Shown here: positions 1 to 64,000 of the stretch, piece by piece
Layout of the letters: every line of letters starts with the position of its first letter
How positions within the stretch are numbered: the stretch's first letter is position 1
DNA from: Amoebophrya sp. A120
Lineage: Eukaryota; Protista; Dinoflagellata
DNA length: 64,000 nucleotides
Direction: 5' to 3'
Assembly (NCBI GenBank): GCA_905178155.1
Contig: CAJINV010000002.1
Span: 1,153,809-1,217,808, forward strand
Made by a program: the position numbers and the translations under genes
Notes under the pieces: model-generated
Databases searched by the model: none
Seen by the model: the letters and a program-made list of their open reading frames with translations, nothing else
What the model was told of the DNA's origin: nothing

Positions 1-91
1 CATGTCAGAAGACATCAAGCCACAGCAAGGTCGAGTCAGGTGTGGTTTTGGAGTGGTGGAGAGGTCGAGGTGTATTATTTTCCTTGCGATA
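1..91. mobile_element. Partial TA-bounded intron element running off the window
   Basis: Minus strand reads TATCGCAAGGAAAA at 91, like the terminus of element 36792-37007. The other end is outside the window. Confidence 0.4.
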
Positions 92-1044
92 AAAGTACTC
101 CTTTGTTTTTTCCTCTACTTTCGACTTGATCTCGCCGGATTTTTCGATGACCTTGGACTTGTACTCCTCCGTTTTTTCAAGCGTCTTCTGCACCTTCTCG
201 TTTGCCAGGAATTCCCCGTATTTCTTCTTATGGCCGTCTCAAACGTTACATTCTCAACTGTTACACGATTTGCCATGCAAAATCAACATCAACATCAACA
301 GGGTGAAGCGACTTCGCATGACAAACTCCCGGAGGGCTAAACAGCATTGAAATCTGTGCGGAATCTGTAATGCTAGAGGCGCAATTGTCCCCCTTTGAGT
401 TTTCCTATTCTTGCATTCCAAGTTCATGTAACAGTTGAGAATGTAACAATTGAGAGTCCCATACTCCTTCGCCTTTTCTTGTGCGGTCGCCGCCATCGCG
501 GTGCCCTTCTCCGTTAAGTTCTTTACCCTGTTGTTTTTTCTTCAATTTCCACCAAATGTTGAACGAGAATTTGTCATGCACATCGACCAAGAACTGTCTG
601 AACCTCAAACGAAGATCGAACATTTGTCATGCGGACGCAAGAATAGAGGGTTTCACTGTCATGCAAGAGCAGTAGTAGAAAACATAACTCTTTACCTTTC
701 ATTTTCCTGCAGCTTCGAGTAGGTCTCCTTTGCCTTCTCCTTCGTTTTGTCGACGATTTGTATATATCCTGTGCAAAAGTATCGCACTTCTGCGAATTGC
801 AATCTTGCATATACAGATCTCTCTCCTATAGGCAAATCAACATGACAAACAAAATGTGTCTCAGCTTCCTGCGAAAATAAAAATTTGTGATGCAATTTGT
901 ACTAAAGTACGATGCTTTTGTAAAAATGCATAGGGTTCCCTTTTCGGAGAGGTAGGTTACCGCAGCGCCGACTTTTGTTTGGTTCTTCGGTGGATCCGGG
1001 ATCGGATCGGTTATCTCGGCTGGCCCGCTGCTGGAGTCCGCCAT
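1..1044 (-). CDS. Lys/Glu/Ala-rich helical repeat protein (LEA-like), 3' end runs off the window; spliced
   Basis: ATG at 1044 (MADSSSGPAE). Exons join in frame across TIR elements 765-932 and 229-463 and GT-AG intron 528-695: ...EKGTQIVDKTKEKAKETYSKLQENERVKNLTEKGTAMAATAQEKAKEKYGEFLANEKVQK.... The LEA-like call rests on composition only. Confidence 0.7.
229..463. mobile_element. TIR introner, family A
   Basis: TIR TATGGC..TCTCAA..GTTACATTCTCAACTGTTACA; flanks cttct/ctcct; homologous to 60588-60828. Confidence 0.9.
528..695 (-). other. GT-AG intron
   Basis: AAG|GTAAAG...CAG|G junctions restore the frame (ENER-VKNL). Contains three GCATGACA motifs on the sense strand. Confidence 0.75.
765..932. 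mobile_element. TIR introner, family B
   Basis: TATCCTGTGCAAAAGTATCG...CGATGCTTTTG..GCATA; flanks diverged (gtata/gggtt); removal of element+5 nt keeps the frame. Confidence 0.8.
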
Positions 1045-1730
1045 TTTGAGCGAATTCTGCTCGTCTCGGTAGCACAACGAACTACTGGCTGCTCTACTAG
1101 CTACGTTGTCTCTTTGTCTTTGTCTTTGCGTGCAGCAAGATTGTTTTTCTAGGTTGTACTCCAGGAATAAATCAAGTGGAAAAAGTTGTGGCCAAAATTT
1201 GTTTTATCGGGTCGTCGAACTACTACAGGTCCTGAGTTCTTGTAAGCAAAAGAAAATCGCTCATCGGTCCACGCCAATCAAATTCCAGGAACAACAGGTG
1301 GAGGTCCGATATTTCTAGTACAGCACGACCGTGTGAATAAAGATAAACATCATCCTGCTCCGTACTAGTGTAGTGGACTACAACTTCTGTACTTCCGCAC
1401 AGGAGGCGAAGGAGGGGGTGATGCGACTCAATCTCAACTACCAGGGCTTCCTGCTGTTCTGCTCTATTCTATTCTGTTTCCTATCTTTTTCTTTCGCTCT
1501 GTCTTTGTCTCATCTCTAGTACGCGCTCGTCCCTCTCTCTCTGTCTCTCGGCTTCGGTTTTCCTCTTTTAATTATTCGGGATGCCTTACTTGCTTGTAAA
1601 AGTAGTTTTTCTGTCTTTGCGAGAAGCACTGAATTACCTTGCATAGCGGAGGACAGAACAAAGATTATGGCGTGAAAATAGGTATTCGTATTGTATTCAG
1701 GAGGCGAAAGTTAGTTGTGAAACAACATCT

Positions 1731-3471
1731 TATCGCACTAAAAAAATCGATCATACTCATATTTGGCCGAATTCAAGACACAAAAAATGCTACTTTTTTG
1801 AAAAAAGCCTGCGCTTTTTTAACAAAAATCCTGTATTTCGGCAGCGATTTTTCTTTTTCGGCGGAAAATTTGCATGGCTTGGAGGTAAGGCCTGGAGCAT
1901 TCTGCTTGGGCGGCAACGTTGCTGAGCTCTGGACTGGCTGCCTGTAGTAGTTCAACTAGCTACGAGGAGGCGACTGGCGCGGATATGTCGCCCGCGACAA
2001 TTGTCCTGGCTCTGCTCTTCGGCCTCTTGCCGGCCCCCTCTTACCGGTCCAAGCCCCTCCTCACCTACCGGCCCCGCCGTCGGGCGCTTGTCTCTCATAA
2101 CTCCCGCTCCCAAGCCTGTCACATGGATGGAGGCAAAGGATCCACGCAGCCTGGCACATGCTCGGCCCAGGAGGAAAGGAATGGCCTTCAGGATGCCAGC
2201 TCTAGCCCCGCTGAGACGGTGCTGCGACAAACATGCATGGGTTGTGCTGGGGGCCGCGCAAAAGCCTAAGGGCTGGGCCTTCTATTTTGAGGCGTTCTGG
2301 GGTTCTTGGGCAGACCTCCGGTGGCATCCTCTGGCACGCCTCCACAGGATCGCCGCCAGAGCGATCGACCAGGGACGGGACCAAAAAAGGCCATCTCAAA
2401 CAGCAATTTTCAGTGCGGAGAACGTGGAAAAACGGCCAACAAAACGTGGCAAAATCGGCAAAAGCTGACAGCTTTTGCGGTATGATCAATTTTTTTTAGC
2501 ACGAGCTGAGTCCGGAATCGATCATATTTGCTGACCTGCGCCGTAGCACCGCGATTGGCGTTTTTTCAAAAACTGTAAATTTGCAAATTTTTCACCATAG
2601 CAGCGGCCCAAAAAAATTGATCATATGCCAAAAGCTGCCATTTTCTTTTAGAAAATTTGAAAAAAGTGAAAAAATGGCATTAATCATACTCGCAAAAATG
2701 TATGATCTATTTTTTTGGGACCGAGCTAACGGCCATTTTTTGAGGCCGATCGATCATATCGAAAATCGGCATTTTTTCGAACTTCGAAAAAGTGCGAAAA
2801 TCTTGCCAAATTCAGCTGTGGAAGTTCAGCAAATCGACTCCGCTGATGGGGCGGCCCGGAAGAGGTCTCCGGCGCCCGAAAGTGATATGATCGATTTTTT
2901 TGATCCGCATGCAATGGCCGTCTTTTCGAGGCCAATCATGTGCCCACTTTGCCTTAGCTCATCTGGGGCCAGAAAGTGCGCGAGCAGTCTCTCCAGATTG
3001 GACGGCGTTGCCGGTCTGGGGGGGGGCAAAGCAGTTAAAATCCCGACGAGGAGCTGGTGGTAAGTAAGGCCAAGGCGGGGTATCGGGCTCCTCGGCATGT
3101 GCCCAGAAATGCAGGCCCATGGCCATAACGCCAACGAAATCAATGGGACAGGGCCGCGCAATGGTATTGGTCTCCAGTAGTTGCGCCATCTTCTTTGTGG
3201 TTTGTCTGACGGCCCTATTGGAGTAGCATCCGCCTCCTCATAGCTACTCGGCCTGCTGCCGCCTCTTAGTTGCTGGAGTAGCGAAACTACTCCAAGCAGC
3301 CAAAGAAGATAGGCCGCGCAATATTTACGTCATAAGAGCACCAAAACAGAAGCGGCTGCCCGGGTCTGCCGGACACCGCGAAAAATTTTTGAAAATAAAA
3401 AATTGAAAAAATAGCGATTTTTGGGCTTTTTGCGGCCCTGTATGAGTATGATCGATTTTTTTGGTGGGATA
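1731..3471. mobile_element. 1.74-kb intergenic non-autonomous TIR transposon with TA ends and 5-bp TSD
   Basis: 31-bp TIR TATCGCACTAAAAAAATCGATCATACTCATA / TATGAGTATGATCGATTTTTTTGGTGGGATA (2 mismatches); TSD catct at 1726-1730 and 3472-3476; internal copies of (A)TCGATCATA; GC-rich core; no transposase recognised. Confidence 0.9.
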
Positions 3472-3754
3472 CATCTTTGGAACTACTCACAACTCCAAAT
3501 CTTGATGTGCATGGACAGGAATTATACTTCGATGCAAATGTGGGATGCTCGTGGTGTGGTGCATAAGCATATCGCGATTAAGCCTGAGAGCTGCGCAGAG
3601 TACTCATCGAAAAATAAAACAACAGGTAGCATCATGCAACTTATGCTTATTAAGCCAAAAGAAAATGAAATAAAAATAGAGATCCTGAATAAAATCATAG
3701 ATACGCAGATATATACTGAAGTGTAAATCAAAAGCTCGAGAAAGTTGCGCCTCT

Positions 3755-3795
3755 TTTGTTTGTTTGTTTGTTTGTTTGTTTGTTTGTTTGTTTGT
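3755..3795. repeat. (TTTG)n microsatellite
   Basis: About 10 tandem TTTG units. Confidence 0.95.
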
Positions 3796-5275
3796 ATCGT
3801 TGGGCCCGTGGTATCCAGTTGAAGGTTTTGCCTTCTTCTCTGTTTGTTTGTTGCTTTTGGATGCACGGAATCCGGGTGAAGTTTTCTTCTTCTCTCGTGT
3901 GGTTCTAGCGCTACTTGAAGAAAAAGCCAGTGTGCCAGAGCCGCTTGAGGCCTGTTGAGAAAAAAACGAAAAAGAAAGCTGAAAAGATAAAAAGATAAAA
4001 AGTTGGCGTCGATGAAGGAGAAGACTCTACTGAAATGTTACAAAATCTGCTTGAAGTGTTTCTGATGTCTAGTTTGTGCAAAGATTACGAAAAGAGTTGT
4101 GAAATTTCTCGTACGGTTTGAGAGTTCTACTTGCCCTGTCGTAGAAGTTTGTTGAAAGTGCAAAGGTTCTACAGCTATTTCAAGAAAAAAGTATCATGTG
4201 GAAAGAGCATGTTCGGCTTGGAACTAACAAAAGAAATCTAGAGAAAGCGAAAGCCCTGCTGTAAAATTAAAGTTGAAAAGTTAAAAACTTGGCGTTGAGA
4301 GTTACAAGTCTACTTGGAGTGTTGCTGTCGTAAACAAAGGTTGGTTTTGTTGCTGCTGCGAAAAAAAAGTCAAAGAGTCTAAAAGTTGAAGTCTGGCAAA
4401 AAGCGAAGGGTTCCTGAAACTGTAAAATAAAAATCAAAAGTGAATAGAACAAAAATGCAAAAGTTGTGCTGCAACGAGGGGAATTTTTTTTTTTCCTGAG
4501 ATTAACTTTTTCTTTTTTTTTACTTTTTGCGTTTTGCTGCTACTTACTCTCCTTGTTGTGGGATGTTATTGTACTTCTTTTCTTTATTGCTGCAATACAA
4601 AAAAAGTGTGAAAGCGAGAAGACGAAGAAGAAGCGTGCTTATGGTTCTCTTGTATAAAAAATTTTGCAAGTAACACTACATTCGTTATCGCCGTAGATTC
4701 AAATACAATTTCTTAACACCATACTGGCTGGCTGGTTGCATCGTAAAAATTTTGCTATCCAATCTCACGCACGAGCAAACTCGAAAGAACAGCTGCTGCT
4801 TCCAAAAAACTCAATGTCGAAGAGGAGAAGACACATGATTTCTTTGTGGGAAAGAACCCAAATGACAACTGCGGCCCAACGACACCAAAAAGGGTCAGCT
4901 TTCCCGCCCGCGCCGGGGATTGCGTCCGGCTCTCCCGCCCGCGCCGCGGTTGAATCCGCCTCCCTACCAGTCTTGTCCGTACTTGGCAGGCTTTGCCTTT
5001 GGAGGTGGAGCGGTCGGCGCATTGACCAGTTCATGCGCCTGGTCGATATCCAATGCAAAGAACATGTCTGGGGCTGGCATAAAAAGGCTTGTGGCTGTGA
5101 TGCTGAGCTCTGAATGATTGAACCACTTCCGAGCGCTAGTACCCAGCATGATAAGTTTGCAGAGCGCCTCGTTCCCATACGCAGCTCGCATGAGATGCCG
5201 CATTTTTGTGTGACAAAAGAGACTGCGTTTGCGTTTGCGACCACTATTTTTGCTCATGCAATAAAGATTTCCATT

Positions 5276-7071
5276 TCACAGAAACAGAACAAATGTAGTA
5301 AGACCTCCAGCATTACACGCTCGAACTTCCACACCCAGACATATTAGCAATGCGAATGCATAGTCGATGAGCTTGAACCATTCGTCCATCTGACCTTCAG
5401 GTATTGGCACTTGTGCTGGCTGCGACAACTTGCTCCTCGAGTCCGGGTGATAAAAGAACTGAAGCACACTCTTTTTCGCAACTTGCGCTCCCTCGCCGCT
5501 TTTATCGGGCAGCTCAAGCTTAGCCAAGTTGTCATATCTTTGAGGCGAAGGGCCCCTGAACACCTGTGGATTTACCTTCACAAACTTCTGCAGGGCGAAA
5601 AGGACCTTTCGCGCATCGTTTTGGTCTTCCTTGGGAACGCGGCCCAAGTCATCTGCGACTTCGTTTTTGAAGGGCAGTCGCAGTTCGTGTGTTTTGCCGT
5701 GTTTATCTGTCATGACCGGAATGTTGTTTAGGCGATTCATCGGGTTTTTCCACGCATCAGGAGAATTTTTCCACGCCTGAGTAGGATCCTTGTTCCCTTT
5801 TGAAAACGAAAAACGATGCGCAACGCACAGCGCAAGGCTTGGCGTGTGGTGCGGCGTCTACATTTTTTTCTTGGCCTACACTCTGCTCTGTGAGATGAAT
5901 AAAGCTGGTGGCGAACCGCATGCGGGCAGCAGGATGCAAATTATCACTAATGTGTATCTTGTTGCGCCGGCATCACGGTTTTTACGAATGCGAAACCAGA
6001 ATGCCGAGCGCCGCTCCAGGCGTGGCATCAATGCAAAGCTTGCACCTCCTTCACCACCACGCCTAAGTCCAATTGCGAGCGCGAAACGGCGAACAAGGTC
6101 ACCTTCGGTAAGTCGCGCTGGCGCTCCTGCTGTTGACGAAAATCATGGTACTGATTCTCGGAACGCCTCCGCGCCTCCTTTGCTTCTTCCGCCTTTTTTG
6201 CTGCGGCTTTCGCCTTTTGCTCCGCTTCCTCCGTATCGCGCCGCTCCTGTTCCCGTTTTTGTTCCTCTGCCCACGCCCGGTCCTCCGCCTCCTTCTGCTC
6301 CTTCTGCCTGCGCTTTTCTTCTTCCGCGCTTCGCTTCCGTTGTGCTTCCTTCGCTTTCGCCTTTTTCTCCTCCGCTTCTTTCTTCGCCGCTTCCGCTTTT
6401 TCCCGCGCCGCTTCCGCGTCTTCCTTTGCGGTCGCTAAGAATGCTTTTGCTTTCTCGTCCTGTTCTTTCCAGAATTTCGCTCGAGCTTCCTTGTCCAGGT
6501 CCGGCTGTGCTCCACCTCCTGATGAATCACTTGAAGAAGCTTTCTCCGGACCCGCGGCGCCGTTTCTTTCGGATTCGGCTCTTGCCGCGAAGAGTGCTTC
6601 TGCTCTCTTGGCTTGTTGTCTCCATTTCTCCGCTTCAGCTTCCCTCTCGGCGTCTCTCCTTTCAGCTTCTTCCTTTTCTGCCTCGTGAAACGCTTTCCAG
6701 AAATCGTCCGCCTTCTTCTCCGGTGGTTTCGGCTGCCATGTCGGCACTCCGGTTGAAAAGTGGCACTCGTCCAGTGAAAGAGGTTTCTTTGGATCCTGGT
6801 CCCAAAGTTTATCCTCGAGGCAGTCACGCGCGCTTCCAAACCGTTCTCTTGTCATCTGCCAACCCCGGTCCGTGAACTCCCACGCTGTATACTCGCCGCT
6901 CTTCTCCATATTGAACAAGACATACTCCTCTCTTATCCCCAGGAAATCTTTTATCGCACTGGTGCCCGTGAAGATACAACAATTTACAGCACGTATTGGA
7001 AGAAGACGTCGTCCTAGTTGTTGACTACCAAGAGCAGTACCTTGATGTTCATCTGCAACTAAGTACAACAA
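5276..7071 (-). CDS. Coiled-coil protein with C-terminal J-domain-like (HPD) region; 5' end undefined
   Basis: ORFs 6028-7071 and 5276-5740 join in phase 0 via GT-AG intron 5777-6102. The C-terminus RYDNLAKLEL...AKKSVLQFFYHPD...MDEWFKLIDYAFALL follows the DnaJ J-domain pattern. Confidence 0.6.
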
Positions 7072-8462
7072 AACAACAAGACCGGCTAGATGAAACGATT
7101 GATAGTATCATCTCCCCTTGGCCCTGGTCCTAGTGGTGGAGATCGTGGCTCATCCGAAATGAACTCTTAATTATATTAAAATTATGCATTTTGTGTCGTG
7201 TTAGCATCATGCGCGATAAATCTAATATTGCGTTTGCGCTGCGTACGCTTCTTGGGGTCGCACCATAGCTGTTTGGAAACAGCCTGTTTTTTGTCCCACT
7301 TCCACAGATCTCCCTCTGGATCTCCGTACCGACAGTTTTTTCCTTCCCACACTTGCTCTCGCCCGTTGTGCCAGTACTGGTGTGGAAATTTGAATTTAAT
7401 CACTTTTTGTGGATCTGCAGCTGCCTCATGTGGCCCTGGTGCTGCTTGAGTGAACTGAAGATCTTTATTTTCACATCATGTACAAATCAATATGGTCTTC
7501 TAGTAGACTAATATCATTGCAAATATACCTTTCATATATATTTACGTGCAAGAAAGCAAATTAATACTGCTGGCTCTTCCTGCTCCAGCAAACTTCCGGG
7601 GGCGAGGATCCGGTCTTCGCCGACATCATCTCCCACGACCAGTGGGGGCGCAGCGTCGTGCCCGGGCTCCTGCTCGAGATATGCAACACAAACATGCCCT
7701 CGCTGCCTACAGCTGCTGCCATCCTCGTCCACAGGAAGCTTGCATCTTCTATCTTCATGAAAGGCGGTACTCGTGGTACTGGTACTGCAACAAAAAAATA
7801 CTTGATCATACAACGAACCAGTGCATCTTCGTAAAGAACTGACCCTGCGATGGTCATCTGGTCGATGGTCCAGTACGTAGTGCACAGGAGCAAGACCTCT
7901 CTTGCTACAGGTTACAGCACATCCATCATCACACTTTCCTCTCGCACGCTCGGGAAGACAAAGGCTGAGCGCCGGTGGCAGGGAGGAACTAGATTTTTTT
8001 TTCTCCATATGTAAACAGTGTCCCGCTTGTCCAAACCGTCCTCGGCAATCGCAAAAATCTCCCCGGTCGCCGCTTCTTGCGCCGAGGAAGGGTGCGTTCT
8101 TGAGGCCGTTGGGCTCTCCTGTGTTTTTTAGTTTTTGTTTTATTCAATAGTTGACATCATCGTCAAGAAATCGGTTCGTCCAGTTGTTTTCTAACAAGCC
8201 AAACCTACATCAGTAGAAGAGCAAAAGCAAGCTATATCATATGCAATTCGACATGGGAGAGTGCCCGAGGAGGAGGACTTACCAAAAGCTTCAACATTGT
8301 CAGGAGCATAATACTTCGTGTTGGTGCGTAACGTGCAGCAACTGCAACAAAGAACTCGAGTAGAACTACATCAAGCCTGCTTAATCAGCCGTTTTTCTAT
8401 CGACATAGCTATCTTTCTACCGGAGCTGCATTTTTTGAAAAGCAAGAACGACTAGAAGCAGT

Positions 8463-9142
8463 ACCCCTTCCGCGGCGGCCCCTCGAACAAGTTCCGCGTC
8501 CTTGCCAATGAGTTCTTGCAAAGTACTGGACGAGGACGCGCCATCTTCCAAGGATTGCCCTTCTGGCCCACTGTCTTCAACTGCTGGTTACATTATGAGA
8601 GTGTACAACTCCCCCTTCGTTTTTCCCTTGATTCAAGAGGGCAAAAGTTGTAACCGCAACAGAAGTCATCTCAGCCCTCAGGCCCAACAAAGATGCAGTT
8701 TCTGCACAGACGAAATTAATTGCGCAACCCTGCAGCTTCTGTTTGGGCTGCTGGAACAAGACGAGCCTGCATTTATTATGTGAAAGCAGGGCCATCACAA
8801 GGCCAGAGCTGCAGCTGACATTGCGTTTTTGCATGACAAATGAGGGGAACAAAGGTGGGAGTTGTGCACAACTCTCGTAATGTCGGTCCAGGCGAATTCC
8901 GCTTCTTGAAGAACATTGTCCTGTTGCTGATCATCAACACCTCCCTCCTCATGCGCCGCAATCTTTGTCGTGCTGGTCGAAGCGGCAGCTGCTGCGTGAG
9001 GACCGGCCGGATTTTCGTCTTTCTTCGTCTCCACGACCGGCGGCACATACACAATGCCCTCGCGCGCGTCAGCGCGGAAGTTCGGCCCAAACAAACCGGG
9101 GTCGAGGGCCTGCGCGCCGAACGGAGTCTTTATCCTCTGCAA
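8463..9142 (-). CDS. Hypothetical protein exons (possibly upstream exons of the J-domain gene)
   Basis: ORF 8795-9142 continues in frame after removal of element 8594-8879 plus 5 nt (..AWTD-x-PAVEDSGPEGQSLEDG..). Limits are uncertain. Confidence 0.45.
8594..8879. mobile_element. TIR introner, family E (degenerate)
   Basis: TATGAGAGTGTACAACTCCCCC...GGGAGTTGTGCACAACTCTCGTA; flanks tacat/atgtc. Confidence 0.75.
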
Positions 9143-11454
9143 AAGTTATAATTTCGCTGTCGCTTTTTAAACAGTAGCACTGCTTCTTGGGATCTGCATC
9201 TGTTGTAGTCCTAATCTTATTTGCAATTGCTGATTTTGCATGACAGAATCATCTCAGCATCTTCATCGTCAGGAAGTAAATCTAAAACCAACACAATTCG
9301 ACTAGACATGACGAAAACCATCTTCCACAGCACCCAAATCCATAATTCTTTGGCTTTGCGATAGCTTCTTGTTCATCTAGTTGTACTACCCACGCATTTA
9401 TTTCGAAGAAGTACTACAGCAAAAAATTCTAGCAGTCCTAAACTTTTGCAATTAGATATAATTTGCGCCGTGTTGGGTGCAGAATAGCGTGACGACCGGG
9501 CCAGTGGCCGAAGATCCGTACATCGTCATCCGCTTTTTCTTGCCGGAGGAGGAGGTGGATTTCCGCACGTCGGCGGCAAAATCAAGCACGCGCGGGGGCA
9601 TTTTGTTATTTGTTTCGAAAAAGAGTCGAAGAGATGACCACGCACTTAAAGTAGAGGATGAAAGCGAAGTACTAGAAGAGCACTTCGTCGAAACAAAATT
9701 TTGGTAGAAATAAAGTACAAAAATTTATTTATGGCTGAGAGTAGAACGACGGGCTAGAAATGTTGAACGTTGCTCGTCTATTCGTAAAGTCTTGTGCAGT
9801 ACAGTTGGGGGTGAACTTGAGGTGTGTTTTGTTTTTGAACTTAAGAGAAATGAGTTCTTGTGGTGGGGACCACAAACTTACTTGTAGGTGAGAGGTTGAT
9901 TTGAAAGAGGAAATACAAATAAGACGATGCTGATTTATTTCCTGTTACAAAGTAAAGGTGGAACTCGAATTGCTTGCTGTAAAAATCTATCATGCGGTCC
10001 TCATGGGAATGTACAATTACATGTTCGGGCGGAACGAACGCGAACTGCACGATATCGATATTCAGCAACATCTACTTCCGACGCTTTCTACTTGCATTGT
10101 ACGAGCACCACACGTAGCTGCTGGTGCGACCGAGAGGAAAACTTTCTGTAGCTGCACGAAAGAAGAAATAAGTAAGCGCTCCGACAGAAACTTTGAAAAC
10201 TTTGTGTCGCACGAGACGTCGCAGCAGGTGAGACCGAAATTTTGATTTGTGTTGTACGAGATGCATGTTGACATTTATCAAAGGCGCGCTGAAGCAGCAA
10301 GCTCACACGAGGACCGAACTACGAGTCACTCGAATAAATAACCGAAAGCACAGGACGATAGAAAATACGTTTTGGAATAAATCCGTGTCACGGAAGATTT
10401 TTCCGTGACGAAACAGATGAAGCGAAAATTACGATATCATGCTGGCGTCTTTCATCTCTTACTCGGGCTTTGTGCTGTAGGTACAACCGACGCTAGAAGT
10501 TAGTAAGTATACTTGCTTCCTGGCACACCGATGATGATGATGATCATGGAGGAAATCCTCGGAGACGTTTCGGTTTAAAACCGATGAAGAACGAACACAT
10601 GATTCCTGTACATACGTTGCGTTTAAGAGTTCTTCGTCCGCGCGCTGTGACTCCGCACTGAATCGCAAAGAAAAATCAAATTCTGTTTTTGTTTTTTGTG
10701 AAGCGAGAATTGTTTTTTCCACGATGAGAAAGAAGAACGAGAAACATGATTTCTCATGCGCGAAACGAATTCGAAGCTGAACACTTCTCATGAAAAACGA
10801 GCAGTCTTTTGGGAATCTCAACAAATGAAAACTGAACTTCAATACGGACCTCGTCTGTGTTCTATCGTTCGGTAACATTGGTGGAGAACCTGAATTTACC
10901 CCATTACGCCTACCCAACCTCCGTGGATAGCGGTAGAGTTTTCCCTTTAACAAACTTCGGTCTTGCTTACTATCGTACAGCTTCTAGCTTGTTGAAGAGC
11001 AAGACAATACTATACTTCTTTAACGATCTTCGGTCTATATCACACATAGACGCTTCTTGTTCGTTAAAGAGTTAAAAGTCGCTTCGTCATATATCGCGTC
11101 CTCCTCTTGGGGCGTAGAGTCTTTCTTTTCGTACTAGTAGTTTTTCCAAAAGACTTGGGCCACTCGTTACAAGTTTTTTTATCGTACAAGTCGCAACTAC
11201 ATCGTCATACCTCGGTGGAACATCTTACTGCGTCGTCGTCTCGTTTTTTGTAGCCAAGTTTTTTTGTCGCAACATTTTTTCGAGGGCCAGACGCCTGTTT
11301 TTCCGACAAAAGAAGGTTTAAAAATTAAAAATTAACAACGAAATGCATGCAAATCAATAATTAATTTTCTCATCATCTTCTCATAGACCAAATTTGTATA
11401 TTTTTTTTCGCATCTTGATCTTGTCGTCATTTTTCGCAAGACAAACTCAAAACC

Positions 11455-12075
11455 ATGCCTCCGGAGCCGGGATACACGCGGTTCGTGCCCAACCGCGGCA
11501 TGACCGTCGACGATGCCATGCACATATTTCTCTGTGTGCATGACAAACAACGAGTCTTCATCACCACGCTCAAGCCGGAAGACATTGATGAAGACGCGCC
11601 GGCGGACCTTGAGCTCGAGGACCAGAAGTACTGGATTCGTACCTTCTCCATGTACGACCAGAACTGCATCCCGGATTCCGCGGCGAAAATCTTGGACGAC
11701 CACACTTTTCAGAAACTGGTCGACCTCTTCTACGAGAGCGACGACCACCAACAGTCCGAGCAGGAGCCGACGGAGGAAAACGACAAGGATCCGGACAACG
11801 CGCCGGGAAGCCCACCCGCGGAACAGTACAATACTCCGGGTTCCAGCTCCAACAGCCCACCGGTCTTCCCGCCGGTCGGATCCACGCTCACCTTCGAGCA
11901 GTGCATGCAGATTTGGAAAATGATGAACGGAAACAAACCGCAGGGGAACAACAACAACACGAACGACGACAAGAAGTACGACCACCTCTTCAAAAAACAA
12001 CCGTGTACATACGTTGCGTTTAGTAGTTCTTCGTCCGCGCGCCGGTCTCACGGGACAGCAGCACTAGTGCCTTGA
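11455..12075 (+). CDS. Intronless hypothetical protein (206 aa), possibly TE-derived
   Basis: Coding-like GC3-rich ORF. It is the only convincing plus-strand ORF. A 39-bp repeat occurs upstream (10607-10645) and overlaps its 3' end (12004-12042). Confidence 0.55.
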   Translation: MPPEPGYTRFVPNRGMTVDDAMHIFLCVHDKQRVFITTLKPEDIDEDAPADLELEDQKYWIRTFSMYDQNCIPDSAAKILDDHTFQKLVDLFYESDDHQQSEQEPTEENDKDPDNAPGSPPAEQYNTPGSSSNSPPVFPPVGSTLTFEQCMQIWKMMNGNKPQGNNNNTNDDKKYDHLFKKQPCTYVAFSSSSSARRSHGTAALVP

Positions 12076-12740
12076 TTTCGTGCAATCATATGTAGATTTG
12101 AAAAGGATTTAAGATTTGTCGTAGTTCTAAACAGGGGTCCTGTCTTTTTATCTGGGATTTTACGTTTTTTTTCCCTGACGGGTCGTGGAAATAACCATTG
12201 ACAACCTTATTTGCTTTTCTCATTCCACTCACGTCGCGTAGCAGGGTTTGCTTTTTGCGTTGGTCTTGGTTGTCTATATATTGCTGCTTTCCTGAAAGAG
12301 AAAACTTGGAATTGAGATGAAGCGGGATACTACAGAGCAAACAAAACCGGCGAGAGCGTCAGTTTCCTTAATGAAGCGTCTATTTGACAGACAGACATTT
12401 TATCGGGGTACAGGTGTTGGTGTTTATGTTTTGGGAACAACAAAAACTACTCTTGGTTGAATTTCTATGGTACAAGTGGACAAATTTTGGTGTGCTGATG
12501 CTGAATCGAAGTAATCAAAAGAATAGAATTGTAACTGTAGTACATGTCAAAATAAATACTGTAAAAGCTTAATATCGTAGCATAGTTTAGTGTAATGTTA
12601 AAGTTCAAAGTTTGAGACTGTCCTGCACTTTCGGAAGACTTTTTTTGCGCATCATGTGCTGCTAGTTGTAGTTTTTCGAAGATAAAAGAACCGTGAAATA
12701 GGACTAGAAAATACAAGAAACCTCCTCCACTTTTTGTTCC

Positions 12741-15700
12741 TCACGCCGTGGCTTGCTGCTGCTGTTGTTCCAGCAGTTCCTCCACGCCCTTGTTGCCCCC
12801 AGACGCGGGCGACTTGTACTCACTCAACAGGTTGCTCAGCCGCTCCTTCCCGGCAATCTCGTCTGCCTCCAACGCCTGCATCTCCTTCAATTTCTTGTCC
12901 ATGCCGTAAGTGGGGATCTCGCCCAACAAGGCTTTCATCACCTCATCCAAATCCAGCTCCCCACTGCAGTCCCGGTCCATGTGGAAAAATATGCGCCTTC
13001 GCCTCTTCACCGCGGCGTGCGTAGACGGCCCCGGGGGCCAGTGGATCCCGCCGGCCAGGGCTTGCTGGAATTCCAAAGGCGTCACCTGCCCATCGCCGTT
13101 GGCATCCAAAGCGGAGAAGATGGCGTCGCGAACGGATTGCTCGTTGACAAAGTCGCCGAAATAGGCGCGGAGGTGTTCGCGGAGAGAGATCATCTCTTCC
13201 TCGATAGGAAGGCGCTTTTCGAGGATCACCGCGTCGCGGGTCAGCTGGTTCGCCACTATCATATGTAAAAACGTCCCCACCTCCCCATAGTCAAGTTGGA
13301 ACGTAGCAACACAAGTCCAGAAGTTTTGGGAGCCACGCATGACAAGTTGCAAAGTCGGTAATGTAGTTCATATTAGCAAGGACAGCTGCATCACAAGTCT
13401 ATCTGCTTATCCTGTTTGCAGCATTACAAATGCCAAAACACGACGATTGGAAGCGCCTCCCCTCCCTTGGGGACGCGCATTACAAATATTCCTGCAATTG
13501 CAAATCTGCATGACAGCTCTGGGATGCTGGGGACGTTTTTACACAAGATAGCCACTTCTGGATCCTCCTCGCCGATATCCTTGCCCTTGATGGCACCCAC
13601 GCGGCAAGAAAAGACCTGAAAGTTTATTTTAAAACGCATCGTACTAGTGGAAATCGCATTACAAATTTGCTCGGCATGACAAATAAAATTTGTAATGCGA
13701 ATTTTCCTTTAATAAGAAGATTTGTAAAAATGCATGACCGTGATGACTACTAAGTACGTACCTTCGGATGCTTCGCCCACAAATCTTGCTCCTTGTATCC
13801 GGGCTGTTGTGAGGTTTTGATCCACGCGCCGAAATTATCCGCTGATTTCAAAGTCCACTTGTTCAAATAAACCCTTTCCACGTGCCGTTGCGCATCCGTC
13901 GTCATCTTCTTCCGGCTGGCGTTATCGCGATTGCGGATATGGAAGCGTCAGGTTTGAAATCGTCAAAGTTGAAATAGTTTGTCATGCATAAAGTGCAGCC
14001 CTCAAAGTGCCTGTCTTGCAGAGTAGGCAATTGAGGCAGATTGTAAGCCTATTGAGGGGTAGAAACTGAGCTGCTAAAGTAGCATGACAAAAGGCGTCTT
14101 TCTTACCCAAACAGCATGACAAACTGGATTCCGGCCGTACCTAGATTTGTCATGCGCCACTTGGGAACTGGGTCACAACTTTCATCCATTTTATGCATTA
14201 CAAGTTTTTTCAACTTTGTCGATTTCAATCCTGACACACCCATATCGGAGCAAGTTGTTGTACGCCTGACGCATGGAATACCGCTTTTTTCCGTCCTTCC
14301 CAATAATGTAGCACTCCTCGTCGGTAAAAGTGACTTTGTTAATCCTTTGCATGAAGTCCCGCTCCTTGTGATCGTCCTTGAACTCCCGAACCTTCTCCTG
14401 CACCTCGTAGGGGTCAATTCCCAAAACCTCGGCAAATTCTTCGAACGATAAATCCCCCGACCCATCGGTGTCCAGAATCCGGAGCAAATTCGCCCTCCTC
14501 TCTATCCTGAGCAAAAACGTCCCCACACCAGAGTCAAGATGAGGATTTTGCAACACAAACGTAGAAGTTTTGGGACTCATGCATCACAAGTTCAAGCCCG
14601 TACTGTAGTGCAGGTTAGCAAGGGCTAACGCATCACAAATCCATCTGCTTATCCTGGTTACAGCATTACAAATGCCAAAACACGACTAGAGATTCCGCTC
14701 ATGGAGATGCGCATTACAAATGTGCCTGTCAGTGCAAATCTGCATGACAACTCTGGGGTGGGGACGTTTTTACACATGATACTCTCCGCGTTCAAGTGGG
14801 AATTGGTCGCGTCCGGGTAGTATGCTCTGCAAAAGTATCGTACTCGTAGTTGTAATCGCAATCATGCATTACAAATCTCCCTCTGAAGCCAAATCCGCAT
14901 TACAAATTCCATCTTTCATGCTGAGGGAATTTGTCATGCGATTTATACTAGTACGATGCTTTTGCATTTCATAGGTAGTGCATGCGCTGCAACCCGTGCT
15001 GAAATTCGTCCATGGAAACAGAATTGGACCGGTCGAGATCGTATGCATTACAAATATCCACCCTGGACGATGTCTGGAAGGATGTAAGAACTTGTGATGC
15101 TATATTTGGATACCACAAAGATCTGTATTGCATGAACAGCAAAAGAGGTCCAATGTTTCTTGCCACGGCCACAGGGCATTTCAATTTCTCATGCCGTATA
15201 GGCAACATCAGGAAGACCTCACATCAACATCTGTGGTGCTAGAGCATGCATCACAGACGTCAGGAGGCATGCAAAATGTGCATGACAAACCTTGCATCCT
15301 TCCAGACATGATCCAGGGATATTTGCATTTCATAGATCGAGCTTCAGGTAGAATTTGTACCACCAGCTCGTATCCGGCGCCCCCTCCGCGCCGCGGAGAA
15401 GTTTCCCGAATTTGTGAGCCAACCAGGCGCGGAAGTAGAGGAGTTCGTCCCCATCCGGGACTAGGTTGTACCGCCGCATCGAGTCCTTCACCTGCCCGTC
15501 GAAATACGTCACCCAGTGCACGGTCACATTCGCCCGTTGCTTCGGGGTCAGCCCAGCCACCGGCTGCTTCCAAATTGGCATCCGGCAGGTGTCCTGAAAC
15601 GGCGCATCGAGCCAAATGCAGGCACCGGCGCAGTAGACAATTTGGTTCTGCTATCCCACGAAAAAAGTGTTACAGTTACACATTTGCTGTACCTTCAGCA

Positions 15701-16392
15701 TCACAAGTTTCCCCTGCATGACAGAGAAAACTTGCAATGCAAAGATCATAAGGGAAAACAGGAAGGAAACGAGGCTCCAAAGCATTTCCTGCATGAGAAA
15801 AGTTGTCTGTGTTGCCGGTCTTGCAAGACAATGTGTAACTGTAACACTTTTTTCTTCCCATATCTGCCGGAGGTTCGACCCGGTTAGCAACGAGTGGACG
15901 GAGAGTTCTATCCTGCGCAAAAACGTCCGTACGACCCCATAGTCAAGATCTTGGGAACTTAGCAACACAAATCTGGAAGTTTTGGGAGCTACGCATGACA
16001 AGTTCTTGCAGTCCCTAGTGTGGAAGTGCAGGCTCCGTTCGTAAGGTGGACTATAGCTGCCGCATCACAAATCCATCTGCTCATCCTGTTTCCAGCATTA
16101 CAAATTCCAAAACACGAGGACTACAAATGCTTCTCATGGGGACTCGCATAATTACAAATGTTTCTGTAGATGCAAATCTGCATGACAACTCTGGGGTCGT
16201 GGGGACGATTTTGCTCAGGATAAGTTCCCGCTGCACTTTCAATTCCGGCGCGGTCACGAGGAACGCGGTGCCGACAGCCGGGTCCGGGTCGATTTTCACA
16301 TTTTGCAGTAAGTCGTCAAGGTTTTTCGTCTCGCGGACAAAATTTCCGAAGAACGACTGGTCGTCCCGAGTAATGGACGGAAATTTACCCAT
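12741..16392 (-). CDS. EF-hand calcium-binding protein (~539 aa, 9 exons)
   Basis: Removing 7 TIR elements (+5 nt each) and GT-AG intron 13616-13761 leaves a 1620-nt open frame. EF-hand loops: DLDRSNSVSMDEF (split by an element), DTDGSGDLSFEEF, DANGDGQVTPLEF, DRDCSGELDLDEV. Confidence 0.88.
13257..13550. mobile_element. TIR introner, family F
   Basis: TATCATATGTAAAAACGTCCCCA...TGGGGACGTTTTTACACAAGATA; TSD gccac. Confidence 0.92.
13616..13761 (-). other. GT-AG intron derived from a decayed family-B element
   Basis: AAG|GTACGT...TTTCAG|GTC; interior is colinear with family B (cf. 28877-29021) but the TIR tips are lost. Confidence 0.8.
13938..14244. mobile_element. TIR introner, family D
   Basis: TATGGAAGCGTCAGG..GAAATCG.CAAAGTTGAAA TIR; flanks gcgga/tcgga. 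Confidence 0.92.
14503..14781. mobile_element. TIR introner, family F
   Basis: TATCCTGAGCAAAAACGTCCCCAC TIR; TSD ctctc. Confidence 0.92.
14821..14973. mobile_element. TIR introner, family B
   Basis: TATG...TGCAAAAGTATCGTACT TIR; TSD ggtag. Confidence 0.92.
15042..15334. mobile_element. TIR introner, family C-related
   Basis: TATGCATTACAAATATCC..CCTGGA..ATGTCTGGAAGGATG TIR; TSD gatcg. Confidence 0.92.
15652..15862. mobile_element. TIR introner, family G
   Basis: TAT..GAAAAAAGTGTTACAGTTACACATT TIR; TSD tctgc. Confidence 0.92.
15909..16222. mobile_element. TIR introner, family F
   Basis: TATCCTGCGCAAAAACGTCC..ACGACCCCA TIR; TSD agttc. Confidence 0.92.
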
Positions 16393-17622
16393 TTTTTATA
16401 TTATAGTTTCCTGATGTGCTGTTTAGTGTACAGTAGTCTTTTACTTAACGTCGCCGAATGAGTAAATACCCAAAAGGTCGTCGTCGTGTGTAGTAGTCGT
16501 GTTTCTGATTTTGTCGCCTACTACTTTCTTATGGGGGTCGTGTTCTTCTTCGTCTTGGGTAGAGAAATTGAGAGCCTGTTTCATGTTTCTTCATCCATTT
16601 TTAACGTTTTGGAAAAGCAAAAATGCCAACAAGCTGCAACGAACGATGAACAAGGCGAAGAGAAACCACGGCACAAGTACCGTAACTACAGCACAGAACG
16701 ACAACGAGGTGGGAAATGAAGGACGAAAAGGACGATAAGCACGACTTTTTGCACGAAAATGGAACCTGTAAAACAACGAGGGAGAGTATTTTATACTCGA
16801 TAATTTGCACGACTAAACAGATTTTGTTTTATCACACAGCGCAATTATTTTGTATCTGTATGGGTTCCTCAACCGAAACTTCTTTAGAAGGTTTCTCTTG
16901 TTTCTCTTTTATATTCAGCATGTGTGGCTTCATTATTCTCGTCCTGAAGCAGGAACGATAACGATTACACGTCAGACTCAGATCATATCACCAGGGGCTA
17001 CTTACGACCGATTTCTTTCTCCTGTTGAAAAAGACTGCGTTTGCGTTTTTTATTTCATTTCCTATCAATTGTTCAGAAGAGGTAGTATCAATCATGGAGG
17101 ACTAGGCTCAGCGAGGAACACTCTAAATTCAATCTACGATGCTGCAAATTCTTGCAGCTAGTCTCGGCCTTGCACGTATCTTCGTCTACTTCCATGGACA
17201 GTTCGTGGTCTTGCTTGTTCATTTCCGACACAAGTAGAACTAGAAGACACAATAACTTCCTAGAAGCTCACCCAATCGGAAAGCAGTGCGCATTACAGCT
17301 CTGGTATGTAGTGTCCAAAAATCTTCTTCGCAAGAAGATATATGGTTGTCTGTTGAGTACTAGAAACTATGCGTGCTGGTGAAGAAATAAGAAGCGCCGC
17401 GTATTATATCGCTCTCCTCATGTCTTTTCAACGTTATGTATGTTGCAGTCAAGATGATCTGTTGTAGTTCTTTGTCATAATTCTAGAAACACTATCTTAC
17501 AGGTAGGACGGCTCATCTTCTTCTTCACATTCAGCACAGTGCAAAAAGTGCTCTTGATCTTCAAAATGTTCTTGCGTTGGGAACGTCAACGTCGTGTGAT
17601 CAGGCGTAAGTTAAGTGCGATG

Positions 17623-19342
17623 TCAATGCCAATAAGTTGGCGGCCCCGCATTTTCATCCGGAGTTGTCGTCCAACCATGCTGCAAGCCAATTAGCTCCGG
17701 CCTAGAGCATATGCGAGTGCACAACTCGCCCTCCCTCTCATTTGCGTAGCATGAACAGGAGCAATACAAACATCGGAACCTGTGGAGCATCTGTGGAGCG
17801 TTTGCATGACAAATTCATGCGCGTAAGCAAAAGCAATGTAGTACTGCTTGGGCTTCCGGAATCTGTCATGCAAACAGTACGACAAAGGCAAAGCAGTGCC
17901 AGCGCTTGGATTTGGTAGGTATTTTGCGTGACAAATGAGTGGAACAAGGGAGATGAATTGTGCGCTCTCATAAAACTTTCCCCGCTAATATCCCGACGGC
18001 CGCGGTGGAAGAGGTTGCCCACGATCCCACGTGGTGCCCCACTACCAGTTGCACTACCTGTACCTTCGCGGGCGTTAGTCGTCTCCTGCGCCAGACCACC
18101 TATGGGTTTATCGTCCATCTGCAAATTATTAATCAGCTGGTCGCTATTTGCAATCCTTTCTGCAATACTTTTCCCTAACGCAACCCGGTGCCCTTGTGCG
18201 GCCGCTACTCCCAGAGAAAAGCAGCAACAAATACCGGCTGCTTGCGTCGTCGCGATCTGGCACGGTGCACAGCAAGCGCAGCAGAGGAGCTTGTCTGCGC
18301 CGCAACAAACTGCCGGGACGGTCGGGGCCACGGCGGATGAACTTGTTCCCATCTGGCAGAGCGTCACGCCCAGATGTGGGTTGCAGCAAAACTGCGCACA
18401 AGGCAGACCTGCGGGCCCGAAATTGTTCGCACAGCACGTCGGGTCTGCGGCGGGTAAAACGAAGTTGTAGCACGCACTCTGCAAGGTGTGTCCAGCGGCG
18501 CAATTCGACACCGTGTTGACCCCGCAGAGGACTTTTGATTTTCTCCGCATCTCCCGCTCGTGGCTGTCCAAACCAGGAATGCAAAGGACCTTCACCATCT
18601 ATGGATGTGTCAGGATCGAAATCGGCAAAGTTGAAAGTGAAACAGTGAAACAGTTTGTCATGCATATAATGCAACGTTGAAAAATTTGAATTTGTCTCTA
18701 TTGCGGAGGACGCACACGCAAGGCGGGAGGCGCCAGATTATAGGCCTGCTGAGGGGTAGAAATAGAGCTGCTGAAGTAGCATGACCAAAGGCGTCGTCTT
18801 TACCCAAACAGCATGACAAACTGGATTTAGGCTCTACCTAAATTTGTCATGCGCCACTTGAAATCTGGATCTGGGCTTCATCAACTGGCATCCATTTTAT
18901 GCATGGCAAATCATTTCAACTTACTCTGTCGAAGATTTCGAACCTGACAGATCCATAAGCCCGCCTGTACAGTGCGACACGCGACGTGTTTCGAATGTGA
19001 AGCCACGGATATGATATCCTCGGCGAGGTTATCGCAGCAGTTCTCGCAGCAGGCTCTGAGTCCGTTTTGAAGCAACGTGCGCCTGGATGGTTTATTGCCG
19101 ATAGGCATATCGACAATATCCATATCATGCTGCTGCGGTGGAGCTCCTGTATCGGTAGCGGCGAGAACCGTCGGAACGAAGTGTTCTTGAAGTTCAGAAA
19201 GTCCTCCGAACAGGAAAACTACCGGTAATAGTGTCCCTGCGAAAATGGAGGAGGAGCCGCGACCTCGAAGGGCGGTTGTTGGAGCTGCGCCCACGCTCCT
19301 CGTCCTCTCGAAGCTCTTTCCCGTCATCTTCCGACTCGTCAT
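17623..19342 (-). CDS. Cys-rich protein with N-terminal hydrophobic segment, paralog 1 (~362 aa)
   Basis: ORFs 18911-19354 and 17738-18598 join across elements 18600-18957 and 17710-17972. Cys-dense core (CAQFCCNPHLG...LLCCACCAPCQIATTQAAGICCCFSLG) is near-identical to paralog 2. Confidence 0.75.
17710..17972. mobile_element. TIR introner, family E (shared with paralog 2)
   Basis: TATGCGAGTGCACAACTC...ATTGTGCGCTCTCATA; same position as 22394-22662. Confidence 0.8.
18600..18957. mobile_element. TIR introner, family D (absent from paralog 2)
   Basis: TATGGATGTGTCAGGATCGAAATC...GATTTCGAACCTGACAGATCCATA; no intact TSD. Confidence 0.88.
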
Positions 19343-19870
19343 TTTAAAAATCACGCCGCAGATTATAAATATGCAAAAAACCGCCGCGCGTGGGTAGGAA
19401 TACTTAATTTTGATTTTACACTTTTTAATGTCTACTTCAAGGATAATCGATATCGAAATCGCTTCCCAAAATCGTGGTGCGAAAAATCTCTCACAAAAAT
19501 CCTAGATCTCGCGACGTCAAGCTAAGATTGCGATTATGATTACTTTTACTATGGTGTCGAAAATGAAATCTTACAATTGATAAGTGGTTTTGTTTTTCTT
19601 TTTTTCAAACCCGTAATAGAGTTAGAAGCAAAAAAAAAAAGATAGGATAGAGGCAAGTCAGCGGAAAAGAAGCCGCGGTCTTCCTCTTCAATAAAACTGT
19701 GTACAATAAAATATAAATAAGCCCGATATTACGATAGAAGCACGCAGCGTCTCCTCGATGAAGCCGTTTATTTTTTCTCAGTTGTGCACTTACTAGATGA
19801 TGATGATCGGGGCCTACTGGTCGGTTTATTTGGGATGATCTTCTTGCTGGGAACCATAGTATCGATCCAG

Positions 19871-21015
19871 GTTTATTAATTTAAGCAGCTGCGCTGCGTG
19901 GGCGACAGAGTCGCAAGCCCTACTTTTGTTCCCCGGCTTTTTTTTCATGCCGCCCGCCGCCGGCCAATGCGCTCACTCTAACTAGCTTTCCGGCACGGCA
20001 CAAATGCCCGCCCGGGCGACCGAAGTGATGCGAAACAGGCCTCGGGGCCCAGTGAGATTGTCTCGGTTCCTATTACAGGTTTTCCCGCTTCCCGTCTCGG
20101 GCCCCAGTGAGGTCTCTACACCGCACAGGCTCCGGGGCCCAGCGCGACGGGTTGACTGTGGCTCTAGGCAGGTCGCGGCCTGCTACCAGCTACCACCCCC
20201 TCACTGGCTCACTCTCGACACCCCGGCCGCCACGCCACGCGGCTGCGGGCTGGGTGATGATTTCATGCGCGGCGTGTTTTAGGTGCGAATTAATAGCCGT
20301 CGGGGCTTGTGGGTACGTAGCTTGCAAAACCAGCAAGGCGCTCGCACCTGCAACCAGCCCCCAGCCAGCCTGTACGCGTGAGGCCTGGCGCCCTGCTTTG
20401 TTTGCAAGGCACGCTGTCGGACTCGGTCTGTGTGTATGTATCTATTGGCTGCAACGTGATGAAGCCCGGGCTTCTATTGACAAACCCCCCCACAGGGGCC
20501 CCGACGTGCAAGGCCCGGGCCTCTGTTGACAAACCTCGCTCCCAGCGAATTCGAATGCAGCGGGCACATGCTAAACGAAAGCAAGAGGAAGTAGGGCAAC
20601 AACATCCAGAGCCAGCCTAGTATCGTTTCAGGGCAGGGCTTTTATATGCCTTCTGCAAGTGCTGCTCTGGCACTGGCTCTTTATTTTCTTTGTGTGAAGT
20701 CCCAAAGCCACGTCTTGCCGCCTTGTTTTGCTTGCGTGATAACAATTGGCCTGCCGTGTCTCTTTGTTTTGTTGCTCTATCAATCCCGATGGTGCGACGT
20801 TTTGCAGCCTCCTGCGTATTACATAAACGAACCATAAGCACCAACGGCGTGTGGTGTGTCGGCCCGGGGTCCCTCGGGCTCACCCAAGCGGCGCCGGGGC
20901 CGGGCCAGTTCATAGGACCTATTCCGGGACAGCCCGCCGGCGGATAAGCCGGGGGGGGGCCCCCCCCGGCTTATCCGCCGCGGGGGCGGATAAGGATTTC
21001 ATTGTTACCCCACTC
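19871..21015. mobile_element. 1.15-kb GC-rich insertion flanked by ~75-80-bp direct repeats
   Basis: 19790-19870 repeats at 21016-21090. The homologous site at ~24188-24245 is single and empty. Contains a 43-bp palindrome at 20938-20980. Confidence 0.65.
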
Positions 21016-21639
21016 TTACTAGATGATCGGGGCCTACTAGTCGGTTTATTTGGGATCTTCTTGCTGGGAACCATAGTACTATCGATCCAGTGTAGATCTG
21101 CTTGTGGTCCTACTTCTCCTTCCTTGTTTTGTACTAGCCCGTAGTGTACGTGTACGATAGCGATGCTGTAGTTGTGATGTGCGTGCCTAAAGATAAAAAT
21201 AGCACGATGGATGATCTTCCGATAGATCACGATCATGCTCATGCTCATTTATTTCTGTTGAAAACGACTGCGTTGTGATTTCCTATCATCATCAATTCAG
21301 GAGAGTTAGAAGTACTATCAGTGCTAGTAGACTACGCACAGCGAGGAACAACTACACTTCAAATTCCATCACAATTTTCTATGGAGCTGCAAATTCTTGC
21401 AGCTAGTCTCGGTGTTGCACGTATCTTCGTCTTCCACGACCACGGACACATCGTGGTGGTCTTGATTGTTCATTTCCGACGCAAGTAGAACCAGAAGACA
21501 CGACTTTTTCCTAAAAGCTCACCAACATGAGAGAAGTGCGCAACATCACAGCTTTGGTATGTAGTTTTCAAAAATCTTCCCGGGAAGACATATTATGATG
21601 GTCTGTTGAGAAGAAACTTTGCGTGCTGGTGAAGAAATA

Positions 21640-22052
21640 CATACATACACGCTCCACGCGACTCTACGAGAGGTTTGTGGCGCTCTAAATTTGATCCTGT
21701 CACCTGGAAAGCGATCCACTCAACGGCGTACGAGCGAGCAAGAGTGTGAAGTAACCCTCTGTATTCGTGATTTGGCCGAACATCTCAAGAGGTGAACAAG
21801 GATCCGGGAGGTGCCTGGCCACCCTGCTGGGGGGGGCGTCTTAGAGCGCACCGGCGAGCTCTTATTCCAATGTTCCTGGTGGCAGCATCAATGCGTCTTC
21901 GCTACGAGCGTCGTGTTGATTGATTTTACCACGGTCTTTCGATGTCGGCGACGGGCTACGAGCCTTGTGTCGCGTTCATCGCGCATCCTGCACTCTAGCG
22001 GATGCTGCTGCCTTCTTACAGGAGCTGTGTGCAAAAATATATAAACTGACTG
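21640..22052 (-). mobile_element. Probable 5'-truncated non-LTR retroelement or SINE
   Basis: 15-bp TSD GCTGGTGAAGAAATA (21625-21639, 22053-22067); short (TATG)n tail on the minus strand; empty site in the other duplicate at ~17375. Confidence 0.7.
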
Positions 22053-22312
22053 GCTGGTGAAGAAATAAAATAAGGAGCCCGTACAGCGGCCTCATGTCTC
22101 GTTAAAAGTGTTGAAGTTGACGTTGAGTATGTTGCAGTCATCTGTTGTTCTTTGTCATTTTACAAACACTATCCTACAGGTACAAACTCATATCTAGCTG
22201 GACAGCTTAATATCTTTTCATTGCAAAAACCGATCTTGATCTTCAAAATGTTGCGTTGGGATCATCATCATGCAGAAAGAGAAAATATAAACGTAAGTTA
22301 AGTGCGAGGATG

Positions 22313-23735
22313 TCAATGACAATAGGTCGTCGGCTCCTCATCTTCCGAAGTCGTCCAACCATGCTTCAAGCCAACTAGCTCCGGCATAGAACTTATGAGA
22401 GTGCACAACTCGCCCTCCCTCTCGTTTGCATGGCATGAGTGACCAGCAATACAAATGCCGGCACCTGTGGACGTGGTCGTGGAGCACCTGTGGAGCCTGT
22501 GCATGACAAGTTCATGCGCGTAATGTAGTAGTAGTGCTGCTACTGCTTGGGCTTCCGAAATTTATTGTCATTCAAACAGTTCAACAAAGCAGTAGCAGCG
22601 CTTGGATTTGGTAGGTGTTTTGCATGACAGATGAGGGGGAGGGAAGGTTGCGCGCTCTCATAAAACTTTCCTCGCTACCCCCACGGCTGCGGCGGAACAG
22701 GTTGCCCGCAAATCTCCGTGCCCCCCCTCGAGCACTACTTGCACCCCCGTCGCCACTGCTCGTCTCGTGCGCCGGACCTATGGGCTTATCATCCGTCTGC
22801 AAATGCATCAGCGGGTGAGACCCCGGCTCACAGGACCCGTCCGCAGCTTGAATCAAAAATGGCAGCCACAATTCATTGCGATTTCTCACGTCCACCGCAC
22901 CGTTGTTTCCCATGCTTTCTGCAACACTTTTCCCGAACGCAACCCGGTGCCCTTGTGCGGCCGCTACTCCCAGCGAAAAGCAGCAACAAATACCGGCTGC
23001 TTGCGTCGTCGCGATCTGGCAAGGTGCACAGCAAGCGCAGCAGAGGAGCTTGTCTGCCCCACAGCAGACTGCCGGGACGGTCGGGGCCACGGCGGATGAA
23101 CTTCCCATCTGGCTAAGCGTCACCCCCAGATGCGGGTTGCAGCAAAACTGCGCACAAGGCATACCTGCGGGCCCGACGTTGCTAGCACAGCACGGCTCTG
23201 CGGCAGGTAAAGCGCAGTTGTAACACGCGCACTGCAAGGTTTGTCCAGCGGCGCAACTCGCCATGCTGACCCCGCAGAGGGCTCCGTTCCGCATCTTCCG
23301 CTCGTGGTTGTTCACGCCAGGATTGCAAACTACGTCCACCATCTCCAAAAACGCGTAAAGACAGCAGCCCGCCTGTGCACAGTGACACACGGTGCGAGCA
23401 TCCTCGGCGAGGTCCTCGCAGCAGGCCCCCGAGCGGTTGCGCAGCGCGGACGGTGTGGCGCCGCTGAGTCCCCGTTGGAGCAACGTGGATGGTGGTTTGC
23501 CGATAGGCTTATCCATATCCTCCTGCAGTGGAGCTCCTGTATAGGAGGTAGCGGCGAGAACCCCCGTGGGAAGTAAGTATTGTTGAAGTTGAAGTTGAGC
23601 AAGTCCTCCCAGCAGGAAAACTACCGGTAATAGTGTCCCTGCGAAAATGGAAGAGGAGGCGCGAGGACCTCGAAGGTTTCTTGGAGCCCCCACGCTGTTC
23701 TCGAAGCTCCTTCCGCTCATCTTCCGATTCGTCAT
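22313..23735 (-). CDS. Cys-rich protein, paralog 2 (~382 aa)
   Basis: ORF 22581-23747 joins the 3' part of 22313-22504 after removing 22394-22662 plus 5 nt (...SEES-x-MPELVGLKHGWTTS...). Confidence 0.78.
22394..22662. mobile_element. TIR introner, family E
   Basis: TATGAGAGTGCACAACTCGCCCTCCC TIR; flanks gaact/aaact. Confidence 0.85.
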
Positions 23736-24722
23736 TTTATTTTTCAAAAATTCACGCCGCAGGGATGCAAAAAAGCGCGCGTGAATACTAGGGACGTAAT
23801 TTTTGATTTAGGCTTAGTGTTGATGTCAAGGACAATCGATTCCGGCGTGGTGCGAAAATTCTCACACCAAAATCCTGGAACGAAATTGCTCTCGCTCGTG
23901 CTGAAAATAATACTATGTCGTGGGTCAAGGTCTAGCGTCTAACCAAGATTTGGATTGATTAGAGTGTCGGAAATAAAATCTTACAGGTGATGAGTCGTTT
24001 TGTTTTTTAAAGCAAAAAAAAAGATATCAATGTGGAGGAAAGTCAGCGGAAAATAAGATAGAAGCCGTGGTCTTCAAAATCAAAACTGTGTACAAAATAA
24101 GCCCGATAGGTAGAACCACGGAGCATTATCTCCTCGATGAAGCCGTTTTCGTTTATTTCTCAGTTGTGCTAATGCGTACTAAAAATACTAGATGACCGGG
24201 GCCTAGTCAGTTTTGGATCTTCTTGCTCCGAACCATAGTATCCAGTGTAGATCTGCTTCTGGTCCTTCTCCTTCCTTGTTTTCTAGTCTCCGTGTCCGTA
24301 GTGTACGATAGCGATCATGTTGTGTGCCTAAAGATAAAAACAGCACGATGGATGATCTTCTGATAGATCAAGATCACGCTTAAGCTTTAGGCGCTTTTGC
24401 TGCTTTTTATAAAGCTCTTCGATGTTTAATTCAAGTCCTGTTGAAACATGATAAGTATTGACCGCCTCTGTTGTATGAGCTTACTGCAACTACAAATGCA
24501 GGCGAGCGGGGCGATTTAGTCGGCACTTGTTGGGGCTCGCGGGTTTACTACAGCACCTGCTTCGAACACCAACATACAAATGACTTAATTCCGCTATTGT
24601 TGCTTGTCATTCTGTATTCCTGTGCACGGAAGAAGGAGCTCTGAAAGGTTTAGTTTTGATGTGAGTCGCATTTTCATAGCGATCCGATCCATTATTAGAA
24701 GCGGCAGTCAAGCGCATAAAAT

Positions 24723-27700
24723 TCACGTCGTGCTCATCCTGCTGGGCAGCCCCGCGTTGTTCACGGAAGTTCGTAAAAACGTGGCCAAACCCGTCATATT
24801 GCTGCCCTCTTGCCCGTCGTTTTTTCCACTCGCCATCCCTGCGCCGCCGCCCGAAGAAGATGTAGTTCCTACTGGCCCTGCACCGGAAGAACCCCCTCCC
24901 GCAAAGGAACTCGAGGCGTTATTCTGCCCTCCGAGCTGGATCCCGCTATTGGTAAACGCGGAGAAGGAGCTGGTACAACCTGACGATCCACCGCCACCCC
25001 CACCCCCTCCCCTACCGGCGGCTGTGCTTTGCGTCATTATGCATTGCAAAATCCACCGGTGCAGCTGCAGTACAAATCGCATCACAAATTTTTGTCAAGG
25101 TGGAAGAAGGTAGTAACTTGTCATCATGCAGCAGTGGAGTTAGGTAGGAAAGCACATCTGTCAATGTATCATAATCATGGAAATGATCTCATTCATAGTA
25201 GACCTACGATGCTTTTGCAGTGGGATAGTCGTATTTTCGCCACCATTGCTATTGTCCGCATTGTTCAGCTCCTGTTTCGCCGCCAACGCCCTCGCAAGCC
25301 GTTTCAACTGCTCTCTTCGATTGTTCTGGCAGCCGAGGTAGGTTCGGTAGACCGCGTTTGGTGGGGGCTCGATTTTGACACCCGCTTTGTAAATGAGGTC
25401 AAAGCCGCCGACCTGGGAGCAGGGGGAGGGGGGTTTTGTTGCATTTACATAAGCACTAATAAGCACTATACTTCTTGCGTTTCTCTTTCTTTATTGTTCA
25501 CCTCCCGTTGTCTGTCCTGCCTAGTCTTGCATCGCAAAACGTGTTTGTCATGCACAAAAATGCATCTTCGCGAAAAAGCTATCTTCTGTACCTGATCCTC
25601 AATTTGTCCCTTGAAGTAATTTTCCAGTATGGAAGCGTCAGGATCGAAATCGACAAAGTTGAAATAATTTCTCACGCAGAAATTGCAAGGCATGAAGTAC
25701 CTCTTTTGCAGGGATGGCAAGCGAAGCCGATTGTGAGCCTGTTTAGGGTTTGAAATAGAGCTACTAAACTAGCACGTCAAAAGCAGTCTTCTGTGCCCAA
25801 ACAGCATGACAAATTGGATTCCGGCGCTCGGAAAATTTGTCATGCGCCGCTTGATAAGTGGGCTTCCGACTGGTATCGGTTTTATGCATGACAAAGTATT
25901 TCAACTTTGACGATTTCGATCCTGACACAGCCATATCCAGGTCCAAAACGGTGAATGTGTCGTCCAGCAAGCCAAATTTCAATTCGTAATCTTCTCTCGT
26001 GGTAGCCGTCAAACTCGGACTGGAGTTTACTTCCAATAGCCACGGCCGGAGGTCCGATATGCAAGACAAATCCACCATACACGTACGAAAAGCATCACAG
26101 ATTTTGAAAGAAGAGCATGCCACTTATCATGCTGCATAAACTTGGCGGTCCAGCTTTGTCATGCAATACCAGCATGTGCTTGTGTACGTCGTGAGCGGGA
26201 TCTTCACTGTGGGTATCCGACGACACAATCACGTCGAAGCCGTACAGTTCGAAGCAGTGTTTATCGCTGATGATCGCGCCCTGTACCGCGATATGAGAGT
26301 GCACAACTCCCCCTCCCCCTCATCTGTCATGCAAAACCCCAAATCCAAGCGCTTTCCTTTGGCACCGGTTGCATGACAGATTCCGGAAGCCCAAACAGTA
26401 TCTATGTTTGTACTACACTAGAGCTGCATGAATTTGTCATGCGCAGGCTCCACGGGTGCTGGTGTTTGTATTGCTGGTCATGCAATACAAATGAGGGGGA
26501 GTTGTCGTTGTGCACCCTCATATGCGAATAAAGACCGCAGTATCACTTCCTGAATTTCGTGGAACATGTGATTCTATCCTGTGCAAAAGTACCGCACTCG
26601 TAGTAATAAATTGCAATCATGCATTACAAGTCACTTTCTTAAGGAAAATCAGCATTACAAATTTTATTTCTCATGCTGGGGAAATAAATATTAATTTGTA
26701 AATGCATTTATACGAGTGCGATACTTTTGCAGTTCATAGATTCACCTCGTCCCGGGAGTAGGCCGTGTACAAATATGATTTCAAATGCTGCAAATCCCAC
26801 TTTCCTCCCCGCTTCTCGTCGTAGTTATCTTGGTGCTTCTGGATGGCGACGTTTGTCAAGTGGATCGCCAAATCGGCCGATTTTAAGTTGAATCTCCCCC
26901 CGGAAAACCGCGCGAACCCGGAACGATAGAGGTAAACGACGAGCGGAGACCAGGACGTGACCAACACGTACAGGCGGAGATCGAATTTCCTACCACCGAT
27001 TAAAAGCGGGTTTGCAATGTACCGCTGGACGACGTAGGGTTCTATTTCTCTTGGTTGTTCGTCATCTTTGTCTTTCGATTTCTTGTTGTCCTGGTTTTTC
27101 CACCTTGGTTCGGCTGGCCGCCAATCCGAAATCGCTTTCAAGGAATCGAACAGAAAGATGCCCTGATAGTTGTGAATGTGATTTTGGTTTTGCGAATCAA
27201 AATTGGAACAACTTATTTGCAAAAACAGAGACGAAAACGAACCTGTCATGGTGACGAAAAGAAATGTTGAAGTCCTCGTGTCTACTGTCATGCATGATAT
27301 CACTATCACAACTTGAACTTTATACCTTTCCCTGCGCCTTCCCGACTGGTTTCATGATCCAGTGTTTTCCTATTTTCTCCTTCGCGGATTTTTTGAACTC
27401 CTCAACAAACACGCTGTACTCCGTGGGTAAAGAAAAAGTCGTCGGGGTAATGTTCGCGTACAGCTCCGCCTCCTTACTGTTCGACCCGAACTGTTTTTCC
27501 GCGGCTTTTTTCGCCCGTTTCAAGTGCTTGATCAGCAAGTCTTTCCGTGTTAATTCGAAGTGGTTCCGGAAGTGGTTGACGCGTTGAAACGGCTGTAAAT
27601 GGACATAGTCCAAATTATCGTGGATCCACTCCCGGTCACACCAGTGGATGTCCCACTCCAGTTCCGCGTCGGTTTCCTTGTAGCCCCGTGACCTCAAGAC

Positions 27701-27916
27701 GTCTAAAACCGTGTTGTGAAAGGAAGTTTTGAACCGGATTTCCCGCGTTGGAATCTGGATCTGGTCATTCGCCTTGTCGGCGTCGTTTTGGTTGTTCGCC
27801 ATGCGCGATTTGGATTGGTACCCGCCGATGTTGGTAATATTCCGGTCTCTATCCGCACCGCCGTACCCCATCGCGGTGTTGCCGCGGATTAGGTATTGAC
27901 GAAGAAATTCGGACAT
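24723..27916 (-). CDS. TTLL9: Tubulin polyglutamylase, TTL-like family (TTLL9-like), ~591 aa, 8 exons
   Basis: Motifs WIMKPVGKAQGKGIFL, VVQRYIANPLLIGGRKFDLRLYVLV, HLTNVAIQK, DKHCFELYGFDV, LRPWLLEVNSSPSL, EDYELK and VGGFDL reassemble in frame (1776 nt) after removing 5 TA-bounded elements and GT-AG introns 27163-27325 and 25413-25591. Confidence 0.92.
25038..25227. mobile_element. TIR introner, family B (degenerate)
   Basis: TATGCATTGCAAAA...CTTTTGCAGTGGGATA; flanks gtcat/gtcgt. Confidence 0.82.
25628..25935. mobile_element. TIR introner, family D
   Basis: Long near-perfect TIR; TSD tccag. Confidence 0.93.
26058..26215. mobile_element. TA-bounded intron element with decayed TIR
   Basis: TA ends and TSD tccga; interrupts the conserved FDVIVSSD-LRPWLLEVN segment. 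Confidence 0.85.
26292..26522. mobile_element. TIR introner, family E
   Basis: TATGAGAGTGCACAAC...GTTGTGCACCCTCATA; flanks cgcga/tgcga. Confidence 0.92.
26575..26738. mobile_element. TIR introner, family B
   Basis: TGCAAAAGTA.CGCACTCGTA TIR; TSD gattc. Confidence 0.93.
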
Positions 27917-28773
27917 GGTGTTTGTTTGTTTGGTGCTCTTCTTTCGCAAGTAGAGAAGAAAGGATACGCTCACGCAAAGAGTCTGCAGATGTAGGGGCCG
28001 TGTGGAGGTCCTCTGCGGCACCGCAAGAAGGGGCCACCACAAGAGCAACTGCTTCCAACTCTGACGAGCTCGTGGTGGAGAAACAAAAAGTTAATTGTTC
28101 AGTGCCGAAAATTAAACGCAGAAACCACACCGATCAACAAAATAAAAAGAAAATGCAGTGATGAAGCGAATAATAGTCTCTCCAAGAACAGGCTGGTGGC
28201 TCTACTTCATCAATTCTCTCTTTTCGCTCTCAAACTTGTCTGTTCCATCAACAAAAACGCATACGATGCTTTCTCTCATCCATGCGACGAGGAGACTTCG
28301 CAGTCGTTTCCTTCGTACTCGTTCTCACGATTATATTCACTTTCGCTTACCACGAAAAAAAAACTTGTCTTTCGCAGCCTACTAGAACGGATAAAGAAAC
28401 TAACAACACCTGTTTAAGCCGCCGTAACGAAGCAAGCTGCAGCAGCGACGCAGTTTTTACTAGTGATTTTCATTTGAAAGATGGGAGATGATTTTTTGGT
28501 TACCAGATGACATGCGCTTTTATTGTGTTTGGAAGTTTTGTTCGTATTGATAACGCGGCGGAACACGTCAACGTTGACAATTACGGTGTGACAAAACTAG
28601 TAACATACACTTAGTACAAGGAATGGGGTGGATCATGAGCACAGCTCAATGGGTAGACGCTGTGGTACAACTAGTGTATTAAATAAGTGACTGTAGAGGC
28701 ACCAGAAGTTCTCACGATAAAAGTAAAACTTGACACCTAAAGCATAAATCGAAGTTTACAGGCTTATGCAGAT

Positions 28774-31700
28774 CTATTCTTCTTCAATCGGCACGAAATT
28801 TGCCGCCCCCGCACCCCCTCCCTGACAGCACGCCGCATCCTCGGCCGATTCAGGTCTTTCGTCGGGCAGCACCACGTATGCATTGCAAAAGTATCGCACT
28901 CGTATAAATGCATTACAAATGTCCTCAGCATGAAAAATTAAACTTGTATTGCGGATTTACCTTGAGAAAAAAATTTGTAATGCATGATTGCAATACGAGT
29001 ACGATACTTTTGCACAGGATACCACCAGGGGGGTCTCACAGGTCTCGTGCTCCTCGTCGTAAACGCACTGTGGTAATTATCCACATTAAATTTCCCGTAC
29101 ACGTACAAATGCAGTCTCTGCATGACAAAACTTGCCTTCAATCCTAGTCTAGCATGACAAGTTGGACACTGCAAGTTAGCGAAATTTGTCATGCATTTTG
29201 TACATGTACAGGAAATTTACATTGCATAGTAATGCTTCACACGCGCCTTTGCTCACCTGTTCCGCGCACTTTTTGCTGCTTGCCGGTGCACTGGAGTCTC
29301 CACCCCCGCCCGAGCTCGACGAGAGAGCGATGGGCTCGCAAGTCTTCAATGGTTCAGCACCGTTATCGTTAACGTTATTAGTGTCCTCGACTGCTTTTTC
29401 TACCATGTGACAAATTTCCTTCCCCTCTGCGTCTGTCACCGCTTTACACTCTTCCTCGGATTCATCTTTCCCCAGACACAGGTTCTCCTTCATCGGCGCG
29501 TTTTTCGCTTGACAGCTAGGCGACCCGGAGAACGAAGCGGACATAACGATTGTGCACTGCTCTTCCCCATCTTATGCAATGCAAAGATGTCTGGGTCTGG
29601 AAGGATGCAGCTTGTCTTTGTCATGCTAATTCTGGATAGTGCAAAAATCTGTGTTGCATGATTGCCAAAAGCTCCTCACTTTTGACCAAGCTGGGAGGGA
29701 GTTTCTCATGCAGACGAGGCATGATAGACGCCGGACAGAATCTGTCATGCTAGGTGATGTATGACAGACCTCACGCGTCATGGAAAACCTGCATGACAAG
29801 TCTTCCAGCCTTCCAGACCCAGACATATTTGCATCTGATACATCTTCCCCTTTCACGGTTTCGCACTCTTCCACTGTCTTCGCTGCACAAACAACCGCCC
29901 AGGAGCCGAGGGGTTGGCAGGGGGTGTTGGGGTTTTGGTTCAGCCCGTGCCATTCGCATTTGAGGAGCCCAGAGTTGTTGGATGTTGAACCACCATCGTC
30001 GCTCGGCACCGTTTCACAGGCGTTTCGATCAAGTTGGTCCGCGCATTCCGGGACGGTTAAAGTCTCTTTTTCTTCACAATTGGAACTTCCCGCGATCCAC
30101 TCGCACTGCCGCTGGTAGTGGACCGTTACTATTTGCTCGCATTGTTCCTGGGTTTTTCCAATTGCGCATCCAGGTGACGGATCTACTTCAAGTGGGTCGA
30201 CGCAAATCCCTGCGCCGCTATCCCAATTGCACTTCGGCCCCCCGTAATTGCTAAATTGGAGGATTTTCGTGCACTGTGTTTCCGTGGTTGCGTCGACGCA
30301 GTTGTAGAGACCGGCTTCGCAAACATCCTCTAACATGGAGCACAGCCGGCTTCCATCCGAAAAATCCTTTACCGATTCACAGAGAGCTTTATTTCCATTT
30401 TCCACCTGGTCACAAGTGGTCGGGACGGAGTAAGCAGGGCCGTCTTCGTAGTTTACCAAGCCACCACCGTCTGGTGAAACAAGTCTCTCCTCGTAGACCG
30501 GGACAAACTCACCGGTTTTATCGTAACACCCACAGTCCTTCCCCATTTCGTTCCCGCTTCCCCAGAAACAGGAACTCAGCGTCGTGACAGTCGAAGCTTC
30601 GCAAATCCCTTTCTGGCAGCTCGGCGACCCGGCGATTTGCGTTGATTTCCGCGACGCGTCGCCGGTGCACCGGTTGGCGAACGGGTGGTCTTGCGCTTGT
30701 TGTTCTAACTTCGCCACCGCGACGGTCGTTGCCCACTCGGAATGGTAGTACCCAACTGTTCCGCAGCGTTCGCGGTTACTCCAGGTAGAACAGGGGTCGT
30801 AGGTCTGAACTTGTCCGGTGGCGCCGCTTTGTTCGCCCACACGACTCAAAACCCGATTCACAATTCTGTACACCTTCCCCGCATCCGCCTCTGACACGCT
30901 TTCCGGCCGCCAGCAGGAGTTAGAGATATTATTATTCTCGCACAGAAAACTCAAGTCTTTTTTCAAGACCACGGCAACCCAGGTACAAGCGACGATGTAC
31001 TGCCCTAAATCCGTCAAATGAATATGGTCGACGAACAGCTCATCATCCGAGAAAGCGAGGTTATTAGCCACCCACTCAGCACTCGGCTTGTGCAAAACGT
31101 TGTAGCGAAATTGGTCGAGGATCTTTTCGTCTAACGGCTGGAATAAAGAGTTCAAATATTTCGTTTGTTTTCTCCCTTTGTGATTCAACCCTTGCAGCCT
31201 GCGCTCGCCCACGTTGAAATCGAAGGTCTCGCCGTTGTCGTACCCGTTTTTATGAAAGGCCTGGAAGTGCTCGGAACTCTCTTGAACTTTTTCGTGCTTG
31301 TTCCACCACCGGCTGTCCATGTCTTCGTCGCAGGTTTCCAAATCATCGGCATTCATCGTGACTCTATCCGCTTTTCTCGCGATGTGAACCGCTAGTCCAG
31401 CTGGCACGAAAGCCCCTGCCCCGTGCATCAAACTGTGGGCGCTGTTCCGAAATAGGCTGTAATTCCAACACGCGTGATTCTGAGTCGCGTACTTTCCGTA
31501 GCCAATGGACGGGTAGACGCGGCATTTTAGCTCGCTGTTTCTCTTGTACTTATTCTGAAGTGGTTGGATGTTTTTGAAGTCAAAGTTGGTGCCCTCCTTT
31601 GGCCAATCCGCCCCTTTTTCGAAATAAGCACTGGATTTAGTTTCTACACCCGGGCAGTTTTTGTAGTAGATCTTCTTGGAATTCGCATCCGGCTCTCTCT

Positions 31701-33692
31701 CGCCGTGTGGCATGTGGGAAACGATCAAAGCCTCCGGAAATTGCGCCTGGTAGAACTCGACACTGGACTGGTAGAAATGCTCAGCTGAGGTCGTAAACCC
31801 GGCATTGTCTGACTGCTCTTGTAAAGAGATAATATCGTACCGGCTTTGGACGTATTCTTTTTCCAAGAAAAGCTCCGTGTCGTACCAATCCGCAGAAGTT
31901 CCCATCCCCTTTTGCGGGCAACCTAGGGAATTGTGCCTGGAATTCCCCGCGTCATCCAGGGTTTCCGGTGCAAATGCGCACTTTGTGCGAAAATCGGTAA
32001 AACCAGCCAAAAACGCGTTGTGGGCCTTCATGTGGATAGTGGTAGAACCAGCCGTGTCCTCGTCGACGTCTAATCTCTCGTTAACCGACTCCGCTAACAA
32101 TTGCACATACCTCGGCAACCCCGCGCGGTTTTTTCCGAGTTCTAATTTCGACGATTGCCCCACGGTGAGGCTGTTCCCGACGAATAACACGCGAATTCTT
32201 TGGGTTTTCTGTCTTGGGATGTTATCGTAGATCCGGTAGAAATCGGGAATTGGCGGAATTCCAGTCGCTGCTTCACTGGTTTTGAGACAGCATCGGGCTT
32301 TGCATTTTTCCCAAGTCGACCCAAGATTGCACTCGTGGTTGGGGAGGAAAATAAAGTTTTGATTGTCACCGCCATCGTTGCATTGAAAAGCCTCGTTCTC
32401 GCCGAACATGAAGCCGCAGGTCGCCCAGGGGTGGCAAACTCCGCCCATTGCATCTAAATTATCGCTTGTGCTGTGCTCGGTTCGTTGCCAATTGCACTCG
32501 GGAACTATTGCTGCTGTATCCAATTGCTTTTTCCGCCACCGAGGGCTCCAGCCGCCACCGATAACGCAACGGTTCTCCTCGTCGGCCGTCACGTTCCGCT
32601 GGAAACTCCAGACGTCGCACCCTTCCCTCTCGTGGCACTTTTCCCGACACCGTATCAATTGTAAAAATGTCTGGGTCCGGATGAAATCATGTTTGTCATG
32701 CTTGTCTGGCATGACTCCTAAATCTGTCATGCACGTTACCCAAGAGCTCCGTTTTTCTGTGATGCAGAAGCGCACTTTGTCGTGCAGAATAAGCAACACC
32801 TAGAAGCTCAGAAACTTGTCATGCTGAGCCAGCACTTGTGGCCTCCTCATGATACGCCACCCAGCATCACAACTTTCCAGACCAAGACATTTTTACAGTT
32901 GATACACCGCCGGTTCGAAGTAATGCTGTACCCTTTTGCGAGATAATCCCGTTTCCAACAGTAGTCGTCTACTTTAGAAGTCTCCCATTCGCTCGCGTCT
33001 GGGACATCCAGATCAAAGCTGACGTAGTCAATCTTGGTCAGAAACGCCTCGGGGCAGTGGTCGGTACTGGTTCGCTTAGCGACCATGGCGGATGCAGCGG
33101 CGTGGGGGGACAATTTCATCGAGGAGGACGATTGGTTCTTATTTTTCTTTCTTGATGTTGTTCTTTTAGAAGTGGCCGCTCCAACTCTTTTGCCTCTTCT
33201 TCCAACCTTGTACAACTTCGTTGCTGCAGTAGAAGTGCCAGCTACTTGTTCCTTTTGCGTCATCTTTTCAGATGAGGACCCAGAAGTCGCTTTACCTGCT
33301 TTTTTACTCCGCATATGATTAATTCCGGCCTTTGTTCCTTTACGTTGTACCTCGCTCTTCTTCGTACCGGCTAAAAAAAGTTCAATTTTCGTTGTCATTT
33401 TCGTTGCTAATGCTACTTTCTTCTTGTTGTGCAACATCATTGTGATGGCACGGCAGGGCCGCGGGGGAGAAACATGATCGCACAGAAGGACCAACGTAAA
33501 AATTGTAGCTCGAGCGGGAGACCGTGAAAACGGACCCGAAGACGTCGACGACGTGTAGTTCCCGGAACTGTTTGGGTTTGCCATGCTGACCAGCACCTGG
33601 TGCCGCGTGCAAGACGGAGGAGAAGGTCCTGCCGACATCTTGATCTTTCTTTCGGTTTTCACGCACTCCTCTACTTTGAACCTACATGCCAT
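28774..33692 (-). CDS. PAN/apple-like + SGNH/GDSL hydrolase (DUF4886-like) + Cys-rich repeats, paralog 1 (~1360 aa)
   Basis: [10 protein letters not shown] (block I Ser), YDIISLQEQS, FVPAGLA, DHIHLTDLGQYIVAC (DxxH). Upstream CREKCHEREGCDVWSF...C is apple-like. Four elements removed give a 4083-nt frame. Start codon uncertain. Confidence 0.8.
28877..29021. mobile_element. TIR introner, family B
   Basis: Family B TIR; flanks ccacg/ccacc. Confidence 0.9.
29078..29228. mobile_element. TIR introner (singleton family)
   Basis: TAT..AAATTTCCCGTACACGTACAAATGCA / TGCATTTTGTACATGTACAGGAAATTT..ATA; TSD gtaat. Confidence 0.9.
29573..29840. mobile_element. TIR introner, family C
   Basis: TAT...ATGCAAA.ATGTCTGGGTCTGGAAGG TIR; TSD catct. 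Confidence 0.93.
32653..32904. mobile_element. TIR introner, family C
   Basis: TATCAA.TGTAAAAATGTCT TIR; TSD caccg. Confidence 0.92.
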
Positions 33693-34556
33693 TTCACAAC
33701 CACTTGGCTACTTCTTCTAGACGTCATCACGAAAGAACGACCACGCGGCCGACGGGGGGGAATCCATTCACAGAAGGAAATGGGCTTGGAGGCTTCTGCA
33801 TTTACTTTCGGGGGTAGGCGTTGTTACTAGCAGGGGAGAAGAGGGAATAAATCTAGTTTGTCAATCTGGATCGATCTGTGACCTACGCATGGAGATCCTG
33901 TGGTGATTGCAAAAATGTTGAGAGAAGGTCAATGGTTATATTGATCTTTTAGAAACTGTAAACCTTAACCTTGGTTGTACTTGTTTTATGTCAACGACAA
34001 CCAGTCGAACGAGACGAAGGAATGGAACGGTACGAAATGGAACGAAGAGGACGATAATCATTATTCTAATTGTGTTTGTGACAACGCGTAATATATAAAC
34101 GTTGCTTTCTTATTGTTGTTTCAGAAACTTCTTGAACAAGCGTCGACGACGAGAAGGAACGAACGAGTGGTGACGTCGATTATCTATGCACCAAGAGACG
34201 CAGGGGCAGGCCAATCCTCGGCCCATTAGAAAAAAAACTTTCGTTATGCTTGTTGGTCATGGTCTTGCTCTTGTCTATGTCTTGACATCATTATCATAGC
34301 TGCAATGAATAATATTTTTGAAGTGGTAGCGCAACGAAACAAGGGTGGGAGGAGGTCTATTTGAGATTGATAAAGATATTTTCTGCTTGAGGGTAGTCGT
34401 AGTACTTACTTGTACGAGTATTTTTAAAATGCCAGAGGCAGAGCCAAGAAGATGTTCTTGCGATAATAAAGCAAACACGGAAGAACAAGTTGTCTAGTGT
34501 CATCTGTAGTGATATGAATCCACCTGGAACTTTACTGGACAACAACGGAACTCGGA

Positions 34557-34895
34557 TCAACTTGCCCCTTCTTCAAGATGCACCTGCATGGTAGCTCTCG
34601 GTACTCTTCGATATTGCTCATCATGCTCGGGCGCTATCGTCCCGCCTCCGCCACCCCCAGACGGCGTCGACGAGGACCGGGTGTTCTCCTCGGGGGGTGG
34701 AGCCTGCGGCGCTTGACTTTCACTTTGGTCACCGTCACCATCTTCCACATCCTCGATGTTTGTTCCTTGTAGTTGCTGAGCCGTAGTAGTATCACCGTTG
34801 CTTGTTTCGGTTTCGTTGGACGGCATGCTGGACGATAGATCGTGCTGCTCTGGTGCAGACGACTCGTCATCATTCGCCAGCAGGGGCACCGCCAT
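34557..34895 (-). CDS. Small acidic low-complexity hypothetical protein (112 aa)
   Basis: ATG-initiated ORF in the local gene orientation; no motif recognised. Confidence 0.35.
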   Translation of the reverse strand: MAVPLLANDDESSAPEQHDLSSSMPSNETETSNGDTTTAQQLQGTNIEDVEDGDGDQSESQAPQAPPPEENTRSSSTPSGGGGGGTIAPEHDEQYRRVPRATMQVHLEEGAS

Positions 34896-35215
34896 GGTAT
34901 CCAGTGGAAAACAAGCTTGTATCGTATTTCATCGCTGCTGCAAGGAGCATGTAATTACGAACAGAGTTTTCGGAGGACAGGTGTGCGAGTGCGACGTGTG
35001 CTGCGACAACATAAAAGTACTAAAAAAGATGGATGTAGTAAAACTAGTTCATAGTCTTGCTCCATTCGTGTGTTTTGTGAAGTTGAAAACTAGACCACTC
35101 TCTCTTCTGCAAAACTTCGGGGGAAATCACTCTGAAGTTTGCGCAGATTTGAATGCATCTTTGACTAGCAGGTAACCCAGGCTCAGGCAGCAACCGAAAA
35201 ATACGATGAAGACAT

Positions 35216-38200
35216 TTACAACAGGTTCATTGCATACACGTCGTCCACAGTACCGTCGTCGCCGCAGCTGCCCTCTCCGCACCCGGTTTCGGCGCTAACG
35301 GTTTTGAACGGCACAGTGAAGGTGTTCATTCCGTTTCCGCCTAGTACAGGTGCGTGAGATCCTGATGTGACATTAGTGCCATTCATCACATCTCCCAAAT
35401 TTCCTCCTGCAGTTACTTCTTCTTTTCCCAGACAAGTATACCGCTTTTCCGCCGCGTCAACTAAAGTGATGACACAGATCTGCTCTCCCGTCTCCACATC
35501 CACAACCCCTTCACAATCCGCACTATTTGTGGCGTCGTGACAAGGGCTTGGGCTTGCAGACGATGAAAGACTTTCTGAAGTTGTAGACACGGTATTAGTA
35601 GTACTAGTTGCGGTTGCCGTAGCGCTCACAGTTGTCGTGGTCGTGGTGGTAGTACTTGTTTCGGGTGACGGACTCGGAGACGGGCTCGGAGACGGGCTCG
35701 GAGACGGGCTTGGAGACGGACTCGGAGACGGACTCGGAGACGGACTCGGAGACGGGCTTGGAGACGGACTCGGAGACGGGCTTGGAGACGGGCTCGGAGA
35801 CGGGCTCGGAGACGGGCTCGGAGACGGGGAAGGGGACGGGCTTGGAGACGGGGAAGGGGAAGGAGACGGCGCAGGAGTAGTGGGCGGGGTGGATCAAATG
35901 CAAAAGTGTCTGGGTCTGGAAGATTTTGACGACTTGTCATGCACGTTTTGCATGAGCCATGATGTCTGTGATGCGTGCCCTAGCATCACAGATTTTCTGA
36001 CGGCTTCTTGATGCCTTCTATTCCGCATGACAAAGACAATTGCCCTCTACTCTGCGTCGCAAAAATTACATTTCCTTTGCTGCTCATGTAAAAGTACAGA
36101 TTTTTTTGGAATCGAAATGCAGCATCACAGGTTGCATTCTTCCAGACCCAGACACATTTGCATTTGATACATCAGCGCCATCATTCCGATCTTCCAAATC
36201 CACACTATGCGTCCATTGCCAATCCGGGTAATTTGAGTACCCCACGGTTCCGCACCTCTCGCGGTTACTCCAAGTGAGACAGGGGTCGTAGTCGGAAAAA
36301 CTGCCACTGGAGGACAGAATCCGCTTCACGATTCTGTACACTTTCTTGGCGTCCGTCCAAGAAACCGGGTTCGCCCCGACAGTAGGACGCCAACAGTCGT
36401 CGGCGTTTTGCCCACAGAGCTGGTCCAAATCCTTCTTCAAGACAACAGAAACCCAGGTGCAAGCCGCTAGATACTGGCCTAATTCCGTCACGTGAATCGA
36501 ATCCGTGTACAACTCGTTCGAATTACTGAATTTGTAATTGTAGTCGCTCCAAACACTGCTAGACTTTTTCAACACATTTTCCCGGAAATGCGCGATGGTG
36601 TCGCTTGTTGGGGGATAAAATTTCGAAGCAGCCATTTCTTCCTGCTCGGCCAGAGTCCGCAGGGAGTTTACGTCTAAGTCAAACGTGTCCCCGTGGTCGT
36701 AACCGTTTTGGTGATAATTTTCCCAATCATCACCGGATAATTTTTCGTGGTCGTTCCAATACCGGTCGTCCATCTTTTCATCACACCCTTCTATCCCACG
36801 AAAAAAATGCTTCACTGTGATCGATGGTTTTGCAAGATCTGCATCACAAGTTTGCTACACATGACACAGAAAATTTGCCATGCGCGTTTCCCAAGGGAAA
36901 ACACGCTTAAAAAGCCATTGTGTTCTTGCAGGTGTAGCAAGACAAGCACTTTGGTGTTTCGTTCTCTGCATCACAGGTTCACAGTGAAACAGTTTTTTCT
37001 TGCGATACCTTCTACACCACTCCCGCTGTCCGACGTCTCTTCCCAACCGCCATTACCGTTTTGCTTGTATTTCAGCATTCCCTTCAGCCCTCTCCCCACG
37101 TGGAACGCGAGTCCGACCGGGACAAAAACCGATTATGGAACTGTCAGGATTGAAATTAACAAAGTTGAAATAATTTGTGATGCATAAAATCTATACCAGT
37201 TGGACCCACAGTTTCCAATCGGCGCATGACAAATTTTCCTGGCCTCTGAAGCAAGTCTGTCATGCTGTTTAGGGAGAAATGCCTACTCCCTGTCATGCTA
37301 GTCAGCAGCCCAATTCTTGACCCTTACCAGCACTAGAATCTGCCTCCCTTGCGCCTTCAGCAATAGAGTCAGTCTTTGTGTCGCATTTTATGCATGGCAA
37401 ATCATTTCAACTTTGTCGATTTCAACTCTGACACCTCCATACCGATCCCCCGTGGGTTAGAGCATGTGCGGCGCCCCGGAAGAGGGAATAGTGCCAACAG
37501 GCATGAGAGGCAACCGCGTATTTCCCGTACCCCGCGGTCGGGAAGGCCCGACAGGGTTTATCCTCGTCATTGCCGGCCCGGTACGGGTTGTTTTGAACAT
37601 CCCCCCCGAAGGGGGTGCTGGTGTTCTCGCAATAGGAATTGTAGTGATCAAAATCCGCATCGTCTGTGGCCGCGCAGGCCAGATACCTTCCTTGGTCTGT
37701 ATCGCCCGCGCACGGTTTGAATTCCTGGTCGCTCGTCATGTCCGCCATGGTTCTCTTAGTCTGCACCATGTGGGCAACCAACAAAGCGTCCGGGAACTGC
37801 CGCTTGTAAAACTCGATGGAAGATTGGTAGAAGTGTTCCTGCATGGAGGCCAGCCCAAGCATGGAAGATTGGTCTTGGAACGAGACAACGTCGTACCTTT
37901 TCTTCACGTAATCTTCCCTGGGGAATTGTTGTTCGGTTTTCTGCGGGCCTAGAACGACATCATCTTTGTCCACCGGCATTTGCGCGTCGGTTCCCAAGCC
38001 CTTCTGGGGACAGGCGAGTGCCGTGCCATGGTTGTGATCGCTTTCATCGAGCGATGATGGGCCAAATTTGCAGCTGTGAACAACATCGAGCAAACTCTCC
38101 GTCTTCGAGTTGCTCCTTCCGCTAGCCCTTTTCGCGTCGATGCCCTTGCCCCGCAAATAGCTGTTGTGCGCGGACATGTGGACACTGTTTCCACCCGCCG

Positions 38201-41200
38201 TATCCTCGTCGACATCTAGGTATTCCCCGAGACTGGCCGCTAACGATTGGATGTAGCGGGGGAGACTCCTTCTGTGGGATGTTCCGGAGCCCGCGATGTG
38301 GCCGAATGTGAGACTGTTGCCGACGAACAGCACCCGGATGCGGGCGGTTTTCGTAGGCCCGGATGTTGGCGGTGCTCCTGCACTAGTGCCGTCGTCGTGG
38401 AAATAAAACCCAGAGCTGTACTTGTGCCGACAGCATCGCACCCGGCATTTCTCCCAGGTGGACCCTAGATTGCACTCGTGGTGGTGCAGGAAGACTTCAT
38501 CCTGTCCGCACGCGGTGTTTTCCACGCCGGAGAACATGAACCCACAAGTTGCCCACGGGTGGCACACACCGCTTTCCGCCTCGCCCTGGTTGTCTCTTCT
38601 TTCCCAGTCGCATGACAAATCGCCGCTGTTGTCGGAAAATTCTTGTTCCCGGAACCGTCGGCTCCAACCACCGCCAATGATGCACTCCTTGGTGACTTTT
38701 TTGTACGACCAGACGTCGCAATTTTCGTATTCCGCACACTTCTATGGATTGCAAATGTGTCTGGGTCTACTGAAAATTTGTGATGCTAAAGAAGTTTATT
38801 GGATAAGATTGGCGCTCTCAAGTGCAGCCAAGCATCACAAGTATCACTGACGCCGTCTGATGCGTAGCACGCATGACAACCTGCGTTATTTGCAGGACGA
38901 AATAAAAGTAGCGCCTTTTTTGCTGGCCCTGCAACACAGATTTTTCAGGAATGCAAGACATGCAACACAAGTTCCACTTTTCCAGACCCAGACATTTTTG
39001 CAGTTGATAACTTCTCCCGACACCGCCGGTTTGTTGAAATGGAATACCCCGCGTCTTTATCCAATGCAAAAATGTCTGGGTCTGGAAGAATGCGACTTGT
39101 AATGCGTATTTCAGAACACAGAAAAGTCTCTCATGCATACGTAGCAAAAGCTTCCACTTTTTGTCAGCAAAATAGGGGACTTGTCATGCGGATTCGGCAT
39201 TGCGGAAGGTTCTCGAAACCTGTCATGCTAGAGCTTCCATGCCAGACCTTCTGTGTCATGCAAAAGCAGCATGACTCTTCCAGACCCAGACATTTTTGCA
39301 TTTCATAGTCTTTGAAGTTCCGTTCCCAGCAGGGTAAAGTTTTGTCATTCCTCCCGTTTTTATTTTTCAAGGAAAACGTGGCCCCGTCGATTTTGGTGAG
39401 AAACGCTTCGGGACACATGTCGTTTCTGGTTCGGGAGAAAGCGGCTGGACTAGTGATAGTGTTTGTGGAGGACGAGGAGGAGGTAGATAATGACTGAGCT
39501 GCTTCCTTCACTGTTGTTTTCCGGTGTTTTCTGGTCAACGTAGAAGTTGTACTAGCCACGACTGACGCTTGGCTTCTTCTGGCAGAGGTTTTCATCTGCA
39601 GCGCGCTGTCTGGACCTGGTTCTTCTTGTCTAGGTTCATCTCCTTCTCCTCTTCTCGAAGAAGCTACGGGCAGCTGCTTCGTGTTGGTGTTCATTCCTAC
39701 AACATCTTCATTACTGCTGTGCGTGTGCAGCCTCTTCCGTGGTCTACTCGCGACAAACGAGGACGCTGCTGTGTCTCCTGTGCCGCTGTTCGTCGAAACA
39801 AGGGCACCATCATCATCTCGACCACGACCACCAGGTGGGTCCTCAACATGTTCCGGCGAAGTTGTGGCGCAACTTCTCCCACCTGCTAGAGTCGCTTTAT
39901 TCTTCAGCAAGCGACCCCCGCCTTGTTCCGTACTGCTTGACAACGTCGGCGGTAGTATCTTGCGTTTTATTTGTATGACTTCGACAACGTCGCACCCAAA
40001 CAATAACGTACCCAAAAATTTTTCAAAAAGGAATTACTACAACCCCTATGGTATACTAATAAACCAGCTAGTTAATATTTTAGATAGAGAATTAATGTAG
40101 CTATTTAAGCTCTATATAGTTGAAGCATCCACCACCAGAGAGTACGACCCAGTCGCTCTACGGCTTCGCCTCGGGACACAACGTCTGGCCGCAGCTCACT
40201 TGCCGGGCCTTTTTCGGCGACCGTCGTCGCCTGCCCGGGATTTGTTCGAACCATGAGAGAAGACCTGTGCAGCGCGAAGCCAGTGCTGGTGGCTTTTCCA
40301 GCGCGTGAAGAGGACCCAGCGCAAACATCTACGCCTCCGGCCAGCCAGCCGCGCGACCATCCTTTTTCTTTAACGGCCAAACGGGCGCCGCCTATGCACC
40401 ACACATCAGGGGGTGCGGGGATGCCCTGCCGCGATCCCCTTCCAAAGGGAGTCGCGGTCGCTTTACTTTTCAACGCAATCCCGACGCTATGGCCAGTTTC
40501 CCACTCGCCGCCACAGGGGGGTCGCGAGGGGGGTAGGCGATCCCCCTCCGGCCAAGAAAGGCCGCAGGCTGCCAGAGGATAGGCGGATGCGCAATGGGAT
40601 TATCCTGTGGCAGTGCTCCTGCAGGAAATCAGAGTACGCACAAGAAGGAGCAGCGGGGGCCCAAGAGCCTGTATGCGCTAGAGGGGGCTGCGAAACACTT
40701 CCATGCCCTCCGGTTTTTTGATTACCCACGGCCTCGCCCACGGGAAACGCTGAGAAATTGCTACGGTTTGACCAGTGCCCCCGGCCCCGATACGAGGCGA
40801 AGCCGTGAACCAGCTGGGTCGTACTCTCCGGCGGTGGATGCTTATTATAGCGGCATTAACTACATATACATTCAGTAACTATCTTAACAAAGTAGCTAGT
40901 TTCTGCACTAGATAGTTTGGGTTTCTATACTAAAAAAATTTTTTTTGGGTACGATATCGTTTGGGTACGTTGTCGAAGTCATAATTTGGAGGTCGTCGTC
41001 TCGGCCTAGGGTCCTCGTGGAGCCGGAGGTACTACTACCGGTAGTACTAGAGGTGTGCTTTTGTTCCTTCTTGTACTTCTTAGAGTTGTTCTTGTACCGC
41101 AGGCGCCGCACAAACGCGGCGTTCGTTGCGGCGTAGTTCAAAATTACAAATATCGTTGTCACGACACTGCTACGTCGTCGAAATGTAAATGAGTTTGCCT

Positions 41201-41303
41201 TGCCGCAAAAACTACGGGGGAAGGGGGCGCGTTCATGATCATTCTTGTTGTGGCAGGGCAGTCGCCGATCAAGATCATGTTCTTGTTCTTTAGAACCGCA
41301 CAT
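35216..41303 (-). CDS. PAN/apple-like + SGNH hydrolase + (Ser-Pro)n/Thr-rich stalk, paralog 2 (~1242 aa)
   Basis: Six elements removed (+5 nt each) give a 3729-nt open frame from ATG 41303. Motifs [42 protein letters not shown]. Confidence 0.8.
35665..35869 (-). repeat. 12-bp coding tandem repeat encoding (SP)n
   Basis: (GGAGACGGRCTY)n; in the gene frame it reads PSPSPSPS. Confidence 0.9.
35892..36169. mobile_element. TIR introner, family C (left TA mutated to GA, TSD diverged)
   Basis: ATCAAATGCAAA.GTGTCTGGGTCTGGAAGA TIR; removal plus 5 nt keeps the frame. Confidence 0.85.
36792..37007. mobile_element. TIR introner, family G; GT-AG compatible
   Basis: TATCCCACGAAAAAAATGCTTCACTGTGA TIR; TSD ccttc (gaagg on the sense strand). 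Confidence 0.92.
37134..37441. mobile_element. TIR introner, family D
   Basis: Family D TIR; TSD ccgat. Confidence 0.93.
38743..39009. mobile_element. TIR introner, family C
   Basis: Family C TIR; TSD acttc. Confidence 0.92.
39058..39307. mobile_element. TIR introner, family C
   Basis: Family C TIR; TSD gtctt; inverted relative to its close homolog 62155-62406. Confidence 0.93.
39974..40983. mobile_element. 1.0-kb TA-bounded TIR element inside coding sequence
   Basis: ~50-bp imperfect TIR TATGACTTCGACAACGT..ACCCAAAC.ATA.CGTACCCAAAAA; TSD atttg; removal fuses [12 protein letters not shown]; GC-rich core. Confidence 0.9.
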
Positions 41304-41968
41304 CGTGGCCGTGCTTGTCTTCGCGTTCGCTTGCGTCTGCTACGTAGTCTAGCAGAAACAATTAATTACCAGAACGAAGCCGAAATCAAAATTATTATTA
41401 TATGCGTTGGTCCAAATAGTGCAAAAAAAACAAAATTCGTGTACCTGACATACAATCTGAAAAGAAGGTTAACATTGAAGACCTGTATGTAAGATGGACC
41501 ACATGCACAACTTTGATTGATTCGCGGATTTCGCTTTCGATGTGAAGAACAAGTTCTGAACGAAAATTAGAGGCACGTAAAGGAGACGAACTTTTGTTGA
41601 ACCTTGAACGATTTTTCGGACGATACAAGAGTTATTGGCTTTGCACGACAAAAAAAATCACCGGAACGACAGGACGACATTGAAAGCTAGCTACTGCAAC
41701 GACGGAATTGGACGATGACGAAAAAGTACAAAGCACAGATAAAATTCATGCCTGCTCAGGACGCGCTTGACCAGCTTGTAAACCCTTTTCGCCAAATCCA
41801 TGTCCATTTTCTCCTTCGCGGAGTCGGACACGGTGGCGTAAATTTCCTTCATCGCCTTCCCCTGCACTAGCCCAGACGGGATCCAGCAGGTGACCTTACT
41901 AGCTACCCCGCATAGTTTGTCGTCACAACACTCCTTCTCCAGGTCCTTTTTCAACACAACAGCCACCC

Positions 41969-42095
41969 TATGAATTGCAAAAGTATCGTACTAGTAGTAA
42001 TTGCAATACAAATTCGCTCACTGATGTGCCTTGGGAGCCAGATTATGTAATGCATGAATGCGATTACTACGAGTACGATACGTTTGCACGGGATA
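41969..42095. mobile_element. TIR introner, family B
   Basis: Family B TIR; TSD caccc. Confidence 0.9.
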
Positions 42096-43365
42096 CACCC
42101 ACATACGAGGACCTGGTAGTGGAGACGGTACCTGCCGAGACCCTGCACGGGCCTGCAAAGAGACGTCGTTTATTTCGGAGTACAGTTTTTTTGCAGTAAT
42201 CGACCGTCGGTCTTCTACTGGTCGGTTCCTGCAAAGAGAGGAGTACTTCTCTAAAATATCGGTTCCGCAAATTAGAGTTTATTTAGGAGAAGACGGCTCC
42301 GCAAAGTTTAATCCTCGGAGTACAGTCTTCTACTGGTACCGGAGTACTCCACTGCCGAGACGGTTTTATTTGGAGGGTCTCGACCGAAACTTGCACGGGG
42401 GTCGTGGAGCCGGTACTACTACTACCGGTAGTACTAGACTAGAGCTTTAACACCCGTTAGCATGAGAAGTGGTGAATTTGTAGTGAATTTTGCATGCCAA
42501 ATTGCAGATGAGCCCGCCGGGACATTGTCCCTCTTGGCCCTGTTCTGGGATGAAGTAGAAGGCCCTGGCGCACCGCGCAGCAGCCGCGGGCTTTTGTGCA
42601 GTGGGCAGCCAGAGGACATGGCCCGGGCGCCGTTCTTTGGGCAGATTTTTGCGCCTCCCCGTTCTCGCAGAAGAGCACTGCAGCAGCCGCGGCAAAGACG
42701 CCAGAAATAAAGGCTGCGAAGCGCATACAACTAAGCAAGAAGGACGGCAAGGACGAAAGGACCCGGCCGAGAGCTTTGAAGCATTTTTCTGGCAGGCGCG
42801 TGAAATCTTGCGGCATTTTCAGCAGAATACAGACGCGGTTAGGGCAGCAGAGGACTCCGCTTTTTCCCCCTTTGCGTTCCTTCTCATGGCCTATCTGTGC
42901 ACTTTTTTGAGCACTTTTCTGCGCTAAAGTTTGCTTATCACGGTCGAAAAGGGGCGCCCGGTGAATTTTGGGGTGAATTTTGAAAAGGGCGCCGGTGAGT
43001 TTTGGCCTCCGGCTCCTTTTCAAAATTCGCTAGCGCGTGAGAAACTCCGGGTTTTGGGGCTTCCAAAAAGTTTAACAAAAAGAAAAAGCCCGAAAATTCA
43101 CCAAGAGAATTCCTGACCTGGGGGTCACGTCAAAGAAGACTACTAGAGGAACCGACCAAGATGAGGCAGGAACACAGCTGGGAAGAGGTTACTTACAGAG
43201 CAAAGCAGGCGATGCTAGCATCCGTAGTAACCTGTCTCCAGATAAGTATCCAAGCCGAGGCAGCCACAACCCGCGACGCGACTTCTCTACTTTGACATGT
43301 TGAGCTAGTACCTTTGACCCCCTTTTCAGGCATGACCCTCGTCCCGGTCGATCCGCCACTATCGG

Positions 43366-43671
43366 GTCGTCGTCTCGGCCTAGGGTCGTGGAGCCGGTAC
43401 TACTACTACCGGTAGTACTAGGGGTGTGCTTTTGTTCCTTGTTGTACTTCGAGTTGTTCTTGTGCCGCAGGTGCCGCACAAACGCGAAGGAATAGGAACA
43501 CCAGGTGAGGTCGTTCGCAGCGTGCAAAATTACAAATATCGTTGACGTTCTTGTGACGACACTGCTACGACGTCGTCGAAATGAGTTTGGCTTGCCGCAG
43601 AAACTACCACGCAAGGGGGCGCGTCGATCATTCTTGTTGTGGCCGGGCAGTCGCCAATGTTCTTGTTCCTG
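43366..43671 (-). pseudogene. Displaced copy of the first exon of SGNH paralog 2
   Basis: EQEH..RLPGHNKND...SSVVT...FVRHLRHKNNSKYNKEQKHT...LGRDDD matches 40990-41290. Confidence 0.75.
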
Positions 43672-43790
43672 ATCGCACTCGTATAAATGCATGACAAATT
43701 CCGCTAGCATGAGGGTAATGCAGATTTACCTTGAGAAAAAAATCTGTAATGCATGATTGCAATACGAGTACGATACTTTTGCACAGGATA
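43672..43790. mobile_element. Family B element truncated at its left end
   Basis: Intact right end ...CGATACTTTTGCACAGGATA; the left TIR lacks its first ~15 bp and abuts the displaced exon. Confidence 0.8.
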
Positions 43791-45837
43791 CCGGGCGGTG
43801 CGCGTGCACCATGTGGGCAACGATGATTGCATCGGGGTACTGCCGTTGGTAGAATTCCACGGAAGACTGGAAAAAATGCTCTCCGTGCGCCGTATACCCG
43901 ACCGTTCTGGTTTCGTCCTGCAAGCTGATGATATCGTACCGTTTATTGACGTACTCTTCCCTCGGAAACTGCAGATCATTCGCCAAACCCCAATCCTTCA
44001 AACTCCCGTCCACTCCCAGTCCCTTCTGCGGGCAGCCGAGCGCCTGCGATCGCGTGCAGCTATCCTCGACCAACTCGTTCGGGCCAAATTCGCATTTTTT
44101 GAATTCGAGTAATTCCGGGCTTCGCCGCCGGCTGCCGTTCCCCGCTGCCTCCCGCCGCCTCCTCCGGTTTGTCGGGTGCTCCGACCTTCCGAACTTCGCC
44201 TCCAAATAACAAGTATGCGCGCGCATGTGAACGGACGTGCCGCCCGAAGTGTCTTCGTCCACGTCGAGGCGTTCTGGCGTCGCTAAACTCCACGCCAAAT
44301 ACTTCACGTACTTCGCCAAGGCCTTCCGGTCTGTTTCTTTTTTGTTCTTGTCTAGTTTCCCGAAGGTGACGGAGTTCCCCACGAACAAAACCCGGGTGCG
44401 TTGCGTTTTCGTCTTCAACGAAAAGTCGTGAATATGGGGTAGAGGTCGGTCAAATTCAAAATCTGGATCCGTCGTAGATTTGCAACATTTCTCCCTACAG
44501 TTTTCCCAACTGCTCCCGCGGTCACATTCGTGCTTCGGAAGAAACACTTCGTTATGTTCATGAAACAGAAACCCGCAGGTAAACCAGGGATGGCACAGAC
44601 CCGCCATGACTTTTGGCCACAGCGTTTTTTCATCTTCGTGGTTCGAAGTTTCGTGTCTTACCCAGGGACAGGGCGGTGGGTTCAGCACCTGTTTGCTGTT
44701 CCACCTTGGGGAGAACCCACCACCGATGCGGCAAATCGCATTTTCCGCCTCTGCTCCTGGTTCGTAATACGTCCACATCTCACAATTCGCGTACTCGGAG
44801 CAGATTTGCATGCACTCCCGGTTACCGAAGGTTCTGCCGAATTCGGTAGCGCTCACGTCGCTGGTCTGGGAAAAGGTTTTGGACCAACAAGTTAAATCCT
44901 TCGAGTCGGTGGTGCCTTCTCCAAGATCGGTGTAGGAAGCAGCATCCCCGTCTTCCGCGAACTGGAAGCCAACGCCGTCGATTTTCGTGAGAAACGCCTG
45001 GGGGCACTTGTCATTCATCAAACGGTCGACGACACCGTAGGCGGAGTAGGGGGATTTATTCGAGTTTATTCTGATTTGCTCTTTCGATTGATGTAGTTCA
45101 GCATGCTCGTGCTCTGTCGTTTTCCTTTTCATCCTCGCAGCGTTCTTTTTGTGCAAAAGTGAAGACGTGGCAGTTTTGATGTCCCGCTGGGTGGTCTCTT
45201 CTTCTACCTGCGGGTCGGATGAATCTTCGACGTCCCGCCGAGAGTATGAGTAATGCCTCTGCCCGTGATGGTGGTTCTTCTCGACGGTCGTGGGAAGAAC
45301 AGCGCCATGATCTCCATCCTCATCAGAGGAAGACGGGTCTTCATCGTGGTCCTGCTCTCGTGGAGGTCCGGCTTGGAGAAAGGAATGACGCTTTTGATCT
45401 TCATTTTTCGTAGACGAATCTACGCGATTCCGGTCCCACCTGTCTTTATTCCGCAAGAAAGACGAAGACGAAGTGGAGGCACTGAGGCTACTTGCGCCCT
45501 GGCCTTGACGTGGTCGCTGTACTACAGTTACAGGATTATCTGCTAATACCTGCTCACGTCGTCGCTTCAAAAACGTGGATCGCAAGTTGCCGCGCTGCGC
45601 TGCTGCGGTGCCACAATGCCAGGCCAAATTTGTCAGTGCAAAAATCCTTGTCACGACCGCCCACGTCTTGCGCGTGCAGCGAAGAACAGCAGATGCTGCA
45701 CGAAGATCGGTCATACTTGTGAATGTAAAAATCGTATGCAGCTGTGGCTGTCAAAAAGTTGAAGTTCGATAAGCTTAGCTTCTACTTCATGTAACAGAAA
45801 CAAAATGAATATGATGAGGACAACTGACCCTGTCAGG

Positions 45838-47825
45838 GGGTCTCGAAAGATAAAATATTAAGTTTTCTCTGTTGATATCAATTGATATCAAATGATATCA
45901 AAAGATATCACAGAGAAAGTTGAAAGCAAAACAGAGAAAAGTGTAAACAAGAAACAGAAACATAAACAGAATGAGAAGAAACAAAAACAAACATAAGCAA
46001 AAACATAAAGGATACACATATAAAAACAAACAGAAATGGCTGCTTGCGCATCACAAACTGCCATTTCTGCACAGAAATACCTGTCGCGGCCTCTGAGTTT
46101 TCTCTGTGGCGAGAGGAGTTTTCTCTGTGATACAGAGAAAACTTCCCTCCCACAGAGAAAAGTCGACCTTTGCCGAGGGCCGGCATTTCTACTGGAAATC
46201 AGAGTAGAAACGCCAGGAGGTCTGGAATTCCTACCGAAAATCCAAGAAGAAGTGCCAGCCTGGCGGAAATCCAGGTAGAAAAAATGCCAGGAGGCCCCCC
46301 CCTGGCATTCCTACCGAAAGTCCAGGTAGGTAGAAACGCCAGGAGGGCTGGCAATTCTACTGGAAATCAAGCTAGAAGCGCAAGCGCCATGGCATTCGTG
46401 CCAGAGATCGAAGATCCCTACAGGAAATTTAAGTAGAAATGCCAGCAGGCCTGGCATTCCTACAGGAAATCGAAGCAGAAATACCAGGAGGTCTGGCATT
46501 CCTACAGGGAATCCAGGCAGAAATACCACCTCAGCCGGCATTTCTACTGGGAATCAAGGCAGAAATGCAAGGCCCAGCATTTCTACTGAGAGAGAATCAA
46601 GGTAGGCAGAAAGGCCCGAGCCGGCATCCTCGCCCGGAATCCAGGTAGAAATGCCTCGGCCGGCATTAGGGTACCCGCATCGCGCGCGCAGCGCGCGCGA
46701 AGAATTATTTCGCATGGCCTACGGCGACACAGGCAGCCGCTTTTGCTTCCTTTGAAGGGCGTGGGTGGGAGCGCGCATGGACATGGGACATGCGCGACAA
46801 CGCAAATTGCTTCTAATCCTGGAAAGGATTAGACAGGCGCGCGGCGCGCGCCGGCAAAATTGCAAAACCCAACAGGAGCTCGAAGGAGAAACACTGTACC
46901 GGGCCCGGCATTCTTGAAAAGCTCCGCCCTAGCACAAACGGGCCTGCCCTACCCCTAAGCAACCAGAAACCATATTAACTCGCGCGCGCAGCGCGCGCGG
47001 AGTTTTTTCTCGGCTTCCGGCTCCGAATCCGGTTCCCAGACAGTTTTTGCCGTCCGCCACTTCCCGGGCGGGGCCGTAGCAACAAAAAGCGCGCGAACCT
47101 AAAAAAACTTTTGCAACCCAGACGAGAACGAGAAGCGCCCCAAATGGGAATCCGGGGGGCTTTTTCGTGTTTGATTTTTCTATCGGCAAGAAAAGCCAAG
47201 GCGGGGCGGGTAGGCCGGCCCGGCGGACGGAGGGCGGGCCCCAGCAGAAAAAGTTACCCGCCGAAACCGCGCGCGAAGCGCGCGGACTAATTTTTTCGGC
47301 CAATAGCGGCGATGTCCCGGCCCTGCACGCAGGACACACGCAGCCCGCCAGGAATTTGCGCACGCGCGGGCCTGCGCGCTTGCTGCCACACGCCTGCACG
47401 TCGCGCGCCCCCAATAGCCTGAAGGCGCCGCCGCGCGCTTTTGTGGTTGCACACCCCGGCGAAGCCTAGCGGCCCTGTGGATGCACGTGCGCCGCCTCGG
47501 CCAACCCTTCCACAGCACCACACGGACTAGCTTCATTCAAAGGCGTGAAGGAACTCCGCGCCTACGTATTGAAGCCGCAAAGCAGCCACGGATGCCGCTC
47601 GGCGCGGAGTTTTTCCAAAAACAATAAAACGCACGCCGGCCGACCGCGCGAGGGTAGGCGTGCAGAAGCTGCGCCAGTGTCTCGCGTGCAGGTTAGTTCT
47701 GCGACCATGTTCACCGCGGGAAGTTTTCTCTGCACGACGGAAGTTTTTTATGTGTTGCGAAGTTTTCTCTGTGCGGGTTGGACTTTTCTCTGTCGGTTGA
47801 TTTTTTATTTTTTTTTTCTAGACCC
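45838..47825. mobile_element. 2.0-kb non-autonomous TIR element with 6-bp TSD
   Basis: Ends GGGTCTCGAAA / TTTCTAGACCC; TSD gtcagg (45832-45837, 47826-47831); subterminal CAGAGAAA/TTTCTCTG motifs; internal imperfect-palindrome repeats GTAGAAATGCC...GGCATTCCTAC (46180-46660). Confidence 0.75.
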
Positions 47826-48779
47826 GTCAGGAACTGCAGAAAAAAACAACACCTCAACTGCGCCGAAAGTTCGTGCGTCAAGTCTACTGTAGCTTTTATT
47901 TACTAGGGTACTAGCTGAGTTATGTCTGAATGGTCTGGAGCACGCAGGCTAAGAAGCTGGTTATGGTTTAGAACTATGTCATCGGACGAAGCACGAGTAA
48001 ATGAAATGTCAACGATGAGACGATCTTGAAGACGACTGAGTTTTTTTGCGAAATGTTTGCACTGCCACTGCACCCGGGAAGTGACTACGATTGTTATATT
48101 GTGTTGATATCACGGAACCGACAATTTGGTATCGTGGCAACTACGCCAACGCGACCACATAAAAAACCTTGCATTCAGTTTCAGATTCAATTCACGATGG
48201 TCGCGCATAGCAGTATTAAACAACGAATATCTTGTAGTTCTGACGATCTAGTACTACGACCCACTACTTCGAGAAGCTGAGAGAATAGACGTGGTTTATT
48301 TTGGAGGCCGTTCTTGTTGAGGCCGGGAGATGAACGGCCGCTGCTTGATGTTGCGTCGTATTTTTCGCATGATCCTTCGTTCTTTTAGCAGCTCTAGTAC
48401 CAAGCTCTTTTCAGTCACTCCTTCAGCATCAAGCACACCATATTGATTCCTCCATTGAAAAAAAGGTTTGCCAGGTTCTTTTGACGTGCTAGAATGCAGT
48501 TCTTCGAGTTCGAGGTAATATCCGTAGAGGATAATAACTGCTGAAAAATATTTCGAATGTACTAGTGTTCAAGCTCATCAAGGGCTTTCTTGGAAATTGT
48601 ATCAGAGTACCACATAATTCTACCATTGCCAATTTCGATTTAGAGCGGCCTGCTATTTCTCACCAGTATAGCAAAGTCTGACAGCACGACTAAAATTTGA
48701 ATTTCAATTTGAATTTGGATATTAGTGTTGTAATTTTCTGCTTGCTTCACCAAGGAAGCTGCGAAGCCACCTCGTCATC

Positions 48780-51700
48780 TCACTTCTTCTTCATCTGCTT
48801 CCTCGTAATTCTTTCCTGCGGGCGTTTTTCCGGTAAAGGATTCTCGACACCGGCTTTCTCTTTCATCGAAGCTGTGTCCTCGTGGTCTTTCTCCGGCGGA
48901 AATTTGTGGACCCAAGCCGGAGCCGTGTTGTGGGAAGAAGTTCGCGAGAGGTTGGTGATAACGCCGTTATTTCCGTTACTAACCGAACTCTGATCTACAG
49001 GCGACGCTCTGCTCGACCCCGCGCCACCACCCCCACGGCCTAACGAAACCCGCATGATCCTCCCTGCACCGGGAGTCGTCACTCCTGAAGGGTGGTGTGG
49101 TTGATGGTGATCGCGCCCTGGCAGATGCGAAGTCTCATGCTGTTGCTGATTGTTCTCCCGGTAGTGATTCGACTCCCTCGTTTCCGTGCTGTCCAGCAAG
49201 TTCGACAACTTGCTCTTGCTTACCACCCCCGGCACCGCCCGCGCCTGCAGCGCGTCTAACTGCTCCCGAATCATCTGGTCGGGGATAGAGGTTTGGAAAT
49301 TCTTGTCTACTTGATGATGTTGTTGCCCGGAGTTGTAACGGTAACCACGACGATAGTTGTGATGTAGTTCTGGTGAACTATACCCTGGGGAAGAAGCGGA
49401 AGACGAGGGAGATAGTTTGATGTGCGCTTGATAGTCCTCCAAGTTCCTTCTCTTCTCAACATCGTCAAACGGTGAAGGGGCTACTGACGATGAAGCGACG
49501 GAGGACCCGCCTCGTTTCTCCGGGTAGAACAGCATCGTGTTATCAGAGCCAACGGTTCCACCCAGCGGACCAGCGGCGCCACTGCCACTTTGTCGTTGCT
49601 GTTCTGCCAATCTCCGGTCGATGTTGGCCTGCATGCGGGTTAAGAGGTCCATGTGGCTTGTTCGTGGTTTTGAAGATGCTGTGGACTTCCTCGTGTTACT
49701 AGTACTAGCTCTTGCCGATTTGTTCCTACCCCCAGAAGAGGATCTTCTTGGACTCGGTTTCTTGTTCGCAGTAACACTTTGCCGACTGACACGAGACGGG
49801 GAAGAACTCTTTTTCAGATCCGGACTGCCCGTTGTCTTTTTTTGTTCAAATCTGCTCTTCAAATCGGAAACGCTTGGGGACTTCACCGTTTCTCGTTTTT
49901 GTTCCTGCTGCTGCTGCTGATTCGTCGACGACGCAGAGAGACTTGCCGATCCTGAGGAGCTACTGCTCTTCCGAGCGCTACTCCGTGGCCCCGTTCCCCG
50001 TTTTTTCAGCTGCACCTCCTTCCCGACAAAGTCGAAGACGGTTGAGACGGGTTTGATTTGTTCTCTACTATTTTGATTTCCTTCTTTCATCTCTTTCGAG
50101 CTTGAACTTGATCTTCTATTTTCCTTCACATAAACATCTTCTGGCTTCAAACTTGGCCGGCTCAAACTCTGCCGGTTCTGCACGATCTGTTGCCTCTCGC
50201 TGGCACTGAGACTTTCAAAACTTCCCGTCATCGAACTCGTTGCTCCTGCAGCACTCCCCTCTGGTTGTCCTACTCCTATCCTGTTGATCGTCGTGATTTC
50301 GAACTTGCCCTTCGGCAGTTGCTTGATCGCCGTCCCCCGTGCGAACTGGGAGACTTCTCGCAACAATTGCGACACCGTTCCTAGCCTGTCGATCACTTCC
50401 GATTCCAACCCGGTGATAGGTCGTAGTTCCAGATCCACCGCCTTCCGGAAGTGGAAGGAAATGAAACCGAAGGCGTGGACTAGCACCGCCTCGTGCGTAT
50501 CCTGCACTTGCGGTAAGTGGAGTTTCTTCACTTTCTGACTGGAACCGAATGATCCTTTGGACGAGGACTTCCTTGAGGTTCCGAAGTCATCGTTCGCGCC
50601 ATCACCATTACCCCCGTAGAAACTCGAAGCAGTTTCGATTAAATACCGGATCGCGGTTATGACAGTGCACAACTCCCCCTCCCCCTCATTTGTCTTGCAT
50701 GAGCAGCAATACAAACGCCCGCACGTGTGGAGCTTGTGCATGGCAAGTTCATGCGCGTAATGTAGTACTGTTTGGGCTTCCGGAATTTGTCATGCAAACA
50801 GTGCCACATCAAGGCAGCGACTGGATTTGAGGCTTTGCATGACAAATCAGGGGGAGGGGGAGTTGTGCACTGTCATAGCGGTGTGCTTCACGTGGGCGGC
50901 ACAGGAATTCAAAACCTCGGTGTATTGAAAGGAAAAATCCCCCCTCCCCATATCGAAAAGGTATGATTTCGAAAATTTGTATTGCTGATCTGAGGCCACA
51001 AATCATATGTATCTTGCAAGAAGACGAGGGCAGGAGTTTTCGCCCCATTATGAAGGCGATCTGTCATGCTGTTGGACCTAAAGGGGAGCCGTTTGCCATG
51101 CTGAGCAACTAGACACATACGCCCCTATCTAGCCTCGCGATCTGCCCGCAATGCCTCTCTACAATACAAAGCTGATTTGTGTACGCAAATCCAGCATCAG
51201 AAACTTCCTTTTGATATGGGGAGGTGGGATTTTTCGTCTCAATACGGTGAGTAGAAAAACCTCCGGGAAAACATCGGATGGCGGTTTGATGTTATCCTGG
51301 TTTATCGTTGTGTTTTCGCTGTGCGCATCCTGCAACTTCTGGTAAAGCATGGGATTTTGGATAAACTGCTCCGATTTCCCGACTTCACAGGCGTAGGTTG
51401 CGGCGCGTAAAATGATGATCAGATCCTGCACGTGGTATAGAAATTCCGGGCTGGCCTCCTGCAGGTAGTCGCAATACTCCTTCCGGGTCTCCTTACTGTC
51501 CTGTTTCTGCGTCTCTCCCTCCGCGTAAGCGACAAACAAGTCGGAAACTAGACCGGCGAGATCCTGCGCGTTTTCCAAAATGTTGGATGCTGTGATTTGC
51601 TTGATGGTGCTATTGCTTCTTGTACCGCCACTACTACTAGTAGTCCCGTTGTCATTCGCAACCCTATCCGGTACCGCGTAGGTGAGAACCCGCTGCAATT

Positions 51701-54700
51701 TGCTCCACTCTGTCATCTTCACGGCGTTTGTTTCTTGCTCAAAATCCATCGCCCGGACAAAGTATGCCTCGCGGGAGTAGTCTTGGACCAAATTCTGGAA
51801 ATTCACCAAGTTCTTCTGGATCGTCTGCGGTTGGTTCGCGGTCTGGGGAAAGCTCTGCGCGTAAAACTCGGCCGGGGTTCCGTTTAAGTGGTATCTAATG
51901 TCGAGCAAGGACTCGTGCAGCTCTTCCAAAGACGTCTCTAACCCCTCGTCGAAGTGGTGTGTTGCGGAGTTCACATGGGAGAGGCAGACAATGGTTCTCG
52001 TGACGGGGTTCGTGGTAGAAGTGTAGACTCTCTCGATGTAGACGAATTCGCCACGAGGGATCAATAGTCCTTGGCTGTTGTCGACGGAATGTAAATCTTT
52101 TTCCAAAATCCCGTACACACCTGACATTATCTTCGGCTGCGCGCCCGTCACGAAATTCTTCTCCACTTCCACCTGATTTTTCGCCGACCCGTAGAAAACG
52201 TTGAAAATCTCCCGGTAAAGCTGCAAAGCCCGCCAGAATTTCAGCAGCTCTAACGTTACCCCCGATTGTTTCTGCGCGAGGTTGAGGAGGGAAAGTTGGG
52301 AGGGCTGGTCGTGGCGTGCTTTCATCACTTTCGCTAGAGAAGAAGCTGTTGAGCCGCCGCGTGCGTCGGGCGAGGAAGCTCTATTGTAGTTCCCGTCTTC
52401 TTGACTGGCGCCAATAGCGAATTTGTTGCTGCTTTTAATCGCCTGAGACGGCGAAGCCGGCTCGTTTCTACTTCTTTCTACACTCGTACTACCTCTTCTG
52501 TTCGGCGAAACCGGTGACACACTTCTCGACCCAGCGTTATCTTCTCGCCCGAACTGATCCAGACTATCTTTGCTTCCGTCCAAGACCGACACGTGCGGAT
52601 CTGTAGAGGACAACATTCCTTGCGTAGAAGTTCCGCCCATATCCACCTGCTTCGCGGCGTTCTTTATCGCGAAAATCTGGCTCAATTCCGACGTCGGGGC
52701 GATAAACCCTCTTCCTCTCTTCCCGTGCACCTCCTCGTCGTGCGCGTGGATTTCGTGAATGGCTTGCTTCTTCAGCTTTTTCTGAATCGCGTCTTTTTCA
52801 TGCTTCTCTAACAAAGCGAATTTATCCAGCTGCAAGTCCTCAACATTCCCGCCGGTACTAGTCGACTTGTTCGTGTTTGTCCCGAGCAAGTCCATTTCCG
52901 CAGCTTGCGATAAATCAATGTCGTCGAAACTCTTCGCGTTCACGTTGTGCAGGTCCATGATAGAAGATTTTGCCGTGGATCTTGGGTTGTTGTTCGACGT
53001 TCCAGTTGCAGTCGTTGACACCGTACCAAATGGGTAAGAAGAACTCTTCCCTTCCTCCTGCTCTTTTGTCACGACCTTCTGCATCACTTTCTCTAATAAT
53101 TTCGGCTTCGTTTCGAGAAAATTTTGCAAATTCTTCGGTAGGTTCAACACCTTCCCGTCTCGGATCTGCTTCGCGTATTCGGAAATTAAGGTCTGGTAGG
53201 TTTCCGGATCCGTTTGTTGCTGTTCCTTCATGGTCCCAGCGAGGAAACCCTGCAAGAGAAGTTCCAAATCGTTCTGTAACTGTTCCTCTTCCGATTTTTC
53301 CACCGTTAATCTGATTCCCGTGTTTTCGTGCACAAAGTCGGCGCCGATTTTTGCGCGGGAGTTCGGGGATAAGGGGCTTGATACGCCGTTATCGGGTCCT
53401 CCGACAAGATCTTGCGCCACCTTAGTCGGGCTGAGATTCGTACTCCTGATTCGCTTGTTGGTGATCGTGTTTCGGTCCGTGATGGAAAGACCGCCAGTAC
53501 TTGAAGATGCTCTTGCTCCCCCGCGGCCGGGTCCTGCAGATGAAGAAGATGAAGCAGCCGCATCTCCCTTCCCCACGTGATGCCCCCGCACCAAATTCAA
53601 CAAAGCCATCCCCTCGGCGACGGAGTTGATCTGCGTGACATCGTCGGGTGAGGCGGGTTTGATGTCCACGGTGTTCTCTTGGTTGGAGAGATGTTGCAAG
53701 CTCATGTTGAACATACGGGATTCCTTGTTCGCGTGGAGGTGGTGCAGTTTGTGCTTGTTTTCTACTTCGTCGTCGTGCTTGTCATGCGCAGAATTAACAC
53801 CACCCCCAGGACTCCTACTCGTCGGCGACAACGATCCACCGCCCCGGGAGGCAGACATCATATTACAATGAAAAATGCCCCCAACCCCGAAATTGAAAGC
53901 ATTTGTATTGCAAACCTTTCCAAATGAAACATTCGCCCTCTTGCATTTATCAGCATCACAGATTTCCGATCGCGAATAGCAAAACTTTGTATTGCAAAAG
54001 ATCCCAGCAAGAGCGGTGCTTGTCATGCAAGCGATGCGAAACACGACTAGACTCTACATCAGAAAGATTTATACTCCTTTCATGCATGACAAAAAGTTCT
54101 CATTTGGAAACTTCGCATCACAAATTTTTGCAACTTTGGGGGTGGGTGGCACTTTTCACTGTAATACATCATCAGCTCCCTTCTCACCTGCCCCTCCCGC
54201 TCCCCGGTCGCAGCGGCCGTGGTCGCGGACAAAACATCTTGGAGATAAGCGCACTTCGTTGCGAGCTGATTCCGATCCTCGGAAATCTCCTCGCACAGTT
54301 TTTTCCACGACTCCGACTCCAATTTCTGTGACTGGGTTAAATCGTCAAACTGAATTTCGTACTTCTGCTTCTTCGCGAAACTCGACCACAGCAGAAACAC
54401 GGTGACCATCAAGTAGTGGTTTTTTTGACTCGAAAACCGGTTCGTCGCGTAGTAGTGGAGTAACGCCATAGAACTATTCTGCATCTTACAAACCTGGCGC
54501 CAGTTCGTGAAATAGGTGTCTTTACTGTTCAGCATTCTGCAGTGGTCCAGTTGCATCGCCAGCTGCGACCGCAAATACTTCGCTTCCCGTCGTTTCTGCA
54601 CCCGGACTTGCCAGTTAAAGTACAGCTCCTCTACGTAACCGCACATCCTTTCAATCACGTTTTTCCGGTACAGTTATGAACTGCACAAGTATCGAGTACT

Positions 54701-57700
54701 CGTATTAAATTGCAACACAAAAAATTTTTACCTCAGCACGACAAACGGAATTTGTCATGCTGCTTTAACTTGAAAATGAAATTTGTCTTGCATGACGGCG
54801 ATTAGTACGAGTTGTACGATGCTTTTGCACAGGATAACAATTGCGTCATCGCGATTTCCAACCGTTTGTTGGATTTTTTCAACTCCTGCTTATACGCAGT
54901 GTATATCAACTGCAAATATGTCTGGGTCTGCAAGGCTGCAACTTGTAATGCTGTCTCTGGATTCTGAAAAAAGTTGCATTGCATGACCAGCAAAAGGACT
55001 CCAGTTTGTGCTACGCGGAGAAAACCTCTCTCATGCGGTAGAGGTATCAGTCACAAAGCGCTCCAAAATAAAATCTGTGATGCTACGGCATGCATCACAG
55101 AGATAGATTGGTCATGGAAAATATGCATGACAAACAAGGTCATGGCGCGGGGACAGAGTCCCCGCGCTGCGACCTTGCGGCGAAGAAGGGCCACCCGCGG
55201 TGGCTTTTCTTGCCCATGATGCGGCAGGTTTTTTTTTTGCATGCGACAGAACGGGGTGGCTTGGCGCTCGTGGTGCCGGCGCCCCCCCTGGAAAAATGCG
55301 CCTTTTTCTGCGCCCCTGGGCGGGGCGCCCCCCCCAAAGGACTACCCACGACCAACCGAGGGCGCGGCCGTCCGGGTGGTTGTTCTCCCGAACCAGGGCG
55401 CGCGGGCCTGTTTCTGCGCCCCTGGGCGGGGCGCCCCCCCAAAGGACTACCCAAGACCAACCGGGCGGGGCGCGGCCTTACCAGGGAGCGTGGACCTGTT
55501 TCTGCGCCCCTGGGCGGGGCGCCCCCCCCAAAGGACTACCCACGACCAACCGAGGGCGCGGTCGTCCTGGAGGCTGTTCTCCCGAACCAGGGCGCGCGGG
55601 CCTGTCTCTGCGCCCCTGGCTTGGCGGGGCGCCCCCCCCCCCCAAAGGACTACCCAAGCCCAACCGGGGGCGCGGCCTTACCAGGGCGCGTGGACCTGTT
55701 TCTATCTGCGCCCCTGGGCGCGGCGCCCCCCCCCCCAAAGGACCACCCACGACCAACCGAGGGCGCGGCCTTCCTGGAGCCTGTTCTCCCGAACCAGGGT
55801 GGGCGCGCGGACCTGTTTCTGCGCCCCTGGGCGGGGCGCCCCCCCCAAAGGACTACCCACGACCAACCGAGGGCGCGGCCTTCCTGGAGCCTGTTCTCCC
55901 GAACCAGGGTGGGCGCGCGGACCTGTTTCTGCGCCCCTGGGCGGGGCGCCCCCCCCAAAGGACTACCCACGACCAACCGAGGGCGCGGCCTTCCTGGAGC
56001 CTGTTCTCCCGAACCAGGGGGGGCGCGCGGACCTGCTTCTGCGCCCCTGGGCGGGGCGCCCCCCCCAAAGGACTACCCACGACCATGCGAGGTTGGCGCG
56101 GCCACCTTCCTGGAGCCTGTTCTCCCGAACCAGGGCGCGCAGACCTGTTTCTGCGCCCCTGGGCGGGGCGCCCCCCCAACAGGACTACCCACGACCAAGT
56201 GAGGGGGGGCGCGGCCTTCCTGGGGGCTGTTAGTTCGCTTCGCACTCCCGAATCAGGCCGAGCGGACCTGTTTCTGCGCCCCTGGGCGGGGCGCCCCCCC
56301 CCCCAATGAATAGGCAGCCAACCTTTGGCCCCCGGGGTCGGGCCTGACTCTTGAAAAGCGGCCCCCGGGGTCGGGTATTCCTTTTCCGAAGTCAGGTGGG
56401 GGGCATGTTTTGAGTTGTGCAGGAGGTTTTTGCCGATTCGGGTCGTGTTTGATACCCCGGAACAGGGGTCGGAACATACCCCGGAACATACCCCAGAACA
56501 CACCCCCAAACATACCCCAGACCATACCCCGGAACTCACTTTCCGACAGTCAGGCTCGGGGTCGAAGCTGACTCGCGAAAAGTGATGTCCGGGGTCGGGC
56601 GTCACTTTTCCAGAGTCAGGTGTGGGGTATGTTTTGGGGGGTGCATGAGGAAATGGCCGTGTTAGCTCGTGATTGATACCCCGGAACATGGGTCGGAACA
56701 TACCCCGGAACACCCCCCGAAAACTCATTTTTGGGCAGTTGCTGCAGTTTAAATAGTAATCTGGAAATCTTCCAGACCCAGACAAATTTGCAATGCATAG
56801 TGTACAGCTCGTGGAGGGTGAAATGCGTGTTCGTCGCGTCCTTGTCCAGCTGAAGCCAGGAGTCTTTGAAAAGATTCAGGATTTGCTCCAACTGTTGCAC
56901 CAACAGATTGATTTTCAAGTCGTGCTGCTCGGATGGTGTAGTTGCTGATGTTGGGGATTGTAGCCTGGTTGTGCTTATTGTTCCTGGCGAAGATCCACGA
57001 AGATGCTCCATCCCTGTGGTTGAAATCTGCCTCAGCAAATCCAGTATCTGCATCGACTCGTCTAACTTTGGTAAAACCACATCAATCATCCTCGACGTCT
57101 CCGCTTGCGGCACGGATTGGTCGTCTTGTTCGATCCCGCCAGAAATCGTTCCCTTCTGCAGCATCTGCTGGTGTTTGTTCAGAACGTGGTTTAGGTGGAT
57201 GACGGATTTGCGGGACAGCGCGTTCGGAGGAATTTTCAATGGGTGCTCTACTTCTTGGCCGGGTGGAGGTGCGGCTCGTGGTTGTTGTCCTTGTCCTTGT
57301 CCTGCGGAAGTAGTTGTAGATGGTGCCGCTTTGGTTTTGGACGCCGGCTGCTTCTGCTGAACAAACTTGTTCCCGCCTGGTGCAGCTGGCGAAGGGGTCG
57401 TGATCATCTTGAATTGATACTCCACAGGAGCACTACTAGAACCTCCGGGACTCGAACCTCCGCTGGAAATAAGCCCACTTTTTTTCGACCTCGACGGCGG
57501 CTCCGCAAAAAACGCAAACGGCCTGGTATTCGATGACAAAACTGGACTCACACCCACTCCAGAAAACTGCGCTTCCTTCAAATCCCGGATGAATTTCATG
57601 GTTTCCTCCTCGGAAAACCGGGCGGATCGGTGCATTTCCCCCATCTTCACCAATTCGTGTTGGTGGTCGGGGATGGGGTGGAAGCTGGAAAGATATGCAT

Positions 57701-60700
57701 TGCAAAAGTATGATCGTACTGGTACTAATTGCAGCCCTGCATTACAAATCTCTTTCCTAAGGGAAATCCGCATTACAAAGTCCGTTTGTCATGGTCATGA
57801 AGCAGGTCCGTCAGGAAATTTGTCATGCGATTTGTAGTACTAGTACGCTGCTTTTGCAATGCATAAGAGGGAGTGGTTATCGGAGGAAGAAGACGATCTT
57901 TCGAAATCCTTCGCCAAATCTCGATCCAAAGCCTCCTGCATCTCGCGCTCGCTGCGGAAGAGGAATGCTTGGTTGTTATTCGCGTTGTAAAAATTTGGCG
58001 GCTTCGGTTTATTGTTCTTTGCAGGACCACCTGCTCCTGTGCTGGTTCTACTGATGCGGTGGCCCCGGCCTGCTGCAGCTTTTGCGGTAGACGAAGACGA
58101 TGAAGATCCACCACGACTTGCTTTCCCGTAGTTCACAATCATGTGGTCGTTTACTTCTCCCTGACTCATCCCTTCCCCGAAGGATATGTCGTCAATCATC
58201 TCTGCTTCGGGAATCGGGTTCATCAAGACCGATTTTTTCGCATCGCCATCCCGCAGCTTCACGGCCTGTTTAAACGCAAGAGAACTCGGGTCCGCGTCTA
58301 ACTCATTTGCCAAACAACTATCAAGGTCGTCCCCTTCATCGTCTTCAATGTCGTCAACTAGGAAATCATCTAAGAATTCCGCGTTGTTACCGATGAAGTT
58401 ATCCAAATTCAACATCGTGTTCGCCGGGTCCGCTATCTTCAACTTCTTGTTTAGTCGGAGTTTCTTCTTCCCATCCGCTGTCAACATGCTGTTCGCCACG
58501 TCCAAATCCCAATCGAGCAAATGCCGTGCGTCCTCGTGGTTCCCGAAGCTGGGGAGGTTTTCGATGTCGAGGTCGAGTCTCCTTTGCCGTGTTCTTTCGT
58601 GTTTGTCTAGCAGTTATGCATTGCAAAAGTATCCTACGCTACCGTAACCGTACTAGTAGCGATTGCATTACAGGTTCCTACTTGTACTTGTCGAGCAGGA
58701 GAAATCGAGTTTGTTATGCAGAGTCAGGTCGAGCACAAGATCTGTCATGCATGACTGCAATCAGACAGAAGTACGAGCACGATATTACTTTTGCAGAGCT
58801 TAGGAGTGTGCTCGGGTCCGCGTGTTCTTCCTCCATCAATTTTCTTTCCTCAATTTCCTTCTTCACTTTCCTCACTGCCTGTTTCTGGATAATCTTCATC
58901 TGCACCACGGAGTCCTCCGTATCCGCAACAGAAATTTCGTCATTTGTCTCTCCATCGTCGATAGAATTATTATTCATGGCGTGGTCGCTGCGGATAAACT
59001 TCTGCTTCTTCAGCTCTTTTATCTTCTTCTCAATCTTCTCACTGACGATGAGAATGAAGTTCTCGTGCTTCATCTTCTCTAGTTTTCTCCTCTCCTTGAA
59101 GGACTCTTCTTGCTTTATTTTTTCGCTGGTGGATTTATTTTGCTGGTTTTTCCTCTCCTCCTCTGCTTCTGGGTGATCCATATCAAATGCAAAAATGTCT
59201 GGGAGATTGATTGTGATGCAGTTTTTCCATGGCCCATGATGTTTGGAATGCAGGACCTACCATGACAGATTCTGTGCGATCTCTCTCAACATGCCTATCC
59301 TGCATGAGAAACTCCCTCCCGCCGACTTGGTCAAAACTGGACGACTTTTGGCAATCATGCAGCGCAGATTTTTGCATGCTTCAGATTTAGCATGACAAGC
59401 TGGACTCTTCCAGACCCAGACACTTTTGCATTTGATAATCCAGCGCGGAAAACAAAACTCCGTGGGGATTTTCCGCTGTGGGTTTTGTCAAGTACTCCTC
59501 TCCCGCAACGTGGGTTTTGAACTTGATCTTCTCCAGGATTTTCTCGTCTTCCAACTCGTGGATCCGGTCGATTAGAATCCTCAACAGCTCCTTTTTCTTC
59601 AAATTTCCAACTAATAATTTCTCGCTGTACTCGTTGTCCACAGCCAGTTCCGGAAACCCCTTGTTCACGATAGATTGTAAATGCATCTCCAATATGAACT
59701 GCAAAAGTATCGTAGTCGTATAAATGCATTACAAATTGCCTCAGCATGAGAAATAAAATCGAGTAGGCCAATTTCCCAACGACCCTTCTGTGCTATGATT
59801 GCAATACAAGAAAAAAAAAATGGCTGTCGAATCTGGAGCGAGTGCTGAATTGTCGCCCTGCATCGTGGCACGCCCCCGGGTCATTAGAACTCCCACGGCT
59901 GCAGTGTAGAGCTCCTCGCTGTTCGCTGGATAAGCGGCTGCTCCAGTTGGGCCCCCTGGCACCCTAGTCCTACTGCGGCCGCGCCCCCGCCTGCTGCGCG
60001 CAGTCAGGGTCGCAGAGAATCGGCCTAATGCCCACTCGTTGCTATGCGTACTATGCGTGCTATGCTTGCTATGTTTGCTGTGTCGGGGGTGCCACAGCAC
60101 ACATAGCACACAATTTTGGCCCGCGCACGGTGCTGTGCGTGCTATGCGTGCTGTGCGTGCTATGCGTGCTATCGTTGCTGTGGGCCGCTCGCTAATGCGA
60201 CCACAGCAACGAGTGGCTCGGCCCTGCACCCCCCAGCAACGGCTCCAGGGAATGCCGCCGGAGCGCTGGGCCAAGTGCGAATGGTGTGGCGCGGGCCGCC
60301 GCAACGCGGCCGCCAACGGAAATTCCTAGCGCGCCTGCCTCTGGTGGTGGGCGGCTTTGCTTCTGCTTACCATCCGAATCGCCCGGCACAATCTGCGCCG
60401 GCTCTTTTTTCTTTTTGTGAATGCGATCATAGTGATTTAGGGTCGTTGGGAATTGACCTACATAAATAAAATTTGTAATGCGGATTTACCTTAAAAAAAA
60501 GACTTCTAATGCATGATCGCAATACGAGTACGATACTTTTGCACGGGATATCCAACTCCGTCACCCGCGCCATGAGCGCCAAATACGTATGGCGTTCTCA
60601 GACGTTACATTCTCAACTGTTACATGATTTGTCATGCCAAATTACAAGCAGAGTCGACGCGATCAAGCTGCTTCGCATGACAAATTCTAGGAAAGCCAAA

Positions 60701-63238
60701 TAGGGTGAGAATCTGTGGCAAATCTGTGATGCGGGACGTGCAAGGTCACCCCTTTCACTTTTGCCCTTCTTGCATCACAGATTCTAATTCATGTAACAGT
60801 TGGGAATGTAACAGTTGAGAGCGCCATAATACGTCGTTTGCGTTTCGAACGGGTAGCGTAAGAAATTCTCCGACAGACACCGCTGGAAAAACAACTTATT
60901 CGAACTGGCCTTGTCCGCGTGCAGGAGCTCCAGTTTCTGCTCCAGATGGGAAACGTGGGTGACTAAATCCCTTTGTCGGTTCTTGAACTTCTGCTCAAAA
61001 TAGGCCTGCATCCCGTGGTACTCCGTTTGAAACAAGTCGACTTTTTGATACAAAACTTGCGACGCTTTCGTCAAATGCTTCATCAAGGTCTTCTGCGACT
61101 CGAGGGAAGGGAGTAAGACTTTCTCCTTCGCGGTTAACTTCTCGTCGATCAGGTCCCGCAAGTCTTCGATCAGCAACAGGTGCTCGTCCCGAAAATGGAA
61201 AACCGAAGCGATCTCCGCTTCTGCCTGTTCTAGTTGTTTCTTCTCCTGCTTTTTTCTCTCGGTTGTTGTAGTATCCTGGCCATCTTCTCCGTCGTCGTCG
61301 AAAAACTGGTCGTTCAACTGCTGCATCTTCTGCTTCACGTAGTCGAGCACTTTTTGCAGTTTCTGGAAAAGCAGCTCGTAATTCTCGACCACCTGTTTCT
61401 TCATTTCGTCCAAAGACTGCATCCGAGCGTAGCGATTGACGTAGTCAGAGTTATTATTTGCGTCCTCCGACTGAGGATCCGGCTGTGTATCTTGTGGCGT
61501 GTCTTTTTTGTCCAGAAAATCGATGAATCTGAACTCTTTTTCCACATCCATTAAGTCCTGCGCTATTGGGAGCAACGCGAGGTGCTCTGCATGTAGCTCC
61601 CTATCCTGTGCAAAAGTATCGCACTCGTACTAATTGCATTTATGCATTACAAATCTTTTTCTTAAGCTAAATCAGCATTACAAATTTTATTTGTCATGCT
61701 GAGGAAATTTGTGATGCACTCATACGAGTAGGAGTACGATACTTTTGCAAACCATACTCCCTGACTTCTCTCGACTTCTGCAAGTACTGCCGGTTATCCT
61801 TTATCGGGTGCGGCCCGACCCTCTGTCGATCGAACTCGGAATAAGAATCCCGGAGCGCGGACTGCCATTGGTCAGTCAAATTCCCTTCCAAGGTGGCGAG
61901 GACGGCGTCGACCTGAGTTTCAAAAATTGGACAAGCATGTCGTTCTTTGTCATGCAGCAGCAGCTATGCAGTAACACTAACAACAAATACACGCATGGTT
62001 TCTGTTTGAATCTTTGTCATGCGGAACACGGAATAAAAGTAAAACATAATAAACGATTCTTACGTACGTATTCAGTACCTTCTCCTGCATCAGATCGTGG
62101 ATTTCATTAATCCGCATCTCCACTGCCTTTTCCCGCTGCAGAATCGAGTCCTTTTATCAAATGTAAAACTGTCTGGGTCTGAAAGAGTCATGCTGTTTTT
62201 GCATGACACAGAAGGTTTTGCATGGAAGCTCTAGCGTCACAGGTTTCGAGAAGCTTCCGCAATGCCGAGCCCGCATGAGAAATCCCCCATGTTGGTGACA
62301 GCAAGTGGGCAGCTTTTGCTACCTATGCATGAGAGATTTTTCTGTGTCGTAAAATGCGCATCACAAGTTCGGATCCTTCCAGACCCAGACGCTTTTGCAT
62401 TTGATACCTTTGTCGCCCCGACAATGTCCTCGGACACGAAAACTTGTTCCAGGTCTGAGAAAACCTTCCGTACGTAACTCCGGATTTCGTTCAACACAGG
62501 ACTGCTACTCGCTGGGATTTTTGATTTGGCAAACAATTCTTCGGCGTGGTCGTCTCTTTCCTGAACTTCATTGTCCAATTCCTCATACCAATGCTTCAGC
62601 TTCTCCGTCACTTCATACAGCTGCTCGATTTCTCTTTCGTGCTTCACTTGCAAGTCCAGCCGTTTTTTGTTCTCCTGCTTCTCGATTTGGTCGACAAAAT
62701 TCTCCGTTTTCTGTAGCAGCTTTGTGCAGGTTTGCAGGATGTTCGTGTGGTCCGTGGTGATCGGGATCTTTGCGCCACTGTTGAAAGGCTGTTGTCCGGA
62801 CGTTGCGCCGGCCTGCTTCCCGCCTTTGATATTACTGCTTCCTCCAAAGGCACGCGAAGAGGAGGATGTGCCAGCTTGTCCACCGGTGCTGTTTCTGGTG
62901 CTGGTCCGCGTTTTCCTTTCCATCTCCAGCAACTGATCTTCTTCCTGTTTCCTCTTTTCCAAAATCGTCCTGCAGCGGTTCAAGTCCGACCGGAGCTGCT
63001 CGAAGGCAGTTTTCTCCTCCTGTTGGCCGGGATTGAGCAAATCGTGCAGCATGTTCTCTCTCTGCGTTGGCTTGATCCGGGCAGTAGTACCGTCGAACGC
63101 TTTTTCTTTCTGCTGGAGTAGCCTTTCCTGGTCCTCGATTTTCTGCCTTTTTTGGATTCGGTTGAGAAGACGGCTCTTGGCCTCGGCGTGGAGGGGGTTG
63201 GGAGGGGGAGGAGCTCCCGGGGCTGGTGACGAGGACAT
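48780..63238 (-). CDS. Very large coiled-coil/low-complexity protein (~3067 aa, 14 exons)
   Basis: All junctions are in frame after removing 12 TIR elements (+5 nt) and GT-AG intron 61913-62078, giving 9204 nt from MSSSPAPG to KQMKKK*. No domain recognised. Confidence 0.8.
50658..50877. mobile_element. TIR introner, family E
   Basis: Perfect TIR TATGACAGTGCACAACTCCCCCTCCCCCT; TSD gcggt. Confidence 0.95.
50923..51244. mobile_element. TIR introner, family H
   Basis: TATTGA.A.GAAAAATCCC.CCTCCCCATATC.AAA.G TIR; TSD cggtg. Confidence 0.93.
53861..54166. mobile_element. TIR introner, family H-related
   Basis: TATTACA.TGAAAA.TGCC.CC.ACCCC TIR; TSD catca. Confidence 0.92.
54675..54836. mobile_element. 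TIR introner, family B
   Basis: Family B TIR; flanks acagt/acaat. Confidence 0.9.
54904..56799. mobile_element. Family C introner expanded to 1.9 kb by a nested GC-rich insertion
   Basis: Family C TIRs and TSD gtgta; removal fuses HELYT-AYKQEL; foreign DNA at ~55135-56760. Confidence 0.88.
55305..56305. repeat. GC-rich minisatellite, ~110-bp unit
   Basis: ACCTG(T/C)TTCTGCGCCCCTGGGCGGGGCGCCCCCCCC.AAGGACTACCCACGACC recurs at 55811, 55921, 56031 and ~56143, with variants; followed by 12-bp CATACCCCGGAA repeats (56450-56530, 56676-56720). Confidence 0.92.
57694..57865. mobile_element. TIR introner, family B
   Basis: TATGCATTGCAAAAG TIR; flanks aaaga/agagg. Removal plus 5 nt keeps the frame; removal using the apparent 3-bp repeat does not. 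Confidence 0.88.
58615..58802. mobile_element. TIR introner, family B (degenerate)
   Basis: TA.GC..TGCAAAAGTA TIR; flanks gcagt/ggagt. Confidence 0.85.
59181..59437. mobile_element. TIR introner, family C
   Basis: TATCAAATGCAAAA.TGTCTGGG TIR; TSD atcca. Confidence 0.92.
59693..60550. mobile_element. Family B introner carrying a nested transposon
   Basis: Family B TIRs, TSD tccaa; removal fuses VTELE-MHLQ. Confidence 0.9.
59760..60463. mobile_element. Nested ~700-bp TIR element with 9-bp duplication (Mutator-like MITE)
   Basis: TIR GTAGGCCAATTTCCCAACGACCC / GGGTCGTTGGGAATTGACCTAC, extending imperfectly for ~55 bp; AAATAAAAT duplicated at 59751-59759 and 60464-60472. Confidence 0.8.
60588..60828. 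mobile_element. TIR introner, family A
   Basis: TATGGCG.TCTCA...GTTACATTC.CAACTGTTACATGA TIR; TSD atacg. Confidence 0.93.
61602..61756. mobile_element. TIR introner, family B
   Basis: Family B TIR; TSD ctccc. Confidence 0.92.
62155..62406. mobile_element. TIR introner, family C; GT-AG compatible
   Basis: Family C TIR; TSD ccttt (aaagg on the sense strand). Confidence 0.93.
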
Positions 63239-64000
63239 GGTGGGCGAGGATAGAAGTGTAGAGACGAGATGGAGGTGTTTCTAGATCTGGTCTCAAAAGG
63301 TTTATTTTTTCATACTTACAGCATAATGTTTAGGCTTTCCACTGAACATCGATGACGATGTAAAAAAACGCAGCAGACTGATAGTAGACACAACTGCTAA
63401 GGCGAAAGAGGTTCTTGACGACGCGGTTGTCCTCTCGTACAATTTCATTCTACCGAAGTAGTAGTTGCTGGCTCGTTCTTACGCTCCCCTCATCATGCCT
63501 CCACGATTTTGATTTTCTTCAAAACGACAGGCCGCATTCGACGTCAACGACGCGCCTCATCTCAGCACTCTGAATCACAACATGTCTCTCGTTTCGGAAG
63601 ATTGTTACGACAAGCTGCTGCTGAAGAAGAAGAAGAAGACCCACATGATCTATCATACCTGGTACTACTAGCGAGTCAAGAAGCAAAACGATGCTGAGGC
63701 GAAGTCGAACATCTTCAAACACAGTTTTCCAACTTTTTCCAGTTACGAAGCGGCCCAAGGTTTCCGGACAGGTCGCGGGCCTGCTTCTCCAACGCAGCTG
63801 GCCACCGGGCGGAGCAAAAAATAGTGCGTCTCTTTTTCAGATATCAAGTGGGCCAAACCGCAAAAATGCTCTTTTTTCACCTTCTCCCGCTTGGTTTCTG
63901 CCATTTTTGCGACATTTTTGACCTCCTGGCCATTTTCCCATCTGGTCCGCTTTTTTTTCCTTCTCCCGCTTCATTTCTGGCCATTTCCCTGACCTTCACG

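Follow-up and report, generated by a model that had tools for sequence, protein, structure and literature searches.

Transposon-like inverted-repeat introns and their likely cut points in a 64-kb window of Amoebophrya sp. A120

The stretch of DNA analysed here (the window, 64 kb) belongs to Amoebophrya sp. A120, a plankton parasite; five of its genes have 100% matches among NCBI proteins under the name Amoebophrya sp. A120. Forty-four inverted-repeat elements were catalogued inside its minus-strand genes, where a first-pass annotation had counted 41. In this catalogue, for which TA ends and the repeat served in part as selection criteria, 43/44 elements have TA..TA ends (the exception, 35892, opens GAT), and a 5-nt direct repeat abutting both ends is perfect in 28/44, has one mismatch in 8/44 and matches at 3/5 or fewer in 8/44. 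The single exception had been noted before, and the earlier repeat classes (27, 8 and 6) are close to these. As a chance control, flanks taken from two separate elements were paired, and 2 of 1892 such pairs agree at 5/5. Because of the selection, a separate outside set was tested, consisting of 140 distinct family-A elements from 154 loci with the far end set by the inner inverted repeat alone. Perfect repeats were found at length 5 in 103/140 and at lengths 3, 4, 6, 7, 8 and 9 in 2, 1, 0, 0, 0 and 0; TAT..ATA ends occur in 130/140. Single-linkage clustering of 45 elements gave 15 to 21 clusters, six of them multi-copy at each threshold, so the earlier figure of at least eight families stands. 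The motif GCATNACA occurs in pairs at 31-33 bp spacing across families. No transposase was found in the 64-kb window.

The elements, all on the minus strand, are given here with their introns and the match of the 5-nt repeat. A family F element (229..463; predicted intron 225-464; 4/5) is placed by frame only, and at an old family A element (765..932; predicted intron 761-933; 2/5) the frame test is not discriminating. The frame test also predicts an intron at a singleton (5047..5362; 5043-5363; 5/5) that is unspliced in annotated model P0001. Annotated protein P0001 is the basis for the old elements 7680..8009 (intron 7676-8010 or 7677-8011; 2/5), 8594..8879 (family C; 8590-8880; 0/5; also frame test) and 9131..9458 (9127-9459; 2/5). 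Introns were predicted by the frame test for 13257..13550 (family E, EF-hand gene; 13253-13551; 5/5), 13938..14244 (D; 13934-14245; 4/5), 14503..14781 (E; 14499-14782; 5/5), 14821..14973 (A; 14817-14974; 5/5), 15042..15334 (B, at an EF-hand-type loop; 15038-15335; 5/5), 15652..15862 (G; 15648-15863; 5/5) and 15909..16222 (E; 15905-16223; 5/5), with an RNA contig piece ending at 16223. A family C element (17710..17972; predicted intron 17706-17973; 2/5) is retained in model P0005, and an RNA contig piece ends at 17705 (that side alone displayed). Annotated proteins P0005 and P0006 are the basis for 18600..18957 (D; intron 18596-18958 or 18597-18959; 1/5) and 22394..22662 (C; 22390-22663; 4/5), respectively. 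In sequence, a paralogue carries 22 extra nt at the site of element 18600.

The TTL gene holds an old family A element (25038..25227; intron 25034-25228; 4/5; RNA contig 12), a family D element (25628..25935; 25624-25936; 5/5; RNA length sum), an old element in the conserved TTL core (26058..26215; 26054-26216; 5/5; RNA length sum and homologues), a family C element (26292..26522; 26288-26523; 4/5; RNA length sum and homologues) and a family A element (26575..26738; 26571-26739; 5/5; RNA piece end at 26739 and homologues; fold z -7.6). Protein P0003 covers 28877..29021 (A; intron 28873-29022; 4/5; also RNA contig 13), 29078..29228 (singleton; 29074-29229; 5/5; also RNA length sum), 29573..29840 (B; 29569-29841; 5/5; also RNA contig 13) and 32653..32904 (B; 32649-32905; 5/5; RNA piece end at 32646). 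For the family B element with the GAT end (35892..36169; intron 35888-36170 predicted by the frame test; 0/5), the annotated donor is compatible with register 3 or 4 as defined below and the annotated acceptor lies elsewhere (504-nt intron). P0002 is the basis for 36792..37007 (G; intron 36788-37008, GT-AG at register 4; 5/5), 37134..37441 (D; 37130-37442; 5/5), 38743..39009 (B; 38739-39010; 5/5), 39058..39307 (B; 39054-39308; 5/5) and a 1010-bp element with an inner inverted-repeat insert at about 40117-40849 (39974..40983; 39970-40984; 5/5).

The frame test is not discriminating for a family A element in a short gene fragment (41969..42095; predicted intron 41965-42096; 5/5). It predicts introns at 50658..50877 (C, perfect terminal repeat; 50654-50878; 5/5), the singletons 50923..51244 (50919-51245; 5/5) and 53861..54166 (53857-54167; 5/5), 54675..54836 (A; 54671-54837; 4/5), 54904..56799 (B, 1896 bp through an insert with a tandem array; 54900-56800; 5/5), 57694..57865 (A; 57690-57866; 3/5), 58615..58802 (A; 58611-58803; 4/5), 59181..59437 (B; 59177-59438; 5/5), 59693..60550 (A, with an inner insert at about 59764-60460; 59689-60551; 5/5), 60588..60828 (F; 60584-60829; 5/5), 61602..61756 (A; 61598-61757; 5/5) and 62155..62406 (B; 62151-62407, GT-AG at register 4; 5/5).

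Related features lie beyond the 44. An element of 1741 bp with TA..TA ends and a 5-bp repeat free of mismatches (1731..3471) is outside gene models and was not counted. Two minus-strand introns of P0001 have a single register: 6930..7246, which has GT-AG ends, also conforms to N|TA...ATA|NNNN and is likely an aged element, and 5795..6111, a non-canonical TT-GG intron without clear inverted repeat, whose donor fits N|TA and whose acceptor has AAA in place of the expected ATA. A GT-AG intron predicted from sequence and the frame test (13616..13761, minus strand) contains a family-A remnant, and a family-A element at 43676..43790 has lost its left terminus.

Net removal of each element together with 5 nt restores the coding sequence exactly, as had been claimed for the reading frame. 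All 44 junctions then lie in the longest stop-free frame of the 10 gene regions, one case being 3069 codons open across 12 elements (964 codons without removal). Removal of element +4 and removal of element +6 each shorten the frame for 39/44 elements; the other five are not discriminating. Elements had also been placed inside TTL motifs. At three TTL junctions +5 is gap-free in 86/89 (26058), 90/98 (26292) and 102/108 (26575) spanning homologues; at 25628 homologues prefer +8 (20/58) to +5 (8/56), and at 25038 the alignment is uninformative. The 15042 junction lies where a loop with the EF-hand-type pattern D-x-D-x-S begins, in agreement with the earlier reading; Pfam EF-hands are scored in this gene solely in another exon.

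The RNA contigs (run X3, an automatic guess at RNA whose contigs do without GT-AG introns) lack the elements, which are present in a DNA-like run; the contigs were read as piece ends and length sums, not as individual joints. Two GT-AG introns and five elements are absent from RNA contig 12, where the length of the middle part (451 nt) is exactly that expected from removing element+5 five times and a 179-nt GT-AG intron; in RNA contig 13 the middle part (391 nt) exactly fits three removals of element+5. Annotated sites follow element+5 in 14/17 cases; 5047 and 17710 are retained and 35892 is joined elsewhere. A120 gene models were built from transcript alignments, ab initio prediction not being used (PMC7789003, section 25). 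The proposed gap of element length + 5 is found at most annotated sites and in the RNA length sums, with these three exceptions, and precise removal of MITE-like elements from RNA fits all tests run.

A few junctions with mismatched duplications support a single register (register 4), in which the intron starts one base ahead of TAT and ends four bases past ATA; the five extra bases are likely split 1 + 4, the cut not being flush with the TA ends. Eight junctions are informative (families A, C and D and two singletons), and all admit register 4, none excluding it. It is unique at 9131 and 8594, and six further junctions narrow the register: to 3 or 4 at 7680, 18600 and 17710 (the last if +5 applies), to at most 4 at 22394, to at least 2 at 25038 and to at least 1 at 28877. 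Junction residues per register were predicted ahead of retrieving P0001, whose residues match register 4 alone at 9131 and 8594; at 8594, registers 0-3 create a stop that shortens the frame, independent of annotation. Registers 3 and 4 are told apart by these two annotated junctions and by a single stop codon, all three in the same gene. The +5 is kept despite a poor repeat at 8594 (0/5), 18600 (1/5), and 7680 and 9131 (2/5), and these few junctions suggest that the element ends, not the repeat, set the cut, the intron reading N-TAT...ATA-NNNN along the transcript for either orientation of the element.

At register 4 the donors have T+2 and A+3 in 44/44 (partly built in by choosing elements on TA ends), T+4 in 41/44 and G or C at +5 in 42/44. 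The first intron base is G in 13, C in 12, T in 11 and A in 8, and 15/16 combinations of first and last base occur; GT-AG ends are possible for 2/44 elements, in line with the earlier statement that most junctions are not GT-AG. The other GT-AG introns modelled in the window open with GTA (8/8). In PMC7789003 (Table S4, section 11), the top non-canonical classes of A120 have T at +2 in 9/9 and those of A25 open TT in 9/9, classes that may reflect aligner preference, and A25 repeats open with TTA and two purines. The element ends pair in 40/41 folded elements (median z -5.5). Old elements 7680, 9131, 25038 and 26058 show no significant fold (z -0.3 to +0.2) and are removed nonetheless, so a strong hairpin is not needed. 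Removal keyed on the termini rather than on GT-AG fits the tests run as well. No branch point was identified, and the common sense-strand motif is missing from 11/44.

In the proposed mechanism, a cut-and-paste DDE transposase would have inserted the elements and made the 5-bp duplication. Net removal of element+5 restores the coding sequence, with cuts probably set by the element ends to give N-TAT...ATA-NNNN. The donor N|UAU(G/C) would be an ordinary donor whose first base is free; U6/U5/Prp8 would accordingly read U+2, A+3 and U+4. Terminal pairing may join the ends in the role of the U1 that is missing, and the choice of acceptor would depend on counting from the 3' arm, not on AG. Among A120 splicing parts, U2, U4, U5, U6 and 83/89 proteins are reported as present and U1 as not found (PMC7789003). 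Removal is likely performed by a spliceosome reading U+2/A+3 with G+1 and AG relaxed.

The same elements and cut points could instead be served by a non-spliceosomal endonuclease and ligase that recognize the RNA helix at the termini, a route put forward for euglenid nonconventional introns, which likewise show terminal pairing and repeat-like junctions (PMC11282704). The free end bases, the staggered 1/4 cuts next to a helix closed in 40/41 folds, a sense-strand branch motif that is not obligatory and the U1 reported as not found would all suit such enzymes. We nevertheless consider them unlikely: donors retain U+2 and A+3, as do the GT-AG introns of the window, old elements are removed even where the helix has decayed, intron 6930-7246 combines GT-AG ends with the common register, pointing to a single continuum, and tunicate transposon introns with non-canonical ends have been attributed to the spliceosome (bioRxiv 2025.08.15.670264). 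Less probable still is a net +5 whose cut slides within the duplication or varies by family, as the logos of the original paper imply, the single register being a small-sample effect. Register 4 is unique at just two junctions, both in one annotated gene; the A/T-drift test of register was mixed; splice sites are called variable relative to the hairpin (PMC7789003, Fig. 3 legend); and in 21 of 58 A120 family rows automatically called repeats measure 2-5 nt or are missing and donor classes are mixed (PMC12130899). Against this, all eight informative junctions include register 4, and perfect repeats leave aligners an arbitrary choice of cut among 6-10 equal placements at each junction, which alone would resemble variability.

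Excision from DNA in a somatic or stage-specific genome, an option raised earlier that found no support, is very improbable. The TA ends recall the TA-bounded IESs of ciliates and the RNA nature of run X3 is a guess, but IES excision leaves one TA behind, whereas both TAs depart here with the element. X3 contigs also lack GT-AG introns; the DNA-like run X1 has a 2035-nt contig across element 25038 without difference and other contigs running into elements, and the 15 joints listed of 1141 are all element-to-element. Reverse-transcriptase template switches, for which a hairpin with a short direct repeat is the classic setting and which could arise since all RNA evidence is cDNA, are the least credible source of the gaps in mRNAs that really keep the elements: frames close unless elements are removed, the TTL core aligns with homologues only after removal, and +5 persists at repeats of 0-2/5 with a decayed hairpin.

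Since the window is Amoebophrya A120 itself, its elements belong to the published system, as the introners described by Farhat et al. 2021 (PMC7789003), rather than to a parallel one, and the core of that system was already known. On the reading that we hold to be reasonably probable, A120 introners are short, non-coding elements with inverted repeats, flanked by 5-bp direct repeats. They are present in DNA, whereas RNA contigs lack the element and one of the two repeat copies; the cuts likely fall 1 nt ahead of TAT and 4 nt past ATA and are likely made by the spliceosome. The window's addition is that the cut points are likely fixed in RNA, 1 base before and 4 bases after the element; if this is true, the splicing mechanism of A120 transposon introns becomes testable. 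Neither the single 1+4 register nor the paired GCATNACA motif was found described for A120 introners in the accessible parts of PMC7789003.

The accessible parts of Farhat et al. 2021 describe, in the same organism, inverted repeats opening TAT, non-GT-AG ends and direct repeats of 3-5 nt (5 bp in the Fig. S19 legend); RNA-supported removal, the MITE comparison and the hairpin idea are already there. That account leaves the border undefined and variable, whereas here one 1+4 register suits all informative sites; its text names no internal motif, in contrast to the GCATNACA pairs, and families C, D and F of the window lack the AAA at positions 11-13 of its terminal pattern. Gozashti et al. 2025 (PMC12130899) list 58 A120 families with lengths like those here, and in 21 of the 58 rows mostly 'TIR DNA, superfamily unknown'; in these rows automated repeats measure 2-5 nt or are absent and co-opt/carry calls are mixed, whereas in the window the repeat length is always 5 nt and the duplication contains both cuts. 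IS3EU/GingerRoot DNA transposons share the TA..TA termini, and their integrase-related transposases would suit the integrase-like A120 family 38 (PMC12130899; PMC10045372), but their duplication is usually 6 bp (PMC10045372), against 5 bp here (103/140 at 5, 0/140 at 6). Fritillaria borealis and euglenid introns are likewise described as transposon-derived, with terminal inverted repeats, duplications and non-GT-AG ends; those of Fritillaria end mostly in AG-AC/AG-AT with U1 in the proposed model, and euglenid pairing begins at +4 to +6 (PMC11282704; bioRxiv 2025.08.15.670264), whereas the A120 elements have a free base at either intron end and offsets of 1 and 4.

Forty-four elements were identified inside the minus-strand genes of the window by scans for inverted repeats and for TA-bounded pairs, corrected with an annotated protein; their median length is 252 bp. 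TA..TA ends were present in 43/44 of them and TAT at the left end likewise in 43/44, while the 5-nt direct repeat at their borders was perfect in 28/44, carried one mismatch in 8/44 and retained three matches or fewer in 8/44. With flanks cross-paired between elements as a chance control, 2/1892 pairs matched. The two ends pair in 40/41 folded elements, positions 1-3 and 11-13 being the best conserved, and the sequences fall into 15-21 clusters, among them multi-copy families. The first-pass annotation had counted the elements, repeat classes and TA..TA ends essentially correctly, and its description of them as MITE-like agrees with short, non-coding sequences possessing terminal inverted repeats, a fixed duplication and many copies. 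Two calls were discarded: a candidate element at 8235-8409, because it lies inside the GT-AG intron 8119-8464, and position 7810 as the right end of element 7680 (elements are named by their left coordinate), on comparison with the annotated protein.

As the window catalogue was partly selected on TA ends and the repeat themselves, the terminal pattern of element family A was scanned in a metagenome collection, giving 154 loci from 18/64 parts; for 140 distinct elements among them, the inner repeat alone served to pick the far end. A perfect repeat was found at 5 bp in 103/140 of these and at lengths of 3, 4 and 6-9 bp in at most 2/140, and 130/140 possess TAT..ATA ends. For one terminal pattern, approximately 440 stretches were estimated in the collection.

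Beyond the 44, one truncated copy and one element outside the gene models were identified. The latter (1731-3471; 1741 bp, TA..TA ends, perfect 5-bp repeat) contains internal copies of its terminal motif and frames of 126-187 codons, and is a possible longer relative. Inner insertions, namely an array of ~110-bp tandem units and inverted-repeat inserts, swell the elements at 54904-56799, 59693-60550 and 39974-40983, whose outer ends and 5-bp repeats are intact and whose frames still close at element+5 (removal of the element plus 5 nt, i.e. one repeat copy). In many cases just 37-76 bp separate two elements, and the exons in between measure 32-71 nt; short spacers of this kind occur at 14782-14820, 15863-15908, 26523-26574, 39010-39057, 50878-50922 and 60551-60587.

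Three paralogous cysteine-rich genes (28780-33690, 35200-41300 and 43730-45750), with weak PAN_4 and DUF4886 matches below cut-off, carry their elements at positions that differ from gene to gene; 43368-43676 is similar to 40985-41290. A tandem gene duplication (17000-19900 and 21200-24400, encoding annotated proteins P0005 and P0006; 61% identity over the queried exon) has one family-C element common to both copies at the same site. Non-coding DNA of the window includes a degenerate tandem repeat (46150-46660) and a strong G+C palindrome (20919-20999). Reads of RNA runs X9 and X10 cover a single part of the window, 21903-22038, at 90-99% identity, and none of the elements. This part is approximately tenfold deeper than single-copy DNA in a DNA-like run (X1) and belongs to an insert (~21650-22040) that the paralogous 17.4-kb region lacks; an organellar rRNA fragment is one guess at its identity. 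Rfam searches of the window gave nothing at gathering score, with chance hairpin matches alone in 19800-24700.

Removal of element+5 leaves stop-free frames at 44/44 junctions, bearing out the earlier claim of a restored frame, and both +4 and +6 fail for 39/44; at the outside loci this frame test is weakly discriminating (+5 open in 94/140, against 77-92 at other lengths). In the TTL gene (Pfam TTL), +5 is gap-free in 86/89, 90/98 and 102/108 homologues at three junctions, homology favours +8 at one junction and another is uninformative. Contigs of a run presumed to be RNA (X3) have no mismatches, end at element borders and leave out GT-AG introns as well; in two of them the stretch between the listed pieces, 451 and 391 nt, equals element+5 for five and three elements. 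Contig evidence was thus obtained for 11 elements, 7 by piece end and 8 by length sums, the two sets overlapping. Exon queries returned P0001, P0002 and P0005 at 100% identity to window exons, and P0003 and P0006 map exactly; all five are proteins named Amoebophrya sp. A120 (NCBI). In these annotated proteins, element+5 is removed at 14/17 sites; of the other three, 5047 and 17710 are retained in the models and 35892 is joined through a tandem repeat. GT-AG ends are possible in 2/44 elements, in keeping with junctions that had been described as mostly non-GT-AG. Elements are present in X1, and no empty-site DNA joint was found among the 15 joints listed of 1141, all being element-to-element. 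At 18600-18957, compared with 23330-23370, the paralogue has 22 extra nt at the element site; the repeat is gone and the annotated intron is still element+5.

Identical repeats allow 6-10 equal placements of the cut, but mismatched repeats can define its register, here counted as the repeat bases that the upstream copy contributes to the joined sequence. Junction residues for each register were listed before P0001 was fetched. This protein fits register 4 alone at 9131 and at 8594, both junctions lying in one gene, and registers 0-3 create a stop codon at 8594. Piece ends of X3 give a register of at least 1 at 28877, at least 2 at 25038, and 3 or 4 at 17710 (with the far side not shown and +5 assumed); annotated proteins give 3 or 4 at 7680 and 18600, and 4 or less at 22394. 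These constraints intersect at 4, which makes the intron likely to be N-TAT...ATA-NNNN, a 1+4 split of the repeat. As gene models derive from transcript alignments, annotated borders should reflect RNA, though indirectly. The GT-AG intron 6930-7246 fits this geometry and the TT-GG intron 5795-6111 fits it at the donor only; together with 13616-13761, they appear to form an ageing series of introns that arose from elements and whose ends have become GT-AG or whose inverted repeat has gone. A test for A/T drift of the intronic repeat copy showed the expected direction in the window at position 5 in 7/7 cases and at positions 1-4 in 10/17. Among the outside loci, where 60/173 elements were strand-called and 13 had 1-2 mismatches, positions 1-3 were opposite in 8/8, position 4 was as expected in 1/1 and position 5 offered no case. 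With so mixed an outcome, the test was given no weight for the register.

U6, U5 and Prp8 read the donor once U1 has left. In the second splicing step G+1 pairs with G-1, so that the two could be relaxed jointly. The register-4 donor of the window reads N-T-A-T-(G/C), its first base being free; among 60 strand-called outside elements that base is G in 18, A in 17, C in 15 and T in 10. In the window, 15/16 combinations of first and last base occur. The U+2 and purine +3 of a U2-type donor are found in 44/44 elements, partly through selection, whereas GT/GC..AG ends occur in 2/44; the eight other GT-AG introns of the window all begin GTA. In both A120 and A25, T at +2 has been described for the top non-canonical classes, and A25 repeats begin TTA followed by two purines (PMC7789003). 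For A25 a T|TA donor lacking a free base is predicted, and strain AT5 has canonical introns. On this analysis of donor bases, the GTA introns and the T+2 classes, alongside the roles of U6, U5 and Prp8, removal by the spliceosome is favoured, in which terminal pairing might stand in for U1 and AG. Its main rival is a nuclease-ligase that would read the helix. Template switching is disfavoured, since +5 persists where the repeat is lost (0/5 matches at 8594, 1/5 at 18600, 2/5 at 7680 and 9131) and where the hairpin has decayed, which argues for a machine that measures from the ends.

The motif GCA[TA]NACA is present inside most elements and in intron 528-695, the 15.5 kb of element sequence containing 146 copies, the 2.0 kb that belong to other introns 10, and the rest of the window (46.5 kb) 15. 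With a spacing of 31-33 bp, 37 same-strand pairs were counted, whereas 2000 random placements averaged 3.5 such pairs and never exceeded 12. Copies within one family are not independent, but the pairs are spread over families A, B, C, D, E and G, four singletons and one GT-AG intron, and among the outside family-A elements 31 is the most frequent spacing. A role as branch point is favoured by four repeat-less GT-AG introns, in which 7/7 copies are sense, although two of these carry the motif nowhere but at 126-136 nt from the 3' end. A general need for the motif as branch point was rejected, with no sense copy in 11/44 elements, including 15909, which is skipped in RNA. Copies in elements are 60 sense and 86 antisense, and those on opposite strands pair in folded RNA. 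The independence of orientation and the three-turn spacing suggest that the pairs are a putative DNA-binding site.

These observations may be joined in one reading, to which, taken whole, we give slightly under an even chance. The A120 spliceosome, without U1, would ignore both terminal intron bases, taking any N|UAU as donor and an acceptor measured exactly four bases beyond the transposon's ATA. Since the element is a palindrome and 1+4 adds up to the 5-bp duplication, every insertion would form an intron that leaves no scar from the start, wherever and whichever way round it landed. The GCATNACA pairs, which recur at a distance of three DNA turns in families unrelated to one another, would be where a single common factor binds, be it the missing mobiliser or a helper in chromatin or splicing, and would offer a way to find it. 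A single 1+4 register would put a precise rule in place of "no splicing signature". The rule is open to a check against existing A120 RNA-seq; it would revise the borders of annotated introns in their tens of thousands and predicts which lariat or circle junctions to expect. It further suggests how a transposon can enter coding exons without harm to the protein, and which donor positions (U+2 and A+3) are indispensable to a spliceosome.

Excision of ciliate IESs yields an element-free DNA copy and leaves one TA behind; here the DNA-like run holds the elements and both TAs leave with them, unlike DNA elimination of this kind. IS3EU/GingerRoot transposons share the TA..TA termini but have a 6-bp duplication (PMC10045372), and membership fails on this feature, the elements here having 5 bp (0/140 at 6 bp). 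Pfam matching in three frames inside the swollen elements gave no hit at all; neither a transposase nor an autonomous copy was found. The elements belong to the introners of A120 itself, described with inverted repeats that begin TAT and direct repeats of 3-5 nt, in a strain with >60% non-canonical introns and no U1, and already compared with MITEs; in the available text, where and by what these introns are cut was left open, and the Fig. 3 legend gives splice sites as variable relative to the hairpin, with the border undefined (PMC7789003). That text states no fixed register or internal motif, its figures possibly showing more on borders, and a literature search, mostly outside subscription papers, found no paper stating either. 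The window elements share the inverted repeat of 8-20 nt or longer joining the intron ends (40/41), and TAT followed by seven loose bases and at least three A, this AAA holding for the majority of termini in families A, B, E and G and for some singletons, though not in C, D and F. Their border repeat is 5 nt (perfect in 28/44 in the window and 103/140 outside) within the published 3-5 nt, and they are likewise removed from transcripts at non-GT-AG sites (11 elements with contig evidence). The observation is thus real and correctly described, and since the A120 introner system is already published, it is as first written a rediscovery; what is added to that system is the fixed 1+4 register and the paired motif, with which the open splicing question becomes testable.

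What the first reader, a model, noticed from the sequence alone, without database searches (positions are those of the whole stretch)
8594..62406. A fixed splice register N|NTA...TANNNN|N unifies TIR introns and GT-AG introns
Seen: five of six GT-AG introns begin GTA, and all six sit between xxAGG pentamers. 27163-27325 reads aaagg-TA...TA-tcagg, the same geometry as a TIR element with TA retained at both ends. Two intact elements whose TSD happens to be xxAGG (36792-37007 gaagg; 62155-62406 aaagg) are GT-AG when cut 1 nt before the first TA and 4 nt after the last TA. At 8594-8879, only registers keeping at least 4 nt of the upstream pentamer avoid a TAA stop, though that gene model is weaker. 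Inference: the element's TA supplies +2/+3 of the 5' splice site, while intron base +1 and the 3' dinucleotide are free (AT-AG, CT-AC, TT-AC, GT-GA, CT-GG). This would point to a relaxed spliceosome rather than a separate excision enzyme. Caveat: AG|GTA and AG|G are also ordinary splice consensus.
Basis: partly seen in the sequence, partly recalled or inferred. Interest (0 to 1): 0.88.

Follow-up and report, generated by a model that had tools for sequence, protein, structure and literature searches.

The report
Hairpin-measured splice rule in parasite introns
In the marine parasite Amoebophrya, transposon-derived introns that lack the usual GT-AG ends fit a cut at one fixed distance from the base of their end-to-end inverted repeat wherever the junction could be read, which likely means that a hairpin tells a relaxed splicing machine where to cut and would settle intron borders that were published as unknown.

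Summary
The window is Amoebophrya sp. A120. Its TAT...ATA inverted-repeat elements with 5-nt duplications are the published introner elements; that paper left the splice border unknown. The proposed register (cut 1 nt before the first TA, 4 nt after the last) holds up. All 8 mismatched-flank elements with a readable junction are compatible with it, and it is the only register they share. Five come from spliced contigs and three from annotated proteins; only 9131 and 8594 fix it alone. Six more remain unread and 35892 gave no usable junction. In 148 further elements intron base +1 and the last two bases show no significant G or AG preference. The 'unifies GT-AG introns' claim is only half right: 8 of 8 plain GT-AG introns start GTA, but 2 of 8 have the 3' TA and 5 of 8 the xxAGG pair. 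A relaxed spliceosome guided by the hairpin is my best reading (0.55) but is untested; a structure-specific nuclease plus ligase remains open. The scan earlier noted similar hairpin introns in two other genomes, not this register.

The parts
9127..9459 (-).
   Evidence: X1 contig piece starts at 9460, the place predicted only by this register; bin depth 82.4 = 334 of 667 nt; annotated protein P0121 has the residue of this register only; X5 unspliced across it
8590..8880 (-). TT-GT intron = element 8594-8879, flanks differ at 5 of 5; fixes the register alone
   Evidence: annotated protein P0121 reads TDKP, the residues of this register only; exon sum equals X1 contig length 2019; no direct read-level joint seen
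13934..14245 (-). AT-CG intron = element 13938-14244
   Evidence: X1 joint 13933 to 14246, skips 312; excludes keeping all 5 upstream nt
17706..17973 (-). TT-CT intron = element 17710-17972
   Evidence: X4 contig piece ends at 17705, fits keeping 3 or 4 nt; other side not displayed; the annotated protein P0123 reads through it unspliced
18596..18958 (-). TT-TG intron = element 18600-18957, no duplication left; paralogue has 22 more nt here
   Evidence: annotated protein P0123 fits keeping 3 or 4 nt; paralogue comparison
22390..22663 (-). TT-TT intron = element 22394-22662 (same insertion as 17710 in the paralogous gene)
   Evidence: X4 piece ends at 22389; P0122 fits; excludes keeping 5 nt
25034..25228 (-). 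CT-GA intron = eroded element 25038-25227 in the TTLL9 gene
   Evidence: X4 piece ends at 25032; P0001 fits; excludes keeping 0-1 nt
7676..8010 (-). AT-TC intron = eroded element 7680-8009 with unlike flanks
   Evidence: gap in annotated protein P0121 is exactly 7676-8010; element found independently by the finder; fits keeping 3 or 4 nt (read by hand)
12747..16391 (-). Gene with 7 element introns and 1 GT-AG intron (13253-13551, 13616-13761, 13934-14245, 14499-14782, 14817-14974, 15038-15335, 15648-15863, 15905-16223); outer coordinates approximate
   Evidence: 7 joints listed in X1, each element skip = element + 5; model length 2889 = contig length
24726..27916 (-). TTLL9 tubulin polyglutamylase gene with 5 element introns and 2 GT-AG introns
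   Evidence: model at this register equals P0001, 591 aa; length 2030 = X4 contig
27163..27325 (-). GT-AG intron that also reads N TA...TA NNNN, no hairpin left
6930..7246 (-). GT-AG intron that also reads N TA...TA NNNN with unlike flanks, no hairpin in the fold
13616..13761 (-). GT-AG intron derived from an element body; GTA aligns to an internal element position; no 3' TA
   Evidence: joint in X1; 86% over 100 nt to an element in L044; alignment
36788..37008 (-). Intact element with xxAGG duplication, GT-AG at the register
62151..62407 (-). Intact element with xxAGG duplication, GT-AG at the register
   Evidence: reading frame only
35888..36170 (-). Predicted GT-CC intron = element 35892-36169; register not established
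   Evidence: frame opens with element + 5 removed; annotated P0124 uses the same donor but an acceptor at 35667
57690..57866 (-). Predicted TT-TT intron = element 57694-57865; register untested (all registers synonymous)
58611..58803 (-). Predicted CT-TG intron = element 58615-58802; register untested (all registers synonymous)
761..933 (-). Predicted CT-TA intron = element 765-932; register untested

Best explanation
Amoebophrya A120's inverted-repeat transposon introns fit removal from 1 base before the element's first TA to 4 bases after its last TA at every junction that could be read, and the cut is likely measured from the base of a predicted end-to-end hairpin by a relaxed major spliceosome. 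Shown: the elements, the 5-nt duplication, removal of element + 5 nt from RNA contigs, compatibility of 8 of 8 readable junctions with this register, and no significant G or AG preference at +1 and -2/-1. Predicted: pairing of +2 with -5 at the stem base. Inferred: the element's TA puts U and A at +2/+3, the same letters that all 8 plain GT-AG introns carry; the 3' arm would cover the donor much as U1 snRNA does (U1 RNA was not detected in this organism, PMC7789003), and the acceptor would be fixed by distance from the 3' arm rather than by AG. Because the cut falls inside the duplicated 5 nt, a fresh insertion anywhere in a gene would be removed without changing the mRNA.
For:: observed joint or piece ends 9460, 13933/14246, 17705, 22389, 25032 match this register; 9460 matches it alone; annotated proteins give this register alone at 8594 and 9131, and 3-or-4 at 18600 and 7680. 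Chance that all fit a register named in advance: 0.0017 (7 elements, paralogue and GT-AG case dropped), 0.03 for the 4 independent RNA-only cases. 18600 has no duplication left yet 1+4 flanking nt are removed, so the repeat is not what is measured. Fold pairs +2 with -5 in 6 of 6 such elements folded, in 0 of 3 GT-AG introns. 148 oriented elements with perfect duplication: G at +1 50 of 148 (flank 0.297, p=0.16), AG at -2/-1 14 of 148 (0.065, p=0.10). Published Table S4: all 9 commonest A120 non-canonical classes are NT-NN, all 9 in A25 are TT-NN, and A25 repeats start TTA. +2 T changed in 1 of 259 elements against 6 for its partner -5 A (p=0.125); 3 of the 4 elements with a changed 5' TA read GC or GTG at +1 onward. 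83 of 89 spliceosome proteins reported present.
Against: No lariat, snRNA or Prp8 data. Only 2 of 8 junctions fix the register alone, and 3 of 8 rest on annotation that derives from the same kind of RNA data. Contigs drop rare junctions, so leakiness is unmeasured. P0123 leaves 17710 unspliced and P0124 uses another acceptor at 35892. TA at +2/+3 is not absolute: elements starting TG or TT interrupt frames that need their removal (L004, L024, L046). 5' versus 3' TA changes 4 versus 8, p=0.39, so no significant donor-side asymmetry. G+1 and AG are central to the second step in known spliceosomes (recalled), and here neither is favoured. An A/T-in-the-intronic-copy signal seen in the window (7 of 8) did not replicate outside (17 of 31). 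Euglenid hairpin introns leave as circles, which is read as non-spliceosomal (PMC11282704 section 6).
Confidence: 0.55

Rival explanations
1. Same fixed register, but a separate structure-specific nuclease makes a staggered cut at the stem base (1 nt 5', 4 nt 3') and an RNA ligase joins the exons; T+2/A+3 is only the transposon end and matches the GTA donor by coincidence.
For: Both ends are conserved almost symmetrically; no G+1 or AG preference and no drift toward AG in the intronic copy (AG in 1 of 25 intronic versus 5 of 25 exonic copies); U1 snRNA not detected; euglenid and diplonemid precedent discussed in PMC12621601 and PMC11282704.
Against: Of six possible registers the one used places T and A exactly on the spliceosomal +2/+3, and the A25 data point the same way with another element end; elements with eroded stems (8-11 of 20 pairs: 7680, 25038, 26058, 9131) are still removed at element + 5; an annotated TT-GG intron keeps the 5' TA with no stem (5795-6111).
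Confidence: 0.27
2. The register is only the commonest of several; splicing slips within the duplicated pentamer and selection keeps elements whose slips are harmless.
For: Mismatches at pentamer position 5 fall on third codon positions in 8 of 11 cases (null 0.30, p=0.005 uncorrected, post hoc; versus positions 1-4 p=0.08), as if both copies were sometimes coding; the source paper calls the sites variable; contigs hide minor forms.
Against: No readable junction contradicts the register (8 of 8); aligner ambiguity inside perfect duplications explains apparent variability.
Confidence: 0.13
3. The match is an artefact of my boundary calls and of annotation; GTA and AG/G are just ordinary splice consensus.
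For: True for the GT-AG side: 3' TA in only 2 of 8.
Confidence: 0.05

Closest known systems
Introner elements / non-canonical introns of Amoebophrya A120 and A25 (Farhat et al. 2021, PMC7789003; read: abstract, sections 10-12 and 16, passages of methods, supplement legends and part 3 of 5; figures not seen)
   Same: Same organism and same elements: repeats starting TAT, 3-5 nt direct repeats over the borders, hairpin, about 240 nt, no transposase inside.
   Different: The paper reports 'no clear splicing signature', splice sites 'variable' relative to the hairpin and the border 'unknown'. The fixed N-TA...TA-NNNN register is the addition here.
Non-conventional introns of euglenids and hemistasiid diplonemids (PMC11282704 section 6; PMC11170887 passages; PMC12621601 abstract and discussion)
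   Same: No GT-AG, ends paired by inverted repeats at a fixed offset from the cuts (+4..+6 with -8..-6 in euglenids), duplication-like repeats, MITE origin proposed.
   Different: Offset here is +2 with -5; +2/+3 coincide with the spliceosomal donor; euglenid introns are reported to leave as circles, the product here is unknown.
Fritillaria borealis MITE-derived non-canonical introns (seen only through the review PMC11282704; original not read)
   Same: TIR and TSD transposon introns removed by an adapted U2 spliceosome.
   Different: There the ends have a consensus (AG-AC, AG-AT) and an exonic TAC; here the outer bases come from a random target site and are free.
TSD/TIR introners that carry or co-opt splice sites (Gozashti et al. 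2022, PMC9860276, passages; 2025, PMC12130899, passages)
   Same: DNA-transposon introners whose splice sites fall inside the duplication so that the mRNA is unchanged.
   Different: Those recruit GT/GC and AG from element or target; these need neither.

Membership tests
Amoebophrya A120 introner elements | Host genome is Amoebophrya A120 | tested here: met
   window exons 100% identical to proteins named A120
Amoebophrya A120 introner elements | Terminal inverted repeats starting TAT, with direct repeats of 3-5 nt | tested here: met
Amoebophrya A120 introner elements | Removed from RNA, present in DNA | tested here: met
   X1 and X4 skip them, X5 does not; X1/X4 are RNA by the tool's guess only
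Amoebophrya A120 introner elements | Repeated in families across the genome | tested here: met
   window elements match outside loci at 76-94% over 250-320 nt
Major (U2-type) spliceosomal intron | GT (or GC) donor and AG acceptor | tested here: not met
   2 of 42 window elements are GT-AG at the register; +1 and -2/-1 free
Major (U2-type) spliceosomal intron | U at +2 and A/G at +3 | tested here: met
   T+2 in 258 of 259, A or G at +3 in 258 of 259; partly built into the finder's requirement of at most 2 changes in the six end letters
Major (U2-type) spliceosomal intron | Branch-point motif near the 3' end | tested here: inconclusive
   the repeated internal motif GCATNACA lies in both orientations (48 sense, 70 antisense in 41 elements) and is absent in sense from several spliced elements, so it is not a required branch site; terminal A at -7 changed in 1 of 259
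Major (U2-type) spliceosomal intron | Lariat product; dependence on U2/U5/U6 and Prp8 | not testable with these tools
   no genome held; no snRNA in the window; no raw reads of this strain covered the genes (X9)
Euglenid-type non-conventional intron | Ends paired in a stable stem at fixed offset | tested here: met
   fold pairs +2 with -5 in 6 of 6; predicted structure only, offset differs
Euglenid-type non-conventional intron | CAG at +4..+6 pairing CTG at -8..-6 | tested here: not met
   ends are TAT/ATA
Euglenid-type non-conventional intron | Excised as full-length circles | not testable with these tools
   needs RNA chemistry or raw reads

The most novel reading that the evidence does not exclude
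Amoebophrya has a major spliceosome that has given up G+1, the AG acceptor and U1 snRNA for most of its introns: the transposon's 3' arm acts as a built-in U1 mimic over a U+2/A+3 donor, one of its terminal adenosines (-7 or -5) is the branch nucleotide, and the acceptor is counted out 4 nt past the hairpin. Any 5-nt-duplicating MITE ending in TA would then be a perfect intron on arrival, which explains the invasion.
Probability: 0.3. Interest if true: 0.9.

Novelty: new variant of a known kind. Interest (0 to 1): 0.62.

Why it matters
The elements are known, but their splice border was left open in print, and about 65% of RNA-supported A120 introns were filed under dozens of end classes with no rule (PMC7789003 Table S4). 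One register would collapse those classes to N-TA...TA-NNNN, correct the gene models, and turn the open question of how they are spliced into two simple tests (lariat or not; spliceosome-dependent or not). If the spliceosome does it, this is a natural case where the two most conserved intron letters of the second step are dispensable.

Tried and rejected
No whole genome is held, so no genome-wide count and no look at snRNAs or Prp8; Rfam found nothing in the window. RNA evidence is therefore one 20-kb stretch, with 15 of 674 joints and 24 pieces displayed. A depth mismatch in bin 8401-9067 (85.9) first suggested a shifted acceptor at 8594; the annotated protein and the exact length sum 2019 speak against the shift, and repeat copies also lie in that bin; the excess depth itself was not decomposed. 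My first boundary for the eroded element near 26100 was 54 nt short; the TTLL9 protein and contig length corrected it to 26058-26215. Candidate GT-AG intron 8119-8420 was replaced by the annotated 8119-8464, and candidate 7785-7843 was dropped because it lies inside 7676-8010. Protein-level tests are blind at 13938, 26292, 28877, 54675, 57694, 58615 (synonymous). DNA-only register tests in outside loci were uninformative: no stop codons under any register in 43 mismatched elements, codon-model preference mixed, A/T bias 17 of 31. A first orientation method kept only 82 of 306 elements and was replaced by one that kept 191 of 306; 115 unoriented elements were dropped, and 60 of 319. GCATNACA as branch point rejected.
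Full report
Identity and setting. An exon of the window is 100% identical to a protein named Amoebophrya sp. A120, a TTLL9 tubulin polyglutamylase; two further exons hit only A120 proteins. All intron-bearing gene models I built are on the minus strand. The window holds 42 hand-curated elements that begin TAT and end ATA (a few with one change), plus 26058-26215 and 7680-8009 found later; 27 of the 42 have a perfect 5-nt flanking duplication and 15 do not. These match the A120 introner elements of Farhat et al. 2021 (PMC7789003), which says of their ends 'no clear splicing signature', 'variable' relative to the hairpin, border 'unknown'.

Removal length. In the one stretch that was laid (8401-28400), contigs of runs X1 and X4 skip the elements while X5 runs through 8594, 9131, 25038 and 27163 unspliced (X1 and X4 are RNA only by the tool's guess, and the skips are what shows it). 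Each of the 6 element joints listed for X1 skips element + 5 nt. Three contig lengths equal my models to the base: 2889, 2030 and 2019 nt. Removing element + 5 opens a 3067-residue frame across 12 elements and one GT-AG intron between 48786 and 63239.

Register. One search lists the joint that each k predicts. Observed: piece start 9460 (k=4 only; element 9131-9458, new here; the bin depth 82.4 equals 334 of 667 nt); joint 13933 to 14246 (k 0-4); piece end 17705 (k 3-4); 22389 (k 0-4); 25032 (k 2-5). For all but 13938 only one side of the joint was displayed. Annotated A120 proteins add 8594 (k=4 only), 9131 again (k=4 only), 18600 (k 3-4), 22394 (k 0-4), and a gap of exactly 7676-8010 around the eroded element 7680-8009 (k 3-4). 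So 8 of 8 readable junctions contain k=4 and share no other value. With independent uniform registers the chance is 0.0017 for 7 elements (paralogue 22394 dropped, 8594 limited to its 2 stop-free values) and 0.03 for the 4 RNA-only cases. Against: annotation is second-hand RNA evidence; P0123 leaves 17710 in; P0124 uses the predicted donor of 35892 but an acceptor 220 nt further on, across a tandem repeat; 229, 765, 26292, 28877, 54675, 57694, 58615 are unread; contigs cannot show minor junctions.

What is measured. At 18600 the duplication is gone (the paralogous gene has 22 more nt at the empty site), yet 363 = 1 + 358 + 4 nt are removed, so the cut follows the element ends and not the repeat. 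Minimum-energy folds pair +2 with -5 in 6 of 6 mismatched-flank elements folded and in 0 of 3 GT-AG introns.

Freedom of the outer bases. One pattern scan gave 169 loci (338,560 nt, contigs JACKZZ01..., organism not named, same element families at 76-94% identity). A finder that ignores flank identity found 306 distinct elements, 230 with a perfect 5-nt duplication, 1 in 60 shuffled loci. 191 of 306 could be oriented, and 48 of 48 loci with two or more agreed in strand. Among 148 with perfect duplication, +1 is G in 50 (flank 0.297, p=0.16) and -2/-1 is AG in 14 (flank 0.065, p=0.10). Where positions 3-4 differ, AG is in the intronic copy in 1 of 25 and in the exonic copy in 5 of 25, so there is no drift toward an AG acceptor. 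With the first three letters of each end left free, 259 oriented elements show changes at +2: 1, +3: 3, +4: 4, -5: 6 (one probably a false call), -6: 2, -7: 1; 5' versus 3' TA p=0.39. Elements that start TG or TT interrupt long frames that need their removal, so A+3 is not absolute. No RNA was seen for these loci.

Outside support. Table S4 of the paper lists nine commonest non-canonical classes for each strain: all nine in A120 have T at +2, all nine in A25 are TT-NN, and A25 repeats start TTA. My inference is that both strains put T and A at +2/+3; each class is only 2-5% and the authors drew no such conclusion in the text I read.

GT-AG introns. I placed 8 without a recognisable repeat: 528-695 and 61913-62078 (frame only), 13616-13761 and 27163-27325 (RNA), 6930-7246, 7377-7567, 8119-8464, 25413-25591 (annotation plus length sums). 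All 8 begin GTA; 2 have TA at -6/-5 (p=0.09); 5 have xxAGG on both sides. 13616-13761 is an old element (86% over 100 nt) whose GTA aligns to an internal element position. The relative P0002 reads into what looks like an intron at the 25413 position and runs straight through the 27163 position, which fits 25413 being old and 27163 a later gain; whether P0002's contig is genomic was not checked. So the two classes share the donor's +2/+3, which is also ordinary consensus (recalled), and not the 3' geometry.

Mechanism. I commit to a relaxed major spliceosome guided by the hairpin (0.55): the register lands T and A on the spliceosomal +2/+3, eroded stems are still spliced, 83 of 89 spliceosome proteins are reported while U1 snRNA was not detected, and PMC11170887 notes that structure at the SL-RNA donor can stand in for U1 pairing. 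A staggered-cut nuclease plus ligase (0.27) fits the symmetric ends and the indifference to G+1 and AG. A leaky register (0.13) has one hint, 8 of 11 position-5 mismatches on third codon positions. None of these steps was tested biochemically.

Literature. Eight searches returned no paper whose listing or passages state this register. Seen: PMC7789003 as listed above, without its figures 3, S19-S23, which show logos and examples and may already display the offset; PMC12130899, PMC9860276, PMC12005148, PMC11170887 passages; PMC11282704 section 6; PMC12621601 abstract and discussion; bioRxiv 2022.06.08.495308 one reference line. Roy et al. 2023 and Henriet et al. 2019 were not read. Two earlier scan notes describe hairpin introns in other genomes; I did not check them.

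Verdict. Real feature in a known system; the register is probably right (about 0.85) and appears new; the unification is overstated; the enzyme is open. Interest 0.62.

Noticed in passing
window 5795-6111 (-): Annotated TT-GG intron with TA at +2/+3 but no 3' TA and no stem; the X1 contig's length sum ends exactly at its border (6112).
   Followed up: partly
window 54904-56799, 59693-60550, 39974-40983, 1731-3471: Long elements (0.9-1.9 kb) with perfect duplications, apparently holding inserts; the first three behave as introns by frame or annotation, the last was not examined.
   Followed up: partly
loci L001-L169: Intron phase at this register is 66/37/45 for phases 0/1/2 among 148 elements (p=0.011) although the target shows no base preference; unexplained.
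   Followed up: partly
window elements: Internal motif GCATNACA occurs 118 times in 41 elements, 11 times in 10 other introns and 13 times in 49 kb of other sequence, in both orientations; possibly a transposase-binding subterminal repeat.
   Followed up: partly
window 43660-43790: Truncated element with only its right end, next to a copy of the segment near 41000-41300, at the end of a third paralogue of the genes at 28777-33692 and 35219-41303.
   Followed up: no
window 17300-19350 and 21980-23740: Tandem paralogous cysteine-rich genes (56% identity) share the 17710/22394 insertion; only the first has the 18600 element.
   Followed up: yes
L016:607-850, L063:400-663: Elements whose upstream pentamer ends AGG while the downstream copy has lost the AG, that is a chance GT-AG intron that did not keep its acceptor.
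   Followed up: no
window 21860-22040: High-copy transcribed repeat: the only place where raw-read run X9 lay.
   Followed up: no

Follow-up and report, generated by a model that had tools for sequence, protein, structure and literature searches.

The window, that is, the whole stretch of 64,000 nt analysed here, derives from Amoebophrya sp. A120, since the spliced model of its TTLL9 gene is identical to P0001 and the model of one member of a paralogous gene group is identical to P0121. The gene for the tubulin polyglutamylase TTLL9 occupies 24720..27916 of the minus strand, encodes 591 aa and is interrupted by five elements as well as by two GT-AG introns (25413-25591 and 27163-27325). A 1342-aa ORF (28777..33638, minus strand) with four elements has a paralog in the gene at 34560..41339 (minus strand), a stop-free stretch of 1359 aa with seven elements, and a pair of paralogous genes contains two elements and one element, respectively. 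On the same strand, a 3067-aa ORF (48780..63238) carries one GT-AG intron and twelve elements, among which B and C copies are present in either orientation, and no Pfam match was found in the two of its exons that were scanned, while a gene for an EF-hand protein holds seven elements and one GT-AG intron. All Pfam matches to TTL and EF-hand lie on the minus strand. The preliminary description of this DNA had placed all host genes on that strand, which is correct for the hosts of the 38 genic elements, but no confident gene model could be assigned to positions 1-12700.

The elements were collected by an inverted-repeat scan of the window, which gave 33 candidates of the form TAT...ATA and was refined by means of shared ends; the element at 34898 was added after transcript contigs had exposed it. 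The final inventory comprises 42 TAT...ATA inverted-repeat elements of 127-1896 nt, besides one truncated copy with its end at 43790. A direct repeat of 5 nt (the target duplication) stands on both sides of every intact copy; among the 38 genic copies it is perfect in 26. The terminal profile consists of TAT, seven variable bases and then a run of A, with TAT at the 5' end of 36 and ATA at the 3' end of 37 of the 38 genic copies. Minus-strand ORFs are interrupted by 38 of the 42 elements, which is every element lying within an ORF, and translation of any of these 38, if retained, would lead to a frameshift or a stop; the copies at 229, 765, 8594 and 41969 have no convincing ORF around them. 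The letters B and C for the families are those of the preliminary description, D to H being added in the present analysis. Long elements contain ORFs only of repeat origin or without assignment, an Rfam search gave no match, and the family C end pattern found no match among viral contigs. In addition, 148 loci fetched from a metagenome collection with the family B end pattern yielded 345 distinct elements, of which 239 have an exact 5-nt duplication; in these extra loci, TAT at the element start was imposed by the finder itself.

These elements are the introners of Amoebophrya sp. A120 described by Farhat 2021 (PMC7789003), where, in the parts of the paper available to us, they are characterized by inverted repeats made of TAT, seven variable bases and three or more A, by direct repeats of 3-5 nt, by non-canonical ends, by a length of about 240 nt and by residence in blocks of co-oriented genes. 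The copies of the window agree in the TAT, seven variable bases and A-run layout, the direct repeat, the division into families, the removal from mRNA and the non-canonical ends. The same parts of that paper leave the position of the intron borders and the mechanism open, and the word orientation refers there to genes; the element itself shows no difference, and what is supported here is its action in both orientations and a cut register of one base and four bases.

Removal of the elements can be followed in the reading frames and in transcript assemblies. When each element is taken out together with 5 nt, long minus-strand frames open, whereas removal with 4 or 6 nt generally fails. Four contig sets (X3, X4, X5 and X7, from two samples of one study, their RNA label being a guess) were compared with the region 24800-36300 at 99%; taken together, the transcript comparisons fall within 24000-43900, and for the copies at 54675, 59693, 61602 and 62155 the evidence is ORF continuity. 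Fourteen contig joints were listed, eleven at elements, two at GT-AG introns and one being a chimera between repeats, and at all eleven element joints the element plus 5 nt is skipped. A single 2034-nt X3 contig skips all seven introns of TTLL9, namely both GT-AG introns and the five elements, which include B-26575, D-25628 and E-26292, and B-28877 is excised in a contig of 4601 nt. Outside the listed joints, the arithmetic of an X3 contig, with 43 and 120 nt between pieces and a skip of 1015, equals the loss of 39974, 39058, 38743, 37134 and 36792. The contigs report the presence of spliced forms, not their efficiency, and a retained form is also seen, in an X7 contig of depth 4.6 that spans 25044-25241; other loose contig ends correspond to family copies joined to other flanks. 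The raw-read RNA runs X9 and X10 gave 14 and 4 reads at the locus, at repeats only.

Because the RNA label of X3, X4, X5 and X7 is a guess, the same joints might come from removal at the DNA level, as for the internal eliminated sequences of ciliates, or from a strain free of the insertions. Eliminated sequences of ciliates are TA-bounded and blind to orientation. Such an origin is nevertheless extremely improbable: the element-skipping contigs also lose GT-AG introns with zero base differences from the window, for which reason they are taken as transcripts, and they start and stop at gene-sized units; moreover, among the contigs listed for run X1, some pass from exons into element ends at a depth of 24-29, and the introns of PMC7789003 were called from RNA-seq.

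Orientation was scored on element interiors after trimming 30 nt of inverted repeat from each end, with shuffle maxima of 24-38. In family B the genic copies divide four to four. The first orientation includes 26575..26738 in TTLL9, with the duplication GATTC/GATTC, whose joint 26569-26739 skips 169 nt (164+5) in all four runs, and, on ORF evidence only, 14821..14973 in the EF-hand gene, 57694..57865 with a diverged target duplication, and 61602..61756 in the 3067-aa gene, where the ORF continues only with the element plus 5 nt removed. The opposite orientation is that of 28877..29021 in the 1342-aa gene, which is skipped with 150 nt (145+5) in three of four runs and whose interior is the reverse complement of those of 26575 and 61602, and, again on ORF evidence only, of 54675..54836, of 58615..58802, with a weaker interior match, and of 59693..60550, in which some 700 nt of nested insertion bring the length to 858 nt. 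All eight are on the minus strand. The interiors of 26575 and 61602 score 118 forward and 46.5 reverse, while the reverse score prevails for 26575 against 28877 (101.5 versus 42 forward), for 61602 against 59693 (82 versus 30) and for 61602 against 54675 (85.5 versus 53).

The opposition within family B had been proposed in the preliminary description from the motif TATCCTGTG, which does open the copies at 765, 26575 and 61602, and from CAC(A/G)GGATA, which is found at the right ends 29013, 54828 and 60542; the positions 28877, 54675 and 59693 given there are the left ends of the elements that carry it, and the trimmed interiors uphold their opposite orientation. A fourth match of TATCCTGTG, at 40601, lies inside the unrelated 1010-nt element. 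For the copy at 765..932, to which no strand is assigned, the motif is present, but intron status is unsupported, as it has neither a target duplication (GTATA/GGGTT) nor an ORF through it.

Family C, whose copies listed here are likewise on the minus strand, also divides four to four. One group consists of 29573..29840 (skip of 273 nt, three of four runs), 32653..32904 (skip of 257 nt, three of four runs), 39058..39307 and 54904..56799, the latter of 1896 nt with internal tandem repeats and with ORF evidence only. The other consists of 35892..36169, of 38743..39009, with a weaker interior match and supported by the arithmetic of the X3 contig, and of 59181..59437 and 62155..62406, both with ORF evidence only. 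For the copy at 35892 the duplication is fully diverged, so that its joint 35887-36171, a skip of 283 nt (278+5) in one of four runs (X7), is unambiguous. In the X3 contig 43 nt separate the pieces on either side, which is the length of 38738-39307 minus both elements, each with 5 nt. The copies 39058-39307 and 62155-62406 had been described as reverse complements of each other, and they are, over 160 of 183 aligned bases (score 268 versus 27.5 forward).

In the window, families D and E have three copies against one and family F three against none. In family D, 25628..25935 (minus strand, skip of 313 nt in all four runs) has the common orientation, shared by 13938 and 18600, and 37134..37441 (minus strand) the opposite one; here the 120-nt gap of the X3 contig corresponds to the absence of 36792 and 37134, each with 5 nt. 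In family E, 26292..26522 (minus strand, skip of 236 nt in all four runs) is the minority orientation, opposite to 17710, 22394 and 50658. Removal in both orientations is therefore directly seen in the contigs for family B (26575 in four of four runs, 28877 in three of four), for family C (29573, 32653 and 39058 against 35892 and 38743) and for family D (25628 against 37134). The comparison of orientation counts that had been proposed as a check thus gives 4 versus 4 for B and for C and 3 versus 1 for D and for E, and it is supported that removal from transcript assemblies holds for both orientations, without GT-AG.

The extra loci were examined in the same way. After 24 of the 345 elements with more than two duplication mismatches had been dropped, 321 were left, with at most two mismatches. 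A lenient ORF test accepted 131 of these at +5, 71 at +4 and 65 at +6 and was replaced on account of its poor specificity by a strict ORF-based strand call, which accepted 70 of the 321 at +5 with controls of 14 (+4) and 3 (+6); two loci had mixed strands, and some of the calls are wrong. A family could be assigned to 61 of the 70 strand-called elements, with orientations of 9 versus 18 for B (one ambiguous, p 0.12), 7 versus 10 for C, 4 versus 2 for F, 1 versus 3 for E and 3 versus 1 for G, D and H being represented by one copy each. In individual loci, L021 and L067 among them, copies of one family lie in opposite orientations, as do those of C and of G in L021, or several families are mixed on one strand.

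The position of the cut can be expressed as k, the number of bases of the upstream copy of the target duplication that are kept in the exon. Where both copies of the duplication are identical the cut is hidden, so that five mismatched copies are informative and 6 of the 11 joints are uninformative. The allowed values of k are 2-5 at 25038, 0-4 at 26292, 1-6 at 28877, 3-5 at 34898 and exactly 4 at 35892; their intersection is 4, or 3-4 if 35892 is left aside. The joint at 35892 is the only exact site, observed in one run at a depth of 5.4; its initial GT at k=4 may mark it as an unusual case. At the copy 18600, the annotation P0122 reads QAG|VKV, as in the k=4 model, the codon reading allowing only k=3 or 4. 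From one exact site, four bracketing sites and one annotated protein we infer a fixed cut, with 1 nt between the 5' cut and TAT and 4 nt between ATA and the 3' cut (N-TAT...ATA-NNNN). A cut that varies inside the duplication, the register of 1 and 4 being then the chance product of few sites, would agree with the Fig. 3 legend of PMC7789003, in which the position of splice sites with respect to the hairpin is described as variable, and with the single exact site and the six uninformative joints; it is improbable, as the five informative joints and the annotated protein all fit k=4, and 0-2 and 5 are excluded as a single register.

With respect to terminal dinucleotides, at the 11 listed element joints neither GT/GC..AG nor AT..AC occurs in any register, and registers starting with GA never end in AG. 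At k=4, GT/GC..AG is found in 2 of 38 copies of the window and in 2 of 70 copies of the extra loci, about as expected from base composition, and no strong constraint on the target bases is seen in either set. Within the duplication, GT-AG arises in the window only at k=4; this uniqueness may explain the 15% of canonical introns in A120 for which Farhat 2021 (PMC7789003) reports this arrangement of repeats.

What is recognised within the elements was considered from the interior and from the ends. The motif GCAT[G/T/C]ACA, counted strictly, has 114 copies in 13,120 element bases against 4 in 23,831 exon bases; its distance to an end falls within 35-54 nt for 430 of 596 occurrences, and its same-strand spacing is 31-33 nt in 171 of 461 pairs, a proportion for which no null was computed and which related copies inflate. 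The array would suit a double-stranded DNA binding site for transposition or chromatin, with a spacing of about three DNA turns. The motif also fits the pattern of the branch-point consensus UnAy, and a two-stranded motif might serve as a splicing signal, for example as a branch point offered by both strands, in agreement with the strong enrichment in elements and with the presence of a sense copy in all four canonical introns examined. This role is very unlikely, since a sense copy is absent from 7 and an antisense copy from 3 of the 38 elements and the 31-33-nt phasing points to binding of double-stranded DNA. The elements did not reveal any branch motif placed at a constant distance on the sense strand, GCAT[G/T/C]ACA being fixed neither in strand nor in distance. 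As a required signal it can be rejected, spliced copies being sense-only (39058), antisense-only (25038) or devoid of it (34898 and 39974).

The last two copies deserve a description. The element at 34898..35236 (minus strand) is an old one with TAT and ATA ends and a weak inverted repeat; it resembles none of the families and lacks the internal motif, yet with TAT and ATA kept it is still removed, with a skip of 344 nt (element plus 5) in all four runs. The TAT...ATA element at 39974..40983 (minus strand, 1010 nt) has long inverted repeats and no internal motif, and the X3 contig skips 39969-40983, that is, 1015 nt. A truncated family B copy with one inverted repeat only (43680..43790, minus strand) appears unspliced, as judged from a loose end at 29023 (X3, X4, X5) that equals the window from 43793 onward, a hint only, since a spliced form may exist beside these contigs. 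Taken together, we infer that the ends rather than the interior are recognised. Orientation independence and unconstrained targets exclude directional interior signals and target-recruited splice sites, so that only the symmetric ends are left, which may act either as a duplex or as a pair of sequence motifs. Of the earlier proposal that symmetric terminal inverted repeats and two-stranded motifs together make orientation-independent introns, the orientation independence stands for B, C and D, the symmetric ends stand indirectly, and the internal motif is dispensable.

The best explanation, to which we give a probability of about 0.8, is that the elements are non-autonomous inverted-repeat transposons with TAT...ATA ends and a 5-nt target duplication, inserted in either orientation and removed from the transcript with exactly one copy of the duplication and without GT-AG, likely by reading of the ends at a fixed register. 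In this mechanism, the splicing machinery would read the symmetric ends and cut at a fixed register; the ends being mutually reverse complementary, an inverted insertion would offer the same 5' and 3' termini in the RNA, and the 1+4 flanking bases removed would amount to one duplication, so that the pre-insertion mRNA would be restored at any target.

Elements in A120 and either-orientation introners in other organisms are already known. Either-orientation classes are reported for Polarella glacialis, and Aureococcus anophagefferens is cited likewise, in the consulted parts of bioRxiv 2020.10.14.339549, and the present elements resemble them as inverted-repeat transposons with target duplications that act as introns in either orientation. 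The contrast drawn in the preliminary description with ordinary, directional introns therefore makes the finding more surprising than it is. In Polarella and Aureococcus, GT/GC/GA and AG sites are supplied by the element end together with a target of constrained sequence, whereas in A120 the target is free and, at the inferred register, GT/GC-AG is lacking in 36 of 38 copies. The euglenid nonconventional introns (PMC12501133; PMC11282704) share a MITE-like origin, paired termini, fixed unpaired outer spacers and the lack of GT-AG; their code, N3CDG...CH'GN5-6, has a purine as the next exon base, whereas A120 has N1-TAT...ATA-N4 with no purine preference seen, and the lineages are unrelated. 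The word orientation is absent from the main text of PMC12501133 as available. The non-canonical introns of Fritillaria borealis (PMC11282704) are likewise MITE-derived, with inverted repeats and target duplications, but, unlike the A120 elements, they have the preferred ends AG-AC and AG-AT and a changed U2 spliceosome is reported for them. The GT/GC-AG termini of U2 introns are absent from the 11 joints, and the euglenid signature N3CDG...CH'GN5-6|R is absent from the ends. In the text passages on A120 that were searched, nothing was said of orientation independence or of a fixed cut; the figures of PMC7789003 (Figs 3, 4, S19-S25), papers under subscription and the supplements of preprints may bear on this. 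PMC12130899 required similarity in the same orientation. Further context is given by PMC11453091, bioRxiv 2022.06.06.494994, PMC13326754 and PMC8469720. The combination of both orientations, a free target, the lack of canonical ends and a probable fixed cut of 1 and 4 appears undescribed.

As for the catalyst, our analysis slightly favours a remodelled, U1-less spliceosome, at roughly even odds, over a separate nuclease and ligase. In A120, U1 was undetected and yet 83 of 89 spliceosomal proteins were found (PMC7789003); the retention of most spliceosomal parts, the resemblance of N-UAU-(G/C) to the canonical donors GTAT/GTAC of the window and the conversion of one B copy into a GT-AG intron would all point to this machine. 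Among the four canonical introns only 13616-13761 clearly resembles an element. A dedicated RNA nuclease with a ligase, independent of the spliceosome and guided by the terminal stem in the manner suggested for the nonconventional introns of euglenids, is a serious but less probable candidate. It would account for first and last intron bases that are unconstrained and for the lack of a sense-strand branch motif, and the arrangement N1-stem-N4 has its parallel in the N3CDG...CH'GN5-6 code of Euglena (PMC12501133). On folding, copies of family B form long terminal stems in either orientation (z -9.7 and -6.1), as is expected of any inverted repeat. If the RNA hairpin were under selection, G-U should be enriched on the transcribed strand, but the enrichment is not significant: over stem positions 8-22 there are 68 G-U against 49 A-C oppositions (p 0.096; 103 of 108 elements), and over positions 8-16 there are 33 against 35. 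Moreover, the copy at 34898 is spliced despite its weak stem, the donor-like 5' end and the B-derived GT-AG intron suggest continuity with the spliceosome, and the MITE-derived introns of Fritillaria use a changed spliceosome (PMC11282704). Orientation independence and the fixed register are common to the nuclease-ligase and the spliceosomal machines, which differ in the machine alone.

A further, doubtful reading is that A120 possesses a second, non-spliceosomal system that reads the UAU...AUA duplex, with a stagger of 1 and 4 matched to the 5-bp duplication of the transposase. If this were true, an element could insert at any sequence and in either orientation and be erased from the mRNA scarlessly, and the system would be a convergent counterpart, in an alveolate, of the Euglena code. 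With respect to mobilisation, the elements are likely moved in trans by a Ginger-like, integrase-type transposase, since the A120 family fam38 is listed, in the supplement of PMC12130899 as far as seen, as Ginger with '5-bp TSD, TA/TA Termini' and integrase-like ORFs. The window elements share the 5-bp duplication and the TA/TA termini, the likeness being one of description only, and they are short or have unassigned ORFs.

How tens of thousands of non-canonical introns are removed in A120, where no U1 can be detected, is a question that PMC7789003 leaves unanswered. A fixed register of 1 and 4 would make it testable through the concrete rule N|N-TAT...ATA-NNNN|, and it would explain the low-cost spread of the transposons through exons. 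It would also correct annotated boundaries, their description as 'highly variable' coming in part from the ambiguity of the duplication. The annotation P0122 runs into the element at 17710 instead of excising it.

One of the canonical GT-AG introns of the window, at 13616-13761 on the minus strand, aligns to family B of the TAT...ATA inverted-repeat introners with a score of 145, against at most 42 for shuffled sequences, and, as judged from this likeness, is a decayed family B element. Its donor seems to lie within the former inverted repeat of the element, and it is possible that a non-canonical intron has here turned into a canonical one. All four canonical introns examined in the window contain the GCAT[G/T]ACA motif of the elements in sense orientation; in two of them the similarity to the elements is weak and near background.

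Among the copies of the window and 148 further metagenomic loci, fetched with the family B end pattern (L001-L148), inverted-repeat positions 8-20 are paired in 82-97% of copies and positions 4-7 in only 33-56%, with G or C at position 4 in 96%.

An insertion of family E is common to paralogous genes (the region of 17710-17972 and 18600-18957 vs. 22394-22662). In the copy at 17710-17972 the target duplication has diverged, and the sequence is kept in the annotated protein P0122; at the insertion site of the copy at 18600-18957, about nine codons of the paralog are missing. The 1.9-kb family C copy 54904 (named, as below, by its left end) contains GC-rich tandem repeats of 110-nt and 12-nt units (55170-56760), despite which the frame is still restored by removal of the element plus 5 nt, i.e., one duplication's worth.

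Copy 59693 of family B carries a nested insertion (about 59760-60455), presumably Mutator-like, which has inverted repeats of its own that begin close to GTAGG and what appears to be an A/T-rich duplication of 9 nt; inside it there is also a TAT...ATA pair (59794-60431). A larger inverted-repeat pair at 1731-3471 (ends TATCGCAC.../...GGGATA, direct repeat CATCT) encloses a smaller TAT...ATA element (2481-2625).

A third, apparently broken paralog of the 1342-aa and 1359-aa genes lies at 41500-45750 on the minus strand and looks to have been disrupted via rearrangement. The same region holds a truncated family B copy at 43790 and, present again as a repeat, the 5' region of the neighbour gene; the orphan B copy 41969 adjoins a short leftover of the paralog's coding sequence.
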